Source: an uncultured Acidobacteriota bacterium (lineage in GTDB: Bacteria; Acidobacteriota; Vicinamibacteria; Vicinamibacterales; JAKQTR01). From it: a stretch of DNA of 64,000 bases. A model generated the notes under the pieces. That model saw only the letters and a list, made by a program, of their open reading frames with translations. It searched no databases and was not told where the DNA came from. The stretch is from NCBI GenBank assembly GCA_963843385.1, contig CAWJJY010000007.1, positions 363,651 to 427,650 on the forward strand, read 5' to 3'. The position numbers were made by a program, and so were the translations under genes. Positions 1 to 64,000 of this stretch are shown here, in pieces (position 1 is the first letter of the stretch; each line of letters begins with the position of its first letter).

Positions 1-218
1 GCGATATCGTCCGCGGGTTCGTGGCGCTGGCGAAGATGCAGGCAGGCAGCAAGCCCGAGGCGCAGGCGCTGTGGCCCACGATCGAGTTGGGCGGCAGCGG
101 CAACGAAGTCTCGGTGTCATTTGCCGTGTCGTCCGCGTTGCTCGACGCGATTGGCAGCGTGTCGAAGCAGGCCCCGAAGAAGATGCTCAGGACTCCGGGA
201 GCCGGCGAAGGCGAGTAG
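1..218 (+). CDS. 3' end of an unidentified CDS, truncated by the window start
   Basis: Open frame from position 3 to TAG at 216-218. GC-rich third codon positions are typical of the coding regions here. A perfect hairpin follows downstream. No family recognised. Confidence 0.45.
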   Translation, partial: DIVRGFVALAKMQAGSKPEAQALWPTIELGGSGNEVSVSFAVSSALLDAIGSVSKQAPKKMLRTPGAGEGE

Positions 219-265
219 GCGGGCGGTACGGCTCGCACGATTCGAACGTGACCCCATGACGCAGC

Positions 266-293
266 GGCCCGGGAATCGAAGGATTCCCGGGCC
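266..293 (+). terminator. Terminator-like hairpin: 12-bp perfect stem with GAAG loop
   Basis: ggcccgggaatc-gaag-gattcccgggcc lies 48 nt after the stop at 218. The trailing sequence is only weakly T-rich. Confidence 0.5.
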
Positions 294-723
294 GTTGCCG
301 TTTGCGGGGATGGCGCACCAGGCCGCTGAGTACGCGCCCGATTGTGGCCAGCGACCATCGCGTATCCAGCGCCTCGTTGAGCCGCGAAAGGCCAGCCTGG
401 CGGCCTTGACTAACATCCTCGAGTTCCCTACACTTCTGCGATACCGGTGTCATTCGTTCCTGCCCCTGCTGCATTCCTACTCATCGTGTGTTCGGAGCAG
501 CCACCCGCCGGGTGTATTGCTCAGTCGCCGCTGTCGGTCGTCGCGCGGGCAAGTGAAACGCATCGAGGGGGCCGGTCGTATCCTGCCTAAGTCCTTCGAT
601 TCACAAGTTCGGTGACGAACTTGTTCCCTCAGGGCTAAGTGCTGAGCGAGCGTTTTCACCGGTTGCCGAGCATGCATACGCAACCGTATTTGCGAGTCGA
701 AGCACTATGCGGGTGAATGCGCA

Positions 724-1125
724 ATGAGTGACAAGGTCTTCGTGTACGGGACCCTGATGGCGGGGTTCGACCGCCGCCGGCGCGCCGGTATCGACACCAA
801 GATGTCGTTTATCGGCCGCGGGTGGATCGAGGCAGCCCTCTTCGACCTCGGAATCTTCCCTGCCGCGGTGCCCGCTCCGGGCGGACGCGTCTGGGGTGAA
901 GTCTACGAGACCGACGAATCGGCGACCGTGCTCGCCATTCTCGATGACATCGAGGGCTACCGGCCCTCCGAGCCCGACACCAGCCTCTACACCCGGGTCG
1001 AAACCAGCGTGGTCTTCGAGGACGGACGGGTGGACACGGCCTGGGTGTACTTCTACAACGCGCCGCTTGGCCGCGCTGAGCAGATTTCCTCCGGGGACTA
1101 CCTCGAGCACCTGCGCGTCAAATAG
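724..1125 (+). CDS. Gamma-glutamylcyclotransferase (AIG2/GGCT-like) family protein
   Basis: N-terminal VFVYGTLM motif and later YETD...LDDIEGY layout are typical of the AIG2-like/GGCT fold. Size is 133 aa. Confidence 0.75.
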   Translation: MSDKVFVYGTLMAGFDRRRRAGIDTKMSFIGRGWIEAALFDLGIFPAAVPAPGGRVWGEVYETDESATVLAILDDIEGYRPSEPDTSLYTRVETSVVFEDGRVDTAWVYFYNAPLGRAEQISSGDYLEHLRVK

Positions 1126-1254
1126 CCCCGGGCTGAACCCCCCTTGCCCCGGGCCACGTCCTACCGGAGAGGACCTCAGACACCCTCCGCTGCCCCGAAG
1201 GCTTGTCTTCGCAGGCCAAATCGCTGACATTTCACGTGATACAGGCGGGTCGCC

Positions 1255-3303
1255 ATGTTCCGAACGACCTCGAGGGTGGCAGCCATCGTCCTGGCTGGCG
1301 GGGTTTGGCTGCAGGGTGAGGCTCAGCAGCCCGTGTTCAGGGCTCGAACCGATGTCGTCCCGGTCGACGTGATTGTCGTCGACGCGGACGGCCGGCCGAT
1401 CACCGACCTGAAGCTCGAGGAGTTTACGCTGACGGTCGATGGCAAGGTCAGGCCGCTCTCGTCGCTGGAGCTGGTGCGCTACAACGATCGCCGGGCGCCG
1501 GTGCCCGATCCGAGATCCCTTCCGACACTCCGCCCGGACCTGAAACCGGCCGCCTCGGCTGAGTTCACCTCGAACACCGCCGCGTCACCCGGCCGGATGT
1601 TCGTCCTGGTCGTCGACGAGGGCAACATCAGGCGTGGCGGCGGGCGCGCGGCCATGCAGGCCGCCAGCCAGTTCGTGGACAAGCTCGCTCCCAATGATCT
1701 GGTGGGGCTGGTGTCGCTGCCGGTCGGCGTCACGGTGGACTTCACGGCCGATCGATCGGTGATACGGACGGCGCTGCACAAGATCGTGGGCGGAGGCGCC
1801 AACAAGTATCAGTCGTTCATCAACACCAGCATGGCCGAGTCCTTCGCGCTCGTGACCGGCAACGAGAAACGGCTCTGGGACGAGGCGCTGCGGCAGGAAT
1901 GCGACTGGACGCGCAACGAGACCGAGTACCAGACCTGCAAGTCGCAGCTCGAAGCCGATGCCCGGTACAAGTTCGCGGCGGCTCGAACCTCGGCCGAGCA
2001 GAGCGAGGAGGCTCTGAAGATCCTGATCGGGCAGCTTGGTCGCGTCGAAGGCCAGAAACACGTGATCTTCATCAGCGAAGGCCTGGTGACCGGCAGCTCG
2101 TTCGGCTACATGGACGGATTCGGCGACCTGGCGTGGCTTGGATCGCTCGCGCAGGCCGCGCGCGTGAACCTCTACGTGCTCCATCTCGACCGCGCGTTCC
2201 TCGAGGCCTTCAACGTCACTGAACGCTTCCCGACCCGGACGCCGATCGAGGACGCGCACCTGGTCAGCGACGGCCTCGGCCAGCTGGCCGGCCTCTCCGG
2301 CGGGGCCTATTTCAAGCTCATCACCGCGATGGACCCGGCCTTCGATCGCATCGCGCGCGAGACCTCGGTGGCGTACGTGGTCAGCTTCGACACCCAGGAC
2401 AGCGACCGCGACGGGAAGCGCCACTCGATCGGCGTGAAGGTGGCCCGCCCCCGCGTCGCGGTGCGTGCGCGCACGCAGTTCGTCGCAGACCCGTCCGCCG
2501 CCGGCGCCAGCGCTGCCGAGCGCATCACGAAGGCCCTGAACTCGCCATTCCTGCCGCCCACCCTGCGTGTCGGGGTGGCCACCTACGTGGTCGGCGACTC
2601 GCAGGACGCGGGGCTGCACGTGCTGCTCGCCGCGGAGATCGGCTGCGCCGCAACCGATCCGGGCGGATTCGACGTCGGCTACACGGTCACCGACGCCGCC
2701 GGGCGCGGCACGGGCTCGGCGGTCGATCGCGCCGCCTCGACGGTTCCCGCCGCGAACGGCGAGCGATGCGCCTACTACACGTCGAGCTTCACGACGAAGC
2801 CGGGGGACTACACCGTGAAGCTTGCCGGCCTGGACTCCGGGTTCCGGCTTGGCGGCGTCGAACATCACGTGAGCGCCAGGCTCGTGCCCGCCGGTCCGTT
2901 CGGGCTGAGCAGCCTCGTGTTGACCGATCCGGCCACGAGAGTCGACGGGAAGATGAAGCTGCTCATCGACGGATACCTGACAGGCCGCACCGTGGCCGCC
3001 TACCTCGCCATGCAGCGCATGCAGCCCGATCCGGGCGGCGGGACCGGCGAGATGCCATCGGTGAGATTCGAGGTCGTGTCGACATCCGGCGATGGCGTGC
3101 TCACCGGCTCGAAGATCACCGTCAAGGACGATTCCGCTCCGGGGCGGTGGTACGCCGAAGGGGAGATCGACCTGGCGGCCCTGCCCCCAGGCGTTTACGA
3201 GATTCGAGCCGTGGTTTCGATTGACGGAAGGGACGCGGGCCGGGTCAGCCGGCAGATCACAACCAACCCGAAGCCGCAGACCGGGATCCCCGAGGTCAGG
3301 TAG
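1255..3303 (+). CDS. Secreted VWA domain-containing protein (acidobacterial VWFA-related type)
   Basis: Signal-like N-terminus, then FRARTDVVPVDVIVVD...G.PI.DL..E.F.L..DG, which I recall as the VWFA-related acidobacterial domain. A VWA-like core follows (MFVLVVDEGN..., LVSLP). Length 682 aa. Confidence 0.7.
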   Translation: MFRTTSRVAAIVLAGGVWLQGEAQQPVFRARTDVVPVDVIVVDADGRPITDLKLEEFTLTVDGKVRPLSSLELVRYNDRRAPVPDPRSLPTLRPDLKPAASAEFTSNTAASPGRMFVLVVDEGNIRRGGGRAAMQAASQFVDKLAPNDLVGLVSLPVGVTVDFTADRSVIRTALHKIVGGGANKYQSFINTSMAESFALVTGNEKRLWDEALRQECDWTRNETEYQTCKSQLEADARYKFAAARTSAEQSEEALKILIGQLGRVEGQKHVIFISEGLVTGSSFGYMDGFGDLAWLGSLAQAARVNLYVLHLDRAFLEAFNVTERFPTRTPIEDAHLVSDGLGQLAGLSGGAYFKLITAMDPAFDRIARETSVAYVVSFDTQDSDRDGKRHSIGVKVARPRVAVRARTQFVADPSAAGASAAERITKALNSPFLPPTLRVGVATYVVGDSQDAGLHVLLAAEIGCAATDPGGFDVGYTVTDAAGRGTGSAVDRAASTVPAANGERCAYYTSSFTTKPGDYTVKLAGLDSGFRLGGVEHHVSARLVPAGPFGLSSLVLTDPATRVDGKMKLLIDGYLTGRTVAAYLAMQRMQPDPGGGTGEMPSVRFEVVSTSGDGVLTGSKITVKDDSAPGRWYAEGEIDLAALPPGVYEIRAVVSIDGRDAGRVSRQITTNPKPQTGIPEVR

Positions 3304-3652
3304 CCGGCGTCGTCAGGCCGCGCTCGCGGCGGACCATCTCGATATAGCCCTCGACGGCTGCGACGACGTGGTCGGACGGCTCGATGAATTCCAGGCCGGC
3401 CCGGTACACGACGACATCCTGATCGACGTCGACGATCCGGCAGTGGGCGATGCGCCCGCGGAGCACGACCGGGCGCCCGCCGAGCTCGAGCCGGAACTCG
3501 TGGAGGGAATTCAGCTGCAGCGGAAAGGACGTCTCGACCAGCGCCCCTCCGCGGCTGATTTCCTTGATGGTGAGCGGCGCGAGAATCGCGACCTCGCCCT
3601 GCAACTCACCGAGAATGTCGAGCCGCGCAGCATCGCGCGTGTCAGCCGGCAT
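3296..3652 (-). CDS. PilZ domain protein (putative c-di-GMP receptor)
   Basis: RDAAR (RxxxR) lies near the N-terminus, followed by EISRGG (D/N-x-S-x-x-G-like, with E in the first position). The 118 aa size is typical of single-domain PilZ. Confidence 0.6.
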   Translation of the reverse strand: MPADTRDAARLDILGELQGEVAILAPLTIKEISRGGALVETSFPLQLNSLHEFRLELGGRPVVLRGRIAHCRIVDVDQDVVVYRAGLEFIEPSDHVVAAVEGYIEMVRRERGLTTPAT

Positions 3653-3710
3653 ACCGCGGAACTATACCACGAGCGTTGTCATTCTCCAGGCGGGCCGCCT
3701 CTCGCGCCGT

Positions 3711-4100
3711 TCAGTTCATCTGCGCGCCGAGTTCCGCCGACTGCCGCCAGAATTCGCTGTCGGGAACATCGACCAGCTCGTCGATTCGCTTGGGATACTC
3801 ACCCTCGATGGTATACGTGACGACCGGCAGGCGATTGGTGTCCGGGTCGAGGCGGAGCATCGAGAGCACCTGGAGCGAGGCCGGGTCGTCCATTCTCACG
3901 CAGAGAATGACCAGATCCGGCTGGACCGCCTTGATCTGGGAGTACGCCCGATCAGCGGATTCCACCACGACGACATCGTAGTGGCCCGGCTCGAGGATCG
4001 ACTCGAAGAGCTCAAGGACGGCGCCAGGGCCGTTGACGACCATCACGCTCCGGCTTGGAATAGCTCTCAAATCCATCTCGCTGCAGGTGGTGAGGTTCAT
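3711..4100 (-). CDS. Receiver-like (pseudo-receiver) domain protein
   Basis: Start re-set to the internal ATG at 4100, preceded by GGGAGGGA. CheY-like layout (VMVVNG...PDLVILCVRMDD...PVV), but the acidic pocket reads NG and the phospho-acceptor position reads C. Confidence 0.55.
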   Translation of the reverse strand: MNLTTCSEMDLRAIPSRSVMVVNGPGAVLELFESILEPGHYDVVVVESADRAYSQIKAVQPDLVILCVRMDDPASLQVLSMLRLDPDTNRLPVVTYTIEGEYPKRIDELVDVPDSEFWRQSAELGAQMN

Positions 4101-4363
4101 TGGGATTCCCTCCCTGCCCACCACAGTCTTCAAGAATCGGGCCACACGCCCTTTGAGAAATTCCTCAGAAAAAGCCCTGCCCGCCAGAACCTTCACGTGT
4201 GCGCTTACGCCCCGCGTGGGACGTACTTGACCAGAGAGGTGGGCAATTTCCGCGTGGGGCCCGCACGCCCCGAGGAAGTCGAGTGCGACAGTCCTGCGGT
4301 GCGGCCTGGCCGATTGCGATCTCAAACCAGTTTCAGTCCTGGGTGGCGAGGCCGGCTCAGGGC

Positions 4364-4402
4364 AAAAAAAAGGCCCGGCACACCAGATAGAAGTGCCGGG
4401 CC
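4364..4402 (-). terminator. Rho-independent terminator of the TonB-receptor gene
   Basis: Minus strand reads GGCCCGGCAC-11 nt loop-GTGCCGGGCC followed by T8. It lies 66 nt after the stop at 4468. Confidence 0.85.
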
Positions 4403-4467
4403 AGAACGCAACACGAGAGCGTCGGGAAACCGGATGGCTTCCCGACGTCCTCGTCTGACCGAGGAAA

Positions 4468-7467
4468 CTAGAAGATGAACTTCACGCCGACGCGAGCGTT
4501 GATGGCGCCCTGGTAACCGTTGGCCATCATGTAGCGGGGGTCCTTCGAGGTCCCGGCCGCCAGCGTATCGAACGGCTGCAGGCCGTGCTGGTAGAAGACC
4601 GCCTCGTCGATGCTCAGCGTCTTGCCGGAGGCCAGCACGGTCGGCGAGAAGTTGGTCGCCGTCTTCTGGTTGAGCAGGTTCAGCACGTTGACGATGAGCT
4701 GAACTCGCTTGGCGCCGCCCAGCTTGAACTCCTGCATGAGCTGGAGGTCGGTCTGGGAGTACATCGGCAGCCGGCCCTGATCGCCACGGCCCTTGTAGAA
4801 CAGCGGATAGCCGCTCGACTGCGGTCCGACGGCCATCTCGGACGTCTTGGGGATGCCGCTCGCGACGAACTGGTTGAGGCCGATGCTCGTGCCCTCCGCC
4901 AGCTGGTAGATGAACTGCGCCTTCACCTGGTGCGTGCGGTCGGTGGCCAGCAAACCGTTCACGGGGTTGCCGGTCTGGTCGAACGACATGAGCGGGTAGT
5001 CGTACAGACGGCCGACGTTGGGGCTCGTGCGGCCGTTCTCGTCGGACTGCGACAGGCCCGAGTAGTTCCCGTAGAGGCGGCTCCACAGGTAGCTGGTGCG
5101 GAGATACCAGCTGTGCGAGAAGTTCTTCGTAAAGGTCAGCTCGACGCCGTTGTAGGTCCGTGAGGGCTTGGGCAGCGGCACGCCCGGGTACGCGCTTGCG
5201 GTCAGCCCCTCGCCGGGGTTGGCGATGATGTAGATCTCGTTGTTGTCCGCGTCGAGCGACCCGGTGTCGTCAATCGCGCGGACGAGCCACTTGCGGACGT
5301 ACCGCACGCTCAACGCCATGGTCGAGGAGAGCTGGTGCTCGAGGCCGACCGACGCCTCCTGCGACTGCATGGGCTTGATGCCCGGCTGGATCGTGTCCGC
5401 GCCGAGCGACACGTGCCGCATGTCGATCCCGTTGGGTGAGCTCAGCAGCGTGCCCTTGCAGGTCGGGGGGCACCCGGAGTAACCCACGAGGCTCGACCAG
5501 TTGGTCGTGTCGAGCGTGTAGTAGTAATACAGCCACTTGTCGCCGCCGAACGAACCGCGCGGCAACTCGAGCTTGAAGATGTCGTAGAAGACACCCCAGG
5601 AGCCGTACGCCTTCCACTTGCCGTCGCCGCGGAGGTCATACGCGAATCCCGCGCGGGGCGCCAGCTTGTCGCCGAACTTGAACGTGATCCCGTCCTTGGG
5701 AACGCCCACGGCGGTGGAATAGGTCGGGACGTGCTCGTTCTCGGTGCGGATGCCCAGGTTGATGGTCAGCTTGTTGCTGATCGTCCAGGCGTCCTGCAGG
5801 AACAGCCCCAGGTTGTTCGTGGAGACATTGCCCTCGGTGACGAACCCGAGCTGGGGATACGGGCCGTTGCTGCGGACCCGGTAGTACCCGTATGTGCCGG
5901 CCTGCCCGTTGTAGGTCTGTGGGTTGGTCGGGGACGTCCAGTACAGGGTCACGAGGTTCCCCTGCTCACCCGACAGAACGTCGTTGCCGATCTTGTCGAG
6001 CTGCGCGCCGCCCTTCAGGGTGTGCTGGCCGCCGAGATTTCCGTACCAGGTCGCATCCACCTGGAACGCGGTGCGCTTCTGCTGGTCGCGCGCGGTCGAG
6101 GAGTTCGACGGGACGCTCGCGAAGCCGCTCGCGCAGTAGTTCGGATCCGTCGCCGGGAGGATCGCCGAATTGCTGGTGCTGCAGGTGTACCTGGGCACCG
6201 ACGGGATCCCGAAGCTGTGCACATTGGACGTGTAGTACGCGGCGCGGGCGCCGATGTACAGTGTCGGCGTGGCAACCCAGTCGAGCTGTCCGGCGAGGCT
6301 CCAGTTCGGATACGTCGCGCCGGTGGCGTAGTTGGTCGTGAGCGGGTCGGTGCCGGTGAGCGCCGGCAGGTTCCCGTCCGTCTTGCTCCAGCTGTTGTTG
6401 AACGCAATGCGCGTGCGCAGGCTCGAGCCGAGCTGCGCCGTGTTGTTGGCCGAGAGGTACTGAACCGGCTCGTTCCGGGTCGCCGTCTTGGCATTGGCGT
6501 TCGGGTTGCCGGTCGTCGAGGGGCTCACAGACCGCTCGGTCTTGTTGAACGTGGGCTGGTAGGCGATGTAGAACCAGGTCTTGTCCTTCAGGATCGGACC
6601 GCCGAAGGAGGCGCCCGGCTCCAGGCGTGTGTTGGTGTCCTTCGGGTAGGTGATGTACTCGGACTTGGTCGCGTCGGCCAGTTGCAGCCGCAGCGACGGA
6701 CGCGACGCACCCGACAGGGCGCTGCCCTGGAAGTTGAACAGCACGTTGCCGCGCCACGTGTTCGTTCCGCTCCTCGTGATGACGCTGATGACGCCGCCGG
6801 TCGCGCCGCCGTATTCAGCGGTGTACCCCGACGACTTGACCTGGACCTCTTCGACGAAGTCGGCGATGACATTCTTGCCCGACGTGCCGTTCTGGAGGTT
6901 GGTCGTCTCGGCGCCGTCGACGATGTAGCGGTTCTCGGCCGCGCTCGCGCCGTCGATCATGACGCCGCCCGACTTGGCCTCGTTGTTCGCGCCGGCCGCC
7001 TGCGTGACGATCGTCGTGAAGTCGCGGCCCTTGGGCAGCAGGTCGATCTGCTCGTTGCGGATGCTGGTCGCGCGTGCGCTCTGCTTGACGTCCACCAGCG
7101 GCGTGTCGGCCGTCACCACGACGTTCTCGGTGACGCCGCCGACCGTCAGGGACATGTCGATGCTCTTCAACTGTCCAAGAGCCAGCCGCACCGGCTGTGA
7201 CTTGGCGGTATTGAATCCCTGCAGCGCCGCCGTGAGCTCATAGTTGCCTGGCGCGAGTGCGGGGAATCGATAGACGCCGTTTGCGTCGGTCGTCGTGCTG
7301 ACAACCGCTCCGACTGACAGGTTCTTGGCTTCGACGGTGACGCCGGGAAGCACAGCCCCCGACGCGTCCTTGACGATGCCCTCAATCGACGCCCGCTGTT
7401 CCTGAGCGGCCACCGGTAGGGCTACCAGTGCCACCAGACACAGCAAAGCGAGAGTCCGAAATCGCAT
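4468..7467 (-). CDS. TonB-dependent receptor with N-terminal carboxypeptidase-regulatory-like domain
   Basis: Signal peptide MRFRTLALLCLVALVALPVAAQ. Then IEGIVKDASGAVLPGVTVEA...GVYRF..L.PG.Y (CarboxypepD_reg), a plug-like region and a long barrel ending ...VGVKFIF. Start chosen at the ATG 6 nt after GAGGAGG; ATG 7473 is an alternative. Confidence 0.85.
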   Translation of the reverse strand: MRFRTLALLCLVALVALPVAAQEQRASIEGIVKDASGAVLPGVTVEAKNLSVGAVVSTTTDANGVYRFPALAPGNYELTAALQGFNTAKSQPVRLALGQLKSIDMSLTVGGVTENVVVTADTPLVDVKQSARATSIRNEQIDLLPKGRDFTTIVTQAAGANNEAKSGGVMIDGASAAENRYIVDGAETTNLQNGTSGKNVIADFVEEVQVKSSGYTAEYGGATGGVISVITRSGTNTWRGNVLFNFQGSALSGASRPSLRLQLADATKSEYITYPKDTNTRLEPGASFGGPILKDKTWFYIAYQPTFNKTERSVSPSTTGNPNANAKTATRNEPVQYLSANNTAQLGSSLRTRIAFNNSWSKTDGNLPALTGTDPLTTNYATGATYPNWSLAGQLDWVATPTLYIGARAAYYTSNVHSFGIPSVPRYTCSTSNSAILPATDPNYCASGFASVPSNSSTARDQQKRTAFQVDATWYGNLGGQHTLKGGAQLDKIGNDVLSGEQGNLVTLYWTSPTNPQTYNGQAGTYGYYRVRSNGPYPQLGFVTEGNVSTNNLGLFLQDAWTISNKLTINLGIRTENEHVPTYSTAVGVPKDGITFKFGDKLAPRAGFAYDLRGDGKWKAYGSWGVFYDIFKLELPRGSFGGDKWLYYYYTLDTTNWSSLVGYSGCPPTCKGTLLSSPNGIDMRHVSLGADTIQPGIKPMQSQEASVGLEHQLSSTMALSVRYVRKWLVRAIDDTGSLDADNNEIYIIANPGEGLTASAYPGVPLPKPSRTYNGVELTFTKNFSHSWYLRTSYLWSRLYGNYSGLSQSDENGRTSPNVGRLYDYPLMSFDQTGNPVNGLLATDRTHQVKAQFIYQLAEGTSIGLNQFVASGIPKTSEMAVGPQSSGYPLFYKGRGDQGRLPMYSQTDLQLMQEFKLGGAKRVQLIVNVLNLLNQKTATNFSPTVLASGKTLSIDEAVFYQHGLQPFDTLAAGTSKDPRYMMANGYQGAINARVGVKFIF

Positions 7468-7565
7468 AGCCATCCTCCTCAGTGATACCTTTGGCGAGTA
7501 AGCCAGACCAAACAACCCCGGGTTGCCGCCATCATCTACAGGGGTACCCCGAGGTCCCACTCCTC

Positions 7566-7584
7566 ATAGCATCCCGGATGCCAA
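7566..7584 (-). promoter_or_regulatory. Sigma-54-type -24/-12 promoter candidate upstream of the TonB-dependent receptor
   Basis: Minus strand reads TTGGCATCCGGGATGCTAT. GG and GC are separated by exactly 10 nt, matching the TGGCAC-N5-TTGC architecture (TGGCAT / aTGCT). It lies about 100 nt upstream of ATG 7467. Confidence 0.45.
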
Positions 7585-7691
7585 CTGCATGAACGGTGCA
7601 AACCACGTAAATTCTGGTAGTTACTGGTGATTGGAGACTACGTTGCGGTGGATTATCCAAATCGATGGTGGTATTCGATCCGGACCCATGG

Positions 7692-7707
7692 ATCCAATGC
7701 ATTGGAT
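7692..7707. promoter_or_regulatory. 16-bp perfect palindrome, candidate operator or enhancer (UAS)
   Basis: ATCCAATGCATTGGAT sits in the AT-richer divergent region, about 125 nt upstream of the sigma-54-like element at 7566-7584. Confidence 0.4.
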
Positions 7708-7747
7708 GGCTTTGCCACCCTCTCTCAGTCCCTCCGAACAGCGCCTT

Positions 7748-7756
7748 TGGTATCAT
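7748..7756 (+). promoter_or_regulatory. Extended -10 promoter candidate (TGgTATCAT) for the leuB-like gene
   Basis: TGnTATCAT lies 30 nt upstream of ATG 7786, with GGAG between. The same motif recurs upstream of two other genes in the window. Confidence 0.4.
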
Positions 7757-7785
7757 GAGCAACCGGCCAAAACGCGGAGTTGCCC

Positions 7786-8841
7786 ATGAGAATAGCGGTC
7801 ATCCCGGGTGACGGAATCGGCAAGGACGTGACCACCGAAGCCGTCAAGGTGCTGCGCGCGGTCAGCGAGGTCTACGGGCGCCGGCTCGACCTCGAGTTGC
7901 TGCCCTACGGCGCCGATCACTACCTCGAGACCGGCGTCAGCCTGCCTCCTGGCCTGTACTCCACGTTCCGATCGGACTTTCAGGCGATCTACATCGGGGC
8001 GCTCGGAGATCCGCGCGTCCCCGACATGCGCCACGCGCGCGACATCCTGCTGGGGATTCGCTTCGAGCTGGATCTCTACGTCAACCATCGGCCCGTGCGC
8101 CTGCTCGACGCGCGGCTCTGTCCTCTCAAGGACCGCGGCCCCGCGGATGTGAATTTCGTCGTGTTCCGGGAAAATACCGAGGGCCTCTACGTCGGCGTCG
8201 GCGGCCGGTTCAAGCCAGGGACCGACGATGAGATCGCGGTTCAGGAGGAGATCAACACCTACAAGGGCGTGCGCCGCATCGTGCTGCACGCCTTCGAGTA
8301 CGCGGCCGCCCATGGCCTGACGCGCGTCTGCATGGCCGACAAGAGCAACGCCATGACCCATGGACATGCCCTCTGGCAACGCGTGTTCCACGAGCTCGCG
8401 CCGCGCTACCCGGGCATCGAATCCTCGCACCTGTTCATCGATGCGCTCGCGATGCAGATGATCAAGAATCCCGGGCAGTTCCAGGTGATCGTCACCAACA
8501 ATCTGTTCGGCGACATCGTCACCGACCTCGGCGCACAGCTCCAGGGCGGGCTCGGCATGGCCGCGTCGGGCAACCTGCATCCGGGCCGCACCTCGATGTT
8601 CGAGCCCGTGCACGGCTCGGCGCCGAAGTACGCCGGGAAGAACGTGGCGAACCCGATGGGGGCCATCCTCTCGGCCGCGCTGATGCTCGAGAACCTGGGA
8701 CTGACCACCGAGTCGGCCGATGTGGAGTCGGCGGTCGAGTGGGCCGTACGCAGCGGGAACGGCACGGCCGAGATCGGCGGCTCGCTCGGCACGAAGGAAA
8801 CCGGGGACCTCATCGTCGAGCGCATTCGCCATCGAGTCTGA
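7786..8841 (+). CDS. leuB: 3-isopropylmalate dehydrogenase (isocitrate/isopropylmalate dehydrogenase family)
   Basis: MRIAVIPGDGIGKDV start, RENTEGLY, NLFGDIVTDL and EPVHGSAPK motifs. Overall resemblance to short actinobacterial-type LeuB. Tartrate dehydrogenase cannot be excluded without a search. Start set at the ATG after GGAG rather than the TTG of the ORF track. Confidence 0.7.
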   Translation: MRIAVIPGDGIGKDVTTEAVKVLRAVSEVYGRRLDLELLPYGADHYLETGVSLPPGLYSTFRSDFQAIYIGALGDPRVPDMRHARDILLGIRFELDLYVNHRPVRLLDARLCPLKDRGPADVNFVVFRENTEGLYVGVGGRFKPGTDDEIAVQEEINTYKGVRRIVLHAFEYAAAHGLTRVCMADKSNAMTHGHALWQRVFHELAPRYPGIESSHLFIDALAMQMIKNPGQFQVIVTNNLFGDIVTDLGAQLQGGLGMAASGNLHPGRTSMFEPVHGSAPKYAGKNVANPMGAILSAALMLENLGLTTESADVESAVEWAVRSGNGTAEIGGSLGTKETGDLIVERIRHRV

Positions 8842-8867
8842 GCGACGGCCGTACGGCGAATCCAAGG

Positions 8868-9044
8868 CCCGCGGCTGGGGGCTGGAGGCTGGCGGCGGGC
8901 GGCTGGCGGCTTGGGGCTTGAGGCTCGAGGCTCGCGGCTGGAGGCTGGCGGCCCACGACTGGCGGCTCGCGGCTGGTGGCTGGCGGCTGGTGGCTCGCGG
9001 CTGGCGGATGGTGGCCGGAGGCCACATGCTGGCGGCTCGCGGCC
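8868..9044 (+). repeat. Heptanucleotide tandem array A (about 25 units, consensus NGNGGCT / GGCTNGN)
   Basis: Reads cgcggct ggaggct ggcggct cgaggct ... in strict 7-nt phase, directly after the leuB-like stop. G-rich strand is the plus strand. Confidence 0.9.
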
Positions 9045-9195
9045 GTGCGCCTGTGGAATTCGGCCAGCGACCAGGGACCGGTCGGTTCAGGATGACGCAC
9101 CCTTGAAGCCGCCCAACGCCCAGCCCCTCAGCGAGTCCGTCATCCAGTCCCATGAGCAACCTCCTCAGCGCCCCGCAGGTCTAACCACTGAAGTC

Positions 9196-10215
9196 ATGAG
9201 GCGCACAGTCGAGATCCTCGTCGCGGGCGTTGCGGTCACGATCCTCGCCGTTGCGTGTGGCAAGAGCGGCGCTCCGGCTTCTCCGGTTTCGCCTGCTCCC
9301 GATCCCATTCCCGCTGATGCAACCGGTTGCGCGCGGACCTCGGTTGGTTTCGCGCCGCTCTCCGAACTCGGAACGGGCAGCTACAAGGCGCAGCCCGGAG
9401 GACTGTATCCCGGCGGGGGCTCGACCCGTCCGCCGCCACACGAGATGGCGGGTCTGGCGCGTGCCCGGTCCATCGTGCCGATGGACGGCAACGGGCAGCC
9501 AGCCGCCGGCGGCCGCTACGCCCTGCTGTCGCTGGGGATGTCGAACACGACGCAGGAATTCTCGATGTTCAAGACACTGGCCGACGCCGACGCGGCGAAA
9601 GATCCGCACCTGGTGGTGGTGGACGGAGCACAGGGCGGCCAGACCGCGCGATTGTGGGCCTCGCCCGGCTGCGCCTGCTGGTCGACACTCGACAGCAGGC
9701 TCGCGAGCGCCGGCATTTCGTCGAAGCAGGTTGCGGTGATGTGGGTCAAGCAGGCCGACTCGAATCCCAACACGGGGTGGCCGGCCCACGCACAGACACT
9801 CCGCGACGAGCTCAACACCATCCTGCACCTGCTGGCGGCCCGATTTCCCAACCTGCAGCTCGTCTATCTCTCCAGCCGAATCTACGCCGGTTACGCGACG
9901 ACCAGTCTCAACCCCGAGCCCTACGCCTACGAAGGCGCGTTTTCGGTGCGGTGGCTGATCGAGGATCAGTTGAGCGGCCGATCCGGGATGAACTACGACG
10001 CCGGCCCGGGTTCGGTGCCGTGGATTGCCTGGGGACCATACCTGTGGGCCGACGGCTTGAGGCCGCGCGGCGATGGGCTCATCTGGGCCTGCTCGGATCT
10101 GACCGCAACCGACGGCACGCATCCAAGTTCCACCGGGCAGCGCAAGGTTGCAGACCTGCTGCTGAACTTCTTCAAGACCGACAGCACGGCGCGGGAGTGG
10201 TATCTCGGACAGTGA
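9196..10215 (+). CDS. Lipoprotein, putative SGNH/GDSL-type hydrolase
   Basis: Lipobox ILAVAC. GMSNT (block I-like Ser) and DGTHPS (DxxH block V-like). The N-terminal 95 aa of the tracked ORF are translation of the heptamer array, so the start is set at ATG 9196. Confidence 0.5.
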   Translation: MRRTVEILVAGVAVTILAVACGKSGAPASPVSPAPDPIPADATGCARTSVGFAPLSELGTGSYKAQPGGLYPGGGSTRPPPHEMAGLARARSIVPMDGNGQPAAGGRYALLSLGMSNTTQEFSMFKTLADADAAKDPHLVVVDGAQGGQTARLWASPGCACWSTLDSRLASAGISSKQVAVMWVKQADSNPNTGWPAHAQTLRDELNTILHLLAARFPNLQLVYLSSRIYAGYATTSLNPEPYAYEGAFSVRWLIEDQLSGRSGMNYDAGPGSVPWIAWGPYLWADGLRPRGDGLIWACSDLTATDGTHPSSTGQRKVADLLLNFFKTDSTAREWYLGQ

Positions 10216-10216
10216 C

Positions 10217-10416
10217 GGCGGGCGGCTGGAGGCTGGCGGCTCGCGGCCTGTGGCTGGAGGCTGGAGGCTGGCGGCTCGAGGCTTCTGGCTTGACGCTCGA
10301 GGCCTGTGGCTGGCGCCTGGAGGCTCGAGGCTTCTGGCTTGAGGCTCAAGGCCTGTGGCTCGAGGCTGGAAGCTCGATGGCCCCGGCTGGCGGCTGGCGG
10401 CTGGCGGCTGGCGGCC
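10217..10416 (+). repeat. Heptanucleotide tandem array B (about 28 units) containing a 49-nt (7x7) higher-order duplication
   Basis: ggctgga ggctggc ggctcgc ggcctgt ... Positions 10272-10320 and 10321-10369 are near-identical 49-mers. The array ends with 4x ggctggc. Confidence 0.9.
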
Positions 10417-10579
10417 GCGCACGCCGCAAGGACAGATTCTCGTTCGACTCTACGGTAGGTTGGTAGGATATTGGCGATGCGGCGGGCGTCGCTGGGTCGA
10501 CGGCTCACGGCTCGAGAGCGTGCGCCCGGGGCCGCACATGCCGCGTGGCGTCCTTCTCGCTCTCCGCGGTACCGGTCTA

Positions 10580-10606
10580 TGCCGCCAGCCGCCAGCCTCC
10601 AGCCAC
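10580..10606 (-). repeat. Short heptamer array C in inverted orientation relative to array B
   Basis: Plus strand gccgccagccgccagcctccagccacc equals minus strand ggtggct ggaggct ggcggct ggcggc. It is complementary to the 3' end of array B. Confidence 0.8.
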
Positions 10607-10635
10607 CGTCTCTCTCCGTGCAGTAAACTAGGCGA

Positions 10636-11187
10636 ATGCAGTCTCTCATCACACAGCTGCTGGTACAGATGGGTGAGGATCCGGCCAGGGAAGGGCTCCG
10701 GGACACGCCCCGCCGGGTCGAGAAGTCGCTGTCGTTCCTGACGAGCGGGTACCGCGAGAACATCGACGAGGTCCTCAACAACGCCCTGTTCACGGTGGAC
10801 TACAGCGAGATGGTGATCGTCAAGGACATCGATTTCTTCAGTCTTTGCGAGCACCACATGCTGCCGTTCTTCGGGAAGTGCCACGTGGCGTACATCCCGA
10901 GAACGAAGGTCATCGGGCTGAGCAAGATCCCACGCCTGGTCGACGTCTTCTCCCGGCGCCTCCAGGTACAGGAGCGCCTCACGAACCAGATCGCGGAAAC
11001 GATCCGGGAGAAGACCGATCCAATGGGCGTGGCCGTCGTGATGGAGGCCACGCATCTCTGCATGGCCATGCGCGGCGTGGAGAAACAGCGATCATTCTGC
11101 GTCACCAGCGCGATGCTGGGAGCCTTCCGCGAGCGGGACCGCACCCGGGCGGAGTTCCTCGAGTTGATCCGGCGCGTGACGCCCTGA
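10636..11187 (+). CDS. folE: GTP cyclohydrolase I
   Basis: [23 protein letters not shown], ...QVQERLT and ATHLCM motifs are characteristic of FolE type I. Length 183 aa. Confidence 0.92.
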
Positions 11188-11500
11188 ATGAGAGAACTCG
11201 AGCGTGAGTAGTCGAGCGGGTGACCGATCGTCAGGCACCTGAACGGCCGGCAGGCCGCCCGAGCGAGCGGGAGTCGTCGGCGAGACCAGACGCCGCAGGC
11301 GGTCGCGAGCTTCGGCCGCTCGTCGAGGGGCCAGACAGAGTTGCGCCTGCAGCCCCTGCTGGGCGGCCAGTGTGCCTGATGATCGGGCAGGACCCGCGAG
11401 ACGGGCGGCGGATCACCGTCGTGGCCTGCCGCACCCTGGCAAGCGGGTCGCGTTCTCCGGCGGACTGACGGGCAGCGAGCGAGAGCGAGGGTATACTGGC

Positions 11501-12205
11501 ATGGTGCGACGCGCGGCCCTGATCGTGATCCTTGCATCCGTCGCGTTCGGCCCGCTCTCCGCGCAGGCGCCGAAGGCGAAGCGCCCAGCGGCGCCGACTC
11601 CCGCACCTGTCAAGGTCGTCCCGAAGACTGAACCCGCCGAGGTCGACTGCCCGTCCCCGCTCGGGATCGGCGTAACGACCAAGCGGGTGTTCTGCGATGT
11701 TCCGATCGGACGGACCTCGGCTGACGGGGTCGTGATCAAGATTCCCCCGCACAAAGGGCCGGCCTATCTCGTCTTCGATCTGCACAACCGCCAGACCTAC
11801 TCCGAGGAACAGGTGAAGGCCCGCAAGGCCTACGCTCGCCTGACGGCGACAATCGGCATCCTGACGATGGACAACACGCTGCTGACACGAGCGATCGTGC
11901 AGAACGAGTTCCGGTCGGCCGCCGATCTGTTCGATCGAGTCGCGGGCGGTGCAGGGCCCTCTGGCGTGAAGGCCGTCGCGCCCACCGGGGAGGAAAGTGT
12001 CCGGGCAGAAATCCCCGAAGGGACCAACGAAGTCTGCGTCCTCGGAGAGAAGCTCAGCGTCAGGCGAGTCGACGGCGATGAGCTCTTCGTGGCGCCGGGG
12101 CGTCCCATCGCCCTCATCAGCGACATCAACGTTCAGTACGTGGAGCCTCCCAGGAAGGTCCCGCCGAAGAAGGCCGCCGTGAAGAAAGCCCCCGCGAAGA
12201 AATAG
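11501..12205 (+). CDS. Secreted hypothetical protein with Lys/Pro/Ala-rich C-terminal tail
   Basis: Signal peptide MVRRAALIVILASVAFGPLSAQA. The stop TAG directly abuts the ATG of the next gene. No family recognised. The upstream part of the tracked ORF is discarded. Confidence 0.55.
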   Translation: MVRRAALIVILASVAFGPLSAQAPKAKRPAAPTPAPVKVVPKTEPAEVDCPSPLGIGVTTKRVFCDVPIGRTSADGVVIKIPPHKGPAYLVFDLHNRQTYSEEQVKARKAYARLTATIGILTMDNTLLTRAIVQNEFRSAADLFDRVAGGAGPSGVKAVAPTGEESVRAEIPEGTNEVCVLGEKLSVRRVDGDELFVAPGRPIALISDINVQYVEPPRKVPPKKAAVKKAPAKK

Positions 12206-13234
12206 ATGCCGGTTCAGCATCGCGATCTCATCATCGTCGGCGCGGGTCCGGCCGGGCTGGCGACTGCCATTGCCGCCGGTTCGCACGGCCTCGACTACCT
12301 GGTGATCGACAAAGGCGGGCTGGTCGAGAACATCTATCGCTTCCCGCGGCAGATGGTGTTCTTCACGACGCCCGAGCTGCTCGAGATCGGCGGCCTGCCG
12401 TTTGTGACGCCCTACGACAAGCCCACGCGGCACGAGGTGTTGAGATACTACCGCCGGGTGGTGGACACGTTCCATCTCTCGATTGCCTTCGATCAGGGAG
12501 TCTTCCGGATTGCGGCCGGGCAGGGCGTGGTGGACGCGACGCCGGGTTTCGCCGTGTGGACGCGATCACCATCGGGACAGGAGCGTGAGCATCACGCGCG
12601 CGCGGTCGTGCTGGCGACCGGCTACTACGACCACCCGAATCTGCTCGGCGTGCCGGGTGAGGACCTGCCGCACGTGTCGCACTACTACACCGAGGCGCAC
12701 CCCTACTTCCGGAAAGACGTCGTGGTGATCGGAGGCGAGAACTCCGCCGCCGAGGCCGCGCTGGATCTGTTCCGAACGGGCGCGCGGGTGACGCTGGTTC
12801 ATCGGGGCGCCGCTCCGGGCGGACGAATCAAGTACTGGGTGAAGCCGGATCTGGAGAACCGGATTGCGGACGGCTCGATCGTCGCGCGATTCTCGAGCAC
12901 GGTGCGCGAGATCCAGGCCTCGCACGTGGTGATCGAGCACGAGGGAGCGAGCGAGCATCTCCGGGCCGACGCCGTGTTCCTGCTGACCGGGTACCACCCG
13001 GATTTCGACCTGCTGGCGTCGGCGGGCGTTCACGTCGATCCGGTTCGAAGGATTGCGACGTTCGATCCTGACACGCTCGAAACCAATGTCCGGAACCTGT
13101 TCCTCGCCGGCGGCGTGATTTCGAGCCGCGACACCAGCCCCATCTTCATCGAGAACGGGCGCTACCACGGCGAACGCATCGTCCGGGTGCTCCTGGAGCG
13201 GTGGGCGCCGGTCGACCCTCAGCCTGCGGCCTGA
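12206..13234 (+). CDS. ypdA: YpdA-family FAD/NAD(P)-dependent disulfide reductase (putative bacillithiol-disulfide reductase type)
   Basis: IIVGAGPAGL, ...FFTTPELLEIGG.PF, ATGYYD.PN, HYY.EAHPYF...VVVIGG.NSA and IFIENG..HG are collinear with Bacillus YpdA as I recall it. Confidence 0.8.
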   Translation: MPVQHRDLIIVGAGPAGLATAIAAGSHGLDYLVIDKGGLVENIYRFPRQMVFFTTPELLEIGGLPFVTPYDKPTRHEVLRYYRRVVDTFHLSIAFDQGVFRIAAGQGVVDATPGFAVWTRSPSGQEREHHARAVVLATGYYDHPNLLGVPGEDLPHVSHYYTEAHPYFRKDVVVIGGENSAAEAALDLFRTGARVTLVHRGAAPGGRIKYWVKPDLENRIADGSIVARFSSTVREIQASHVVIEHEGASEHLRADAVFLLTGYHPDFDLLASAGVHVDPVRRIATFDPDTLETNVRNLFLAGGVISSRDTSPIFIENGRYHGERIVRVLLERWAPVDPQPAA

Positions 13235-13339
13235 CACGCTCCGGGGCGCATCCGCGACCAGCCCCGTGGCCTTCGTGAGGCAGACGCGCATCACGCGAGC
13301 CACATCGGTCTGGCTCGTCCCGCACGCTGTTCTCTGGAG

Positions 13340-13969
13340 TCAGTTCGACGTCCAGCTCTTGCCCTGGGCGTTGGAGTTCAACAGGACTTTCATCTCGAGC
13401 AGTTCGACCAGTGCGTTGCAGCGAGCCGCGATGCCCTGCCGTTCGAGGAGGGCCTGGCGCTCGACCGGTTCGAGATCCAGGTATTGCGCCAGCGCGTTCA
13501 CCACGTCATCGTCGGGCATGGTCGCCGGCAGCGGCGGCTCGGTTCCCGCCAGAGCAGGTGCCACGAGCGTCTCCAGCCGGCGCCGGCCCTGGCGAACGGT
13601 CTCGCGGTCGGTGTCCGAGGTGGACTCCGGCAGGTACTCGACGATGGCCCGGCGGTACGATCTCCCGCTCTCCTCGCCGGTGATGCGAAATCTCACGATG
13701 CCGCGAAGGACCAGGTTGTAGCAGCCGTCAGGCCTGCGCTCGACGTGGCTGATAAGCCCGACGCAGCCGACAGAGTAGACCGGAGGCTGGCCTTCGTACT
13801 CGTGCTCCCATCCGGGCCGCAAGAGCGCCATGCCGATCAGCCGGTCCCCCGCGAGGGCGTCCTTCACCATGTCGCAGTACCGGGACTCGAAGACATGCAG
13901 CGGGAGAAACACGGTGGGGAAGAGCACCGCGTCGGGCAGAGGAAAGATCGGAATCGTGGCAGGCAGCAT
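13340..13969 (-). CDS. LON peptidase substrate-binding (Lon N-terminal) domain protein
   Basis: IPIFPLPDAVLFP...LPLHVFE.RY..M pattern of the Lon N-terminal domain. Start set at the internal ATG 13969. The remaining 344 aa of the tracked ORF lie antisense to the GDPD gene and are Arg/Pro-rich. Confidence 0.7.
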   Translation of the reverse strand: MLPATIPIFPLPDAVLFPTVFLPLHVFESRYCDMVKDALAGDRLIGMALLRPGWEHEYEGQPPVYSVGCVGLISHVERRPDGCYNLVLRGIVRFRITGEESGRSYRRAIVEYLPESTSDTDRETVRQGRRRLETLVAPALAGTEPPLPATMPDDDVVNALAQYLDLEPVERQALLERQGIAARCNALVELLEMKVLLNSNAQGKSWTSN

Positions 13970-14086
13970 GAGTGTTCCCCGATTCTGGTACGGAACGGCC
14001 GGCCAAGTCCACTCGGGCACGAACCGCCACGACTGTGTTCGATCGCCAGTCGTGCCGGCGATGGAGAGATGTCGGGCGACTGAACG

Positions 14087-14968
14087 GTGTGGCCGGTGCG
14101 GCCGGACGCCGGTACGGCGGCCGACTGGAGGGCACACGGTGCGACGTGCGAAGATAGGGGCCAAGCCGTGCCGACTACTTCGTCCCGACCCGATCGACCA
14201 TCCGTTTTCGCACATCGAGGGGGCGCCGCCCTGGCGCCTGAGAACACGCTGGTGGCCTTCGATCGCGGGCTGGCGCTCGGCGCAGACGGCCTCGAGATGG
14301 ACGTCCGCCTGTCGCGCGACGGGGTCGTCGTCGTTCATCACGACCCGACGCTCGATCGCATCACGGAAGGCCACGGGCCGCTCTCGGAGCGGACCGCTGC
14401 AGAGCTGGTCGAACTGGATGCCGCCTACAGGTTCGGGGTGGATGGCGGCTATCCGTTGAGGGGCCGGGGCATACGAATTCCCACGCTCCGGGACGTCCTG
14501 GCACGATACGCTGACGTGCGCTGCGTCATCGAGTTGAAGATGGACAGCCCTGAACTGGCACGGGCGACGATCGAGGTGATCAGGGCTGCGGGGGCCGTCG
14601 GCCGCGTCAGCCTCGGATCGTTTCACGGCAAGGCGCTCTCTGCCGCGCGGGCCGCGGAGCCTCGGATCCCCACCGGCGCATCGACCGACGAGATCCGGCG
14701 TGAACTGACGCCCGCGTGGCTTCGGCCGTGGCGCCGCCCGCCGCGCTTCCAGACGCTCTATGTCCCGGAAAGCTGGACGGGGGTGCGGATCGTATCGCCG
14801 GCGTTCATTGCCAGGGCCCACCGCAAGGGCGTCGCCGTCTGGGTGTGGACCGTGAATGCGGCAGATGACATCCGGCGGTTGCTGGACTGGGGCGTCGATG
14901 GCATCATGACCGATCGTCCCGACGTGGCCGTGCCTGCCGTACACGAGTGGTATCGAGGTCGCACATGA
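14087..14968 (+). CDS. Glycerophosphodiester phosphodiesterase
   Basis: AHRGG...ENTL.AF, G.DGLE.DV..S.DG..VV.HD.TLDR and VWVWTVN motifs. Start uncertain: GTG 14168 would give a more typical N-terminus. Confidence 0.8.
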   Translation: MWPVRPDAGTAADWRAHGATCEDRGQAVPTTSSRPDRPSVFAHRGGAALAPENTLVAFDRGLALGADGLEMDVRLSRDGVVVVHHDPTLDRITEGHGPLSERTAAELVELDAAYRFGVDGGYPLRGRGIRIPTLRDVLARYADVRCVIELKMDSPELARATIEVIRAAGAVGRVSLGSFHGKALSAARAAEPRIPTGASTDEIRRELTPAWLRPWRRPPRFQTLYVPESWTGVRIVSPAFIARAHRKGVAVWVWTVNAADDIRRLLDWGVDGIMTDRPDVAVPAVHEWYRGRT

Positions 14969-15930
14969 ATCCGCCAACTCTTCACGACATCTACGACGCA
15001 CGGTCGCGCGTGGCTCGCCACCTGCGGCCGACTCCGCTCATCCGGTACCCGCTCCTGGTGGCGGAGCTCGGGTGCGAAGTGTTCGTCAAGCACGAGAACC
15101 ACAATCCCACCGGCGCGTTCAAGATCCGGGGCGGGCTCAACCTGGTGTCCAGGCTCGGGCCCGACGAGCGCGAACGCGGGGTCGTGACGGCGTCGACCGG
15201 CAATCACGGCCAGTCGATTGCCCTGGCGTGCGCCCTCGAGCACGTGCCGTGCACGATCTACGTGCCGGTCGGGAACAACCCGGAGAAGAACGCCGCCATG
15301 CGCGGCTACGGCGCGTCGCTGGTCGAATTCGGGACGGACTTCGACCAGGCCCGCGAGCGCTGCGAGCACGATGCACACGAGAACGGCAGCCGCTACGTGC
15401 ACCCTGCCAACGAGCCGCTGCTCATCGCCGGGGTCGCCACCTACGCGCTCGAGGTCTTCGAGGATCTGCCCCGGGTCGATGCGGTGTTCGTGGCCATCGG
15501 CGGCGGGAGCGGGGCCTCCGGGCTCTGCACGGTCCGCACGGCGGTGGGCAGTTCCGCCCGGATCATCGGGGTGCAGGCCCAGCGGGCCGACGCGTTCACC
15601 CGATCGTGGCGCACCGGGGTCCGCGTCACCGGAGAGCGGGCCGACACGTTTGCCGAGGGGATCGCCACGCGCGTGACCTTCGACTACACCTTCGGCATCC
15701 TCACGCGCGAGCTCGACGACATCGTGACCCTGTCGGAAGAGGAGCTGTCCGAGGGCGTTCGCCTGGCACTGCGCGCGACGCACAACCTGGCCGAGGGGGC
15801 CGGGGCCGCGCCGCTGATGGCCGCGTGGAGACTGCGCCACGAGCTGGCCGGCAAGACGATCGTGTGCGTGATGAGCGGCGGCAACATGGACACCGAGCTG
15901 CTCAAGCGCATCCTTGCCGCCGGACGATAG
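14965..15930 (+). CDS. PLP-dependent threonine/serine dehydratase (short form, no regulatory domain)
   Basis: HEN.NPTGAFKIRGG (PLP lysine), STGNHGQ and GGGSG. ATG overlaps the upstream stop (ATGA), indicating translational coupling. Confidence 0.8.
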   Translation: MNPPTLHDIYDARSRVARHLRPTPLIRYPLLVAELGCEVFVKHENHNPTGAFKIRGGLNLVSRLGPDERERGVVTASTGNHGQSIALACALEHVPCTIYVPVGNNPEKNAAMRGYGASLVEFGTDFDQARERCEHDAHENGSRYVHPANEPLLIAGVATYALEVFEDLPRVDAVFVAIGGGSGASGLCTVRTAVGSSARIIGVQAQRADAFTRSWRTGVRVTGERADTFAEGIATRVTFDYTFGILTRELDDIVTLSEEELSEGVRLALRATHNLAEGAGAAPLMAAWRLRHELAGKTIVCVMSGGNMDTELLKRILAAGR

Positions 15931-15948
15931 GCCCCTCTTCCGCCCGGC

Positions 15949-16647
15949 TCAGCGGTCGAGTACGCGGCGTGCCTGGCGGAACACCTCGTCGAACATCGCC
16001 TCGGTCAGCCGCCCGGTGTTGGTGTTCTGCCGGCTCGGGTGGTACGAGGTCACCACCACCGCACCACTTCCGAGATCGTGGACGGCCGCGTGCCGGAATG
16101 CCGGCTTCGGACGGATCGGGCGTCCCCGGCGGGTCTCGAGCGCCAGCCATGCGTCGAACGCCACTCGCCCGAGCGCGACGACCACGCGAAGCCGGGGCAG
16201 CGCCCGGGTCTCGGCGTCGAGGTGGCCGAGGCAGGCTGCCAGCTCCTCGCGTGTCGGCTTGTTGTCGGGGGGCGCGCACCGCGCGGCGGCCGAGATGAAC
16301 GCGTCGATCAGCCGCAGTCCATCGTCCGCGTGGTCGGAGACCGGCGCGTTGGCGAACCCTGCCCGGTGCAGCGCGCGCATGAGAAACGCGCCGGAGCTGT
16401 CTCCGGTGAAGAGCCGCCCGGTCCTGTTCGCGCCGTGGGCGGCGGGCGCCAGGCCGAGGACGAGCACCCGGGCCTGGGAGTCGCCGAACCCCGGGACCGG
16501 CTTGCCCCAGTAGACCTCGTCCCGATACGCCGCCTTTTTCGCGCGGGCGACTTCGAGGCAGTATTGCCGCAGCCGCGGGCAGCGCTCGCACGCGATGATG
16601 CGTGCGCGTGCCGCGCCCAGCGCGGACGGTACATTAGTCTGGGCCAT
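15949..16647 (-). CDS. Uracil-DNA glycosylase, family 5 (UdgB-like)
   Basis: C.RCP.L...C, GLAPAAHGANRTGR.FTGD and SYHPS.QN motifs. The GLAPA motif points to family 5 rather than the GEAPG of family 4. Start at internal ATG 16647. Confidence 0.75.
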   Translation of the reverse strand: MAQTNVPSALGAARARIIACERCPRLRQYCLEVARAKKAAYRDEVYWGKPVPGFGDSQARVLVLGLAPAAHGANRTGRLFTGDSSGAFLMRALHRAGFANAPVSDHADDGLRLIDAFISAAARCAPPDNKPTREELAACLGHLDAETRALPRLRVVVALGRVAFDAWLALETRRGRPIRPKPAFRHAAVHDLGSGAVVVTSYHPSRQNTNTGRLTEAMFDEVFRQARRVLDR

Positions 16648-16746
16648 CGTTGGAAGGTGGAACCCTGGAGCGTGAGTGGAAACCTGTGTTTGATCCCGCG
16701 GCGAGAACCGATCAGGCGCATCGTGCGGACTTGTCAAGCCGCCGGT

Positions 16747-16772
16747 CCCCGGCCGCCAGCCCCCAGCCTCTC
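16747..16772 (-). repeat. Short heptamer array D (about 3 units)
   Basis: Minus strand gagaggct gggggct ggcggcc gggg, just downstream of the E2 stop at 16790. Confidence 0.6.
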
Positions 16773-16789
16773 ACCTCTGACCTGCCGCC

Positions 16790-18067
16790 CTACACCATCA
16801 GCAGTGGGTGCTCCAGGTATTTCTGGAGGGTCTGCATGAACCGCGCGCCCATGGCGCCGTCGGCGACACGGTGATCCACCGACAGCGTCAGCTTCATCCG
16901 GCGGCCGATTCCGAGCGTCCCGTCCACGACCACGGGCACTTCGCGCACCGCACCCACCGCGAGGATCGCCGCTTCGGGCGGGTTGATGATCGCCGAGAAC
17001 TCCTCGATGCCCATCATCCCGAGGTTCGAGATCGAGAAGGTCGCGCCCGTGTATTCGTCGGGCTGCAGCTTCCGGGCCCTGGCGCGCTCGGCGAGCGCCC
17101 GTGACTCTCCGGAGATCTCCTCGAGCGACTTGATGTCGGCGTCCCGAATGACCGGCGTAATCAGCCCGTCATCGATGGCGACTGCCAGACCGACATGAAC
17201 CCGCGAGTATCGCCTGACGTGATCGCCGGCGAACGAGGCATTGATCTCGGGGTGGTGGCTGAGCGCAATCGCCGTGGCCTTGACCACGATGTCGTTGAGG
17301 GTGATCGAGGATCGCCCGTCGCGCAGCGCCTGGTAGGCCTCCCAGACCCGGTCCATCGCCACCTCGATGGTCAGGTAGAAATGGGGAACCGGGCCCTTGC
17401 TCTGCACGAGCCGCTTCGCGATGGTGCGCCGGACGGCGTTGAGTTCGATATCGGCGTAATCTGCGCCCGGCTCGCTCGCGGTGCGGAACGCCAGGGTCCG
17501 TCGCCTTGCCGGGAGCGCGCTCGCTCCGGATCCCGCTGGCGAGACCGCCAGCGCGCGCGCCGCCTCGATGTCTCGCTTGATGATGCGGCCCAGCGGACCG
17601 GTGCCGCGAAGGCTGGTGACATCCACGCCCGCCTCGGCGGCCATGCGCAGGGCGAGCGGCGAGGCGCGCAACGAGTGGCCGGCCGCCGCTCCTTCGTCCG
17701 CGCCCTGCCGCGCCCTGGAGGCATCCGGGACCGGCGCGGGCCGGGCGGAGGCTGACGCCACCGGCGACGGCGAAGAAGCCGCCGCCGCGGCATCGGCCGG
17801 TCCGGGCAGCAGTGCGGCGATGTCTTCTCCCGGCGAGCCCACGACGGCGATCAGCTGGCCGACCTTGATGACCTGGCCTTCCGGTGCCACGAGCTTGCGG
17901 ATCACGCCGTTGGTGTAGGACTCCATCTCGACGGTGGCCTTGTCGGTCTCGACCTCGGCGAGCGCCTGTCCCGTTTCGACGGTGTCGCCCTCCTTCTTGA
18001 GCCACCGGAGAATGCGGCCTTCTTCCATGGTGTCACTGAGCTTGGGCATCACGACGCGGGAAGCCAT
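16790..18067 (-). CDS. Dihydrolipoamide acyltransferase, E2 component of the pyruvate dehydrogenase-type complex
   Basis: Lipoyl domain (MPKLSDTMEEG....W.K.EGD....G..L.EVETDKA), Ala/Pro linker, E3-binding-like segment, and a catalytic domain with DHR..DGA. Start at the ATG after GGAAGGA. Confidence 0.88.
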   Translation of the reverse strand: MASRVVMPKLSDTMEEGRILRWLKKEGDTVETGQALAEVETDKATVEMESYTNGVIRKLVAPEGQVIKVGQLIAVVGSPGEDIAALLPGPADAAAAASSPSPVASASARPAPVPDASRARQGADEGAAAGHSLRASPLALRMAAEAGVDVTSLRGTGPLGRIIKRDIEAARALAVSPAGSGASALPARRRTLAFRTASEPGADYADIELNAVRRTIAKRLVQSKGPVPHFYLTIEVAMDRVWEAYQALRDGRSSITLNDIVVKATAIALSHHPEINASFAGDHVRRYSRVHVGLAVAIDDGLITPVIRDADIKSLEEISGESRALAERARARKLQPDEYTGATFSISNLGMMGIEEFSAIINPPEAAILAVGAVREVPVVVDGTLGIGRRMKLTLSVDHRVADGAMGARFMQTLQKYLEHPLLMV

Positions 18068-18313
18068 ATTGGTGATCCTTCCGGGGGGCCGGCTTGACCT
18101 CAACGAACCCTTCCGGCTCGCGGCCATCGGCTATCGGCCTGTCACGCCACCGCGCTGGCGATCTCGGTGTTGCCTGTCTCGCTGCGCGCCAGGGCCTCGT
18201 ATCTCCAGGAATGCGCTATAAACAGCGTTTCGAATCGAGGCGCCAGCTGCCGGACGCGCCGGGGCTGCCTTCGACTCCGCTCAGGCCAGGGAAGCCCCGG
18301 CCTTCATCTGAAG

Positions 18314-18358
18314 CGCTGGCCATGAGCCGCCAGCCGCGAGCCGCCGGCCGCCAGCCGG
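18314..18358 (-). repeat. Heptamer array E (about 6 units) inside the pdhB-E2 spacer
   Basis: Minus strand ccggct ggcggcc ggcggct cgcggct ggcggct catggcc, starting 16 nt after the pdhB stop. Confidence 0.75.
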
Positions 18359-18373
18359 ACTCTCCCGTCGCCA

Positions 18374-19354
18374 TCAGTCCAGGTACATCACTTCTCGCAC
18401 CGCCGCCACGACGCGAGGCGCCGATGGCATGGCCAGGTGTTCGAGATTCTTCGCGTAGGGCATGGGTACGTCGGCGCCCGTGACCCGCGTCACCGGCGCG
18501 TCGAGATCGCCGAACGCCTCCTGCTGAATCTGGTAGGCGAGCTGCGCCCCAAGTCCGGCATAGGGCCAGCCTTCCTCGACAATGACGCAGCGATTGGTCT
18601 TCCGGACCGATGCGACGATCGGTGCGATGTCAATCGGCCGCAGCGTCCGCGGGTCGATGACCTCGCAGGAAATGCCGTCCTCGGACAGCGTCTCCGCCGC
18701 CTTGAGCGCGACGGTGACCATCTTCGACCAGGCGACGAGGGTCACGTCCTGGCCCTCGCGCTTCAGATCGCTGACGCCGATGGGGACGGTGTAGTCGCCG
18801 TCGGGCACCTCGCCCTTCGATCCGTAGAGCGTCTCGCCCTCGAAGAAGATCACCGGGTCGTCGTCACGGATGGCGCTCTTGAGCAGGCCCTTGGCGTCGT
18901 AGGGCGTCGAAGGCGCGACGACCTTCAGGCCGGGGACGTGCGCGTACCAGGACTCGATGGACTGCGAGTGCTGCGCGGCCAGCTGGTGCGCCGCCCCGCC
19001 CGGGCCGCGCACCACGATCGGAATGCTGAACTGTCCGCCGGACATGTAGAGCATCTTCGCCGCGCCGTTGATGATCTGGTCCATCGCCAGCAGGGAGAAA
19101 TTCCAGGTCATCATCTCGATGACCGGCCGCAGGCCCACCATCGCTGCGCCCACGCCGATGCCGGCGAAACCCTCCTCGGTGATCGGCGTGTCGATGATGC
19201 GCTTCTCGCCGAATTCCTGCAGCATGCCCCGGCTCACCTTGTAGGCGCCCTGGTAGACGCCGACTTCCTCCCCCATGAGGAAGACACGCGGATCGCGCCG
19301 CATCTCTTCCCGCAGTGCCTGGTTCAGTGCATCGCGATAGGTGGTGACTGGCAT
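18374..19354 (-). CDS. pdhB: Pyruvate dehydrogenase E1 component, beta subunit
   Basis: Full-length alpha-ketoacid dehydrogenase beta subunit pattern (...R.A...AL.EEM..D..V...GEEV..Y.GA.KV..GL...FG..R..DTPI.E). Confidence 0.9.
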   Translation of the reverse strand: MPVTTYRDALNQALREEMRRDPRVFLMGEEVGVYQGAYKVSRGMLQEFGEKRIIDTPITEEGFAGIGVGAAMVGLRPVIEMMTWNFSLLAMDQIINGAAKMLYMSGGQFSIPIVVRGPGGAAHQLAAQHSQSIESWYAHVPGLKVVAPSTPYDAKGLLKSAIRDDDPVIFFEGETLYGSKGEVPDGDYTVPIGVSDLKREGQDVTLVAWSKMVTVALKAAETLSEDGISCEVIDPRTLRPIDIAPIVASVRKTNRCVIVEEGWPYAGLGAQLAYQIQQEAFGDLDAPVTRVTGADVPMPYAKNLEHLAMPSAPRVVAAVREVMYLD

Positions 19355-19366
19355 ATCAGGGCCGTC

Positions 19367-20419
19367 CTAGCGCCCGCTCTTCTGAAAGGGGCCGTAGGGC
19401 ACACGGTAGACGTCCTCGTAGAGAGCGTCGCTCGAGGGTTCGGGGCTCGCATCCGCGAACTGGATTGCCTCTTCGACGAGATCCCGGACCTCTTTGTCCA
19501 TCGCCTCGAGACCCGGCTGGTCGATGACGCCCTGGATCTTCAGGCGCTCGAAGTAGGTCTTGATCGGATCCTGGAGCTTCTGCTCCTCGACCTCTTCCTT
19601 CGTCCTGTAGTGGCCGTGAACCGGGTCCGACATCGAGTGGCCCATGAAGCGGTAGCAGCGCGCCTCGATCAGGGTGGGCTCGTTCTCGGTGCGGGCCAGC
19701 TCGACGGCGCGGCCGACCACCTCTCGAACGGCCAGCACATCCATGCCATCGACCGTCTCGCTCGCCATGTCGTAGGCGCAGGCCCGTGCCGCGATGTCGT
19801 AGATGGCCGAAGCCCGCTCGATGGCCGTGCCCATCCCGTACCGGTTGTTCTCGACCACGTAGACGCAGGGGAGCTTCCAGAGCGCCGCCATGTTGAGCGA
19901 CTCGTGAAAGGCGCCGATGTTCACCGCGGCCTCGCCGAAGAAGCAGACCACGACCTGCTTGCGCTGTTCGTACTTGATGGCGAAGGCCACGCCGGTGGCC
20001 AGCGGGATGTGGCCTCCCACGATCGCGTGGCCGCCGAGCACGCCCTTCTCCCGGTCGAACAGGTGCATCGATCCGCCCTTCCCCTTCGAGACGCCGTCCT
20101 GGCGGCCGAAGAGTTCAGCCATCACGCGCCCCGGGTCGACCCCCTTGCAGAGGGCGTGGACGTGATCGCGATACGACGCCAGGATGTAGTCGTCGGGCTG
20201 GAGCGTCGAGATGGCGCCGACCGAGACGGCTTCCTGCCCGATGCCGAGGTGGCAGAACCCGCCGATTTTCTGCAGCGCGTACATCTCGGCCGCACGCTCC
20301 TCGAACCGCCGCCCGAGGAGCATCTTCCGGAGCATGTCGAGCAGCACGGGGGTCGGCGCGTTTGCGATATGGGGGGTCGTTGTCTCGGCCGCGCCCGGCC
20401 GCTCTACCTTGGTCGCCAT
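19367..20419 (-). CDS. pdhA: Pyruvate dehydrogenase E1 component, alpha subunit (TPP-dependent)
   Basis: GF.HL..GQEA, YR.H.H, GKGGSMH and the TPP motif G.G....G.F.E..N.A....LP...V.ENN.Y. Confidence 0.9.
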   Translation of the reverse strand: MATKVERPGAAETTTPHIANAPTPVLLDMLRKMLLGRRFEERAAEMYALQKIGGFCHLGIGQEAVSVGAISTLQPDDYILASYRDHVHALCKGVDPGRVMAELFGRQDGVSKGKGGSMHLFDREKGVLGGHAIVGGHIPLATGVAFAIKYEQRKQVVVCFFGEAAVNIGAFHESLNMAALWKLPCVYVVENNRYGMGTAIERASAIYDIAARACAYDMASETVDGMDVLAVREVVGRAVELARTENEPTLIEARCYRFMGHSMSDPVHGHYRTKEEVEEQKLQDPIKTYFERLKIQGVIDQPGLEAMDKEVRDLVEEAIQFADASPEPSSDALYEDVYRVPYGPFQKSGR

Positions 20420-21339
20420 CAGTCAACCGCCTCCGGCGCCTGGCCTGCGCCGCGAAATGCGTCGGTCTGTTCGTGCGCGTGGTACGAACTGCGGACGAGC
20501 GGGCCGCAGGCCACGTGGCCGAATCCCATGCTCTGGGCCGTGGCCTTCAACATTTCGAACTCGTCCGGGTGGTAGTACCGCACCACGGGCAGGTGAGACG
20601 CCGAGGGACTGAGGTACTGCCCGATGGTGACGATCCCGACGCCGACCGCCCGCAGGTCCGCGAGCGTCGCAACAACCTCGTCCCATTGTTCGCCCAGCCC
20701 CACCATGATCCCGGACTTGGTGGGAATGCCCGGCGCGTAGCGGCGCGCGCGGTCGAGCAGCTCGAGCGCACGCGGGTAACGCCCTCCGGGACGCGCAATC
20801 CGGTACAGGCGGGGCACGGTCTCGGTGTTGTGATTGAGCACGTCGGGCCGCGCGTCGAGCACGGTCCGCAGGGGCGACTCCTCACCCTTGAAATCGGGAA
20901 TCAACACTTCGATCTGGCAGTCGGCGCGAGCGTCCCGGATGCGGCCGATCGTGTCGGCAAAGATCGAGGCGCCGCCATCACTGAGATCGTCGCGATCGAC
21001 CGAGGTGATGACGACATACTGCAGGCCCATCGTGCGCACGGCGTCGGCCACGCGTGCGGGCTCCTCGGTGTCCAGGCCGACAGGCTTTCCGTGCAGCACG
21101 GCACAGAAGCCGCACGCCCGGGTGCACACATCGCCGAGAATCATGAAGGTGGCCGTCCCGTGATGCCAGCACTCCCCGATGTTCGGGCAGTGCGCTTCCT
21201 CGCACACGGTGTGGAGCCCCTCCTGCCGCATCAGGCTCTTGAGCCGGAGGTAGGCGGGGGACCCCGGCGCGCGCACCTTCAGCCACTCGGGTTTCTTCTC
21301 GCGAGGACGGACCACGACGGCAGGCGAAACGCTGTTCAT
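20419..21339 (-). CDS. lipA: Lipoyl synthase
   Basis: KP.WLK, CEEA.CPNI.EC and the radical-SAM motif CTR.C.FC. Its stop overlaps the pdhA ATG by 1 nt (TGATG). Confidence 0.93.
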   Translation of the reverse strand: MNSVSPAVVVRPREKKPEWLKVRAPGSPAYLRLKSLMRQEGLHTVCEEAHCPNIGECWHHGTATFMILGDVCTRACGFCAVLHGKPVGLDTEEPARVADAVRTMGLQYVVITSVDRDDLSDGGASIFADTIGRIRDARADCQIEVLIPDFKGEESPLRTVLDARPDVLNHNTETVPRLYRIARPGGRYPRALELLDRARRYAPGIPTKSGIMVGLGEQWDEVVATLADLRAVGVGIVTIGQYLSPSASHLPVVRYYHPDEFEMLKATAQSMGFGHVACGPLVRSSYHAHEQTDAFRGAGQAPEAVD

Positions 21340-21372
21340 AGGACCTTCTGCAGCGGCGTCAACACAAGATCG

Positions 21373-21381
21373 ATGATAACA
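21373..21381 (-). promoter_or_regulatory. Extended -10 promoter candidate (TGtTATCAT) for lipA-pdh
   Basis: Minus strand reads agTGTTATCATcg, 34 nt upstream of the lipA ATG, with GAAGG between. Confidence 0.4.
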
Positions 21382-21782
21382 CTATCCATTCTCCTGAATA
21401 GAGCCGCCAGGCGTTCGGCCTGGAGCCTTCGGCCGGCGGCTCCCGGCTTGCTGCCTATCACAAGCTTGCAGCACGAAGGACGTGATCCTGAGCGGGTCCG
21501 ACGGCGGCGGGCATCGTTTCCGGCGCCTCACAAGCTGGCAACCTCATCCGGCGCCGTTGCTGACCGATTCTCGCCACAGTGTCTGACGGCGAGTTCTCGA
21601 GGCAGGAGGAGGGAGACCGTCTGCGCCGCCTGAAACCATGAGGACGACATCTTTTGACCTGTCCTTCGTGCGGCTTGCTGTCTGGCGGCCGGGATTCCTA
21701 TACTCGTGGCCAGGGTCGGCGGCCCGAACGCCGGCGACCTGCCGTTTACCAGTGGTTCCGAAGAACAGCGAGGTGAGTTCCC

Positions 21783-22490
21783 ATGCGACTCTCCGGTTTG
21801 TCCGTCACGTGGCTGGGCCATACCACGTTCCTGATGACGTCGCCCAACGGCCGCCGCATCCTCTTCGACCCGTTCCTCGAGGGCAACCCCGCGTGCCCGC
21901 CGGACAAGAAGAAGATCGACAAGCTCGATCTGATCCTGGTGACGCACGGCCACTCCGATCACGTCGGCGACGCCGCGCCGGTGGCCAAGCGCACGGGCGC
22001 CACGGTGGTCGGCATCTTCGACCTGTGCCAGTGGCTCGCCCGTCAGGGCGTCTCGAAGACCTCCGGCATGAACAAGGGGGGCTCGCAGGAACTCTGCGGC
22101 ATCCGCATCACGATGGTGGACGCCCGCCACAGCTCGAGCCACATCGACGAGAGCGGCATCACGTATCTCGGCGAGGCGGCCGGGTACGTGGTGCGATTCG
22201 AGAATGGTCTGACGATCTACTTCGCCGGCGACACGGCGGTCTTCAGCGACATGCAGCTCATCAAGGAAATCTACAAACCCTCGATCGCGTTCCTCCCGAT
22301 CGGCGGGTTCTTCACGATGGATCCGGTCGAGGCTGCCAAGGCGGTCGAGTTGCTCGGGGTCAAGCTGGTGATCCCGATGCACTACGAGACGTTCCCGGTC
22401 CTTGCCGGGAGGCCGTCGCAGTTGCGGGAGCTGGTCGCGCCGCTCGGCGTCGAGGTTCTGGAAATGAAGCCGGGCGAGACGGTGGACTGA
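21783..22490 (+). CDS. Metal-dependent hydrolase, UPF0173 / MBL-fold family
   Basis: WLGH..F........ILFDPF, D.ILVTHGH.DH.GD and IPMHY.TFP. RBS GAGGTGAG. Confidence 0.8.
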   Translation: MRLSGLSVTWLGHTTFLMTSPNGRRILFDPFLEGNPACPPDKKKIDKLDLILVTHGHSDHVGDAAPVAKRTGATVVGIFDLCQWLARQGVSKTSGMNKGGSQELCGIRITMVDARHSSSHIDESGITYLGEAAGYVVRFENGLTIYFAGDTAVFSDMQLIKEIYKPSIAFLPIGGFFTMDPVEAAKAVELLGVKLVIPMHYETFPVLAGRPSQLRELVAPLGVEVLEMKPGETVD

Positions 22491-22506
22491 GGAGACACGG
22501 ACGATT

Positions 22507-22529
22507 GGCTGGCGGGGTCGCCGCCAGCC
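22507..22529. terminator. Hairpin between convergent genes, built from heptamer-repeat words
   Basis: ggctggcgg-ggtcg-ccgccagcc lies 17 nt after the stop at 22490. No U tract. Confidence 0.4.
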
Positions 22530-22632
22530 GCGCGTCTCGCCGACGTCTCCTGCTGCCCCGCGCATCGGCGGGCCGTCCTGGTGCTGGCCGCCCGGTCACC
22601 CGCTCGGCGAGGGCTCTGTCGCGACCTTCCTG

Positions 22633-23691
22633 CTAGTAGAACTTCCGCGACAGGTTGAATCCGAGGTACCAGTGGCGGGGCAGGGCCTCCTCGCGGGCAA
22701 GCTGTCCGAAGGTGGTCCCGTGATCCGTCGAGACGTTGAGCTGAAAGCTGTGCCCGCCAACTCTCTTCTCGATGCCGAACGAAATGTGCGGGTTCGATCC
22801 GGTTGTCGACCTGGTCCGAGGCGCGGTTTCCGCCACCAGGTAGGTCGACTTCATCACCCGGATGCGTGCGCCGAGTCCGACAATCAGCGTCGAGGTGCGG
22901 TCGGTGGGGGAACCCGCCACCGGGACGCTGTTTCCCACCCAGATCGGCTGGACGTAGATCGCGCCGTGCTCGCCGATCTCGTGCGAGACGATGGCACCGA
23001 TCGCAGGCGAGTAGGTGTCCTGGAAGTTGTGCGCACCCTCGATCGAGACGAGCGCCGCGACTCCGACCGGGACGCTGGCCTTCTGCTGGAGCAGCGAGTA
23101 CTCCGAGAAGAACTCGATGGTGTGATCGGAGGTGCGAGCGAATCCGAGCTGCACGCCCCGAAACAGGCCGAACCTGAACTCGAGGCCGACCTGCGCGCCC
23201 GCGTCGAGGCCGTACAGGTTCCCGATGCCGGCCTCACCGATGGGTTCGAAGAAGCGGTGCGTCAGGTGAAACGCCATCGCGTGCAGCGGCAGGCGCAGCG
23301 TCGTCGGCAGCGCGATGACGCTGAAGTCGGGCTGCGACGGGTTCAACTCGAGATCCGGATCGTCGGCGACCACGGCACGTGTCGACGTGGAGCCGGCTGA
23401 CGCGTCGGCCGGGCGCGAGGCGGGTTCCTTCTTCGACTGCGGCTTCGCGCCGCCAACCGCGACGGCTCCCGGCGTCTCGACCCGTGCCGCCGCGCCGCCA
23501 ACCGCGACGGCTCCCGGCGTCTCGACCCGTGTCGCCGCGCCGGCCGCCGGCCCGCTGATGTCAGGACGATCCTGTGCCGGCGACGAGGTGGCGACCGCAA
23601 GGCTGAAGAGCAGCGAGGCTGCCAGCGAACTCACCGACGGCGCGAGACGGCGGACTCGCTGGTGCCCTGCGAGAGGTGCGGCTTGTGTCAT
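22633..23691 (-). CDS. Predicted outer-membrane beta-barrel protein (DUF5777-like by recollection)
   Basis: Signal peptide, a low-complexity Ala/Gly/Pro region with a duplicated 15-aa segment, then alternating amphipathic strands ending ...LGFNLSRKFY (aromatic C-terminus). The ATG overlaps the upstream stop (ATGA). Confidence 0.6.
   Translation of the reverse strand: MTQAAPLAGHQRVRRLAPSVSSLAASLLFSLAVATSSPAQDRPDISGPAAGAATRVETPGAVAVGGAAARVETPGAVAVGGAKPQSKKEPASRPADASAGSTSTRAVVADDPDLELNPSQPDFSVIALPTTLRLPLHAMAFHLTHRFFEPIGEAGIGNLYGLDAGAQVGLEFRFGLFRGVQLGFARTSDHTIEFFSEYSLLQQKASVPVGVAALVSIEGAHNFQDTYSPAIGAIVSHEIGEHGAIYVQPIWVGNSVPVAGSPTDRTSTLIVGLGARIRVMKSTYLVAETAPRTRSTTGSNPHISFGIEKRVGGHSFQLNVSTDHGTTFGQLAREEALPRHWYLGFNLSRKFY
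23447..23536. repeat. 45-nt tandem duplication (2 copies, 1 mismatch) inside the barrel gene
   Basis: gcgccgccaaccgcgacggctcccggcgtctcgacccgtg(c/t)cgcc occurs twice. It is in frame and encodes RVETPGAVAVGGA twice. Confidence 0.9.
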
Positions 23692-24098
23692 GATGTGGTC
23701 CCGTGCTTGCTCCGCGGGTTGACGACGAGTACGGCTTCCATGTCGTCGTGCCCTTTCCCACAGTACTCCGAACAGGTGATGTCATACGATCCGGGGGGAC
23801 CCGCGGTGAACGTGATGGTGACGGGCTCTCCGCCCCGCGGTATCTCGCGCGTGATCTTGAATTCTCTGATCCTGAAGCCGTGAATCGTATCGGCGGAGCG
23901 CACGATGAGCGTCACCTGGTCGCCTTCGTTGACCTCGATCCGCGACGGGGTGAAGCTGAACCGCCTGGCTGTGATCTCGATGGTCTTCGATTCCTGGCGC
24001 AGGTCGGACCCGCCCCGGGTCGGCGACGCCACCAGCGTCGCGAAGACCGCGGTCATCGCGATCATCGTCCGGTATCGTTGTCGTCGCTGACGGGCCAT
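23688..24098 (-). CDS. Small secreted or anchored cupredoxin with a CuA-type metal-binding motif
   Basis: N-terminal hydrophobic segment MIAMTAVFATLVA. His in IHGFRI, then 35 residues, then CSEYCGKGHDDM (C-x-E-x-C-x3-H-x2-M), the pattern of the cytochrome oxidase subunit II CuA site. Start at ATG 24098; ATG 24065 is an alternative. Confidence 0.65.
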   Translation of the reverse strand: MARQRRQRYRTMIAMTAVFATLVASPTRGGSDLRQESKTIEITARRFSFTPSRIEVNEGDQVTLIVRSADTIHGFRIREFKITREIPRGGEPVTITFTAGPPGSYDITCSEYCGKGHDDMEAVLVVNPRSKHGTTS

Positions 24099-24228
24099 CG
24101 CGCTGCTCCCGAGTCCTTGTGGGGGCCCACACGGACACGCCGGACGGGTCGCTCCCTGCCGACCCTGCCCTGTCGACAGAGGCGGCACGCCGAGGTGGTG
24201 TCCGCGTGGGATTCCCGTGAGGACCATC

Positions 24229-24245
24229 AGCAACCATCGTGCCGG
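24229..24245 (-). promoter_or_regulatory. Sigma-54-type -24/-12 promoter candidate upstream of the CuA-type cupredoxin
   Basis: Minus strand reads CCGGCACGATGGTTGCT (GGCACG-N4-TTGCT) with GG to GC spacing of exactly 10 nt. It lies 130 nt upstream of ATG 24098 and 113 nt downstream of the sigma-54 activator gene. Confidence 0.55.
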
Positions 24246-24357
24246 GGCGGGGCGCCCGTGAAGTCGACTGAAATCCTGGGGTTGTCGTTGCGCCTCCCCA
24301 ATCGCCGATTACGGGTCCCGAACGGCCTTACGCCGAAGGTAAGGCACAGGCGGCCAG

Positions 24358-25728
24358 TCAGTCATGGCCGATTCGGTACTTCGCGAGGTAGTAACTCAGC
24401 GCGCGCTGTGAGATGCCCATCAAATGGGCCGCGTCCTTCTTGATGCCGCCCGAGCTCTCGAGCGCGCGACGGACCGTTTCCTGCTCCGCCCACTCGGTAT
24501 TCTCCCGGAGCCTCAGCGAGGGCAATCCGGACACCGGCGGCGCGATGGTGCCGAGGCTCGTGATCTCGCGGGCGCCGATGATCGGGGTCTGGGACAGCAC
24601 GACCGCGCGTTCGATCGTGTTCTCGAGCTCACGCACGTTGCCGGGCCAGTCGTAGCTCTGCAGCACGGCCAGGGCATCTGGACCGACCCCGTCCACGCGC
24701 TTGCCGCACCGCTGGGCGTGCTTGCGGATGAAATGTTCCGCGAGCGGCGCCACGTCTTCGCGGCGCTCGCGCAGCGGCGGAATGGAGATCGGAATCACGT
24801 GAAGGCGGTAGAACAGGTCTTCGAGGAAGCGGCCCTCGGTGACCATCTGGCGGATGTCGCGGCTGGTCGCCGCGATGACGCGCACGTCCACCTTCTCGGA
24901 CCGTTCCGACCCGAGCGGTTCGAACTCACGCTCCTGCAGCACCCGCAGCAGCTTGGCCTGGAGTGGGGTCGGCATCATCGCGATCTCGTCCAGGAAGATC
25001 GATCCGCCGTCGGCCAGCGCGAACTTGCCCTTCTTGTTGGACGTCGCGCCGGTGAACGCGCCGCGGACGTGGCCGAACAGCTCGGATTCGAGCAGCGTCT
25101 CTGGAATCGCCGCGCAGTTCACCTTGATGAGCGGCATGTGCCGCTGCGCGCTGCGATCGTGGATGGCGCGGGCCACCAGTTCCTTTCCGGTGCCGGTCTC
25201 GCCCAGGATCATCACCGTGCTTCTCGACTGCGAGACCAGCTCCGCGGTCCGGATGACCTCCTGGATCTGGCGGCTCCGGCCGACGATCCCGTAGTGGTTG
25301 AAATCCTCGTCGCGCTCGCTGATGAGGTACCGATGCTCGGTCCGCAGCCGCTGCAGTTCCACCGCCCGCCGCACGACGACGAGCAGCTCGTCGATCTCGA
25401 AGGGCTTCTGCAGGTAGTCGAGCGCCCCGAGCTTCATGGCCTCGATGGCACTCTCCACCGTCGCGTGCGCCGTCATCATCACCATCTGCGGCCGCTCGGC
25501 CTCGGGCACCGTGGCGGCGATGTCCCGGACCAGGTCGAGCCCGGTCAGCTCGGGCATCACGTTGTCGACCACGATGACATCGAAGGTGCGATCCGCCAGC
25601 AGCTTCTGGGCCCGGCGCGAGCTGTTGCTCTCCACCACCTGGTGGCCGTCATCGCGAAGGGCGCGCCCCAGCGTCTTGAGGATCTTCTCCTCGTCGTCGA
25701 CCAGCAGGATGGTTCCCGTTGCGGACAT
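24358..25728 (-). CDS. Sigma-54-dependent response regulator (NtrC/AtoC-type bacterial enhancer-binding protein)
   Basis: Receiver domain (ILLVDDE...D..VVD..MP), AAA+ core (GETGTGKE, GAFTGA, ESELFGH) and a C-terminal Fis-type HTH. Confidence 0.92.
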   Translation of the reverse strand: MSATGTILLVDDEEKILKTLGRALRDDGHQVVESNSSRRAQKLLADRTFDVIVVDNVMPELTGLDLVRDIAATVPEAERPQMVMMTAHATVESAIEAMKLGALDYLQKPFEIDELLVVVRRAVELQRLRTEHRYLISERDEDFNHYGIVGRSRQIQEVIRTAELVSQSRSTVMILGETGTGKELVARAIHDRSAQRHMPLIKVNCAAIPETLLESELFGHVRGAFTGATSNKKGKFALADGGSIFLDEIAMMPTPLQAKLLRVLQEREFEPLGSERSEKVDVRVIAATSRDIRQMVTEGRFLEDLFYRLHVIPISIPPLRERREDVAPLAEHFIRKHAQRCGKRVDGVGPDALAVLQSYDWPGNVRELENTIERAVVLSQTPIIGAREITSLGTIAPPVSGLPSLRLRENTEWAEQETVRRALESSGGIKKDAAHLMGISQRALSYYLAKYRIGHD

Positions 25729-25737
25729 GAGGCACCC

Positions 25738-27594
25738 TCAAGTGTTGGCGCGCGGCGCCGGGCTCATTGCAGGACCGGGGGCTGAGAGCGGCAGCTCGAT
25801 CCGCACCTCGGTCCCGACGTTCAACTCGCTGCGGACCGTGATGCCGCCGCCCAGCCCGTTGATCACGTTCTTGGCAATGGCCAGGCCCAGTCCGGTGCCG
25901 CTGCGCCTGGTCGTGAAGAACGGATCGAACACCCTCGGCAGGACGGCCGGGTCGATTCCCGCACCGGCATCCGCCACGACTGCGACCACGTGACCGGGAT
26001 CGAGGCACGAGGTCCGCACCTGGATCGGCGCGGCGCCGGAGGCGCCATCAGGTCGCGTCCCGGGCGCGCTCGCCCGCGCGCGCACCGCCAGCCTCGCATT
26101 GGTAATGACGTTGATCAGGACCGTTCGGATGCGCTCGGCGTCGGTCGTCACCTGCGGCAGATTCGAATCGAGGTGCAGATCGATCCCAGGCTCGGTCTCG
26201 CCCGCCTGGGCCGCCGCGACCGCATCCGCGCAGACCGCGTTGAGGTCGGCGGGCGCGAGATCGAACCGGAGCGGCTTGGCATAGTCGAGGACCTCGTTCA
26301 CCACGCGGTTCAACCGGGTGACCTCACCATCGATGTCGGAGGCGGCCTCCGCGACCGACGACGAGGACGCGTCCACGCGCGTCAGCGCGCGGAGCGAGGC
26401 CTTGATGATCATGAGCGGGTTGCGGATCTCGTGGGCGACGATGGCCGACAATCGGCCGAGCGACGACAGGCGCTCCCGCTGGGCCACTTCCTCCTGGAAC
26501 CGGGCAATGGATTCGGTCAGCGTGTTGAACGTGGCGGCAAGCAGGCGCGCATCTTCGTCGTCCCAGTGGGATGGCGGGGTGATCTTGCGGGCGAGATCTC
26601 CGGTCACCGCGATTTCGCGCATCACGGCGGTGATCGCGCCGAGCGGCCGGGTGACCGTGCGGGCGATCGCGTAGGCCAGGACCGTGGCGAGCAGCACGGT
26701 GACCACCAGCGTGAGCACGGTCACCTTGTTGACCGTCTGCAGGAATCGCAGCCGCTCGGTGCTCGATCGCAGCACGATCGCCACCGGCACCTGCGCCCGC
26801 GAGCCCGAGGCCGGAGCCGGGGCGTTGGCAGCCGCCTGGGACCCGAGAGGCGAGACCGGGGGCAACCTCTGCAGCACCCCCACGAATTCCTCTCCTCCCA
26901 TCATCACGTGCGAAATCCCGGAGCTCCCAAGCAGCGCTTCGAGCGCCGTGTCCGACCCGGCGGCCAGCGTCGAGGCCCGTACGCGGCCATCGAAGGCAAA
27001 GGCGATTTCGCTGCCCGTCAGCTGCTTGAATTGCGCCGCCAGGCGCCGGTCCAGCAGGAAGCCCACGCTGAGCGTCCCGATAATCTCCGGCGGATTCTGG
27101 CCGGCTGTGACCGGGACCGTCACCAGTTGCAGGACGCCGGATGGCTGGGTCCAATAGGCCGTCGAGGCCATGCCGTCCAGGGCGCCCCGAACCGAGGCGA
27201 GGCCGCCGACTTCCTCGGAGGTGAGCTGGGTTCCGCCGGACACGGCCAGCACGCGTCCGCTCCGATCGGTCACCGCCACGACGTCCGCCTTCGTCAGCAG
27301 CCGGCGGTAATCCTCCACCAGTGAATGCACCGTCGGCGGATCGCCGGTCCCGATGGCGGCCTTCAGGATTGGAATATCGGCGATGAGCTTGGCCAGCAGC
27401 GAGAAGGTGTCGAAGATGTCGCGGCCGTGATTCTCGACGAGCGCTCCGGCTTCGACCAGGCCGCGCTCGAGCTCGACTTCGGCCGAGGCGGTGACCCGCG
27501 TGCTGACGAAGACGACCGTGAATCCGATGGCCAGAACCGCCAGGAGCGTCGTCGCCAGGAAGATCCGGTTGGTCAGCGATGAGAGGAGCTTCAT
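25738..27594 (-). CDS. Sensor histidine kinase with a large periplasmic sensor domain, HAMP, HisKA and HATPase
   Basis: TM1, about 270 aa extracytoplasmic region, TM2, HAMP-like linker, H-box SAIVAHEIRNPL, N/G boxes (...DAGAGI...FDPFFTT...GTGLGLAI). Confidence 0.9.
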   Translation of the reverse strand: MKLLSSLTNRIFLATTLLAVLAIGFTVVFVSTRVTASAEVELERGLVEAGALVENHGRDIFDTFSLLAKLIADIPILKAAIGTGDPPTVHSLVEDYRRLLTKADVVAVTDRSGRVLAVSGGTQLTSEEVGGLASVRGALDGMASTAYWTQPSGVLQLVTVPVTAGQNPPEIIGTLSVGFLLDRRLAAQFKQLTGSEIAFAFDGRVRASTLAAGSDTALEALLGSSGISHVMMGGEEFVGVLQRLPPVSPLGSQAAANAPAPASGSRAQVPVAIVLRSSTERLRFLQTVNKVTVLTLVVTVLLATVLAYAIARTVTRPLGAITAVMREIAVTGDLARKITPPSHWDDEDARLLAATFNTLTESIARFQEEVAQRERLSSLGRLSAIVAHEIRNPLMIIKASLRALTRVDASSSSVAEAASDIDGEVTRLNRVVNEVLDYAKPLRFDLAPADLNAVCADAVAAAQAGETEPGIDLHLDSNLPQVTTDAERIRTVLINVITNARLAVRARASAPGTRPDGASGAAPIQVRTSCLDPGHVVAVVADAGAGIDPAVLPRVFDPFFTTRRSGTGLGLAIAKNVINGLGGGITVRSELNVGTEVRIELPLSAPGPAMSPAPRANT

Positions 27595-28310
27595 GGCCGG
27601 CGCGCCCGATCGGCGGGACGGACGGTGAAGTCGAGGTCGACGACGCCGCCAGCCTCCGGGACGGTGGTCGCGCGCGTGTCGCGAATCAGGCCTTCATACC
27701 ACATCGCCACCGTATAGCTCCCCGGCGGCACGCCCTCGATTCGATAGCGCCCGTCATCGTCGGTGACCGCGAAGAACCGATGGGCGAACACCAGGATGTA
27801 GGCGCTCATGTGCGAATGAATGTCGCAGAACACCTGGACGACGCCGGGCCGATCGAACTTCACGGCCTTGGACGTCCCCGATGCATACCTCCCGAGATCG
27901 AACGGCCGTGTCCGGGAGAGGGAAAAGACGTTGTGGTAGACGTGATCGACGTTCGGAAAATCCACCGTGGTGCCAACCGTAATCGCCAGGACGTGCGGCA
28001 CGAACGTCTCGTCCCGCTGCACCATCGAGGCCCGGTTCTCCTCGCGCTCGAAGGCGCCCCGCGGGGCCGCCTCGAGATAGAGGACGGCCGGCCGCAATTC
28101 CGGCGTCGGGTTCCGATCGGCCATGCCCAGCGACGCGACGTTCGGGCGCGGTTCCACCACCGTGGGCCCGCGCCTGACGTCCACCCGGCCCCGGATCGTG
28201 CCGCCTGCTGCGGCGATCGCGGCGGCCGCGCTGGATCGGATGGCCGGCGGAGCCGGCACGAGCAGCCCCAGCGTCGCCGTCAACGCGATGGGTGCAAGTC
28301 TGTTTCTCAT
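27591..28310 (-). CDS. Secreted type-1 cupredoxin domain fused to a carboxypeptidase-regulatory-like domain
   Basis: Signal peptide. Cu ligand pattern FPNVDHVYHNVFS ... FCDIHSHM (H...C-x2-H-x2-M). C-terminal DDGRYRIEGVPPGSYTV. The ATG overlaps the upstream stop (TGATG), and its own stop overlaps the kinase ATG (ATGA). Confidence 0.65.
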   Translation of the reverse strand: MRNRLAPIALTATLGLLVPAPPAIRSSAAAAIAAAGGTIRGRVDVRRGPTVVEPRPNVASLGMADRNPTPELRPAVLYLEAAPRGAFEREENRASMVQRDETFVPHVLAITVGTTVDFPNVDHVYHNVFSLSRTRPFDLGRYASGTSKAVKFDRPGVVQVFCDIHSHMSAYILVFAHRFFAVTDDDGRYRIEGVPPGSYTVAMWYEGLIRDTRATTVPEAGGVVDLDFTVRPADRARRP

Positions 28311-29554
28311 CAGAACCAATAGAGCAGCTGGACCGACCCGAGATCGTTCCGGTGAAGCCGGCCACCGTCGCGCGTGTTGTGCTGCCATGCGCCCTTGAGA
28401 ATCACATTCCGCTGGAGGTAGTACCCGAGGCCGGCCTCCGTTCGCGTGACATTCGCATCCCAGGTCTCCGAACGTAACGTGCCCGCGATCGTCCCGAACC
28501 CGAGATGGTCGACGCGCGCGGCTGCATAGAGCTGCGGCAACAGCCGGTACCGGCCCTCGATGTACCAGCCGAGCACGCCGAGGGGATCCGAAAGAGCCGG
28601 CGACTGCAGGCTGGGCAGCCGCCATTGATTGGCGATGAGCTCGCCTCTGATCAACCAGTGATCGCGGGAGTATTCCAGATCCATTCCCAGTGCCCGTTGC
28701 AGGAGCGAACTGGTGGGTGTGCCGGGCGGAAGCGCGTCGAGAACCGAGTCGGCGAGAATCGGACCCTGTTCTGCCGACACGCCGACTATCAGGCCGGCCG
28801 ATGGCGTGAAGGTCGCTCGCGCGGCAACTTCGGGGGTCGTGAAATGACCGCCACGCCCCGGCTGGCTGAGGCTTCCCGACGTGATGGCGGCGGCGATCTC
28901 CACGGGCGATGAGCCCACTCGAACTCCCACGCCCGTGTTCCAGGCGAGCACCGATGCGACCGGCACGCCGCCTTCCGCGTACGCGTCACCGATGGGGTAC
29001 GACACGAGCCAGCCGCGACCGCGCATCCGCAACACGTCGTCGGCGGAGGCCGGCACGGCTTCGGTTCGGACCGACGTCAGGTACTGATAGAGGAGCGGGT
29101 CCCCGATAAGGGGATTGTCCTGTGGATAGCTCCGCCGGGGGTACGCGCCGAAGGTCGGGGGAATCAGGCCGGCCTGGATGTCGAAGCTGCGTGTCGGCCA
29201 TGGCCTGACGCGCAGAAAGAGCGCATAGAGCTGGAGCGGCGCACCCGTCTGGATGCGCGCCTCGCCGAGAACCGACATCCAGGCCGCAGGCTTCCACGAC
29301 GCGGACAGCCCGGCCCGAATGCGACGCAGCGCGCTGACTTCGTAGCTGGTGTAGTTGAAGTAGCCGGTGTCGTTGCTGCCCCAGGTTGCCGAGAACTCGG
29401 CGCCGAATGTGATCGAGCCGTTCGCGAAGCTGATGGGGCGCGAGGGAAGGATCTGGGCAGAGACTGCCGCGGATGATGCCAGCAGCACAATCGAGCCTCT
29501 GATCCACGACGAGAACCGAAAGGCTGTTCGCAAGTTATTGCATCCCAGGTTCAT
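28310..29554 (-). CDS. Porin-like outer-membrane beta-barrel protein
   Basis: Signal peptide ...IVLLASSAAVSAQ, strand-like alternation, and C-terminal ...VQLLYWF. Start set at ATG 29554, because the upstream 43 aa would overlap the divergent regulator region. Confidence 0.6.
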   Translation of the reverse strand: MNLGCNNLRTAFRFSSWIRGSIVLLASSAAVSAQILPSRPISFANGSITFGAEFSATWGSNDTGYFNYTSYEVSALRRIRAGLSASWKPAAWMSVLGEARIQTGAPLQLYALFLRVRPWPTRSFDIQAGLIPPTFGAYPRRSYPQDNPLIGDPLLYQYLTSVRTEAVPASADDVLRMRGRGWLVSYPIGDAYAEGGVPVASVLAWNTGVGVRVGSSPVEIAAAITSGSLSQPGRGGHFTTPEVAARATFTPSAGLIVGVSAEQGPILADSVLDALPPGTPTSSLLQRALGMDLEYSRDHWLIRGELIANQWRLPSLQSPALSDPLGVLGWYIEGRYRLLPQLYAAARVDHLGFGTIAGTLRSETWDANVTRTEAGLGYYLQRNVILKGAWQHNTRDGGRLHRNDLGSVQLLYWF

Positions 29555-29574
29555 ATGATTATAGACCGCAGTTC

Positions 29575-29604
29575 TTGACAGCCCGTCAGCTGGTGGCGTA
29601 GTGT
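29575..29604 (+). promoter_or_regulatory. Sigma-70-like promoter candidate for the IclR gene
   Basis: TTGACA-18 nt-TAGTGT, about 45 nt upstream of ATG 29647. The -10 element is weak. Confidence 0.3.
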
Positions 29605-29646
29605 TTGAATAGTGAAACTCGATTCCGACATGTGGAACGCACTGGT

Positions 29647-30387
29647 ATGACGGGTAGCAGCCCATCCCCGGCGACGACCTCAATCGACAAGGCGCTCGAG
29701 GTCTGCGAGACCCTCAGTCTTGCGCCGCGCGGCATGAGCCTGACCGAGGTCGCGAAAGCGCTCGGGCAACCGCGGCCGACCGTTCATCGGCTGTTGTCAG
29801 TCCTCAGGCGGCGAGGCTACGTCCGGCAGGACGAGGATACGCAGCGCTACGGGTTGACGCTGAAGATGCTGGACCTGAGTTTCCGGCTGCTCGGGCGATC
29901 GGAGATCCGGCTGCACGCGTATCCGATCCTCCGTGAGTACACGCTGAAGGCCGGCCAGCGCAGCTTCATCGCCGTGCCGGCGGCCGAGGAAGTGACCTAC
30001 ATCTGGAGTGCGGGCCCGGATGAAGTCGCTATGCGAACGGCGTATGGCAAGCAGATGCCCGCGCACTGCTCGGTTTATTTCGAAGCCGGACAGACCGGGC
30101 GCCGATTGAGCTGTCTCCGCCTGGCGAGTCGGGCGGACGTCACGGCGGGGAACCCGCCAATGCTGAGGCTGGGCCCGGCTGAGCTTGCCGGCGCCCAGAG
30201 GTTGTTCTGCACCTGTGCTCCGGTGTATGACTACACGGGGCGGGAGGTCGCGCGGGTCGGCGTGTTCGGTCACGGGCCCGATGACCGGCCGCTCGTGCAG
30301 GAGCACAACCGCAGCGCCTGGGAACTGGGACACGCGGTATCGACCCGGCTGGGCTACCTGCCCGCGCCGGCGCTGGAGAGCCGGTAG
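29647..30387 (+). CDS. IclR family transcriptional regulator
   Basis: N-terminal wHTH (S.DKALEV.E.L......MSLTEVA..LG.P..TVHRLL..L...GYV) and a C-terminal IclR effector-type domain. TTG 29605 is an alternative start. Confidence 0.8.
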   Translation: MTGSSPSPATTSIDKALEVCETLSLAPRGMSLTEVAKALGQPRPTVHRLLSVLRRRGYVRQDEDTQRYGLTLKMLDLSFRLLGRSEIRLHAYPILREYTLKAGQRSFIAVPAAEEVTYIWSAGPDEVAMRTAYGKQMPAHCSVYFEAGQTGRRLSCLRLASRADVTAGNPPMLRLGPAELAGAQRLFCTCAPVYDYTGREVARVGVFGHGPDDRPLVQEHNRSAWELGHAVSTRLGYLPAPALESR

Positions 30388-30431
30388 TCGCGCGGCGCGA
30401 GCGAACCGCGCGTGAGTGGAGGATCAAGGCC

Positions 30432-30692
30432 ATGGCGTATATCATTTGCGAGCCGTGCATCGGCACCAAGGACACCGCCTGCGTCGATGTCTGTCCGGTC
30501 GATTGCATCCACCCGCGGAAAGACGAGGCGGAGTTCCAGTCAGCCGAACTGCTGTACATCCACCCGGATGAGTGCATCGACTGCGGGGCCTGCGTGCCGG
30601 CGTGTCCGGTCGAGGCGATCTTCGCGCTCGACGAAGTCCCGGACAAATGGAAGAGTTTCGTGCCGAAGAATGCCGAGTACTACCAGAAGTAG
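30432..30692 (+). CDS. Ferredoxin (4Fe-4S dicluster type)
   Basis: CIGTKDTACVDVCPVDCI and CIDCGACVPACPVEAI. Length 86 aa. RBS GGAGGA. Confidence 0.85.
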   Translation: MAYIICEPCIGTKDTACVDVCPVDCIHPRKDEAEFQSAELLYIHPDECIDCGACVPACPVEAIFALDEVPDKWKSFVPKNAEYYQK

Positions 30693-30710
30693 CTGGGAAG
30701 GGCGCCGACG

Positions 30711-31247
30711 ATGGGACTGATCGATCATAAGTTCAGTGACAACATCATTACGACCAATGTGGACCATGTCCTGGCCTGGGCCCGCGCGAATTCTCTGTGG
30801 CCCATGGGCTTCGGCCTCGCCTGCTGCGCGATCGAGATGATTGCCGCCGGCGGATCGCGTTTCGACATCGCGCGATTCGGCAGCGAAGTCTTCCGGGCGT
30901 CGCCCCGCCAGGCTGATCTGATGATCGTGGCCGGCACGGTGACCAAGAAGATGGCGCCGGTGCTCCGGCGCCTGTACGATCAGATGCCCGAGCCGCGCTG
31001 GGTCATCTCGATGGGCAGTTGCTCGAACGCGGGCGGGCCGTTTCCGACCTACAGCGTGGTCCAGGGCGTGGACAAGGTCGTGCCGGTCGACGTGTACGTG
31101 TCAGGCTGTCCGCCGCGCCCCGAGGCGCTGTTCTATGGCCTGATGCGGCTGCAGGACAAGATCAAGAAAGAAAGCACGGTGCTGCGCCGGGATCGCGTCG
31201 TACCGGTTGGACAGATCGAACCCATCATCATCGACGATCGCGGCTAA
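30711..31247 (+). CDS. nuoB: NADH-quinone oxidoreductase subunit B family protein
   Basis: [18 protein letters not shown] and SGCPPRPE supply all four N2-cluster Cys. Collinear with NuoB/Nqo6. Confidence 0.88.
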
Positions 31248-31269
31248 CCCGATTGGGTGGACGTTTAGC

Positions 31270-31734
31270 ATGCTGAAGGACTTTCTCCGTTCCATCTTCC
31301 TCGTCGACCTCATCAAGGGCCTCTGGCTGACGCTGAAGTACACGCCGCAGCCGGCGTTCACCTTCCAGTACCCGACGGAACGCCGCCCGGTGGCGCCCCG
31401 TTTCCGCGGCGTGCTGCGGCTGCAGGTCGAGCCCGCGACGGGCGCGCAGACCTGCATCGTCTGCGATCAGTGCGCCAAGGCGTGTCCCGATGACCTGCTG
31501 TCGCTTGGCGGGCACCGCGAGCCGGGCATCAAGATCAAGGTGCTGGACTACTTCGACTTCAACCTGTCGCGATGCAGCTTCTGCGGGCTGTGCGCCGAGG
31601 TGTGCCCGACCAAGCCCATCAAGGCGCTGGTGATGAGCGAAGACTACGAGCTTGGCACCTACAGCCGCGATGCGCAGTTGCTGCGCATCGACGAGATGTA
31701 TGACGGGCTGCCCATCCAGGTCTATACGCGCTGA
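31270..31734 (+). CDS. nuoI: NADH-quinone oxidoreductase subunit I family protein (2x[4Fe-4S])
   Basis: YP.E....P.RFRG, CIVCDQCAKACP and CSFCGLCAEVCP. Start set at ATG 31270, because the tracked start would overlap nuoB. Confidence 0.82.
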   Translation: MLKDFLRSIFLVDLIKGLWLTLKYTPQPAFTFQYPTERRPVAPRFRGVLRLQVEPATGAQTCIVCDQCAKACPDDLLSLGGHREPGIKIKVLDYFDFNLSRCSFCGLCAEVCPTKPIKALVMSEDYELGTYSRDAQLLRIDEMYDGLPIQVYTR

Positions 31735-31881
31735 GTGTTTCGGCGGGCCGTGCCGCGCCGACAGTGCCGGCCTGCCGCGGTCCGGTAATCTCTTATTTCT
31801 TCACTTGGTAATTCTGCGCCACTCCGGTATCCTGTCAGAGGACCTGCCAATTCGCACGGCACGCTGGCTGGAGGAGGCTTC

Positions 31882-33402
31882 ATGCGCAGGAGGCGTCTCG
31901 GGCTCGCGGTTGCAGTTTCGGCTCTGATCGCCGTCCCGGTGATGCGCGGGGACGCGGTCCGCCCGGCAGAAACGCTCGAGGCCCAGTTGCAGCGCGGAGC
32001 CTCGCTGGCGGCGGCAGGCCGCTGCCTCGAGGCGCTGCCGGCGTATCGGCTGGCGGCGCAGGCCGACGATCCCCTGGTCCAGGTCCCCGCACAGATGGGC
32101 GTGGTTCGCTGCTCGCTGAAGACCGCGCAGTTTCTGCAGGCGCGCACGGTGGCGACCACCCTGTTGGCAGATCACCCGAATGATGCGGGCGTGCGCGCGC
32201 TCTACGGCGACGCCCTCTGGTCCGCCGGGCTCTTCGATTCGGCGGAGCGGGCCTACCGGGACACGCTGGCCCTCCAGCCCGATGTCGCCCGGGCTCACAA
32301 CGGCCTGGCGCGGGCGCTGCTCGCGCGCGGGCGATTCGACGAAGCGCTGGATCACGCCGAAACCGCGGTGAGCCTGACGCCCGGCGATGCGGACGTGCAC
32401 CAGACGGCCGGCTTCGTGCTCGAGCGCATGCGGCGCTACCCGGACGCCGTGACGGCCTACCAGGTCTACGTCAGCCTCCTGCCGGGGAAGGAACAGGGAG
32501 AGACCTCGACGTGGGCCCGGGCCAAGCTGCTGGCGCTCAAGGCATTCGGGCGGCGCACGCCCTACGATATCGCCGGCCCTCCCGACCAGCCGTACGTCAT
32601 TCCGTTTCGCGTGTCGAACGACAAGATCGTCGTGAACGGGCGATTCAACGGCGGTCCCGAAACCGACATCGTCATCGACACAGGGGCAGAACTGCCGGTG
32701 GTGACGCGTGCGATGGCCGAACGCCGCGGCATCGTGCCCGTGTCGTATACCGTCAGTGCCGGGGTCGGTGATATCGGATTCCGAACTCAGCAGATCGGCC
32801 TGATCGACAGGCTCTACATCGAGCGCCTGGGCATCAACAACGTTCCGTGCCTCATCCGGAGCGTGCCAGCGCGGGAACGGACGCTTGGACGCGATCTCGA
32901 GAGCTTCTCCCCGCTGGCAGCGGGCCTGTCGATGTCGGTCGACTACCAGCATCACCGTCTGACGATCGGCCGTCACCTGCCTCCGGAATCGGCGCCGGAC
33001 TTCGAACTGCCGCTGTGGCTCTACCGCCTCGCCACGGTGCACGGAGTGGTGGGCACGGACAAGGGCACCGAGTCGGCATTCGTCGTGGATACCGGAGGCC
33101 AGGTCATCTCGATCAGCCGGGTGACGGCCCAGGCGCTGGAGCTTCCGGCGGGCTTCCGCCGGATTCCGCTCAAGGTGTACGGGCTGTCTGGCGTCGATGC
33201 CAGCGCATTCCTGCTGACCGGCATGAATCTCGCCTTCGACGCGCTTCACCTCGAGCGTACGCCCCTGGTCGTGCTGAACCTGGACGCACCGAGCGCGCTG
33301 CTCGGCTTCGAGCTTGGCGGCACCATGGGGCACCGGCTCCTGAGCCGGTACCGGGCATCGATCGATCTCGATCGCAGCGTGCTGACACTCAAGTCGCAAT
33401 AG
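31882..33402 (+). CDS. Secreted TPR-repeat protein fused to tandem retropepsin-like aspartyl protease domains
   Basis: Signal peptide, TPR-like helical repeats in the N-terminal half, and two DTG sites (VIDTGAE, VVDTGGQ). RBS GGAGGAGG. Confidence 0.7.
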   Translation: MRRRRLGLAVAVSALIAVPVMRGDAVRPAETLEAQLQRGASLAAAGRCLEALPAYRLAAQADDPLVQVPAQMGVVRCSLKTAQFLQARTVATTLLADHPNDAGVRALYGDALWSAGLFDSAERAYRDTLALQPDVARAHNGLARALLARGRFDEALDHAETAVSLTPGDADVHQTAGFVLERMRRYPDAVTAYQVYVSLLPGKEQGETSTWARAKLLALKAFGRRTPYDIAGPPDQPYVIPFRVSNDKIVVNGRFNGGPETDIVIDTGAELPVVTRAMAERRGIVPVSYTVSAGVGDIGFRTQQIGLIDRLYIERLGINNVPCLIRSVPARERTLGRDLESFSPLAAGLSMSVDYQHHRLTIGRHLPPESAPDFELPLWLYRLATVHGVVGTDKGTESAFVVDTGGQVISISRVTAQALELPAGFRRIPLKVYGLSGVDASAFLLTGMNLAFDALHLERTPLVVLNLDAPSALLGFELGGTMGHRLLSRYRASIDLDRSVLTLKSQ

Positions 33403-33416
33403 ACGATCCAGTCCGC

Positions 33417-33899
33417 TCACGCTCCCCGTGCGGCGCGTTTCAGGAGGCGTTCGGCCCTCCTGGCGTGCGCCTCCTCGCACCGCCTCCGATCCCGGTCGGT
33501 CTCGATGATGAGCGGGGGAACGGGCAGGTGGCGCCCGTCCCGGTCGATGGCCGCGAAGGTCAGGAAGGCGTGGCTGGTCAGGCGGCGCTCACCGGTCAGC
33601 GTTTCCTCCGAAAACACCTCCACCTCCACCTCGAGCGACGTCGTGAAGGTGCACGTGACGCGCGACTCGAGGATGATCAGGTCCCCGACCTTGATCGGGT
33701 GGAGAAACTGGAGTCCGTCGACCGCGGCCGTGACCAGCAGTGTGCGCGTATGACGGTGCCCGGCGATCGCGCCCGCGATGTCGATCAGGTGCATCACGGT
33801 GCCGCCCAGGATGTACCCCAGCGGATTCGCGTCGTTCGGCAGCACCACCTGCACCATCTCGGTGGCGGACTCGGCGGATCGTTTCGGTGTCAGGTCCAT
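33417..33899 (-). CDS. Acyl-CoA thioesterase (hotdog fold, YciA-like)
   Basis: P.DANP.G...GG..M..ID.A....A and V.F..P...GD pattern. Length 160 aa. Confidence 0.8.
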   Translation of the reverse strand: MDLTPKRSAESATEMVQVVLPNDANPLGYILGGTVMHLIDIAGAIAGHRHTRTLLVTAAVDGLQFLHPIKVGDLIILESRVTCTFTTSLEVEVEVFSEETLTGERRLTSHAFLTFAAIDRDGRHLPVPPLIIETDRDRRRCEEAHARRAERLLKRAARGA

Positions 33900-33908
33900 C
33901 AGACAGCA

Positions 33909-33939
33909 AACCCCGGAGCGGCGTGGCCGCTCCGGGGTT
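33909..33939 (-). terminator. Terminator hairpin (14-bp perfect stem) after the large OMP gene
   Basis: aaccccggagcggc-gtg-gccgctccggggtt. The minus-strand trail reads TTTGCTGTCTG. Confidence 0.55.
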
Positions 33940-33989
33940 CCTCGTGATCGCCCGGGCTCGAGCTTGTGTGGTCAGCTCACGCGCCGGCG

Positions 33990-36900
33990 TTAGAAATCGA
34001 AACCAATCCAGAACTGGAAACGCGACTTCCGGTAGGCATCGCTCCCGCCGGGCCCGAACACGGCATCCTCCCACGCCTGATTGAACAGCGTCCGCTTCGT
34101 CCAGTCGAGGTGGATCGGGAAGCCCAGGGCGAAGGTTTCGAGGCCGACGCCGTAGGAGGCGCGCCCTCCGACGAGACGGAACCCGCTGATGGGCACCGGG
34201 TCGCCGTAGACGGGGACCGAGGCCCCGCTCAGGGGGTCGGTCTGGAAGCCCACCACGGGGTTGACCAGTTCGTCGTTGCGCGCCGAGAACTTGAAGCCGC
34301 TGTTGTCGAACCAGCCGCCCCCGATGTTGAAGTAGAACACGCCGCGTACGCCGCCGAGCACTCCGAGCGGCGTGGCCATCGCGTTGATGATCGGGAAGCG
34401 GAGCTCGGCGTTGGCAAAGACGCCGTTCTGCCCGAGGAATTGCAGGTAGTCGAACCCGCGCATTTCGGAGTTGCCCCCGAAGTAGGTGAAGTCGGGCGTC
34501 TTGCCCCAGCTCCTGAAGGTGCGGACTCGCAGCGCCAGGAGGCTGGATCCGGCCAGGCGCAGGTACTTCCGGACATCGGCGTCCACCGTCTGCCACGACA
34601 TCGAATTGCCGCCGCCGCCGAGCGAAGGCGCGATCGTATAGGCGGCCCGCATCGTATTGCCTGACAGCGGACCGAACTCCCGGAAGATCGTGGTCTCCTG
34701 GACGAAGGCGACCGTCAGCGGGATCGCCCAGCCGTTCCGGAACAACTGACGTCCGTAGAGCGACTGCTGGTACTGCTGTGAGACGGCGGCGACATCGGAG
34801 TTGTTGTACTGCTCCTTGGTGTAGGAGATGCCGCCGCTCACCTCGATCCGCCGGTATCGATCGAGCGGGTAGATGCCGAACCCGGTGGCGCCGCGGTTGG
34901 TCCGGACGGCCACCGCCATGTCGCGGCTGATGTACGGGCCGTAGGACGGGTCGTAGAAGGAGCTGTTCTGGGCGTAGAAGAACTGGTCCATCCAGTAGGC
35001 CTGCAGCGCGTACTGGAACCGGCGCGACATGTTCGTCATCGACAGGGCGAACTGCCGGTACTGGGACACCGAGGCCGCGTAGAACGAGAAGTCCTTGTCG
35101 CCGAGCACGTCGCTGAAGGAAATCGCCGTGCCGCCGAACAGCTCGCCGCCGCTGGTGACGCCAACGCTCACCGGCGGGCGGCCGTCGAGGAACATCTTCT
35201 CGAACGGGCCCTTCTTCTTCTGATTCGCCTTCACCAGGGTGTGGCTGAGGGGCGCCTGAAAGTCGATGACCGGCCCCGGCGCGCCGAAGTCGGTGGCCAT
35301 CGCGATCACCGCGGGCTCCTTCGGCTCGAGCATGTGCAGCTCGTAGTCGCCCTTGTAGTAGGTGACGAACGCGAACTTCGTGGTCTTGCCGTCGCGGACG
35401 ACGACCGGCGAGAAGTTGCCGCCCAGTGCGTCGGTGTACTGCCGGAGCTCGCCGTTCTTGAGGTTCAGCGTCCACAGGTTGTAGATGTTGCCGTTGCGCG
35501 CCACCTCGGGCTCGACTGTCTTGTTCGGATCGAGGGCGGTCGACGGGAAGAGCACCGTGTCCGCGTCCACGAACTGCGCGCCCCCGTCGTCGTGGGTGCC
35601 GAAGGTGAGCTGGGTCTTCTTGCGGGTCGCGAGATCGAGCCTGAAGATCTTCTCGTTGCCGCTGATCCGCGAGACGCACACGATGGACTTGCCGTCCGGC
35701 GAGAACACCGGCGCGTAGTCGTCGAACGGATCGTTGGTGAGGTTCTCGATCTGGCCCGTCGCGATGTTGATCAGGAAGATGTCGCCGACCGAGTTCTTGC
35801 GCCCGGACACGGCGATGGACTTGCCGTCGGGCGAGAACCGCGGTGATTCGGGCTCGTCGATTTCGTTGTTCAGGTTGAAGCGCTTCTCGATCTTCTTGTT
35901 GAGGACGTTCTGGACGATGATCGACTTGCCGCGCTCGTGGCGGACCACGTAGGCGAGCCGGTCGCCGGCGGGCGACCACGAGAGCCATGGCACCGTGATC
36001 CAGCGGCTGCCCGGCGTCACCACGTAGTCGAACCCCATGTTCTGATCGAAGCCGGGGGTCAGATCGCGGATGACCTTGCCGTCCTTGGCCGACAGCAGCA
36101 CGATGTCCACCTCGCGATCGTTGCGATTGACCGTGGCCGCCGCGATCAGGTCACCGGTCGGCGACGGCTCGAGCGAGAGCGCGCCCTGGAACGCGCCTTT
36201 TTCCGGGCGGGGCGCCATGTTCTTGCCGTAGTCGGCCGGACGCTCCTTGTCCCGGAACGGCTTGAACCGGTCCTTGAGGTACTTCTCGAACTGCTGGTCG
36301 AAGTCCTCGCCCTTGAGCTGGAACGCATCCTCGAAGGCGTTCTCGCCGCCGCCGACGACCGACTTGCGGAGGGCGAACAGGTACTGCCGGATGCCTTCCT
36401 TCCCCCAGCGGGATTCGATGAACTCGAAGCAGGCATGGCCCATGTTGTAGACCATGCGGGGATTGTTGGTGTTCCCGTAGCCTTCGAGCTCGCTCATCTT
36501 CGGCACGATGTCGGCCACCGCGGCGTCGCGTACCGTCATCAGGTCGATGGGCTGCCAGTCGCCCGCGACGTAGTCCGACAGGCCTTCCGCCACCCAGAGC
36601 GGGACGCTCCGGCGGATCAGTCCCTGCGGGATGATGTCGAACTCGAAGATGTGCGTGAGCTCGTGCGTGATGAGCCGGTAGAGTTGATCCGGCGGGTCGT
36701 CGAGCGGCAGCAGCATCCGGTTGCGTGTCGGCTCGGCGAAGGCACCCACGCCTTCCTCGGCCGCCCCGGGGATGACGTTCTCCTGTTCGAACTCGGCGTG
36801 GGTCTTGAACAGGATGAGCGGGATCTTTTGTGCGATGTCGTGCTTGAGATCCGCGCTGACCTTCTGATACGCGCTCTCCGCATAGCCCGAGACCCGCTCG

Positions 36901-37106
36901 AGCTGCGCCTCGATCGCCGGGTAGTAGAAGATCTCGAAGTGTTCGGTGTTGTAGATACGCCAGTCGAACCGGTCGTACCGAACCAGGTTCTTCCCGAAGT
37001 ACGGGACAAACGGCGTTTGAGCCGCGAGCGGCGGGGCCGCGACCAGCAGGGCAAAGGCTGATACGGCCGCTACCCTCGTCACCAGGGCGGTGCGCGTCAG
37101 GCGCAT
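33990..37106 (-). CDS. Large outer-membrane protein: HExxH metallopeptidase-like region + TolB/PD40-type beta-propeller + C-terminal beta-barrel
   Basis: Signal peptide ...LLVAAPPLAAQ; LITHELTHIFEF (HExxH); repeated FSPDGK/WSPAGD PD40-like blades; C-terminal strand-rich region ending FWIGFDF. Start at ATG 37106 after GAGGTGA. Confidence 0.65.
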   Translation of the reverse strand: MRLTRTALVTRVAAVSAFALLVAAPPLAAQTPFVPYFGKNLVRYDRFDWRIYNTEHFEIFYYPAIEAQLERVSGYAESAYQKVSADLKHDIAQKIPLILFKTHAEFEQENVIPGAAEEGVGAFAEPTRNRMLLPLDDPPDQLYRLITHELTHIFEFDIIPQGLIRRSVPLWVAEGLSDYVAGDWQPIDLMTVRDAAVADIVPKMSELEGYGNTNNPRMVYNMGHACFEFIESRWGKEGIRQYLFALRKSVVGGGENAFEDAFQLKGEDFDQQFEKYLKDRFKPFRDKERPADYGKNMAPRPEKGAFQGALSLEPSPTGDLIAAATVNRNDREVDIVLLSAKDGKVIRDLTPGFDQNMGFDYVVTPGSRWITVPWLSWSPAGDRLAYVVRHERGKSIIVQNVLNKKIEKRFNLNNEIDEPESPRFSPDGKSIAVSGRKNSVGDIFLINIATGQIENLTNDPFDDYAPVFSPDGKSIVCVSRISGNEKIFRLDLATRKKTQLTFGTHDDGGAQFVDADTVLFPSTALDPNKTVEPEVARNGNIYNLWTLNLKNGELRQYTDALGGNFSPVVVRDGKTTKFAFVTYYKGDYELHMLEPKEPAVIAMATDFGAPGPVIDFQAPLSHTLVKANQKKKGPFEKMFLDGRPPVSVGVTSGGELFGGTAISFSDVLGDKDFSFYAASVSQYRQFALSMTNMSRRFQYALQAYWMDQFFYAQNSSFYDPSYGPYISRDMAVAVRTNRGATGFGIYPLDRYRRIEVSGGISYTKEQYNNSDVAAVSQQYQQSLYGRQLFRNGWAIPLTVAFVQETTIFREFGPLSGNTMRAAYTIAPSLGGGGNSMSWQTVDADVRKYLRLAGSSLLALRVRTFRSWGKTPDFTYFGGNSEMRGFDYLQFLGQNGVFANAELRFPIINAMATPLGVLGGVRGVFYFNIGGGWFDNSGFKFSARNDELVNPVVGFQTDPLSGASVPVYGDPVPISGFRLVGGRASYGVGLETFALGFPIHLDWTKRTLFNQAWEDAVFGPGGSDAYRKSRFQFWIGFDF

Positions 37107-37448
37107 GCGTTCACCTCGAGGACGGAAATGCACGGGGATGTTCAACTCGTGCACGATGTTACTGCCTCTACGACGGGTGCTGCAACGCTTCGGATCCAGG
37201 GAAACCGACCTACTGAGAGCAAATCCCGTACCTCGAGCCACAGCGCCCAAGGCGGGATTCCACGCCGATACGGGTCGGATTTCGGTTGAATCCTGTCCAC
37301 CTCACCGGGCGTACTTGTCTCCTGCGGGGACACCGGGCGTCCCGCCGGCCTCGCCCGCGGTCCCCGGCCCGCGGAATGTGCCCTATACTGATGGACTGGC
37401 CGTTGGCGCCGGGGTCTTTCGCTAAACGTCGCGCAACCGGGGAGGCCT

Positions 37449-38054
37449 GTGTTCGGTCGACGTCCGTCCACTTCCGCGAACGACCGCGAACCTGAGGGGT
37501 TCGAGGCGCAGGCGCTGGCACTGGTCGACCGCCTGTACGCCACGGCCCTGCGGCTGACGCGGAACGAGGCCGACGCCGAGGACCTCGTCCAGGAGACCTA
37601 CCTCCGCGCGTTCCGGTCGATGGGCCAGTTCGAGCCGGGGACCAATCTCCGGGCGTGGCTCCATACCATTCTGCACAACCTGCACCTGAACTCGCGGCGC
37701 GACGAGGGCCGTAATCCGGTGGATGCCGACGCCGATGCGGCCGACCGGGCCGGCGAGGTGCCCGACCGCGACGCCAACCCCGAAGAGCTGCTGCTCCAGC
37801 GTGCTCGGGATGCCGACGTGCGGGAGGTGCTCGACAGCCTCCCCGGCGCGTTCCGCGCCGCCGTGTGGTTGCGCGACGTGGAGCAGTTTTCCTACGCCGA
37901 GATCGCCAGGATCGTCGACGTGCCTGTCGGGACCGTGATGTCTCGAATCTCGCGTGGCCGGCGCCTGCTGCACGATCGGCTGCTGGCCCGCGCGGAACGG
38001 TTCGGCGGTCAGGCGCGGCTGCCCGGGGCCGTTCCCGCCACGCGCAGCGTCTAA
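37449..38054 (+). CDS. ECF-type RNA polymerase sigma factor
   Basis: Region 2 (DAEDLVQETYLRAF....F......AWL..I..N) and region 4 (FSY.EIA.I...P.GTVMSR..RGR..L). GTG start after GGAGG. Confidence 0.88.
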   Translation: MFGRRPSTSANDREPEGFEAQALALVDRLYATALRLTRNEADAEDLVQETYLRAFRSMGQFEPGTNLRAWLHTILHNLHLNSRRDEGRNPVDADADAADRAGEVPDRDANPEELLLQRARDADVREVLDSLPGAFRAAVWLRDVEQFSYAEIARIVDVPVGTVMSRISRGRRLLHDRLLARAERFGGQARLPGAVPATRSV

Positions 38055-38073
38055 CAGGGGGAGAACATCCGAC

Positions 38074-38826
38074 ATGGCGAACTGCCCGCAGGTTGACCCG
38101 CTCATTACGCCGTATGTCGACGGCGAGGCGTCGGAAACCGAGCGGGCGGAAGTCGAGACGCATCTCGGCCGGTGTCCTCCGTGCCAGCGTCAGGCCGAGG
38201 CGGAATCCACGACACGGACCCTGTTGCGGGAGCGGTCCGACACGCTGGTCGGCCCGGTGTCCCGGCGGCTGCGGGAGCGGTGTCAGGACACCGCCCGCCA
38301 CTGGTCCGAGCTCGGCACCCCGGGGCGGCGGTCACCTCGCCTTGCGCGGCCGCTGGCGCTGGCGGCCGTGACACTGCTCGCCGTGCTGGGCGCCGCAGCC
38401 TACGGCCTCGTGTTTCATCCCGCCGAGGCCTTGTCTGCTCAATTGACGCTGGATCATCTGGTGTGCTTCTCGCGGCCTGGCGCGGCAGGGACGAAGACGG
38501 CTGCCGCGGTCAGCAGCGACTTGCGCGTCCGCTACGGCTGGGACGTTCCGGTGCCGGAGGGGCCGGCGCCAGCAGGCTTGACGTTTCTCGGGGGGCGGCG
38601 GTGCTTCGTGCTGCACGGCGCGCTGGCGCATCTCCTCTTCAGGCGCGGAGCGCTCCCCGTGTCGGTCTACGTCATGCCGCGCGGCACCGCGCTGCAGGGC
38701 GACGTCGCGATCCTGGGATACACCTCCGTGATTTTTCGCCGGGGCGACGAGACAGTGGTGGTGCTCTCGCGCGATTCGCGGGAGAATGTACGACAGGTGG
38801 CTCAGTACTTCGGGATGCGTCAGTAG
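38074..38826 (+). CDS. Anti-sigma factor (zf-HC2 type, single-pass membrane)
   Basis: HLGRCPPC (H-x3-C-x2-C) near the N-terminus, one TM segment (LALAAVTLLAVLGAAAY), and an extracytoplasmic C-terminal domain. It lies directly after the ECF sigma gene. Confidence 0.75.
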   Translation: MANCPQVDPLITPYVDGEASETERAEVETHLGRCPPCQRQAEAESTTRTLLRERSDTLVGPVSRRLRERCQDTARHWSELGTPGRRSPRLARPLALAAVTLLAVLGAAAYGLVFHPAEALSAQLTLDHLVCFSRPGAAGTKTAAAVSSDLRVRYGWDVPVPEGPAPAGLTFLGGRRCFVLHGALAHLLFRRGALPVSVYVMPRGTALQGDVAILGYTSVIFRRGDETVVVLSRDSRENVRQVAQYFGMRQ

Positions 38827-38918
38827 CGCGGACTCATGCATGAAGGCCGGCATCAATCCCGTGCCGGCCCGGGAAATGTTCAGGAGCCACGCCAACTCCA
38901 GAACGAGGAAGACCTGGT

Positions 38919-39458
38919 ATGAATCGACGGTGGGTCATTGTTCTGCTTCTGGTCGCGGGTGTGACGCTGCTCGTGTGGGGCGGCATGCGGGGGCCTGGCG
39001 CCAGCCGGACCACGTCAGCCGGGCCCGGGTGCGACGCCAACGCGAAGCCGGCCGACCTGAAATTCACGCTGAAGGACATCGACGGGAACCCGGTGAATCT
39101 CGCCGCGTACAAGGGCAAGGTGATCCTGCTCGATTTCTGGGCGACGTGGTGCGGTCCGTGCAAGATCGAGATTCCCGGGTTCGTGGACCTTCAGAACAAG
39201 TATCGCGACAAAGGGCTAATCGTCATCGGCGTCTCGGTTGACGACACCCTCGAGCAACTGCGGCCCTTCGCGGCGGCCTACAAGATGAACTACCCGGTGC
39301 TGCTCGGCAACGGCCGCGACGACGTGCAGCAGGCGTACGGGCCCATCTGGGGATTGCCGACGACCTATATCATCGGGCGCGATGGCAGGCTCTGCAAGAA
39401 ACACATGGGGCTCAATCCCAAGGAGACGTTCGAAAAGGATATCCTCGGGCTCCTGTAG
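38919..39458 (+). CDS. TlpA/ResA-family thiol:disulfide oxidoreductase (thioredoxin fold)
   Basis: N-terminal anchor, then LLDFWATWCGPC (WCxxC). Confidence 0.85.
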   Translation: MNRRWVIVLLLVAGVTLLVWGGMRGPGASRTTSAGPGCDANAKPADLKFTLKDIDGNPVNLAAYKGKVILLDFWATWCGPCKIEIPGFVDLQNKYRDKGLIVIGVSVDDTLEQLRPFAAAYKMNYPVLLGNGRDDVQQAYGPIWGLPTTYIIGRDGRLCKKHMGLNPKETFEKDILGLL

Positions 39459-39530
39459 TATGATGCGACCAGGAAGGACGAGCGGGGAGACCGGCGCACC
39501 TCGCGACGCCATGGTCACCGTCTCCGGTGG

Positions 39531-39767
39531 TTGGTGCCCGACATGCTGAAAGGGTTCGTTCACGCGCGGCTGGCCTGTGGATGCCGGCTCTCCTTCAGGG
39601 ATGGCGTCGAAGGAAGCCCGGTGACCGTGGTGCTCGACGAAAAGGCGCCCGGGTGCGTGTCATCGCTCCACGTTCGCGGCCTTCCGCTGTTCGACCACCG
39701 GGAAGCGATGCGTCCTCCGACCCGCCTCGGTCCTCCCGAAGAGATCGATTTCGAAGAAGAGGGCTAG
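39531..39767 (+). CDS. Small hypothetical protein
   Basis: 78-aa ORF with a GC-rich third-position bias similar to neighbouring genes. No family recognised. Confidence 0.35.
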   Translation: MVPDMLKGFVHARLACGCRLSFRDGVEGSPVTVVLDEKAPGCVSSLHVRGLPLFDHREAMRPPTRLGPPEEIDFEEEG

Positions 39768-39806
39768 CCGCCCAGTCTCAGCTCGGCCGGCTTTCGGATT
39801 CCGCAA

Positions 39807-40007
39807 TCAACCCTGCCCGCCCTCGTCCTTGTGGCGGCGTCCCTTCGCCCCGGACTCACGACCCAGCCGCCCGGCGTCCTGCAGGACACGGCGCAGCAGG
39901 AACTCGATCTGCGCATTGACACTGCGCAGATCCTCGTTCGCCCAGCGCTGCACCGCGTCCAGGATGACCGTGTCGATCCGAATCAGGAACGGCTTGCGAT
40001 CGGCCAC
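39807..40007 (-). CDS. Arc/MetJ-type ribbon-helix-helix DNA-binding protein
   Basis: KPFLIRID..ILDAVQRWA.EDLRS.NAQIEFLLRR is a typical RHH pattern. It lies 5 nt downstream of the SPFH gene. Confidence 0.65.
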   Translation of the reverse strand: MADRKPFLIRIDTVILDAVQRWANEDLRSVNAQIEFLLRRVLQDAGRLGRESGAKGRRHKDEGGQG

Positions 40008-40012
40008 GGCGG

Positions 40013-40888
40013 CTATTGATAGAGCGTCCCGGTGTTGACCACGGGCTGCGCCGCCCGTTCACCGCACAACACGACGAGCAGGTTGCTGACCATGGTGGCC
40101 TTCCGCTCTTCGTCCAGTTTGACGATGCTCTTCTTCGACAGCATCTCGAGCGCCATCTCGACCATGCCGACGGCCCCTTCCACGATGCGCTGGCGGGCGG
40201 CGATGATGGCGCCCGCCTGCTGGCGCTGCAACATCGCGGCGGCGATCTCTGCGGCATAGGCCAGATGGCTGATCCGCGCTTCGATGACTTCGACACCCGC
40301 CTTCGCGAGGCGGTCCTGGATTTCCTTCTTGAGGTGCTCGGCCACCGCGCCGGTGTGCCCCCTGAGCGACATCACATGCTCGTCGTGGGAATCATAGGGA
40401 TAGCTGGTGGCCAGGTTCCGCAGCGCAGCCTCGCTCTGGACGTGCACGTAGTTATTGTAGTCGTCGACCTCGAAGCAGGCTTCCGCCGTTTCGACGACGC
40501 GCCACACGACCACCGCGGCGATCTCGATCGGGTTGCCTTCGTTGTCGTTGACCTTGAGATGCTGGCTCTCGAAGTTGCGGATCCGCTGCGAGATCCTCCG
40601 CTTCGAGTAGAACGGGCTGGCCCAGCGCAGGCCGGGCTTCTTGACGGTGCCCACGTAGTTGCCGAACAGCTGGAGCACCTTGGCTTCGTTGGGGTTCACC
40701 AGGAACAGGCCCATCATCAGGAGTACGTCGATCAGCCAGACCAGGACCCACCCGAGGATGGCCCAGACGCTGGGTTCGGCCGGGGTGACCGCCTGGATGA
40801 AACCGTAGATGCTGGCGAGCAGCACGAACACCAGTACCGGCAGGACCAGAAGTCCCGACACCGCGTCCCGTTCGATCTCGCGAACCAT
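40013..40888 (-). CDS. SPFH/band-7 domain membrane protein
   Basis: Two N-terminal TM segments, then an SPFH-like core ([17 protein letters not shown].....A.F.V.D...). Start at the ATG after AGGAGG. Confidence 0.75.
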
Positions 40889-40911
40889 GTTCGACCTCCT
40901 GTGCTTTCGTA

Positions 40912-40939
40912 ATGATATCAAATTGCAATCTGATGTCAA
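40912..40939 (-). promoter_or_regulatory. Sigma-70-type promoter for the SPFH-RHH pair
   Basis: Minus strand TTGACA-16 nt-TGaTATCAT, about 24 nt upstream of the ATG, with AGGAGG between. Confidence 0.6.
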
Positions 40940-41250
40940 GGGCACATTCGATCCGCGGGGCCGACGGGTGCCCTCACGAGCTGACGCACGAGTGTTGGCC
41001 TGTCATTCGGAGCAGCGCGGGGTGCCGGCCGGTGCGCAGCGAACGGGCCCGATCCGTGCCGGGCAGGTTCGGCACGGCGTGCGCCCCCAATAAACGGTTG
41101 AGGGGGGCCGGCATCGGATGTCGTGCGAGGTGAATCCCGGGTATCCTAGCGGGAAGTGTGTCCAGTGTCCACGCGACACCGGCGAGGTCGGCGCCGATTG
41201 TCCGCGGTATGATGGAGCCTGGTCGGGCCCATCGCCCCCGATGGAGTCAC

Positions 41251-41622
41251 ATGACTGATTGGCGGCAACATCTGAGGCGGAGGAGCGTCGGGCTGGCCGT
41301 GATCCTCGTGGCGCTCTCAGCCGCCTGCAGCAGCCGGGAGGGACCCAGGCCGATCCGCTTCAACGCGAATACGATGATCGTGCAGAACCAATCCGCGGAC
41401 GAATGGACTGGCGTCGAAGTCTGGGTCAACGATCACTACCGGGTGACCAAGGCGTCGATGGCGCCCGGAGAACAGTTCAACATCCCGCTCACGGCCTTCG
41501 TGGCGGGGTTCGGACAGCGATTCGACCCGAAGCGGCAGGTCGTGCAGGGGGTGGAGGTCACGGCGCGGGCCAGGTCCGGCGCGAGCATCACGCTCGTGCA
41601 CGGTCGCGGGCGTCGTCGATAG
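41251..41622 (+). CDS. Hypothetical lipoprotein
   Basis: Signal plus lipobox (VALSAAC). No family recognised. Start set at internal ATG 41251. Confidence 0.5.
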   Translation: MTDWRQHLRRRSVGLAVILVALSAACSSREGPRPIRFNANTMIVQNQSADEWTGVEVWVNDHYRVTKASMAPGEQFNIPLTAFVAGFGQRFDPKRQVVQGVEVTARARSGASITLVHGRGRRR

Positions 41623-41641
41623 CAACGCGTGGAGAAGCGGC

Positions 41642-41944
41642 ATGGCGAAGCTGATATCGGAATTCGAAGTGACCTGCCCGTGCTGTTCGGCCACCCTCGT
41701 GGTCGACAAGAACCTGCAGCGCGTCATCTCGCACAAGGAGCCGGAACGCGAGGACAAGCCGGACCTCGACATGGCGGCCCGGCTGGTCGCCGAAGAGGCC
41801 GAGCGGCGGGAGGCGGCGTTCCAGCAGTCGGTCGCCGCTGAGAGGACGCGAGGGGACGCGTTGTCGCGCCGATTCGAAGAGGCGCTGAAACAGGCGCGAG
41901 AGGAACCGGTCACCAAGCCGAAGCGGGACTTCGACCTTGACTAG
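41642..41944 (+). CDS. Small hypothetical protein with an N-terminal CPCC motif and a charged helical tail
   Basis: 100-aa ORF with coding-like codon bias. No family recognised. Confidence 0.45.
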   Translation: MAKLISEFEVTCPCCSATLVVDKNLQRVISHKEPEREDKPDLDMAARLVAEEAERREAAFQQSVAAERTRGDALSRRFEEALKQAREEPVTKPKRDFDLD

Positions 41945-41956
41945 GCGCGACCTGTC

Positions 41957-42655
41957 CTACCACGCAACGTCGTAGCCAGGCCCCGTGAACTGGCGAGGCA
42001 GATCGGTCCACGCCGAGCGCCCTTCGTAGCGCACCGGCTTGCGGTCGGGATAGGCCGCCTTGAAGGCGACATAGCGCTTCCGCAGCGCGCGCTCTCTCGC
42101 CCAGTCCACTCGCAGCGGCCGGTGCGGGCAGTCGATCAGCATCTGCTCGGCCTTCCACAGGTTCTTCTCCGACAATCGCCAGTCGTAGGCGCCAAGGACG
42201 CGCAGGTCCACGACCTGGTAGGCCGTGATGCACCCGGACAGGTCGACATACGGTTCGAAGTAGCTCATCGCGAGCGCGCGGGGTGAGTTGAAGACGGCCT
42301 TTCGCCCGTGAAGGCCCGGATCGCGCGATCGGGCGACGGACCCCCATCTGCCCGCCCGCCGATAGACGAAGATCACGTGATCGAGCTTGTCAATCGACTC
42401 GAAGCTGAGCACGAGCGGAGGGTAGCCGTGCTGTTCCAGAATCACGGCGGCCGACAGCGCCGCCTCCAGGCAATGCGCCGTTCCCGTCCTCACCACGCCG
42501 CGGAAACTCCGCAACGTTTCCCCGCGCGGGGCGGGCTCGGTGTTGTAGGGCAGGCGGTTCAGGAATGTCTGCACGAGGCGCGGGGTGCGCAGCCGCCTGA
42601 TGAGGCGCCGTTCTTCCGCCGTAAACGACGACAGGGGCGGAGGGCCTTCAGTCAT
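41957..42655 (-). CDS. Hypothetical protein, possible transglutaminase/papain-like Cys-His-Asp fold
   Basis: GTAHCLEAA ... LDHVIFVY ... ARSRD spacing resembles transglutaminase-like cores (weak, from memory). The ATG overlaps the stop of the upstream synthetase gene (ATGA). Confidence 0.45.
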   Translation of the reverse strand: MTEGPPPLSSFTAEERRLIRRLRTPRLVQTFLNRLPYNTEPAPRGETLRSFRGVVRTGTAHCLEAALSAAVILEQHGYPPLVLSFESIDKLDHVIFVYRRAGRWGSVARSRDPGLHGRKAVFNSPRALAMSYFEPYVDLSGCITAYQVVDLRVLGAYDWRLSEKNLWKAEQMLIDCPHRPLRVDWARERALRKRYVAFKAAYPDRKPVRYEGRSAWTDLPRQFTGPGYDVAW

Positions 42656-44949
42656 CGAGTCGCAGCCGGCACGTCGAGACCTTTCAGTGCGGCGTGCCTC
42701 GACGCGACCCGCTCGTCCCGGCGCCGGCGATGGGCACAGAACGCATTGAACAGCCGCAGCGCGCGATCCGCGGACCGGAACGTCGGCACACCATGCGCGG
42801 CCAGATCGCGCGCCATCGGATCGTACAGGGCGCCCGCGTCGACCACGGCCACCCAGGGTTTCCGTGTCGTCCGCCTCAGGTCGGCCAGCCGGCGCGCCAG
42901 CGATCCGTCGCGTCCGATGTCCTCACCATGTCCGGCGTCCCGGGCCAGGGTGTTGAGCGCCGCCGTGAGGGGCACGCAGCCTACGCAGACGGCGTCAAGC
43001 GCCGGATCGGCGAGCAGCGCCTCGACCACCTGCGCGTACGGCTCATCCGACATCATCGGCGTGAGATCGAGCGGATTGTGCACGTCGACCACCTGCTCCA
43101 GGCGCGCGCGTGCGAAGAGTTCCTGGACCCGGCGACGGGTCTGGTCCGAGAATCGTCCAAGCGTGAACTCGCCGAGGTTGTCCGCGATCGCCACGCACTC
43201 GAACCCGGCATTGGAGACGGCGCCGAGCCGCCGGCCCGAGATCTCGGTGTCGCGCAGCTGCGAGAAGAGCAGCGCGAGATCCTCGAAATCCTCGAGCGTG
43301 TCCGCGACGACCACTCCCTGCGACTCTCCGAGCAATCTGGTCACGGCGTAATCGCCGGCGATCGACGCCGTGTGGCTCGCCGACGCCTTCGCGCCGGCCG
43401 CGGTCCGTCCGGCTCGGTACAGGATAACGGTTCGTCCGCTCGTGACGATATCGCGCGCCGCGCGCAGGAATTTCAGGCCATCCAGCGGGCGAAAGCCTTC
43501 GACGTAGACCGCGAACAGTTCGATCTCCGGATCGTCCTTGAGGTACGCCAGGTAGTCCCCGACGGTCAGATCCATCTGGTTGCCGAGCGTCACCGAGTAC
43601 TTGGGATTCAGCAACCCGAGCTTGCTGGCCTTCGACACGGCGAACGCACCGCTCTGCGAGATGAACGCAACAGGCGACCTCGGCCCCGACGGAACGGGAA
43701 GCTTGTACTCGGGGATGAATGTCGTGTCGTAGCGCCCGGGCAGGGACCTGATGCCCAGGCAGTTACCGCCATTGATGAGCGGCCCGCGCCACTCGCTCGC
43801 CCGCGCCTCGGCGAGCGCCGCGTGCATCCGCGCGACGATCTGTTCGCTGCCGGCCTTTTCCTCGAGGCCGCCGGGGATGAGCACGACGCTCTCGGCCTTG
43901 CGCGTCTCGATGATCTCCGAGAGCGCTCCGGCCGACTGGGCCGCATCGATGCACAGGACGAAGAGATCGACGCGCTCGGGAACCGAGGCGATGTCGGGCA
44001 CGCAGGGACAGCCCTCTATGGAGGCGATGCCAGGCTTCACGATGTGAATCCGCCGGCGGTCGAATCCCTCGCGGATGAGGTTGTTGACGATGATGTGGCC
44101 GGGATTCAAGCGCTCGGAGACACCCATGATCGCGGCGGATCGCGGTTCGAGCAGGCGCTTCAGCTTCCAGAGCGGCTTCTCGACGGCAACGCCGCCGCTC
44201 GACGGATCACGCAGCGTGGCCAACGCATCGAGGGCGACCAGGCGTCCATCGGGTGTGACCGCGAAAGGATTGACCTCGAACTCGGCGAGCTCGCCGCCCA
44301 TCGCGCCGGCCAGCGACAGGAACGCCCCGACGGTCCTCGAGAGTGTTGCCATCGCCAACCGCGGCGACTGACCACGCCGGGATTTGGTGATGAGGTCGAC
44401 GACGGCGATGCTGCCAAGAGCGGTCTCGAGGCCGCCGGCCTCGACCAGATCCGGCGAGAGCACGGCCATCTCACGGCCCGGCCGGATGTTGCCCGCCAGG
44501 AACTCGGCGTAGATTCCGCCCGCCCCGCAGGTGACCACCGGCCCCACGTCCCCGGTCCAGCGCAGGCCGATGAGCAGTTCGTGGCCGAGTCCCGCGTCGT
44601 GCTCGATGTATTCGTTCACTGTGAACCCGACGAGGCCCTGGCCCTGAAGCCGCTCCTCCATGGCGGCCACCGCAGAGGCGATCTCGTCACGCGTGTTCGG
44701 CACGACCACGACGCCGCCGGCCTCGCTCTTGTGCACGATCTGCGGCGACTGCACCTTGACCACCACGCGGCGTCCCGGCAGGTCACCATCCCGCCAGAGT
44801 GCGGCCGCGGCGGCATCGCGGATCACGACGTGGCGGGGCGCGTCGAGCCCCATCAGGCGGACCAGCGCAAGGCCCTCGGCCTCGAGGAGGCCGAGACGGC
44901 CGTCGTGCCGCGCCGTGGCGAAAAGTGCCCGGATGCCGGCGAGATCCAT
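42652..44949 (-). CDS. ADP-forming acyl-CoA synthetase (acetate--CoA ligase family, fused ATP-grasp + CoA-binding/ligase domains)
   Basis: N-terminal ATP-grasp region, CoA-binding Rossmann region (AIMGVS....PG), and phosphohistidine-loop-like SHTASIAG. Length 765 aa. Confidence 0.8.
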   Translation of the reverse strand: MDLAGIRALFATARHDGRLGLLEAEGLALVRLMGLDAPRHVVIRDAAAAALWRDGDLPGRRVVVKVQSPQIVHKSEAGGVVVVPNTRDEIASAVAAMEERLQGQGLVGFTVNEYIEHDAGLGHELLIGLRWTGDVGPVVTCGAGGIYAEFLAGNIRPGREMAVLSPDLVEAGGLETALGSIAVVDLITKSRRGQSPRLAMATLSRTVGAFLSLAGAMGGELAEFEVNPFAVTPDGRLVALDALATLRDPSSGGVAVEKPLWKLKRLLEPRSAAIMGVSERLNPGHIIVNNLIREGFDRRRIHIVKPGIASIEGCPCVPDIASVPERVDLFVLCIDAAQSAGALSEIIETRKAESVVLIPGGLEEKAGSEQIVARMHAALAEARASEWRGPLINGGNCLGIRSLPGRYDTTFIPEYKLPVPSGPRSPVAFISQSGAFAVSKASKLGLLNPKYSVTLGNQMDLTVGDYLAYLKDDPEIELFAVYVEGFRPLDGLKFLRAARDIVTSGRTVILYRAGRTAAGAKASASHTASIAGDYAVTRLLGESQGVVVADTLEDFEDLALLFSQLRDTEISGRRLGAVSNAGFECVAIADNLGEFTLGRFSDQTRRRVQELFARARLEQVVDVHNPLDLTPMMSDEPYAQVVEALLADPALDAVCVGCVPLTAALNTLARDAGHGEDIGRDGSLARRLADLRRTTRKPWVAVVDAGALYDPMARDLAAHGVPTFRSADRALRLFNAFCAHRRRRDERVASRHAALKGLDVPAATR

Positions 44950-44955
44950 ACGCTC

Positions 44956-45534
44956 CTACTCCTGCTGCGCCGCGTCGCGGCCCGCCCTCAACGCCTTGAG
45001 ATTGGTCTCGACCACCTTGTCGCCCTTGGAGGCGAACATCGATCGCGCGAAGTGCTCGATGGTCTCCAGCTTCACCGGAAGCAGGGACGATGCCGCGCCG
45101 ACCATCACCATGTTGGTGGCCCGCAGCGACCCGGCCTGCCGGGCCAATTGTTCGCTGTCCACGAGAACCGCGTGCGGCAGCGAACGGATCGTGGCGAGGA
45201 TGCCGTCGAGCGGCGGATAGGCCGCGAAGTTCTTGACCGGGTTGGTCGACGTGACGATGGCGCCCTCGGGTGACAGGTAATCCAGGTATCGAAGGCTTTC
45301 GACGGGTTCCATGCTCAGGATCATCGCGGCGCCGCCCCTGGGAATGAGGTCGCTGGCGATCGCGTGATCCGCCAGGCGCAGGTTGGCCAGCACGCTGCCG
45401 CCCCGCTGCGACATGCCGTGGACCTCCGACTGCTTGACGGAGAGTCCCTCCCTCATGGCGCTCGACGCGATGATCGCCGACAGTGACACGACGCCCTGAC
45501 CGCCAACTCCCGCAACGATGATGTCAAATGTCAT
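44956..45534 (-). CDS. iorB: Indolepyruvate:ferredoxin oxidoreductase, beta subunit
   Basis: I.VAGVGGQG......I...A...G......SEVHGMSQRGG.V is typical of the 2-oxoacid:ferredoxin oxidoreductase gamma-type domain in IorB. Confidence 0.8.
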   Translation of the reverse strand: MTFDIIVAGVGGQGVVSLSAIIASSAMREGLSVKQSEVHGMSQRGGSVLANLRLADHAIASDLIPRGGAAMILSMEPVESLRYLDYLSPEGAIVTSTNPVKNFAAYPPLDGILATIRSLPHAVLVDSEQLARQAGSLRATNMVMVGAASSLLPVKLETIEHFARSMFASKGDKVVETNLKALRAGRDAAQQE

Positions 45535-45544
45535 GGCTCTCTTC

Positions 45545-47158
45545 CTAGGCGGTGGTCTCGACCTTCTGCCGGCGGCCGCGCTTCGCGGTTTCGATGCACT
45601 CGCGCACGGCCACGATGACCGAGAGCCCCTGGTGACTCAGTTCGCGGCGGAGCAGGGCGCCGTTGGCCGCGGCGTGGCGCGGGTGCGCCTCGACGATGTG
45701 GAGATGATCGCGCGGGACACCGAGGCCGCGAAGCAGCGGTTCGAGCTCGGACGAGGGCCGGATCGTGGGTTGCCCGCCCGTCATGCCGACGGTCTTGTTG
45801 TCCAGGATCAGCACCGTCATCGGCGTGTTCGCCGAGATGGCATCCATCAGCGGCGTGACGCCGGAGTGGAGGAACGTGCTGTCGCCGATCACGGCGACAA
45901 CCGGGTGCAGCCCGGCATCGGACGCGCCGCGGGCCATGCCGATCGACGCTCCCATGCAGACGCACGACTCGATGGCGGTGTAGGGCGGCAGCGCGCCGAG
46001 CGTGTAGCAGCCGATGTCCGAGGTCACCACCGCGCCCGGGAACTCAGCGAGGGCGCTGGTCACGGCGTGGAAGCTGTCGCCGTGCGGGCAACCGGCGCAG
46101 AGCTGGGGCGGCCGGTTCGGCAGCGACAGGCCGGGGACGGTCATGCTCGGGCGCAGCGGCAGTCCGAGCGCGGTGCGCACGATGTCCGGCGTCAACTCGC
46201 CGTCGGGCGGCACGTGCCCCGATTCCCGTCCCCGGATGTCGGCTTCCGGCGGAACGACGCCGCGCAGGGCGTGCTCGAGTAACGGATACCCTTCTTCGAG
46301 CACGAGAATCTTCGGAAATCGCCGCACGAACTCGCGCACGCGATCGACCGGAAACGGGTACGCGCCGACGTGGAGGTGGGCCGGCCGGCGCTCGAGGTCC
46401 GCGATGTTCTCGAAGAGATAGTTGCGAGCCAGCCCGGTCGTGATCACGCCGAATGCCGACTGGCCCTCCGGAATGTCCACGGTGTTGTACCGGCAAGCAG
46501 ACGTGTACGCGCGCAGGCCGGCTTGCCGCTCGATGAGCGACCGCCACTGGCGGCGGGCGTTGGCCGGCAACAGCGTCCACGCCGCCGAATCCGGCGGTTT
46601 CCGCGCCGGGTTCTCGGGGCGGGCGTCTCCGGCCTGCACGATGCCCCGGCTGTGAGCGAGCCGCGTCACCAGGCGGAGCATCACCGGGATCGTGAACCGT
46701 TCGGAAAGGTCGAACGCCTCGCGCGTCATCTCGTAGGCTTCCTGATGGGTGGCCGGTTCGAGGCAGATGATCCTGGCGAAGTCCGCGAAGAAGCGGCTGT
46801 CCTGTTCGTTCTGCGAGCTGTGCATGCCCGGATCGTCCGCAACGGCCACCACCAGCCCGCCATGGATGGACAAGAGCGCCGAGTTCATGAACGGATCCGC
46901 CGCCACGTTGAGGCCGACGTGCTTCATCGCCGCCAGCGCCCGCCGTCCCGCGAACGACACGCCGAGAGCCTCTTCATACGCCGTCTTCTCGTTGGCGCAC
47001 CACGCCGCGAGCGGCCGCCCGTGCCGCTGTTGATGGCGAAGCAGGTACTCGAGGATCTCGGTCGACGGCGTGCCAGGGTAGGCGTACGCGCCGGTCAGGC
47101 CGGCGTGGACGGCGCCGAGCGCAACTGCCTCGTCACCGAGCAAAACCATCTCAGCCAT
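45545..47158 (-). CDS. iorA: Indolepyruvate:ferredoxin oxidoreductase, alpha subunit (TPP-binding)
   Basis: GDEA.A.GA...G....A.YPGTPSTEI, CAGCPH and GDSTF.HSG...L..A. No CxxCxxCxxxCP ferredoxin motif is visible at the C-terminus. Start at the ATG after GGAG. Confidence 0.8.
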   Translation of the reverse strand: MAEMVLLGDEAVALGAVHAGLTGAYAYPGTPSTEILEYLLRHQQRHGRPLAAWCANEKTAYEEALGVSFAGRRALAAMKHVGLNVAADPFMNSALLSIHGGLVVAVADDPGMHSSQNEQDSRFFADFARIICLEPATHQEAYEMTREAFDLSERFTIPVMLRLVTRLAHSRGIVQAGDARPENPARKPPDSAAWTLLPANARRQWRSLIERQAGLRAYTSACRYNTVDIPEGQSAFGVITTGLARNYLFENIADLERRPAHLHVGAYPFPVDRVREFVRRFPKILVLEEGYPLLEHALRGVVPPEADIRGRESGHVPPDGELTPDIVRTALGLPLRPSMTVPGLSLPNRPPQLCAGCPHGDSFHAVTSALAEFPGAVVTSDIGCYTLGALPPYTAIESCVCMGASIGMARGASDAGLHPVVAVIGDSTFLHSGVTPLMDAISANTPMTVLILDNKTVGMTGGQPTIRPSSELEPLLRGLGVPRDHLHIVEAHPRHAAANGALLRRELSHQGLSVIVAVRECIETAKRGRRQKVETTA

Positions 47159-47231
47159 GGGAATCTCCAAAGGGGGGCGGGAGGCAGGACCAGAGAAGCC
47201 GTCTGCCGGGACCGGTGCCCGGGCGCGGGCC

Positions 47232-48131
47232 TTATTTCACTGCCGCGGCGAGGTCAGCGAGCACGACCTCGGGGCTCCAGTCATTACCATTGTACGTCTT
47301 CACGAGCCGTCCATCACGATCGACGAGCACCGTGCGCAGGTTGTGGGTAATCTGGCGCCCGCTCTTGCCTTCGCGGATGACTGCCAGGCCGACCTTCGCG
47401 CCGAACTCGTCGATGGCCTTGCGATCGCCAGTGGCGAATCGCCAGACCGGGTCATACGCCCCGACGTCCTTCGCGTGCTGCAGCAGGACGCCCGGCTTGT
47501 CGACGTCAGGATCGAAGGAGATCGACAGGAGCCGGACCGCGGAGCGCAGGGGCGGTGACACCAGGATCCCGCGCTGGAGCGCGAGGAAGTACTGGTCCAT
47601 GCGCGGGCAATAGTCAGGCAGCGGACAACTCGTGTATATGAACGTCATCAGCACGAAGGAGCCGCGATACGAGGAGAACGCCCGCGAGCGCCCGTCCTGA
47701 AGCTCCAGCTCGATCTCGGGCAGCGCCATGCCGGGCCGGAGCTCAACGCTTGGAGGCTCGCCGGAGGGGCCGGACCGCTGCTCGGGGGGCAATGTACCGG
47801 TCTTCTGGATGCCCGCCAGCCAGGACTCCTCGTCGGTGACCATCAGCGTCGCGTGGACCAGATCGCCGACCGCGATGGCATCCAGCTGCTCGGGCTCCTT
47901 GACGGTGAACGCCATGGTCATGGCCGGCATGAACCCGACCACGTCCTCGTGTTTGACCGTCACCTGGGTCCGGTCCGGCTTGACGGCCAGGACCTCGCCG
48001 GTCAACTGGAAGGATCTGGCCTGGGATTCGGCCGGCTTTCCGCCGCACGAGACGATGAGGGAGGCCAGTGCCGCCAGAACGGCCCACGCCCCGATCGTCC
48101 GGATGGTTGGACGATGATGCATCCTCTTCAC
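47232..48131 (-). CDS. SCO1/SenC-family copper chaperone with an N-terminal CusF-like copper-binding domain (lipoprotein)
   Basis: Lipobox LIVSC. G.V......T.VTV.HE.V.GFMPAMTM.F is CusF-like. TFIYTSCPLPDYCP is the SCO CxxxC motif. Confidence 0.78.
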   Translation of the reverse strand: MKRMHHRPTIRTIGAWAVLAALASLIVSCGGKPAESQARSFQLTGEVLAVKPDRTQVTVKHEDVVGFMPAMTMAFTVKEPEQLDAIAVGDLVHATLMVTDEESWLAGIQKTGTLPPEQRSGPSGEPPSVELRPGMALPEIELELQDGRSRAFSSYRGSFVLMTFIYTSCPLPDYCPRMDQYFLALQRGILVSPPLRSAVRLLSISFDPDVDKPGVLLQHAKDVGAYDPVWRFATGDRKAIDEFGAKVGLAVIREGKSGRQITHNLRTVLVDRDGRLVKTYNGNDWSPEVVLADLAAAVK

Positions 48132-48182
48132 TCTAGATCGATGTCGAGGCGGGGGAGAAGGGTGCGCCTCGACGGATCAGAC

Positions 48183-48234
48183 CGGCTCGCGGCTGGCGGC
48201 TGGAGGCTCGCGGCTGGCGACTGGCGGCTGGCGG
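48183..48234 (+). repeat. Heptamer array F (about 7 units)
   Basis: cggct cgcggct ggcggct ggaggct cgcggct ggcgact ggcggct ggcggc, in the divergent SCO/RRM intergenic region. Confidence 0.8.
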
Positions 48235-48300
48235 CAGAAGGGCAGCCGGAGCGAACTTGACGGTCCTTGTCGACCCCTGATCCGAATATCCCTTGACTTC

Positions 48301-48309
48301 TGCTATACT
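48301..48309 (+). promoter_or_regulatory. Extended -10 promoter candidate (TGcTATACT) for the RRM protein gene
   Basis: TGnTATACT lies about 160 nt upstream of ATG 48468, which implies a long 5' UTR. Confidence 0.35.
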
Positions 48310-48467
48310 TCCGGCCGTTCTGGTGAGACCGCGCCGAAGAAGTCTGCGTGGGTGGTGCATCAGCCGCGTCAGATTCGCGTGAGTTTTCGCCGCGGCGACA
48401 GCTCGTAGGCGCGACGGGCTCGTCGCCGTCAGATCAGCGCGCGAAGGTGTCAGGAGCAGGGTCAAGC

Positions 48468-48827
48468 ATGGGCCGCAGACTCTACGTCGGAAACCTCCCC
48501 TACAAGTGTACGGACGACGACCTCCGCAACCTGTTCAGCCAGGCGGGCGCGGTGGAGAACGTCCAGGTGATGCGTGACACGGCCACGGGCCGCGCACGCG
48601 GATTCGCCTTCGTCGAGATGGCGACCGATGAAGGCGCCCAGAAGGCGGTCGCCGATTTCCACCAGCACCAGATGGACGGTCGGGCGCTGGTGGTCAACGA
48701 GGCCAGGCCGAAGTCGCCCGGTGGCGCCGGCCGTGGATTCGGCGCAGGGCCAGGCGGTGGCGGTGGGCGCGGGCGGGATTTCGGCGGGGACTTCGGCGGG
48801 GGCCGCGGTCGCGAGCCTCGCTGGTAG
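48468..48827 (+). CDS. RNA-binding protein (RRM/RNP-1 type) with a Gly/Arg-rich tail
   Basis: LYVGNLPY (RNP-2), RGFAFVEM (RNP-1) and a C-terminal GGGGRGRDFGGDFGGGRG. Start at the ATG after AGGAGCAGGG. Confidence 0.9.
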   Translation: MGRRLYVGNLPYKCTDDDLRNLFSQAGAVENVQVMRDTATGRARGFAFVEMATDEGAQKAVADFHQHQMDGRALVVNEARPKSPGGAGRGFGAGPGGGGGRGRDFGGDFGGGRGREPRW

Positions 48828-49008
48828 GCGGCGCCCTCAGTCGCCGCGCGTCGCGATCACCCGGGTGTCCGGGTCGGCATGTCCGGGTACGAGTACCCGA
48901 CATGAAGGGGGACATTCTACCCGCCAGGGCTGGCGTCCCGCCTTCTGCTGCTGATCCGCGTCCGTCGCCTTCCGACCTTCGAGATCAACGCCACATTCAA
49001 GGATACCG

Positions 49009-49034
49009 GCACGGGCGGTGGTTGCCGCCCGTGC
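49009..49034. terminator. Hairpin (10-bp stem) between convergent genes
   Basis: gcacgggcgg-tggttg-ccgcccgtgc. Confidence 0.4.
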
Positions 49035-49180
49035 GTGATGCCATGCCGCCTCCCGCCCTGTTTGCCATGAGTGATTCCTTTCGCGGCATCCACCGTGCAC
49101 CGCAGCGCGACCGAACTCGCCGCCCGCGCAGGCTGCCATCCTGCCTCCCGCCCGGTTTGCCGCGGAGGTTTCCTACCACG

Positions 49181-50191
49181 TCATCCACAGGGCATCTCTG
49201 CGCGAGTAATCGGGCCGGAGAGAGCCTGCTCGGCGAACTCCACGATGGCGGCCTCGGCCCAGTAGCCGTCGTAGCCGTCCTGCGGCGACTCGATGAAGCC
49301 GCAGTGCCCTCCATGGCGCGTGATGACGCGCGTGATGCACGGGTTGGCGGCGAGGCTGGAGTGCTGCAACGGCCCAACGGGGATGAACGGATCGTCTTCG
49401 GCGGTAATGATGAGCGTGGGAACCCGAATGCGATCGATGACCCGCATCGACGCCGCGCGGTGATAGTAGTCGGCGGAGTCCCTGAAGCCGTGGTGAGGGG
49501 CCGTGAATCGATCGTCGAACTGGCGGACGCGCCGAACACGCCACAATGATCTGACGTCGTAGCGGCCGGGAAACTGCCGGGCCTTTCGCCGGATGCGCCC
49601 CCGCAATCCCCACATGAAGTTCCACTCGTACAGGCGATTCTGCCGCCGCTCGAGCATGTCGATGCACCAGGAGAGCTCGATGGTCGGCGAGACGGCCGCC
49701 ACGGCGCGAAGCCATCCCGGCCTGTTCGCTCCGAGTTCCCCGGCGAGCTTCAGCGCCAGGTTCCCGCCGAGCGAGTAGCCGGCGACCACCATCGCCTCGA
49801 GCCCGTCGCGCGCGGCGAGTTCGTTCAGCACCGCGATCGGGTCGGCCGTCAGCCCGGAATGGTACAGGCCCTCGGAGAGCGCCTCGGTGCCGCCGCAGTT
49901 CCGCTGGTTCAGCCGCACGACATTGAAGCCGCGACCAAAGGCCTTGTCGGCCATCCCGAGCATGTAGTGAGCCTGGCTCGAACCCTCCAGGCCGTGCAGG
50001 GCGAGCAGCGTCGGGTGTGCTTCGGGGCGGTCCTGCCAGTGGCAGTGCGCCAGGACGCGCGAGTTCGGCGCGACGTCGAACACGCGAGCCACCGCCGGCG
50101 GCAGCGTCGGGAAACGGCGGGGTCTCGCCCACGCGAGGATGGTCATGCGGTGGCCGCCGCGCAGCCAGGCGGGCGGTGAGAAGGGACGCAT
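49181..50191 (-). CDS. Alpha/beta-fold hydrolase (YheT-like)
   Basis: LHGLEGS, nucleophile elbow GYSLGGN, and an overall length of 336 aa. Confidence 0.75.
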   Translation of the reverse strand: MRPFSPPAWLRGGHRMTILAWARPRRFPTLPPAVARVFDVAPNSRVLAHCHWQDRPEAHPTLLALHGLEGSSQAHYMLGMADKAFGRGFNVVRLNQRNCGGTEALSEGLYHSGLTADPIAVLNELAARDGLEAMVVAGYSLGGNLALKLAGELGANRPGWLRAVAAVSPTIELSWCIDMLERRQNRLYEWNFMWGLRGRIRRKARQFPGRYDVRSLWRVRRVRQFDDRFTAPHHGFRDSADYYHRAASMRVIDRIRVPTLIITAEDDPFIPVGPLQHSSLAANPCITRVITRHGGHCGFIESPQDGYDGYWAEAAIVEFAEQALSGPITRAEMPCG

Positions 50192-50420
50192 ACGGTTTCA
50201 GTCTACCTTCGATGACACGTGCCGGCTGCGGGCGTCTGGCAGGTGACAGGAACCCGGCGGCCGAGACCGTCCGGGCGAGACGGTCGTCCTCCAACGTGCC
50301 GGGTCGCGCAAGGCGGTTGAAAGCGGACAGCCAGCAGCCCATTTCGTCGTGACCGAGTGAAGACCACGCGACGTCAGTGTCCGATTCGAGACGTCAGCCT
50401 TGTCTTGTGCCGCGATGCCC

Positions 50421-50441
50421 CCGGCCGCCAGCCGCCAGCCC
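50421..50441 (-). repeat. Short heptamer array G (about 3 units)
   Basis: Minus strand gttgggct ggcggct ggcggcc gggg. Confidence 0.6.
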
Positions 50442-50527
50442 AACAACTCTCTCTCGAAATGTTCTGCGCGGCCTGCTGTAGACTATGCCGTCGTCTGACC
50501 GACGAGAGGCGACGGGAGGGGGACTCG

Positions 50528-52174
50528 ATGAATGGCTCAAGGAGAGTGCTGACAATCGTTGCGGCCGTATGCCTCGGTTCCGTGTTGACGGCATCGCCCC
50601 AGCAAGGCAAGCCATCAGCGCCGGCCAAAGCCAGGATCGACCCGGCCGAGGCGAGGGTGCAGACGCTGAAGAAGGAGGCGGCATCGGACATCGACGCGAT
50701 GAAGGACTCGCTGCAGCAGATGATCGATCAGGTCTACAGCTACGGCGAGCTCGGGTTCCAGGAATTCGAGACGTCGAAGTACCTCGTCGGCGTGCTGAAG
50801 AAGAACGGTTTTTCCGTCGAAGAGGGCGTTGCGGGCATGCCGACCGCCTGGGTGGCGACCTGGGGCTCGGGCAAGCCGGTCATTGCGCTCGGATCCGACA
50901 TCGACTGCCTGCCGCAGACGAGTCAGAAGCCCGGTGTGCCCCGGCACGAGCCCCTCGTCGATGGGGCGCCGGGCCACGGCGAAGGCCACAACTCGGGCGT
51001 GCCGATGAACATCGCCGCGGCGCTCGCGGTGAAGAAGATCATGGAGCGCGACAAGCTGTCCGGCACGCTGAAGCTCTGGGCTGGCGTGGCAGAGGAGCTG
51101 GTCGCGGGCAAGGCGTTCCTCGTGCGGGCCGGGGTGTTCAAGGACGTTGACGTCGTGCTCTTCTCGCACGTGGCGAACACGATGAGCGTGTCGTGGGGAT
51201 CCGACAGCGGCAACGGGCTGGTGTCGGTCGAATACCAGTTCAAGGGCCAGACGGCGCACAGCGCCGCCATGCCCTGGCGCGGGCGCAGCGCGCTCGACGC
51301 GGTCGAGCTGATGGATGTCGGCTGGAATTTCCGCCGCGAGCACCTGCGGATCCAGCAGCGATCGCACTACGTGATCACCGACGGGGGCGATCAGCCCAAC
51401 GTGGTGCCGGGGACCGCCTCGGTCTGGTACTACTTTCGCGAGACCGACTATCCGCTCATCAAGGAGATGTGGAACATCGGCAATCGGATGGCCGATGCGG
51501 CCGCGATGATGACCGACACGACCGTCTCCTCGCGCGTCCTCGGCGCGGCCTGGCCGCAGCACTTCAGCAAGCCGCTCGCCGAAGCCACCTACGCCAACAT
51601 CACGCAGGTCGGCATGCCGAAATGGGACGAGGCCGATCAGACGCTGGCCAAGGCGGTGCAGCGCGAGCTCGACCAGCCGGAGCGGGGCCTGGGGGCCGAG
51701 GTGGGCAGGCTCGGGTCGCCGATCAGGGACGAGGACAAGCGCGGCGGCGGGTCGGACGACATCGGTGACGTGTCGTGGAACGTTCCGACCATCACGTTGC
51801 GGTATCCGGCGAACATTCCGGGCACGACGGGCCACCACTGGTCGAGCGGGATTGCGATGGCGACCCCCATCGCGCACAAGGGCTGCGTGCAGGGCGCGAA
51901 GGTCCACGCCTTCACGATGCTCGACGTGCTGTTGAAGCCCGCGCTCGTCCAGCAGGCCTGGGACTACTTCAACACCGTGCAGACGAAGGACATGAAGTAC
52001 ACGCCCCTCATCCGGCCCGAGGACAAGCCGCCGATCTGGTTGAACACCAAGATCATGGCCGAGTACCGGGAGCGGATGAAGCCGTTCTACTTCGATCCGA
52101 CGAAGTACAGGACGTACCTCGAACAGCTCGGCGTGCCGTACCCGCCTGTTGGGAAGCCGGGGAGCGCGAAGTAG
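50528..52174 (+). CDS. Secreted M20-family amidohydrolase (AbgB-like)
   Basis: Signal peptide, ELGFQE.ETS, GSDIDCLP and GHGEGHN patterns. Start at the ATG after GGGAGGGGG. Confidence 0.7.
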   Translation: MNGSRRVLTIVAAVCLGSVLTASPQQGKPSAPAKARIDPAEARVQTLKKEAASDIDAMKDSLQQMIDQVYSYGELGFQEFETSKYLVGVLKKNGFSVEEGVAGMPTAWVATWGSGKPVIALGSDIDCLPQTSQKPGVPRHEPLVDGAPGHGEGHNSGVPMNIAAALAVKKIMERDKLSGTLKLWAGVAEELVAGKAFLVRAGVFKDVDVVLFSHVANTMSVSWGSDSGNGLVSVEYQFKGQTAHSAAMPWRGRSALDAVELMDVGWNFRREHLRIQQRSHYVITDGGDQPNVVPGTASVWYYFRETDYPLIKEMWNIGNRMADAAAMMTDTTVSSRVLGAAWPQHFSKPLAEATYANITQVGMPKWDEADQTLAKAVQRELDQPERGLGAEVGRLGSPIRDEDKRGGGSDDIGDVSWNVPTITLRYPANIPGTTGHHWSSGIAMATPIAHKGCVQGAKVHAFTMLDVLLKPALVQQAWDYFNTVQTKDMKYTPLIRPEDKPPIWLNTKIMAEYRERMKPFYFDPTKYRTYLEQLGVPYPPVGKPGSAK

Positions 52175-52182
52175 AGCCGGCC

Positions 52183-52218
52183 GCTGAAGGGCCCCATCAG
52201 CGTGACGGGCCCTTCAGC
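52183..52218. terminator. Bidirectional hairpin (12-bp stem) between convergent genes, overlapping the last codons of the minus-strand gene
   Basis: gctgaagggccc-12 nt-gggcccttcagc. Confidence 0.5.
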
Positions 52219-53708
52219 CCGTAGATCCAGAACCGCGCGTTGCGGTAGGCAACGGGCAGATCCAGCGCGTGCTCCGTTACGAGATAGTCGACGTCGTATC
52301 GCGCGGCGACCTGCCGCGCGTGCACGGGGGTGAGATCCTGAAAATCGCCGAGCGCGCGCGTGCGCTCCAGGACGCGCGCGGCGACGCGCCGCGAATACAT
52401 CGCCATGGCGCTGTCCTTGACCTCTTCGAGGAAGGTGTCTCGCTCGCCTGAAACACGCGCGCTGGTGCCGTAGCGGTACGAGTGGCCTGGATCGACGAGT
52501 ACGTGGGTCGAGGGAGGCGTCCGGGCAATCCATCCCATCGCGTCTTCCCACTCGCCGGTACCGGGTCCCATGCGCACGACCGCCTGCCCGGCGTGCTCGA
52601 CCAGCGTCACATACGCGCCGCGGCCAAGCGCTGCCGCGACGACGATCAGCGCGACGGCGGCCCGACCGCTCCACGCCGGCCGCGCCTGCATCGCCGCGCG
52701 CGATCGCGCGTCCACCGCCAGCCACACGGCGTAGAGGATCGCCATGAAATCGACCATCCAGAACACGCGCGAGATCTGCAATTGGACGGCGATGGCGAGT
52801 CGGGCGTGCACGAGGGGAAGCGTCACGGCGAAGATCAGGAGCAGCACGAGCACCCCGCCGACCAGCCCGCGTTCCTGGGGCGTCGACACGCCAAGCCTCC
52901 GCCGCCGCACAAACACCAGCGGGACGACGATCGCATAGAGCGCGGTGACGAGCCACATGGACACCGGCCACGTCGTCGGGAAGAGGTAGCCTTTGCCCGA
53001 GAGCACCTGCAGCCAGTCGGGATCCATCCGCACCACTTGCGCCGCCAGCGGTCCCGCCGTCAGGGCCCAGGCACCGGCCAGTGCGCAGGCCGCACCCGCA
53101 CCAAGCAGCCACGGCCGGGCCGCCCGATCCGAAATCATGATCGCGGCGCCCAGCCAGATGCCAAACCACATGCCCGTCGTCGGGTGGACCAGAACTGCGA
53201 GCGCCGCCAGGACCACCGCGACGATGTGCCGGCCGCGCAGGAATGCCGCGACCGCCACGATGCCGATGCCCCAGGCCAGCATGCGCGGGTGCGCGTAGCC
53301 TTCCAGCGAGTTCACGGCGGTCATCCCGATCCGGTGGCGCAGGGTGAGCGCGAAGGCGAATGCCGCCTGTGACCATGCGGACAGGCGGAGCGAACGGGCA
53401 ACGAGCATTGACCCGGCAAAGGCAAGGCCGAGGCTGGCGAGATACAAGACGGCGAAGATGGAGGGAATCGAAATCCCGGTTGTTCGCACCACACCGGCAA
53501 TGGCCCGGTTGGTGACTGTCAACCGGTCCTGGTCGTCGATGAGCTGACGATCACGAGGAAAGAAATCAGGGTGGAGGTGGCGCAGGATCCCGGGAATGTA
53601 AAACGCCTGGTCGCCGACGCCATAGCGATACGCGCCGCAGTTGAGTGTGGCGACGCCGGCGAAGACCAGCGCCGCCAGCGTCCAGGCCGCAAGGGTTCGA
53701 AACGTCAT
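52197..53708 (-). CDS. Polytopic integral membrane protein (function unknown, GT-C-like topology possible)
   Basis: About 12 hydrophobic segments followed by a soluble C-terminal region. No motif recognised. Confidence 0.55.
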   Translation of the reverse strand: MTFRTLAAWTLAALVFAGVATLNCGAYRYGVGDQAFYIPGILRHLHPDFFPRDRQLIDDQDRLTVTNRAIAGVVRTTGISIPSIFAVLYLASLGLAFAGSMLVARSLRLSAWSQAAFAFALTLRHRIGMTAVNSLEGYAHPRMLAWGIGIVAVAAFLRGRHIVAVVLAALAVLVHPTTGMWFGIWLGAAIMISDRAARPWLLGAGAACALAGAWALTAGPLAAQVVRMDPDWLQVLSGKGYLFPTTWPVSMWLVTALYAIVVPLVFVRRRRLGVSTPQERGLVGGVLVLLLIFAVTLPLVHARLAIAVQLQISRVFWMVDFMAILYAVWLAVDARSRAAMQARPAWSGRAAVALIVVAAALGRGAYVTLVEHAGQAVVRMGPGTGEWEDAMGWIARTPPSTHVLVDPGHSYRYGTSARVSGERDTFLEEVKDSAMAMYSRRVAARVLERTRALGDFQDLTPVHARQVAARYDVDYLVTEHALDLPVAYRNARFWIYGLKGPSR

Positions 53709-53945
53709 TGGCTTTCAGCGATTCGTCCTTTGGCGCACGGCCGTCGCGGTCCACCCTCCATGCGTCATGCGATGCACCGTCAGCAACCGGCTCGTGGGCG
53801 TCGGTTTGGCGTTACGATGAAGCCTCATTCGGGGTGTCCTCCAGAAAGAACGGGTTGGCTTGGTCGCTCCCATTCTTTCCAGGGAGCCCCGAATGGACAA
53901 CGTGTCTGGCAAACACACCTAGCTCGTAGTCCCCAGCCCCTGGCC

Positions 53946-54449
53946 TCAATCCCCTGGTGCCTCGTCCGCACTAGGTCCGTAGATGCCCGGAACGAGCGAC
54001 CCGGTCTGCCTCAGGTACACACTGAGCTGACCGCGATGATGGATCATGTGGTTCATGACCCAGCCTCGGAACGCTGCTGCGCGCGGCATCGTCATCAGCG
54101 CACGATCTCCGCGCTTGAACGTCCAGGTCCCGTTCCACTCGGCATCAGTCATGGTTCCGATCCGGGCGCGAACCTCTGCCACGGCCTCATCAAACGCCCG
54201 CAGCATCTGATCGACCGAGTCGAGACTTCGATCGGTGCGGCCTTCGTCTGCTCGCTCGTACATCGCATCGCGGAGGATCGCGTCTCCGAACTTCGGGATT
54301 TCCACCACGTGCGTCGCCAGCCGCCCGAGCGTCATCGATTTCCGATGCGGACTCCAGCCCAACTGGCCCGGGTTCACGCGCTCGATGACGCGCCGGGTGA
54401 CCGCGGTCTCATGGTCGAACTCGGGCAGCACGCTTTCGGATATCGACAT
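53946..54449 (-). CDS. DinB-family (four-helix-bundle metal-binding) protein
   Basis: HVVE, and MIHHRGQLSVYLR near the C-terminus. Length 167 aa. Confidence 0.8.
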   Translation of the reverse strand: MSISESVLPEFDHETAVTRRVIERVNPGQLGWSPHRKSMTLGRLATHVVEIPKFGDAILRDAMYERADEGRTDRSLDSVDQMLRAFDEAVAEVRARIGTMTDAEWNGTWTFKRGDRALMTMPRAAAFRGWVMNHMIHHRGQLSVYLRQTGSLVPGIYGPSADEAPGD

Positions 54450-54562
54450 CTACATCCTCTACTCGGGTTCTGAGGGCCAGCGATCAGGCGCCGGTTCGCG
54501 CGTCGCGGGCCGGCAAGTTGCCTGTCTTCGTCGCCTGAATTCTGCGTGATCCCAGTCTGACT

Positions 54563-54623
54563 CGCCCCAAGCCCCGCCCGAAGCCCCGAGCCCCGAGCCT
54601 CCAGCCGCCGGCCTCCAGCCGAC
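54563..54623 (-). repeat. Heptamer array H (about 6-8 units)
   Basis: Minus strand gtcggct ggaggcc ggcggct ggaggct cggggct cggggct ..., directly downstream of the stop at 54638. Confidence 0.75.
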
Positions 54624-54637
54624 TCTTCCGCCCTTCG

Positions 54638-57454
54638 CTACTGAGGCACGTCCACCCAGCATCCTAGTAACCGCCGATCGTCGCTCGTCGGATCCCTGTC
54701 TGCCGGTACCCATCCACGTTCTGCCGTGAAGGTCAGGCGCAGCGTGCCGTCGAGCGCGACGGGGGAAAGGCGGACCTCGGTCGCCTGTCCAGCGACGAGG
54801 CCGACTCTCTGAACTCCACCGCCCCCTTCGATGACGATCGTGTTGTCGATAGGGCCGGGCCGCATTCTCAGGACGACGTCGCCCGAGAGCCGCCCGGTCG
54901 GCGACACGAGTGAGACACGGCCGGTGGCGTTTCCGCGAAGCCAGAATCCCTTCCGCTCCGGGTAGGAGACGTCGTCGTGGAACAAGGCAATCACCCGGCC
55001 GTACGACGCTGCGGCGAGCACCTCGGAGGTGGCAATCCGCTCGAAGGTGGGGATCACACTCACGGGGCGGACTCGCATCGATCCGACGGACTTCTCGAGA
55101 TCCTCCGATGCTCTGAAGCCGATGAACGCGCCGTCCACGGGGAGGTCGAAGACCTGTTCCCACGACGTTCCCGAAACCGTCCACTCCGCAAGCGGAGGCC
55201 CGATTCGCCCGAACTGCAGATCGAGCGTCCCTGCAAGGGGCCGAGGCGATGCGGGCGGCCCGGCGGGCTCGAGCCGCAGGAGATAGCGGCCGGCCGGCAG
55301 GATGAACCGAGCATTGAGCAGCAGCCGCATGGGTTGGCGCGCCACGCGAGTGCCGGAAGCGGCCGAGAATGCGACGAGCTGCGGCAGCTGCTGGGCGTCG
55401 AGACGCGTGAGGGGATCGAATCGCAGCGCGATCGGGCGCGCGTAGGGGTCGAAACTCTCGAGCAGTCCGTCGCGCGGGCGGATTTCCGGCGGCACGTCGG
55501 ATCGAAGGCCCGCGCCGAGCAGGGGCGGGCTCACGATGGTGACCACGAGAAAGGTCGACAGGACGGCGGCGCTGGCGCGAAGGAACGCCGCGCCGCGCCT
55601 GGTTCGCGACCGGGCCTGGCCCGGGTCCGTCCGTCTCCCGATGAGGCTCATCAACCCGCAGCAGAGGGCCGCTGCAAGCCCCCAGATGGCCGTCTGCTCG
55701 AGCGCGGTGCGCGTGCCCTGCACCACGAAGTCCGGCACATACGCCCACAGGTTCCAGTCCGGCGAGAAGTACTCGAGCAGGCGCGAGGTTCCGTCGTGGC
55801 GGCCCGCCACCAGGGCGCCGTTCTGCGCCACCAGCGCCGCCACGCTCACACACAAGCCAACCAGGAGCAGCATGCGGTGCACCGCGCGCTTCGACGGCGC
55901 GGTCGCGGCCTGTCGGAATCGCCACGCAATGGGAGGCGCCAGCAGCAGCACGGCTGCGGTGATCTGGCGCCCTGGCATCGGCTGGTCACCCCACCAGGAG
56001 GTCTGGGCGCCCACGACGGCGAGCAGGCCGCCGCTGACGATGATCAGCTCGGTGGCGAGCAGGCGAGCGCGACCTCCGCTCCGCCACATCGAAAGGAAAC
56101 CGGTCAGGCTGAGCAACAGCACCGGCGCGTACGCCACGATTCCATACTCCTGGTCGAACACGAGACCGGGCAGGCTCGACAGCCACGTCCACGCGCTCAA
56201 TGGCGTTTCCGGCGAGCCGCCCAATGCCGGCGGAATGAGCGATCCCCACATCCACGCGTTGAAGGCCAGCCAGCCCAGCGAGGCGGCGACAAACGGCACG
56301 ATCACCCACGCAATGAGCGTCAGCCGGGTGCGCCCCGACAATGCAGACCGTCGCCACACGCGCCACACCGTCACCAGCCCCACGGCGACGGCCATGAGCG
56401 CATACAGAGGATTCAGCCACAGGATTCCGCCGGCGAGCACGCCCACCATGGCGCTGCGCCATGCCGAATACGTCACATGATCGCGGGCGCGGATCGCCTC
56501 GTCCTCCAGTGGCTGCGATCCACCGGGACCAAGCGCCAGCGCCGCAACGACGCACAGCGCGGCAGGGATTCCCGGAAGCACGGCCGAGGCGTTGAAGGCC
56601 ACTGGCAGGCTGAGCGCCGTCGCGGCCCAGGCGAAGGTGGCCGTCGACACCGATCCGGTCAGGCGACGCACCCACTGCCACAGCAGCCCCGCGGCGAGGG
56701 CCGACATGCCAAGCAGCAGGCTCACGACGCCGAGGTAACCGAACGAGGCAGCGACCGGCGCGATCAGGGCGGGCAGGCCGGCGGGGTAGGTCGATCCGCT
56801 TCGGCCGTCTCTTCCAGGCTTGACGTGGTCGGCGAGCGTCTCGCGTTCGACGAATTCCGGTCGGCCACGCTCCACGAGATTGTCCTCGATGTGCAGATCG
56901 CCGTCCCGCCACAGGCTTTCCGCTGCGACGAGCACGTACGGCTCGTCGCCCGACGGGTGGATGCCGGACGGCATCGCCGCGAGTGCCCCGGCGCCAAACA
57001 GCGCCGCGCTCGCGAGGCTGACAATCAGCACTCCGCGCGCCGGCGTCCAGCCGCGCATCGCGGTCACCACGCGCTGGAACCGGCCCATGCCGAGGAATGC
57101 CCAGACCATCTGACTGACGACGATGATCCAGACGAAGTAGCGGCCGGGCCCGGCAAACAGCCTGAGCGCAGGAACGGCATCGGCAACCCACGGCAGGTAC
57201 GGCAGGATCAGGACGGCGAGCGTGAACAGCGGCAGAAAGGGATCGCCAGTCTCGGGCTGTCGCCGGGGACGCCGGATACTGAGCGCAAAGCCGGCCGCCA
57301 GTGCCAGCAACACCGAGGCGGCGAGTTTGTGCCAGCCGGGGAGCATGGCGACGCGCATCACGCCGGAGGTGCCCTGCACGATCGTCAGTTCACCTTGCGT
57401 GCACCACAGCGCCACGCCCGTCGTCGCCCACGCGAACACAGACCTGTAACTCAC
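54638..57454 (-). CDS. Large polytopic membrane protein with a C-terminal extracytoplasmic domain (function unknown, GT-C/ArnT-like topology possible)
   Basis: About 560 aa of repeated hydrophobic segments, then about 380 aa that are soluble and beta-rich. Length 938 aa. Confidence 0.55.
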   Translation of the reverse strand: MSYRSVFAWATTGVALWCTQGELTIVQGTSGVMRVAMLPGWHKLAASVLLALAAGFALSIRRPRRQPETGDPFLPLFTLAVLILPYLPWVADAVPALRLFAGPGRYFVWIIVVSQMVWAFLGMGRFQRVVTAMRGWTPARGVLIVSLASAALFGAGALAAMPSGIHPSGDEPYVLVAAESLWRDGDLHIEDNLVERGRPEFVERETLADHVKPGRDGRSGSTYPAGLPALIAPVAASFGYLGVVSLLLGMSALAAGLLWQWVRRLTGSVSTATFAWAATALSLPVAFNASAVLPGIPAALCVVAALALGPGGSQPLEDEAIRARDHVTYSAWRSAMVGVLAGGILWLNPLYALMAVAVGLVTVWRVWRRSALSGRTRLTLIAWVIVPFVAASLGWLAFNAWMWGSLIPPALGGSPETPLSAWTWLSSLPGLVFDQEYGIVAYAPVLLLSLTGFLSMWRSGGRARLLATELIIVSGGLLAVVGAQTSWWGDQPMPGRQITAAVLLLAPPIAWRFRQAATAPSKRAVHRMLLLVGLCVSVAALVAQNGALVAGRHDGTSRLLEYFSPDWNLWAYVPDFVVQGTRTALEQTAIWGLAAALCCGLMSLIGRRTDPGQARSRTRRGAAFLRASAAVLSTFLVVTIVSPPLLGAGLRSDVPPEIRPRDGLLESFDPYARPIALRFDPLTRLDAQQLPQLVAFSAASGTRVARQPMRLLLNARFILPAGRYLLRLEPAGPPASPRPLAGTLDLQFGRIGPPLAEWTVSGTSWEQVFDLPVDGAFIGFRASEDLEKSVGSMRVRPVSVIPTFERIATSEVLAAASYGRVIALFHDDVSYPERKGFWLRGNATGRVSLVSPTGRLSGDVVLRMRPGPIDNTIVIEGGGGVQRVGLVAGQATEVRLSPVALDGTLRLTFTAERGWVPADRDPTSDDRRLLGCWVDVPQ

Positions 57455-57674
57455 ACCAGCACCTCACCGTCGCCAAACCGATCGCCAACCGCGGCGTTCA
57501 TTCTACCTGTCGGCGGGCGTTCGAGCGCGCCGCGATTTGAGGCGGAAAGGCTGCCGGAATCTGCCCCAAGTGGTATCACTACCTTCGCCGGAAACCCGGC
57601 ACGAGCCCAAGGACCGCCCTGATGGCTCATCTGTAAGGTCTGAGAGGACAATGCGTTACACGCCACAAACGGAG

Positions 57675-57690
57675 TGGCAGTCGCCTTGCT
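57675..57690 (+). promoter_or_regulatory. Sigma-54-type -24/-12 promoter candidate upstream of the hydrogenase operon
   Basis: TGGCAGTCGCCTTGCT has GG to GC spacing of exactly 10 nt, -24 TGGCAG and -12 TTGCT. It lies 250 nt upstream of ATG 57943. Confidence 0.5.
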
Positions 57691-57942
57691 CTAATGAGCC
57701 GTGCCGGCCGGGATTCGCTCGCCGGGCATAGACCAGGCGGGCCCTTCTCGGCCGGGCTGTTCCCGAGTCGCACCCCCCGTAGCCTCCTCGCTCCCATCTG
57801 GTTTGGCTGATCGCGTGGTCCTTGCGTGAAGCGAGGAAACCTGGGTGCCTCGCTCCCACATGATGGCTACGGCCGGGTCGAGCTGACGCCCCGTCGGGCG
57901 GACGCGACCCTTGGCTGCTTCGAGCCCCTGTCTGGATGCGCC

Positions 57943-59100
57943 ATGAAGGATGTCTCGACCGAGACACAGGATCCCCTGATTCTCGCGCCCTCCGCGCTGC
58001 AGCAACTGATCGACGCGCTGAAGGATGCGGGCCACCGTGTGTTCGGGCCGGTCGTCGGCAACGGCGCCATCGTCTACGACGAGCTGTCGTCGGTGGGACA
58101 GTTGCCGGCCGGCAAGACCGACGTTCAGCTGCCGGGTTCGTACAAGCTGGTGCTGCGCGACGATGAGGCGTGGTTCGGATTTGCGCTCGGGCCGCATACC
58201 TGGAAACGGATGATTCACCCGCCCGTGGCGCGGTTGTGGCGAGCGGAGCGGAAAGGCAGTTCGGTCAAGTTCATTCCTGAAGATGCCTCACCCGTCAAGA
58301 TGGCATTCATTGGCGTGCGGGCGTGCGAGCTGGCGGCCATCGCCATACAGGACCGCGTGTTTCTTCAGGGCCCGTATGTCGATCCCGCCTACCAGCAGCG
58401 GCGGGAACACTGCTTCCTGGTTGCCGTGAATTGCGGGAAGGCAGGGGGCACCTGCTTCTGCGCCTCGATGGGGACAGGGCCGAGAGTCTCCGGCGGGTTC
58501 GACATCGCCCTGACCGAAGTCGTGGATGCCGGCACGCACCACTTCGTCGCGGTCTCGGGGACCGAAATCGGCGCAGCGGTTCTCTCGCGGCTCGAGTCCC
58601 GCAAGGCCACCGGGGCCGAGATCGCCAGGGCCGACGCGATGGTCGAGGACGTTTCCGGCCGCATGGGGCGCAGCGTGTCGAAAACGGGCCAGCGCGACCT
58701 GCTGGCCGAGAGCCACGAGCATCCGAGGTGGGAACACGTCGCCAGGCGGTGCCTCGCCTGCTCGAACTGCACGATGGTGTGCCCGACCTGTTTCTGCCAG
58801 ACCGTCGAGGACGAGACCGATCTCTCGGGGACCCACGCGGCGCGGTGGCGCCGGTGGGATTCCTGCTTCGGGCTGGACTTCTCTTATATCCACGGCGGAA
58901 GCCTGCGGCCTTCGGGCCTCTCGCGCTACCGCCAGTGGCTGACCCACAAGTTCGGAAGCTGGATCGATCAGTTCGGGACGCCGGGCTGCGTCGGCTGCGG
59001 CCGGTGCATCACCTGGTGCCCGGTCGGCATCGATGTCACCGAGGAACTTCGCGCACTCGGTGAGGACCACCTGACGGAAACCTCCGCCGTTTCGGTCTAG
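57943..59100 (+). CDS. hyhB: Group 3b [NiFe]-hydrogenase beta subunit (AsrA-like 4Fe-4S protein)
   Basis: [17 protein letters not shown], and C-terminal [16 protein letters not shown] ... [15 protein letters not shown] 57826 is an alternative start. Confidence 0.75.
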
Positions 59101-59111
59101 GGAGACACCTC

Positions 59112-59573
59112 ATGCATTCGCTTCAACCGATCCTCGCCGAGCATCCGTTCCTCAAGGGCATGAAGCCCGAGCACCTCGAAGTGCTGGCCGGATGCGCCTC
59201 GAATGTCCGCTTCGAGCCGGGCTCGTTCATCTTCCGGCAGGGTCAGGAGGCCAACGCCTTCTACATCCTGCGCGATGGCAAGGTCGCCATCGAGGTGTTC
59301 GGGGCGCAGCGCGGCGCCATCGCGATCGACACGGCCGGCGAAGGCGACGTGCTGGGCTGGTCGTGGCTCATCCCGCCCTATCACTGGCACTTCGACGCGA
59401 AGACGGTCGAGCCGACGCGCGCGATCGCGCTCGACGGACGGTGCATGCGGACCAAGTGCGATTCGGACCACGAGCTGGGCTACGAGCTGATGAAGCGGTT
59501 CGCCCAGGTGATTGAACAGCGGCTCGATGCGACGCGCTGGCAGTTGTTGGACGTCTACGGCGTGCGGGCGTGA
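59112..59573 (+). CDS. Stand-alone cyclic-nucleotide-binding domain protein (no DNA-binding domain)
   Basis: F.....F.RQG.EA..FYIL..G.V.IE........I...G.GD..G.S.L is a cNMP-binding beta-roll pattern. The 153 aa protein ends without an HTH. Its stop overlaps the next gene's GTG (GTGA). Confidence 0.7.
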
Positions 59574-60433
59574 CGGCGAAAGGACCGGACGCGATGAGCG
59601 GCAGCCATGCGAGCCCCATGCTCCCTGATCTGTTCAGGGTGCAGCACATCCGGCGGGAGACCGACGATACCTTCACGCTCGAGCTCGGCCCGACCAACGG
59701 GCGGCCGCCGCTCGCGTTTGCGGCCGGCCAGTTCAACATGCTCTACGTGCTTGGCGTGGGCGAAGTCCCGATCTCGATCAGCGGCGACCCCGAGCGGCCC
59801 GAAGTGCTCGTCCACACGACGCGCGCGGTCGGAGCCGTCACCAGGGCGATGCGCAATCTCAAGAAGGGCGAGGTGCTCGGTGTGCGCGGGCCCTTCGGAG
59901 CCGGCTGGCCCGTCGAACCGGCGGTGGGCCACGACGTGGTCATCGTGGCCGGCGGCATCGGCCTCGCGCCGCTGCGCCCGTCGATCTACCAGCTGCTGAG
60001 CCGCCGCGATCGGTACGGCAAGATCGTGCTGCTCTACGGCACGCGCACGCCGGCCGACATCCTGTTCCGCAAGGAGCTCGAGGCGTGGCGGGCCCGCCTG
60101 GACGTCGAGGTCTACGTCACCGTCGATCGGGCGATCGAGCGCTGGCACGGCAACGTGGGCGTGGTCACCAAGCTCATCCCGAAGGCGCCGTTCGACCCGT
60201 CCCGCGCGGTTGCCATGGTCTGCGGGCCGGAAATCATGATGCGGTTCACGGCACTCGAGCTCGAGAAGCGCGGCATCGGGACCGATCACATCTACCTGTC
60301 GATGGAACGCAACATGAAGTGCGGGATCGGGCTCTGCGGCCACTGCCAGTTCGGGCCGACCTTCATCTGCAAGGACGGTCCCGTGTTCCGATACGACACC
60401 ATCAAGCACCTCGTGTCCCTTCGGGAGATCTGA
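59570..60433 (+). CDS. hyhG: Group 3b [NiFe]-hydrogenase gamma subunit (FAD/NAD(P)-binding, 2Fe-2S, AsrB/PyrK-like)
   Basis: [18 protein letters not shown] and C-terminal [13 protein letters not shown] 59594 is an alternative start. Confidence 0.78.
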
Positions 60434-60434
60434 C

Positions 60435-61214
60435 ATGGCGCGCACGCACAGACCGAAACTGGCCGTCTGGAAGTTCTCGTCGTGCGACGGCTGCCAGCTC
60501 AGCCTGCTCGACTGCGAGGACGAGCTGCTAGTGGTCGCCGGCGCCGTCGAGATCGCCAATTTCCCGGAGGCATCCCGCGAGGTCGTCAAGGGGCCCTACG
60601 ATCTGTCGCTGGTCGAGGGGTCGATCACCACGCCGCACGACGCGGAGCGCATCCACTCGATTCGCCGGTCCTCGAAAGTGCTGGTCACCATCGGCGCCTG
60701 CGCCACGGCCGGCGGCATCCAGGCGCTCCGCAATTTCAAGGACGTGAAGGACTTCATCTCCATCGTCTACGCGAACCCGGCGTACATCGACACGCTGAAC
60801 AAGTCCACGCCGATCCGGGATCACGTGTTCGTCGATTTCGAGCTGCGCGGGTGCCCGATCAGCAAGAAGCAGCTGGTCGAGGTGCTCAGTGCGTACCTCA
60901 ACGGGCGCAAGCCGAACATCCCGAACTACAGCGTGTGCGTCGAGTGCAAGTCGAAGGGGACCGTCTGCGGTCTGGTGACCTTCGGGCCGCCGTGCCTCGG
61001 CCCGGTCACGCAGGCGGGATGCGACGCGCTGTGTCCGGCGTTCCACCGCGGGTGCTTTGGATGCTTCGGCCCCAAGGAGACGGTCAACACCGAGGCGCTT
61101 GCCGCGGTCTGGCACCGGCAGGGCATGAGCAACGAGGCGCTGGTCCGTCAGTTCCGGGGCTTCAATGCGTACGCGGAACCGTTCCGCAAGGCGAGCGAGG
61201 CCCATGAAAAGTAG
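60435..61214 (+). CDS. hyhS: Group 3b [NiFe]-hydrogenase small (delta) subunit
   Basis: [20 protein letters not shown] and a distal Cys-rich CVECK...C...C...C..C. Confidence 0.8.
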
Positions 61215-62493
61215 AACCATCAAGGTCGATGAGCTGGCACGCGTCGAGGGCGAGGGGGCATTGCTCGTCAAGGTGAAGGGCGACCGGGTCACCGACGTGA
61301 AGTTCAGGATCTTCGAGCCGCCGCGCTTCTTCGAGGCCTTCCTTCGCGGGCGGCACTACGACGAGATCGCCGACATCACGTCGAGGATCTGCGGCATCTG
61401 CCCGATCGCGTACCAGATGAGCGCCGTGCACGCGATCGAAGACGCGTTCAACATCCGGGTGGATGGCCAGCTCCGCGCATTGCGGCGGCTGATGTACTGC
61501 GGGGAATGGATCGAGAGCCACACGCTCCATGTCTTCATGCTGCACGCGCCGGATTTCCTCGGCTACCAAGACGCCATCAGGATGGCGAAGGACCACGGCG
61601 ATCTGGTCCGCCAGGCCTTGCGCCTCAAGAAGATTGGCAACGACCTGGTCACCGTGATCGGCGGCCGCGAGATTCACCCGATCTCGGTCCGCGTCGGCGG
61701 CTTCTACAAGGTGCCCGAGAGGGCAGATCTCGAGGGTCTGCTCGAGAGGTTGAAGTGGGCGCGCGACTTCGCGCTCGAAGCGGTCAAGTTCACCGGAACG
61801 CTGCCGTTTCCCGACTTCGAGCAGGACTACGAGTTCGTCGCGCTTCGGCACCCCGACGAGTATCCGATCAACGAGGGCCGGCTGGTGTCGAGCAAGGGGC
61901 TCGACATTCCGGTGCGGGAGTACGACCTCCACTTTCAGGAGGAACACGTCGCGCATTCGAACGCCCTTCAGTCCATCATGCCGGGGCGCGGCATCTATCA
62001 CGTCGGGCCGCTTGCCCGCTATGCGCTCAACCACGACAGGCTGTCACCCTCGGCTCGCGAGGCGGCGAGAGCCGCCGGCCTCGACACGGTCTGCCGCAAT
62101 CCGTTCAAGAGCATCATCGTGCGCGCCGTCGAGACGGTAGAAGCCTGCGACGAGGCGATTCGGATCATCGAGCAGTACGAAAAGCCGGACAGGCCGGTCG
62201 TCGATGTCCATCCGGCATCGGAAGTCGGCCACGGATGCACGGAGGCGCCTCGGGGCATCCTCTACCACCGGTACCGGATCGACGCGAAGGGGCACGTGCT
62301 CGACGCCAAGATCGTCCCGCCCACGGCCCAGAACCAGAAGATGATCGAGAGTGACCTGCGCGCGTTCGCGAGTACGCGTCTGGACCTGTCCAACGACAAG
62401 CTGACATGGCAGTGCGAGCAGGCCATCCGGAACTACGACCCGTGCATTTCCTGCGCAACGCATGTCGTGAAGTTGACGAGGGAACGCGACTGA
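61204..62493 (+). CDS. hyhL: Group 3b [NiFe]-hydrogenase large (alpha) subunit
   Basis: N-terminal [10 protein letters not shown] (RxCGxC) and C-terminal DPCISCATH (DPCxxCxxH) Ni-Fe ligand motifs. Start at ATG 61204, overlapping the small-subunit gene by 11 nt. Confidence 0.88.
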
Positions 62494-62506
62494 GAGGATC
62501 TCGCTC

Positions 62507-63082
62507 ATGCCCTCCGATCCCGGCCACGTGAACCCGGCTTCGCTGCCCCGGTCGAGTCCGCCCGAACGTGTCCTCGGCCGCGAACGCCGTCTCCCTCTGG
62601 TCATCGGCATCGGCCATCCGCTCCGTCACGACGATGCGGTCGGGCTGACCGTGGCCCGCCGCGTCGGCGAGCTCGCCGCCGGGAAAGTGCGAATTGCCGA
62701 GCGGTCCGGCGAGGGCACGGACCTGCTGGAGACCTGGCGCGGTGAAGAGACGGTGGCCCTCGTCGATGCGGCATCGGGAGACGGCATACCAGGCACTGTT
62801 CACCGGTTCGAGATCGTCAACGGCATTCCGGTGCGACCTGGACTGCCAGGCGCACCCTCCGATGCGAGGGTACTTCCGCTGTCGTTCTTTCGAAGCTCTT
62901 CTCATCAGGTCGGCCTGGCCGAAGCCGTCGAACTCGGCCGCGCGCTGGGGGCCCTGCCGGGCCGGCTCGTCATCTTTGCGATTGAAGGCGCCGATTTCAC
63001 GATGGGGCAGGGCCTCACCGGGCCGGTGGCCGCGAGCGTGGACGGAGTGGCCAGCGCCGTCATCTTCGAACTGGAGCTGTAG
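62507..63082 (+). CDS. Hydrogenase maturation endopeptidase
   Basis: LVIGIGHPLRHDDAVG, ...VDA and ...SSHQVGL are the typical HycI/HoxW-type metal-binding D/D/H pattern. Confidence 0.8.
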   Translation: MPSDPGHVNPASLPRSSPPERVLGRERRLPLVIGIGHPLRHDDAVGLTVARRVGELAAGKVRIAERSGEGTDLLETWRGEETVALVDAASGDGIPGTVHRFEIVNGIPVRPGLPGAPSDARVLPLSFFRSSSHQVGLAEAVELGRALGALPGRLVIFAIEGADFTMGQGLTGPVAASVDGVASAVIFELEL

Positions 63083-63120
63083 AGAGCAGCGCCCCGACGG
63101 ACGGGCCTTGGCGGGGTTTG

Positions 63121-63996
63121 CTAGGCGCCAGGATGTCGAAGGGTGATCGTCCCGCTGAAGGTTTCGAGGTCGAGTCGCGCGGCGCCGGTCCCCAGGACGA
63201 GGCTGAATCGCTGGCGGCGGCCGGCTTCTTCGGGCACCTTCAAGGGGAACATCGTTCGGAAGCGCCCGTTGAACGGACGCACGGACACCGTGGCGTTTGT
63301 GGGATCGGCCAGCATCACGTCCACGTCGCCGTCGTGGGTGCCGAACTGATACTTTCCGCCGGCTGCCATCTCGCCGTCCCATCGGATATCCCCGCTGACG
63401 GTGCTGACCTCGACTGAGCTCGAGGCGATCCCCTGGAGCCTCACCGTCCCGCTCACGCTGTCGGCGAGGAGCGCCCCGCGCAGGCCCGTGACTCGGATGC
63501 CGTTGTTCACGGAACTCAGCGTGGCGCGGCCCTGCGCCTGGTCGAGCACGATTTCCCCTTCGACCGATTTCAGCAAGAGTATTCCGGCGCCGCCCTTGAC
63601 GTTGACGTCGCCGCGCACCGTTTCGGCGGTGATGTCGGCCCGCGTTCCCTCAACCGAGATCTCGAGGTAGGTCCCGCTGAGATCGACGGCCATCCACGCG
63701 GGAACATCAATCTGGAAGTCGATGGCATGCGCGAGACCGCGCAGCGCGTGAGCGCCCACGCGAAAGACCGGTCCGCCGGAACGGACGTCGATCACGTCTG
63801 TGCTGAAGTGGACGGCGCGTACCCGTACCGCATCCCGATCCCACCCGCGCACCACGACCTCGCCCCCGAAGAGCCGAACCTCGAGCCGGGTTCCTCGCGC
63901 CGCCGCAAACGTCCGGTCGAAGTCCGCGCCATGGGCCACACCGCAAACGGCCATCCAGGCCACCAGCGAGGCGGCAACCCGTAATCCGGTCAGCAT
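63121..63996 (-). CDS. DUF4097-like beta-strand repeat protein (putative adhesin fold)
   Basis: Signal peptide, then repeated ...V.GD(I/V).V....G.I.L... strand repeats. The start lies 4 nt from the window end, so the N-terminus is uncertain. Confidence 0.6.
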   Translation of the reverse strand: MLTGLRVAASLVAWMAVCGVAHGADFDRTFAAARGTRLEVRLFGGEVVVRGWDRDAVRVRAVHFSTDVIDVRSGGPVFRVGAHALRGLAHAIDFQIDVPAWMAVDLSGTYLEISVEGTRADITAETVRGDVNVKGGAGILLLKSVEGEIVLDQAQGRATLSSVNNGIRVTGLRGALLADSVSGTVRLQGIASSSVEVSTVSGDIRWDGEMAAGGKYQFGTHDGDVDVMLADPTNATVSVRPFNGRFRTMFPLKVPEEAGRRQRFSLVLGTGAARLDLETFSGTITLRHPGA

Positions 63997-64000
63997 CTGT

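Follow-up and report, generated by a model that had tools for sequence, protein, structure and literature searches.

Nine intergenic arrays of one heptamer family

The window analysed here, a 64,000-nt stretch of the genome of a soil acidobacterium (order Vicinamibacterales), carries period-7 tandem arrays of the form GGCT(G/C/T)G(N) at nine intergenic loci, with 3 to about 28 units each. The family unit is GGCTGGC, with variants at positions 5 and 7. The arrays, and a hairpin made of the same words, lie as follows (TRF, Tandem Repeats Finder period-7 call):

Array 1, 8866..9044, G-rich strand +: about 25 heptads (TRF 8871-9043, 20.7 copies); 24-31 nt past the stop (8841) of an isocitrate/isopropylmalate dehydrogenase gene, 3' edge 151 nt ahead of a lipoprotein gene start (9196)
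Array 2, 10217..10416, G-rich strand +: about 28 heptads (TRF 10217-10415; periods 7, 28 and 49); onset 1 nt past the lipoprotein gene stop (10215)
Array 3, 10580..10606, G-rich strand -: 3 heptads (TRF 10581-10604); the folE leader carries its C-rich strand, with 29-31 nt between the array and the start codon (10636); opposite in orientation to array 2
Array 4, 16734..16772, G-rich strand -: 3-4 heptads (TRF 16747-16768, and scan); 17-21 nt past the stop (16790) of a 2-oxoacid dehydrogenase E2 gene, upstream of a UDG-family gene
Small ninth array, 18115..18142 by our own scan, G-rich strand +: 3 degenerate heptads (TRF 18121-18139); 47 nt upstream of the E2 start (18067), G-rich strand antisense, inverted relative to array 5
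Array 5, 18314..18358, G-rich strand -: 6 heptads (TRF 18325-18357); in the E1b-E2 spacer, 15 nt past the stop (18374) of the E1 beta gene
Hairpin, 22507..22529, no strand: perfect 10-bp stem GGCTGGCGG(G)-loop-(C)CCGCCAGCC; between convergent genes, 16 nt past the stop of the gene ending at 22490
Array 6, 48183..48235, G-rich strand +: 7 heptads (TRF 48183-48235); 60 nt upstream of a - strand CusF/SCO1 gene (start 48122), to which the G-rich strand is antisense; 232 nt upstream of an RRM RNA-binding protein gene (48468)
Array 7, 50420..50441, G-rich strand -: 3 heptads (TRF 50424-50440); in a divergent spacer, 86 nt upstream of an M20 peptidase gene (start 50528), to which the G-rich strand is antisense; 228 nt upstream of an alpha/beta hydrolase start (50191)
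Array 8, 54563..54623, G-rich strand -: about 8 heptads (TRF 54564-54620); 14-17 nt past a 938-aa gene (stop 54638), with 113 nt from the array to a DinB-family gene start (54449)

The E2 start was placed by the position of the lipoyl domain and a 425-aa orthologue, and the M20 start was anchored on a 548-aa database protein that is 100% identical.

The initial annotation had described a single dispersed intergenic family with a strict 7-nt period at eight or more loci. Tandem Repeats Finder confirms this, and adds the small ninth array that it missed. The two-unit pattern GGCTNGNGGCTNG occurs 33 times in the window against 0.36 expected (maximum of 3 in 100 dinucleotide shuffles), and the self-match scan returned nine segments totalling 375 nt at period 7, compared to 0-1 in shuffled windows. 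The same scan of the window gave one segment at period 6 and none at periods 5 and 8-11; among the short periods scanned, enrichment is found at period 7 only. Arrays 1-8 hold about 25, 28, 3, 4, 6, 7, 3 and 8 units in order, in agreement with the earlier range of 3 to about 28. The arrays add up to 654 nt, or 1% of the window; as a share of its non-coding DNA this is about 8%.

None of the arrays overlaps a gene call, an outcome with a chance probability of about 1e-8 because just 12.9% of the window is non-coding. The arrays are excluded from constrained coding sequence, as had been proposed, and the spurious reading frames with WRLAAGG-type translations that were attributed to them are present. 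The accompanying claim that arrays are not translated holds within the window but not throughout the family, as a few arrays in related metagenomic contigs lie in frame within inter-domain linkers. Because they are found again in a separately assembled near-identical strain and in JGI metagenome contigs built from short reads, the arrays are not assembly artefacts.

Arrays adjoin genes with a consistent strand polarity

Five of the nine arrays (1, 2, 4, 5 and 8) follow a stop codon directly, their G-rich strand being the sense strand, matching the five assigned to this position originally. For the other four (array 3, 18115-18142, and arrays 6 and 7) the nearest gene is on the opposite strand, and the array lies 29-86 nt upstream of the start codon of the folE, E2, CusF/SCO1 or M20 gene with its G-rich strand antisense. 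Three of the original eight loci (four of nine with 18115-18142) are not behind a stop codon, rather than the two previously placed in 5' regions. Since the nearest gene is on the opposite strand in these cases, the earlier count of seven in eight loci with a G-rich sense strand hinges on which neighbour is counted. One rule fits all nine arrays: an ORF of either orientation adjoins the 5' end of the G-rich strand, and in 9/9 the closer neighbour is the one at this end. Orientation is thus non-random, as first suggested.

Across 42 metagenomic arrays of the family, the median distance is 18.5 nt to the 5' neighbour and 143 nt to the 3' neighbour, with the 5' side closer in 18 cases versus 2 (p = 4e-4). 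The adjacent stop codon lies at a median of 9 nt from arrays with a G-rich sense strand and of 86 nt from those with a G-rich antisense strand (p = 0.002). A set of about 100 G-skewed heptamer arrays, drawn from many phyla, gives 11 versus 96 nt for the stop codon (p = 2e-4) and, for the start codon, 38 nt from C-sense arrays versus 179 nt (p = 1e-5). Overall, C-sense arrays are a median of 30-38 nt from downstream starts and 86-96 nt from stops. Many arrays begin 0-3 nt past a stop codon, far above uniform placement. A gradient of unit decay along the arrays, which would be a sign of a polar mutational process, was sought and none was found.

We considered two functional readings of this polarity. 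The E. coli Chi octamer GCTGGTGG is found within GGCTGGT units, with exact matches at 8972-8979 and 8986-8993, and genomes of enterobacteria and others have perfect GGCTGGT arrays. DNA 5' of Chi is protected, which would fit the placement of an ORF at the 5' end of the G-rich strand. However, array orientation tracks the neighbouring gene and not replication direction (four on + and five on -, with a cumulative GC skew that climbs almost monotonically across the window), and the octamer occurs in only 2 of about 90 units and is that of E. coli, which may not be that of Acidobacteriota. We give recombination signalling almost no weight.

In the second reading, the arrays would be a periodic platform on which a multimeric protein reads the 7-nt register, or a directional insulator in which the C-rich transcript serves as a Rho-loading rut site and untranslated transcription entering toward the adjacent ORF is blocked in one direction only. 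Ring-shaped proteins that read spaced triplets exist (HutP, TRAP), and the register is strict across up to 28 units. The C-rich strand has a C/G ratio of 2 and is predicted to be nearly unstructured, and in both positional classes polymerases heading into the neighbouring ORF would make C-rich RNA. Against this, a rut site upstream of a start codon would lower expression of that gene, array lengths vary greatly, and the unit sequence varies by lineage (GGCTTCA in sister species L122). No candidate protein co-varies with the arrays, and the adjacent RRM protein gene occurs just the same in the sister species that lacks arrays. A platform or insulator is accordingly quite improbable.

Arrays are resized between strains and lost or gained between species

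A near-identical strain (98.1% DNA identity over 41.6 kb) has arrays at the matching loci. Arrays occupy about 1% of the DNA, yet contain five of the six indels of at least 4 nt that separate the two strains; the length polymorphism that the initial annotation proposed to look for is therefore present. The perfect (GGCTGGC)4 run at the end of array 2 lacks one unit in the second strain (L121), where array 3 has four units and array 5 retains three after a 19-21-nt deletion (-3 units); in L218, array 7 is about 10 nt longer and array 8 is interrupted by a 162-nt indel. Array 4 is identical in L121, and arrays 1 and 6 (the latter in L218) keep their unit number with two substitutions each. Higher-order periods of 35 nt in array 1 and 49 nt in array 2 (seven units; 87% match at period 49 by Tandem Repeats Finder) show multi-unit duplications. 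The arrays are made and resized through strand slippage and unequal recombination between units.

At the syntenic loci of sister species L122 and L219 (81-87% protein identity) we found no arrays, nor did we find any in 13-21 kb from three further relatives. Spacers at these loci measure 140-420 nt here versus 0-130 nt in the sister species: 31 nt at array 4 and 50 nt at array 5 in L122, and about 100 nt (versus 336 nt here) at array 7 and 33 nt at array 8 in L219, which also lacks array 6. L122 has an inverted GGCTTCA mini-pair at a distance from folE equal to that of array 3. Turnover is thus fast, with arrays in one species missing from matching sites in its sisters, and the arrays are a lineage-specific simple-sequence-repeat family.

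The longer spacers, which exceed those of sister species by 100-350 nt, would also fit a small palindromic REP/MITE-like element transposing between genes, with inverted arrays as its ends. Two loci (arrays 2/3 and 5/18115) have an inverted pair with a core of 164-172 nt between its members, another pair lies within an ABC-transporter linker in relatives, and the hairpin at 22507-22529 is built from array words. Yet the enclosed cores share no similarity, target-site duplications and conserved termini are absent, and the heptads are the sole repeat family linking the loci. An inverted partner exists for only about 5 of 21 co-directional arrays, and the spacer tails are not G-skewed and show no more than weak residual 7-nt periodicity. 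We consider a mobile element very unlikely.

The same turnover could mean that the arrays are a neutral by-product, a chance-seeded, slippage-prone heptamer that grows and decays without function, its positions marking nothing more than where insertions are not lethal. The differing unit numbers between near-identical strains, the degenerate units and the few arrays tolerated in protein linkers are all consistent with this. Perfect single-unit GGCTNGN microsatellites are known from many phyla by sequence search, and an excess of heptamer repeats is widespread in bacteria and ascribed to polymerase slippage (Mrazek 2007, as relayed in PMC4692102). Tolerance, however, predicts either orientation near upstream stops, whereas C-sense arrays lie near starts and far from stops; orientation matters, and the arrays are therefore "seen" strand-specifically. 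The excess of arrays at 0-3 nt from stop codons and the lack of a unit-decay gradient also argue against neutrality, which we regard as possible but rather unlikely.

The G-rich strand is predicted to fold back on itself

The hexamer CGGCUG is self-complementary through two G.U pairs, so that the G-rich RNA would form 6-bp helices split by single G.G mismatches, with four G-C and two G.U pairs per 7 nt. The predicted fold of (GGCUGGC)12 follows this pattern, at -65.4 kcal/mol versus -24.8 for the C-rich strand; single-stranded DNA shows the same trend (-20.4 versus -3.0 kcal/mol). For array 1 RNA the folding energy is -127.9 kcal/mol with the G-rich and -78.3 with the C-rich strand, and the G-rich strand folds better in 8/8 arrays. 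C-rich RNA has almost no predicted structure (-0.03 to -0.4 kcal/mol per nt). The variable bases can extend the helix in 63 of 122 units (37.5% expected), a moderate enrichment, and helix-breaking units (GGCTGGA, GGCTCGC, GGCTCGA) are numerous. Compared to dinucleotide shuffles, array 1 folding has a z of only -1.7, and array 6 as DNA a z of about 0; the folding advantage of the G-rich strand is largely compositional. The hairpin at 22507-22529, described previously as related to the arrays, does have its perfect 10-bp stem of array words (-17.9 kcal/mol as DNA, z = -3.7). No T-tract was found after the arrays, which are therefore not canonical intrinsic terminators.

The GG tracts, spaced 1-2 nt apart throughout, could instead form two-tetrad G-quadruplexes in RNA or non-template DNA that modulate transcription or translation. 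When quadruplex energies are included, the minimum-energy ViennaRNA fold contains two-layer quadruplexes for 7/8 natural arrays, with a gain of 3-10 kcal/mol, and related heptamer repeats form quadruplexes in vitro (PMC4692102). Nonetheless, the tracts are GG and never GGG, giving weak two-tetrad quadruplexes at best, and the fold-back hairpin competes for the same bases. In perfect arrays of at least six units the hairpin wins outright, so that the quadruplex, one of the roles listed originally, is predicted to be the less stable fold in long arrays. The unit numbers in the window (3, 3, 3, 4, 6, 7, 8, 25 and 28) also show no preference for four, the signature reported by Rehm et al. (2015). 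Quadruplex elements are thus an improbable explanation.

Strand-specific selection on transcripts may filter the arrays

We favour, at roughly even odds (about 0.5), a model in which slippage-made repeats are filtered by strand-specific selection on transcripts, possibly as 3'-UTR structures. Selection acting through transcription would account for a polarity that has no counterpart inside the arrays. Right behind a stop codon, the G-rich strand would supply the first bases of the 3' UTR and fold back on itself, and an array there may be harmless or may form a useful 3' structure. E. coli REP elements stabilise upstream mRNA, and the arrays might by analogy shield or insulate the upstream message. 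Near a downstream ribosome-binding site, structured, G-rich RNA resembling Shine-Dalgarno sequence (GGAGG-containing) would be counter-selected, while leaders would tolerate the unstructured C-rich strand some 30 nt away from start codons. A long-range stem may sometimes arise where a C-rich leader array pairs with a G-rich array upstream of it, as predicted for arrays 2 and 3 (duplex of -64.5 kcal/mol versus -43.5 +/- 3.7 in shuffles, z = -5.7).

A 3'-UTR role is a candidate role only. The array-bearing E1b-E2, E2-UDG and 938-aa gene-DinB junctions are tightly linked in relatives and probably operonic. This linkage, and the lack of arrays at these junctions in sister species, argue that any function is dispensable and that efficient termination by the arrays is unlikely. 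The antisense class upstream of starts, about one third of arrays, is accounted for by tolerance only, with no positive role.

Close precedents are the G-rich heptameric repeats GGGAATC of Xanthomonas and GGGGAYT of Nostoc, which are reported to follow a positional rule, form inverted pairs, vary in length and, for the most part, be transcribed, and for which a quadruplex role and four-unit preference were proposed or reported (Rehm et al, 2015; PMC4692102). The cyanobacterial STRR repeats named earlier as the nearest analogy are a fair comparison, but the Xanthomonas and Nostoc repeats are much closer: the acidobacterial arrays share the positional rule, inverted pairs and length variation, and differ in lacking the four-unit preference. 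The phenomenon is therefore not new in kind, and the GGCTGGC family adds a new member to a class of repeats known from Xanthomonas and cyanobacteria.

Heptanucleotide arrays in the window are confined to intergenic DNA

Tandem Repeats Finder (TRF) recovered period-7 arrays at all eight loci proposed in the initial annotation, together with a ninth, small array (18121-18139 in TRF coordinates). The arrays are listed with the strand on which they are G-rich and their setting.

Array 1: 8868-9044, + strand, 3' of a same-strand stop codon
Array 2: 10217-10416, + strand, 3' of a same-strand stop codon
Array 3: 10580-10606, - strand, upstream of folE
Array 4: 16747-16772, - strand, 3' of a same-strand stop codon
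Ninth array: 18115-18142, + strand, upstream of E2
Array 5: 18314-18358, - strand, 3' of a same-strand stop codon
Array 6: 48183-48234, + strand, upstream of CusF/SCO1
Array 7: 50421-50441, - strand, upstream of the M20 peptidase gene
Array 8: 54563-54623, - strand, 3' of a same-strand stop codon

A lag-k self-match scan of the window found nine segments (375 nt) at period 7, one at period 6 and none at periods 5 and 8-11, with 0-1 in shuffled windows. The consensus GGCTGGC is common to every period-7 segment and varies mainly at positions 5 and 7; the units, arranged head-to-tail with strict 7-nt spacing, carry 4-5 G and 1-2 C each, and the arrays hold about 3, 3, 3, 4, 6, 7, 8, 25 and 28 of them. 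The window has a G+C content of 67%, and the two-unit pattern GGCTNGNGGCTNG occurs in it 33 times, against 0.36 expected and a maximum of 3 in 100 dinucleotide-preserving shuffles.

On a GC3-based gene map, checked against Pfam and the database gene calls of near-identical contigs, none of the nine arrays (654 nt in total) overlaps any gene, an outcome with a chance probability of ~1e-8 given 12.9% non-coding DNA. The long open reading frames that cross them, such as 8720-9106 and 8911-10215, translate to strings of the WRLAAGG type and are artefacts, as first described. Could the arrays nevertheless be translated parts of conserved proteins? We reject coding tandem repeats because a period of 7 changes frame with each unit, the flanking ORFs stop before the arrays, and orthologues are array-free. 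Neither Rfam (gathering threshold) nor a tRNA scan of the whole window gave a relevant match, nor did a relaxed Rfam search (E <= 1) of two leaders, those of folE and of an RRM-domain gene.

Several other elements lie in the window. An RNA-binding protein with an RRM domain and a tail rich in glycine and arginine is encoded at 48468-48827 (region 48236-48827). The leader of this gene, ~190 nt long (from ~48285), is near-invariant in comparison with a sister species that elsewhere has only 83% protein identity, suggesting from conservation a regulatory 5' UTR; the leader has no Rfam match. Located 3' of this gene, at 49024-49205, is a 95-nt tandem duplication (1.9 copies, 76% identity) whose second copy enters the 3' end of an alpha/beta hydrolase gene (stop at 49181). 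A very recent 45-nt tandem repeat at 23446-23542 (15 codons, 2.2 copies, 98% identical) lies inside or just upstream of an ORF at 22633-23691 (- strand).

Arrays differ in length between near-identical strains and are missing in sister species

We reached relatives through homologue searches with two gene products, that of the M20 peptidase gene (50528-52174) and that of a lipoprotein-like gene (9196-10215) flanked by arrays 1 and 2. Each has thousands of homologues, the named ones coming from Vicinamibacterales or Acidobacteria, and by these names the organism is placed in Vicinamibacterales; the M20 product has a 100% identical database protein, and an exact-sequence look-up of two window proteins gave no match. 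The searches yielded a near-identical strain (ENA ERZ25039502, a 520-kb contig; L121 and L218) with 98.1% DNA identity over 41.6 kb, and two syntenic sister species (L122 and L219) with 81-87% protein identity. Three more distant relatives (L213, L214/L215 and L216/L217), whose homologue loci are non-syntenic and served solely to score array absence, have no arrays within 13-21 kb.

The same array loci are all present in the near-identical strain. In the comparison of array lengths between strains that the initial annotation had called for, five of eight shared loci differ, and five of the six indels of at least 4 nt in the 41.6-kb comparison fall inside arrays.

Array differences between the window and the near-identical strain
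Array 2: terminal perfect (GGCTGGC) run of 3 units in the strain, 4 in the window
Array 3 (inverted): 4 units in the strain, 3 in the window
Array 5: 3 units in the strain, 6 in the window
Array 7: ~10 nt more in the strain than in the window
Array 8: split by a 162-nt indel
Arrays 1 and 6: substitutions alone

In this assembly comparison, the array differences amount cleanly to whole numbers of units, or nearly so. The 162-nt segment within array 8, present in the strain (L218:14045-14210) and missing in the window (54586-54596), indicates a deletion or insertion through recombination between repeat units. Higher-order TRF periods of 35 nt and 49 nt (87% match) reveal duplication of whole 5-unit and 7-unit blocks. 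The strain contig also carries, outside the arrays, more than 100 single-base indels relative to the window, which break several genes (TonB receptor, E2) and look like long-read consensus noise; single-base differences in this assembly are therefore untrustworthy.

At the orthologous junctions of the sister species, arrays are missing and the spacers are much shorter.

Intergenic spacers in sister species and in the window
Dehydrogenase-lipoprotein: about 0 nt in sister species, 354 nt in the window
Lipoprotein-folE: 132 nt in sister species, 420 nt in the window
E1b-E2: 50 nt in sister species, 306 nt in the window
E2-UDG: 31 nt in sister species, 142 nt in the window
938-aa gene-DinB: 33 nt in sister species, 188 nt in the window
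Hydrolase-M20: about 100 nt in sister species, 336 nt in the window

The one exception is found in sister species L122, where a terminator-like hairpin 3' of the lipoprotein gene is followed by a mini inverted pair, GGCTTCAGGCTTCGGGCTTCAGGC ... GCCTGTAGCCTGAAGCC. The 3' arm of this pair stops 31 nt ahead of the folE ATG, the position at which array 3 ends in the window. Absence from the sister species and the distant relatives marks the GGCTGGC family as young, lineage-specific and labile. Overall, the arrays are shown to be a slippage-driven, fast-turnover family of heptanucleotide simple sequence repeats (SSRs) kept out of constrained sequence.

Arrays abut the gene on the 5' side of their G-rich strand

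We oriented every array by its own G-rich strand and defined 5' and 3' neighbours accordingly. The 5'-side gene is the closer neighbour for 9 of 9 window arrays. Five arrays begin 1-31 nt past a same-strand stop codon, with the G-rich strand sense as first described, and the other four lie 29-86 nt upstream of opposite-strand start codons (folE, E2, CusF/SCO1, M20), two of them beyond 50 bp (60 and 86 nt).

A metagenome scan with a heterogeneous 20-mer, GGCTGGCGGCTCGCGGCTGG, returned 90 contigs, and 52 of 76 matches to the 20-mer were intergenic. The contigs of at least 60% G+C hold 42 arrays of the family, for which the median distance was 18.5 nt to the 5' neighbour versus 143 nt to the 3' neighbour, with the 5' side nearer in 18 and the 3' side in 2 (p = 4e-4). 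The non-random orientation proposed from the window thus extends to the metagenomic family. Median distance to a stop codon, a measure whose positions are independent of start-codon calling, was 9 nt for G-rich sense versus 86 nt for antisense arrays (p = 0.002); to a start codon it was 30 nt for antisense versus 178 nt for sense arrays. More than half of the sense-class arrays begin 0-3 nt past the stop codon.

By inspection, about ten metagenomic arrays are intragenic and form in-frame insertions in flexible linkers. These are the lipoyl linker of an E2, a linker that follows a signal peptide and, with an inverted pair, the TMD-NBD linker of an ABC transporter. The ABC-transporter genes are orthologous in two contigs (L158:350-381 and L189:1030-1158), and the in-frame inverted heptamer pair in the membrane-ATPase domain linker translates as GGSRLAAG...PPAASRRPPA. 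Here the repeats are becoming a protein linker.

We also scanned a genome collection, which returned at least 120 loci from many phyla, mostly perfect single-unit arrays; this set does not represent a taxonomic distribution. Among the matches listed, stop-codon distance was 11 nt for sense versus 96 nt for antisense arrays (p = 2e-4), start-codon distance was 38 nt for antisense versus 179 nt for sense arrays (p = 1e-5), and many loci carry several arrays of unrelated heptamers. An Acidobacteriota MAG, AnMBR.bin219 (L096:241-6682), has 13 heptamer arrays within 8 kb, with units ACGGGAG, ATGGTTG and AGATAGG, and three further loci (L012, L005, L070) likewise pack many arrays, built on several mutually unrelated units, into 8 kb. 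Array-rich genomes, each with its own unit repertoire, exist in several phyla.

The G-rich strands of all five minus-strand arrays (3, 4, 5, 7 and 8) carry a purine-rich, GAGAG-type motif 0-8 nt ahead of the first unit, in the forms GGAGAGAGA, GGTGAGA, GGGAGAGTC, GAGAGAGAG and GGAAGAGTC (10607-10620, 16769-16780, 18359-18373, 50442-50460 and 54621-54637). The motif was not found before plus-strand arrays 1, 2 and 6, nor before metagenomic arrays.

GGCTGGT units include the E. coli Chi octamer, GCTGGTGG, which occurs in the window at 8972-8979 and 8986-8993. Among the matches listed, genomes of Bordetella, Mixta, Opitutaceae and Zymobacter (L001, L019, L032, L094) have perfect GGCTGGT microsatellites, 7-18 units long; since these contain Chi, some enterobacterial genomes have tandem Chi arrays. 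A reading of the window arrays as Chi sites was rejected on orientation grounds.

Polarity points to strand-distinguishing selection

Polarity could arise from polar array growth. This is not supported: in 168 arrays, unit divergence was no different in the 5' third than in the 3' third (p = 0.16), and there is no 5'-3' gradient. Nor are the long 3'-side spacer tails convincing as decayed arrays, a minor contribution at most, since they are ordinary sequence without G skew and have a weak lag-7 excess (0.297 vs ~0.273). A mobile element with a conserved body, of MITE or REP type, was also considered. Neither the tails nor the cores between inverted arrays showed similarity between loci, and no other repeat family joins the loci; the cores are unrelated and heptads alone link them, which excludes such an element. 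Because insertion and slippage are blind to ORF positions, polarity must be imposed by selection that distinguishes the strands, and this, we infer, points to transcription.

The G-rich strand is predicted to fold back on itself

GGCU can pair with itself by way of G.U, and the hexamer CGGCUG is self-complementary. For (GGCUGGC)12, ViennaRNA predicts one fold-back hairpin of 6-bp helices with G.G mismatches between them at -65.4 kcal/mol, versus -24.8 kcal/mol for the C-rich complement. In natural arrays the predicted energy per nt is ~-0.6 kcal/mol for the G-rich and ~-0.35 kcal/mol for the C-rich strand, and single-stranded DNA shows a like asymmetry (-20.4 vs -3.0 kcal/mol). The folding z-score against shuffles is only -1.7, so the folding advantage is largely compositional. 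Helix-extending units are moderately enriched (63/122 vs 37.5% expected), and many units interrupt the extended helix. CGG/CUG-type triplet repeats likewise have a strand that folds into G-C-rich helices with regular mismatches, strands that differ in structure, and a proneness to slippage; the arrays differ from them in a period of 7 rather than 3, in being bacterial and in having no disease or expansion-threshold biology.

G-quadruplex elements are a rival reading of the same strand. With quadruplex energies included, local two-layer quadruplexes are predicted in natural arrays, and hairpins are predicted to win in perfect ones. The units contain GG alone and lack the G tracts of at least three of canonical quadruplexes, allowing two layers at most. 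Intrinsic (Rho-independent) terminators were rejected: no array is followed by a T/U tract, and a terminator scan of 8700-11300 found no terminator at arrays. Two inverted pairs are present, arrays 2/3 (z = -5.7) and array 5 with the ninth array. An inverted partner able to give a long-range stem occurs in ~5/21 co-directional cases, about a quarter, which rules out obligatory pairing of a post-stop G-rich array with a pre-start C-rich array.

The REP/BIME elements of enterobacteria are abundant extragenic sequences in 3' UTRs and intercistronic spacers, where their RNA stem-loops shield upstream mRNA from 3' exonucleases; a REP very near a stop codon can also affect translation of the upstream gene. 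REPs are imperfect palindromes of 20-40 nt with conserved sequence, often arranged as inverted doublets and mobilised by RAYT transposases. The arrays, in contrast, are direct tandem heptads in variable number with no conserved palindrome, core or terminus joining the loci, and on the window sequence we reject REP/REPIN membership. The only REP-like-looking item in the window family is a hairpin at 22507-22529 built of array words. A ~90-nt inverted repeat (11213-11301 and 22519-22606; two adjacent arms, 71-79% complementary) joins the folE post-stop region with the region past the stop at 22490, the second of which directly borders this hairpin (GGCTGGCGG); it may be another family of 3'-flank elements.

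Discussion

To our knowledge, heptamer repeats are the sole long SSR class found in excess across many bacterial genomes. Mrazek 2007, as cited in PMC4692102, is the source for this general excess and for polymerase slippage as its rationale. Rehm et al. (2015, PLoS One, PMC4692102) described GGGAATC repeats in Xanthomonas (X. campestris, X. axonopodis) and GGGGA(C/T)T repeats in Nostoc PCC 7120, with 2-26 units per locus, an intergenic bias and a 5'-neighbour rule, and left their function open. Those repeats form inverted pairs, vary in length between species and are in most cases transcribed. The GGCTGGC arrays are alike in their strict 7-nt tandem units, G-rich strand and dispersed, strongly intergenic placement nearer the 5' neighbour irrespective of gene orientation, in occasional inverted pairs, in length and sequence variation among close relatives, and in having no tie to gene function classes. 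They differ in having GG rather than GGG or GGGG tracts, and hence no canonical three-tetrad quadruplex, in units that are heterogeneous within arrays, in a G-rich strand that is self-complementary via G.U, and in their phylum, Acidobacteriota; no four-unit preference was found among the nine window arrays. The window is also ~5 times denser, with one locus per 7 kb versus ~1 per 40 kb (our rough estimate, not a figure from the paper), and its arrays are missing in sister species, whereas ~90% of Xanthomonas loci are common to two species (PMC4692102). The GGCTGGC family therefore shares all tested features of this class except G tracts of at least three and the four-unit preference.

Other heptamers are more distant. 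The STRR repeats of heterocystous cyanobacteria (Calothrix/Anabaena), the analogy first suggested for the arrays, are likewise dispersed, mostly intergenic and lineage-specific, and differ in unit sequence, phylum and GC content (cited in PMC4692102 and PMC4679880); positional rules were compared through the Nostoc data of Rehm et al. With a GGCTGGC unit and a Vicinamibacterales host, the arrays are not members. TAACTGA direct repeats (MacGregor 2015, PMC4679880), with 169 sets in a single genome, are known from marine Beggiatoaceae, some Cyanobacteria and Bacteroidetes. They are abundant intergenic heptamers, strand-specific beside ORFs, with a proposed post-transcriptional role, but are AT-rich and short, have 2-6 copies and mostly lie a few nt upstream of starts on the sense strand. 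The main class of GGCTGGC arrays instead lies past stop codons, and the upstream class is antisense. Geobacter metallireducens has GGACCGG four-heptad elements and MTYCTGA heptad sites (Aklujkar et al. 2009, PMC2700814); the former resemble the arrays as multicopy (49 copies), GC-rich tandem heptanucleotides with a proposed regulatory role, and differ in a fixed number of four units, in sequence, and in lying both within and between genes. Text searches of the literature found no description of GGCTGGC arrays, nor of such repeats in Acidobacteriota.

How might selection act on a slippage-driven family? The rival readings we weighed are that the arrays are pure junk, form G-quadruplexes, serve as a platform for a protein or for Rho, belong to a mobile element, or act as Chi. 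In our main reading, the G-rich strand would be tolerated, or of use, as the opening stretch of a 3' UTR, as a stable fold-back with a REP-like role, and would be excluded from the neighbourhood of downstream ribosome-binding sites; the unstructured C-rich strand would be tolerated near start codons. Against a strong function, the sister species manage without arrays, and several arrays lie within probable operons. The 5'-abutting-ORF rule, which holds for either ORF orientation and was seen in ~150 arrays of differing unit sequence and many phyla among the matches listed, could conceivably mark a general, unrecognised class of orientation-dependent UTR elements, an extension we consider unlikely. 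A fold-back or quadruplex on the G-rich strand would then set or shield the 3' ends of mRNAs in GC-rich genomes without U-tract terminators, and the C-rich side would act as an unstructured leader or Rho-entry module. If so, the arrays would time and again be re-invented by slippage and retained by selection, and would not be junk.

The window, an unusually dense, long and heterogeneous example from a poorly studied soil phylum, provides direct evidence that unit numbers change among near-identical strains and that arrays are gained or lost from one sister species to another. In practical terms, the arrays create spurious WRLAAGG-type ORFs and inflate intergenic spacers, and they are natural strain-typing markers for uncultured Vicinamibacterales. 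Moreover, a polarity reported for three genomes in 2015 is now seen across many lineages and unit sequences, which makes "junk or 3'-UTR element" a testable question.
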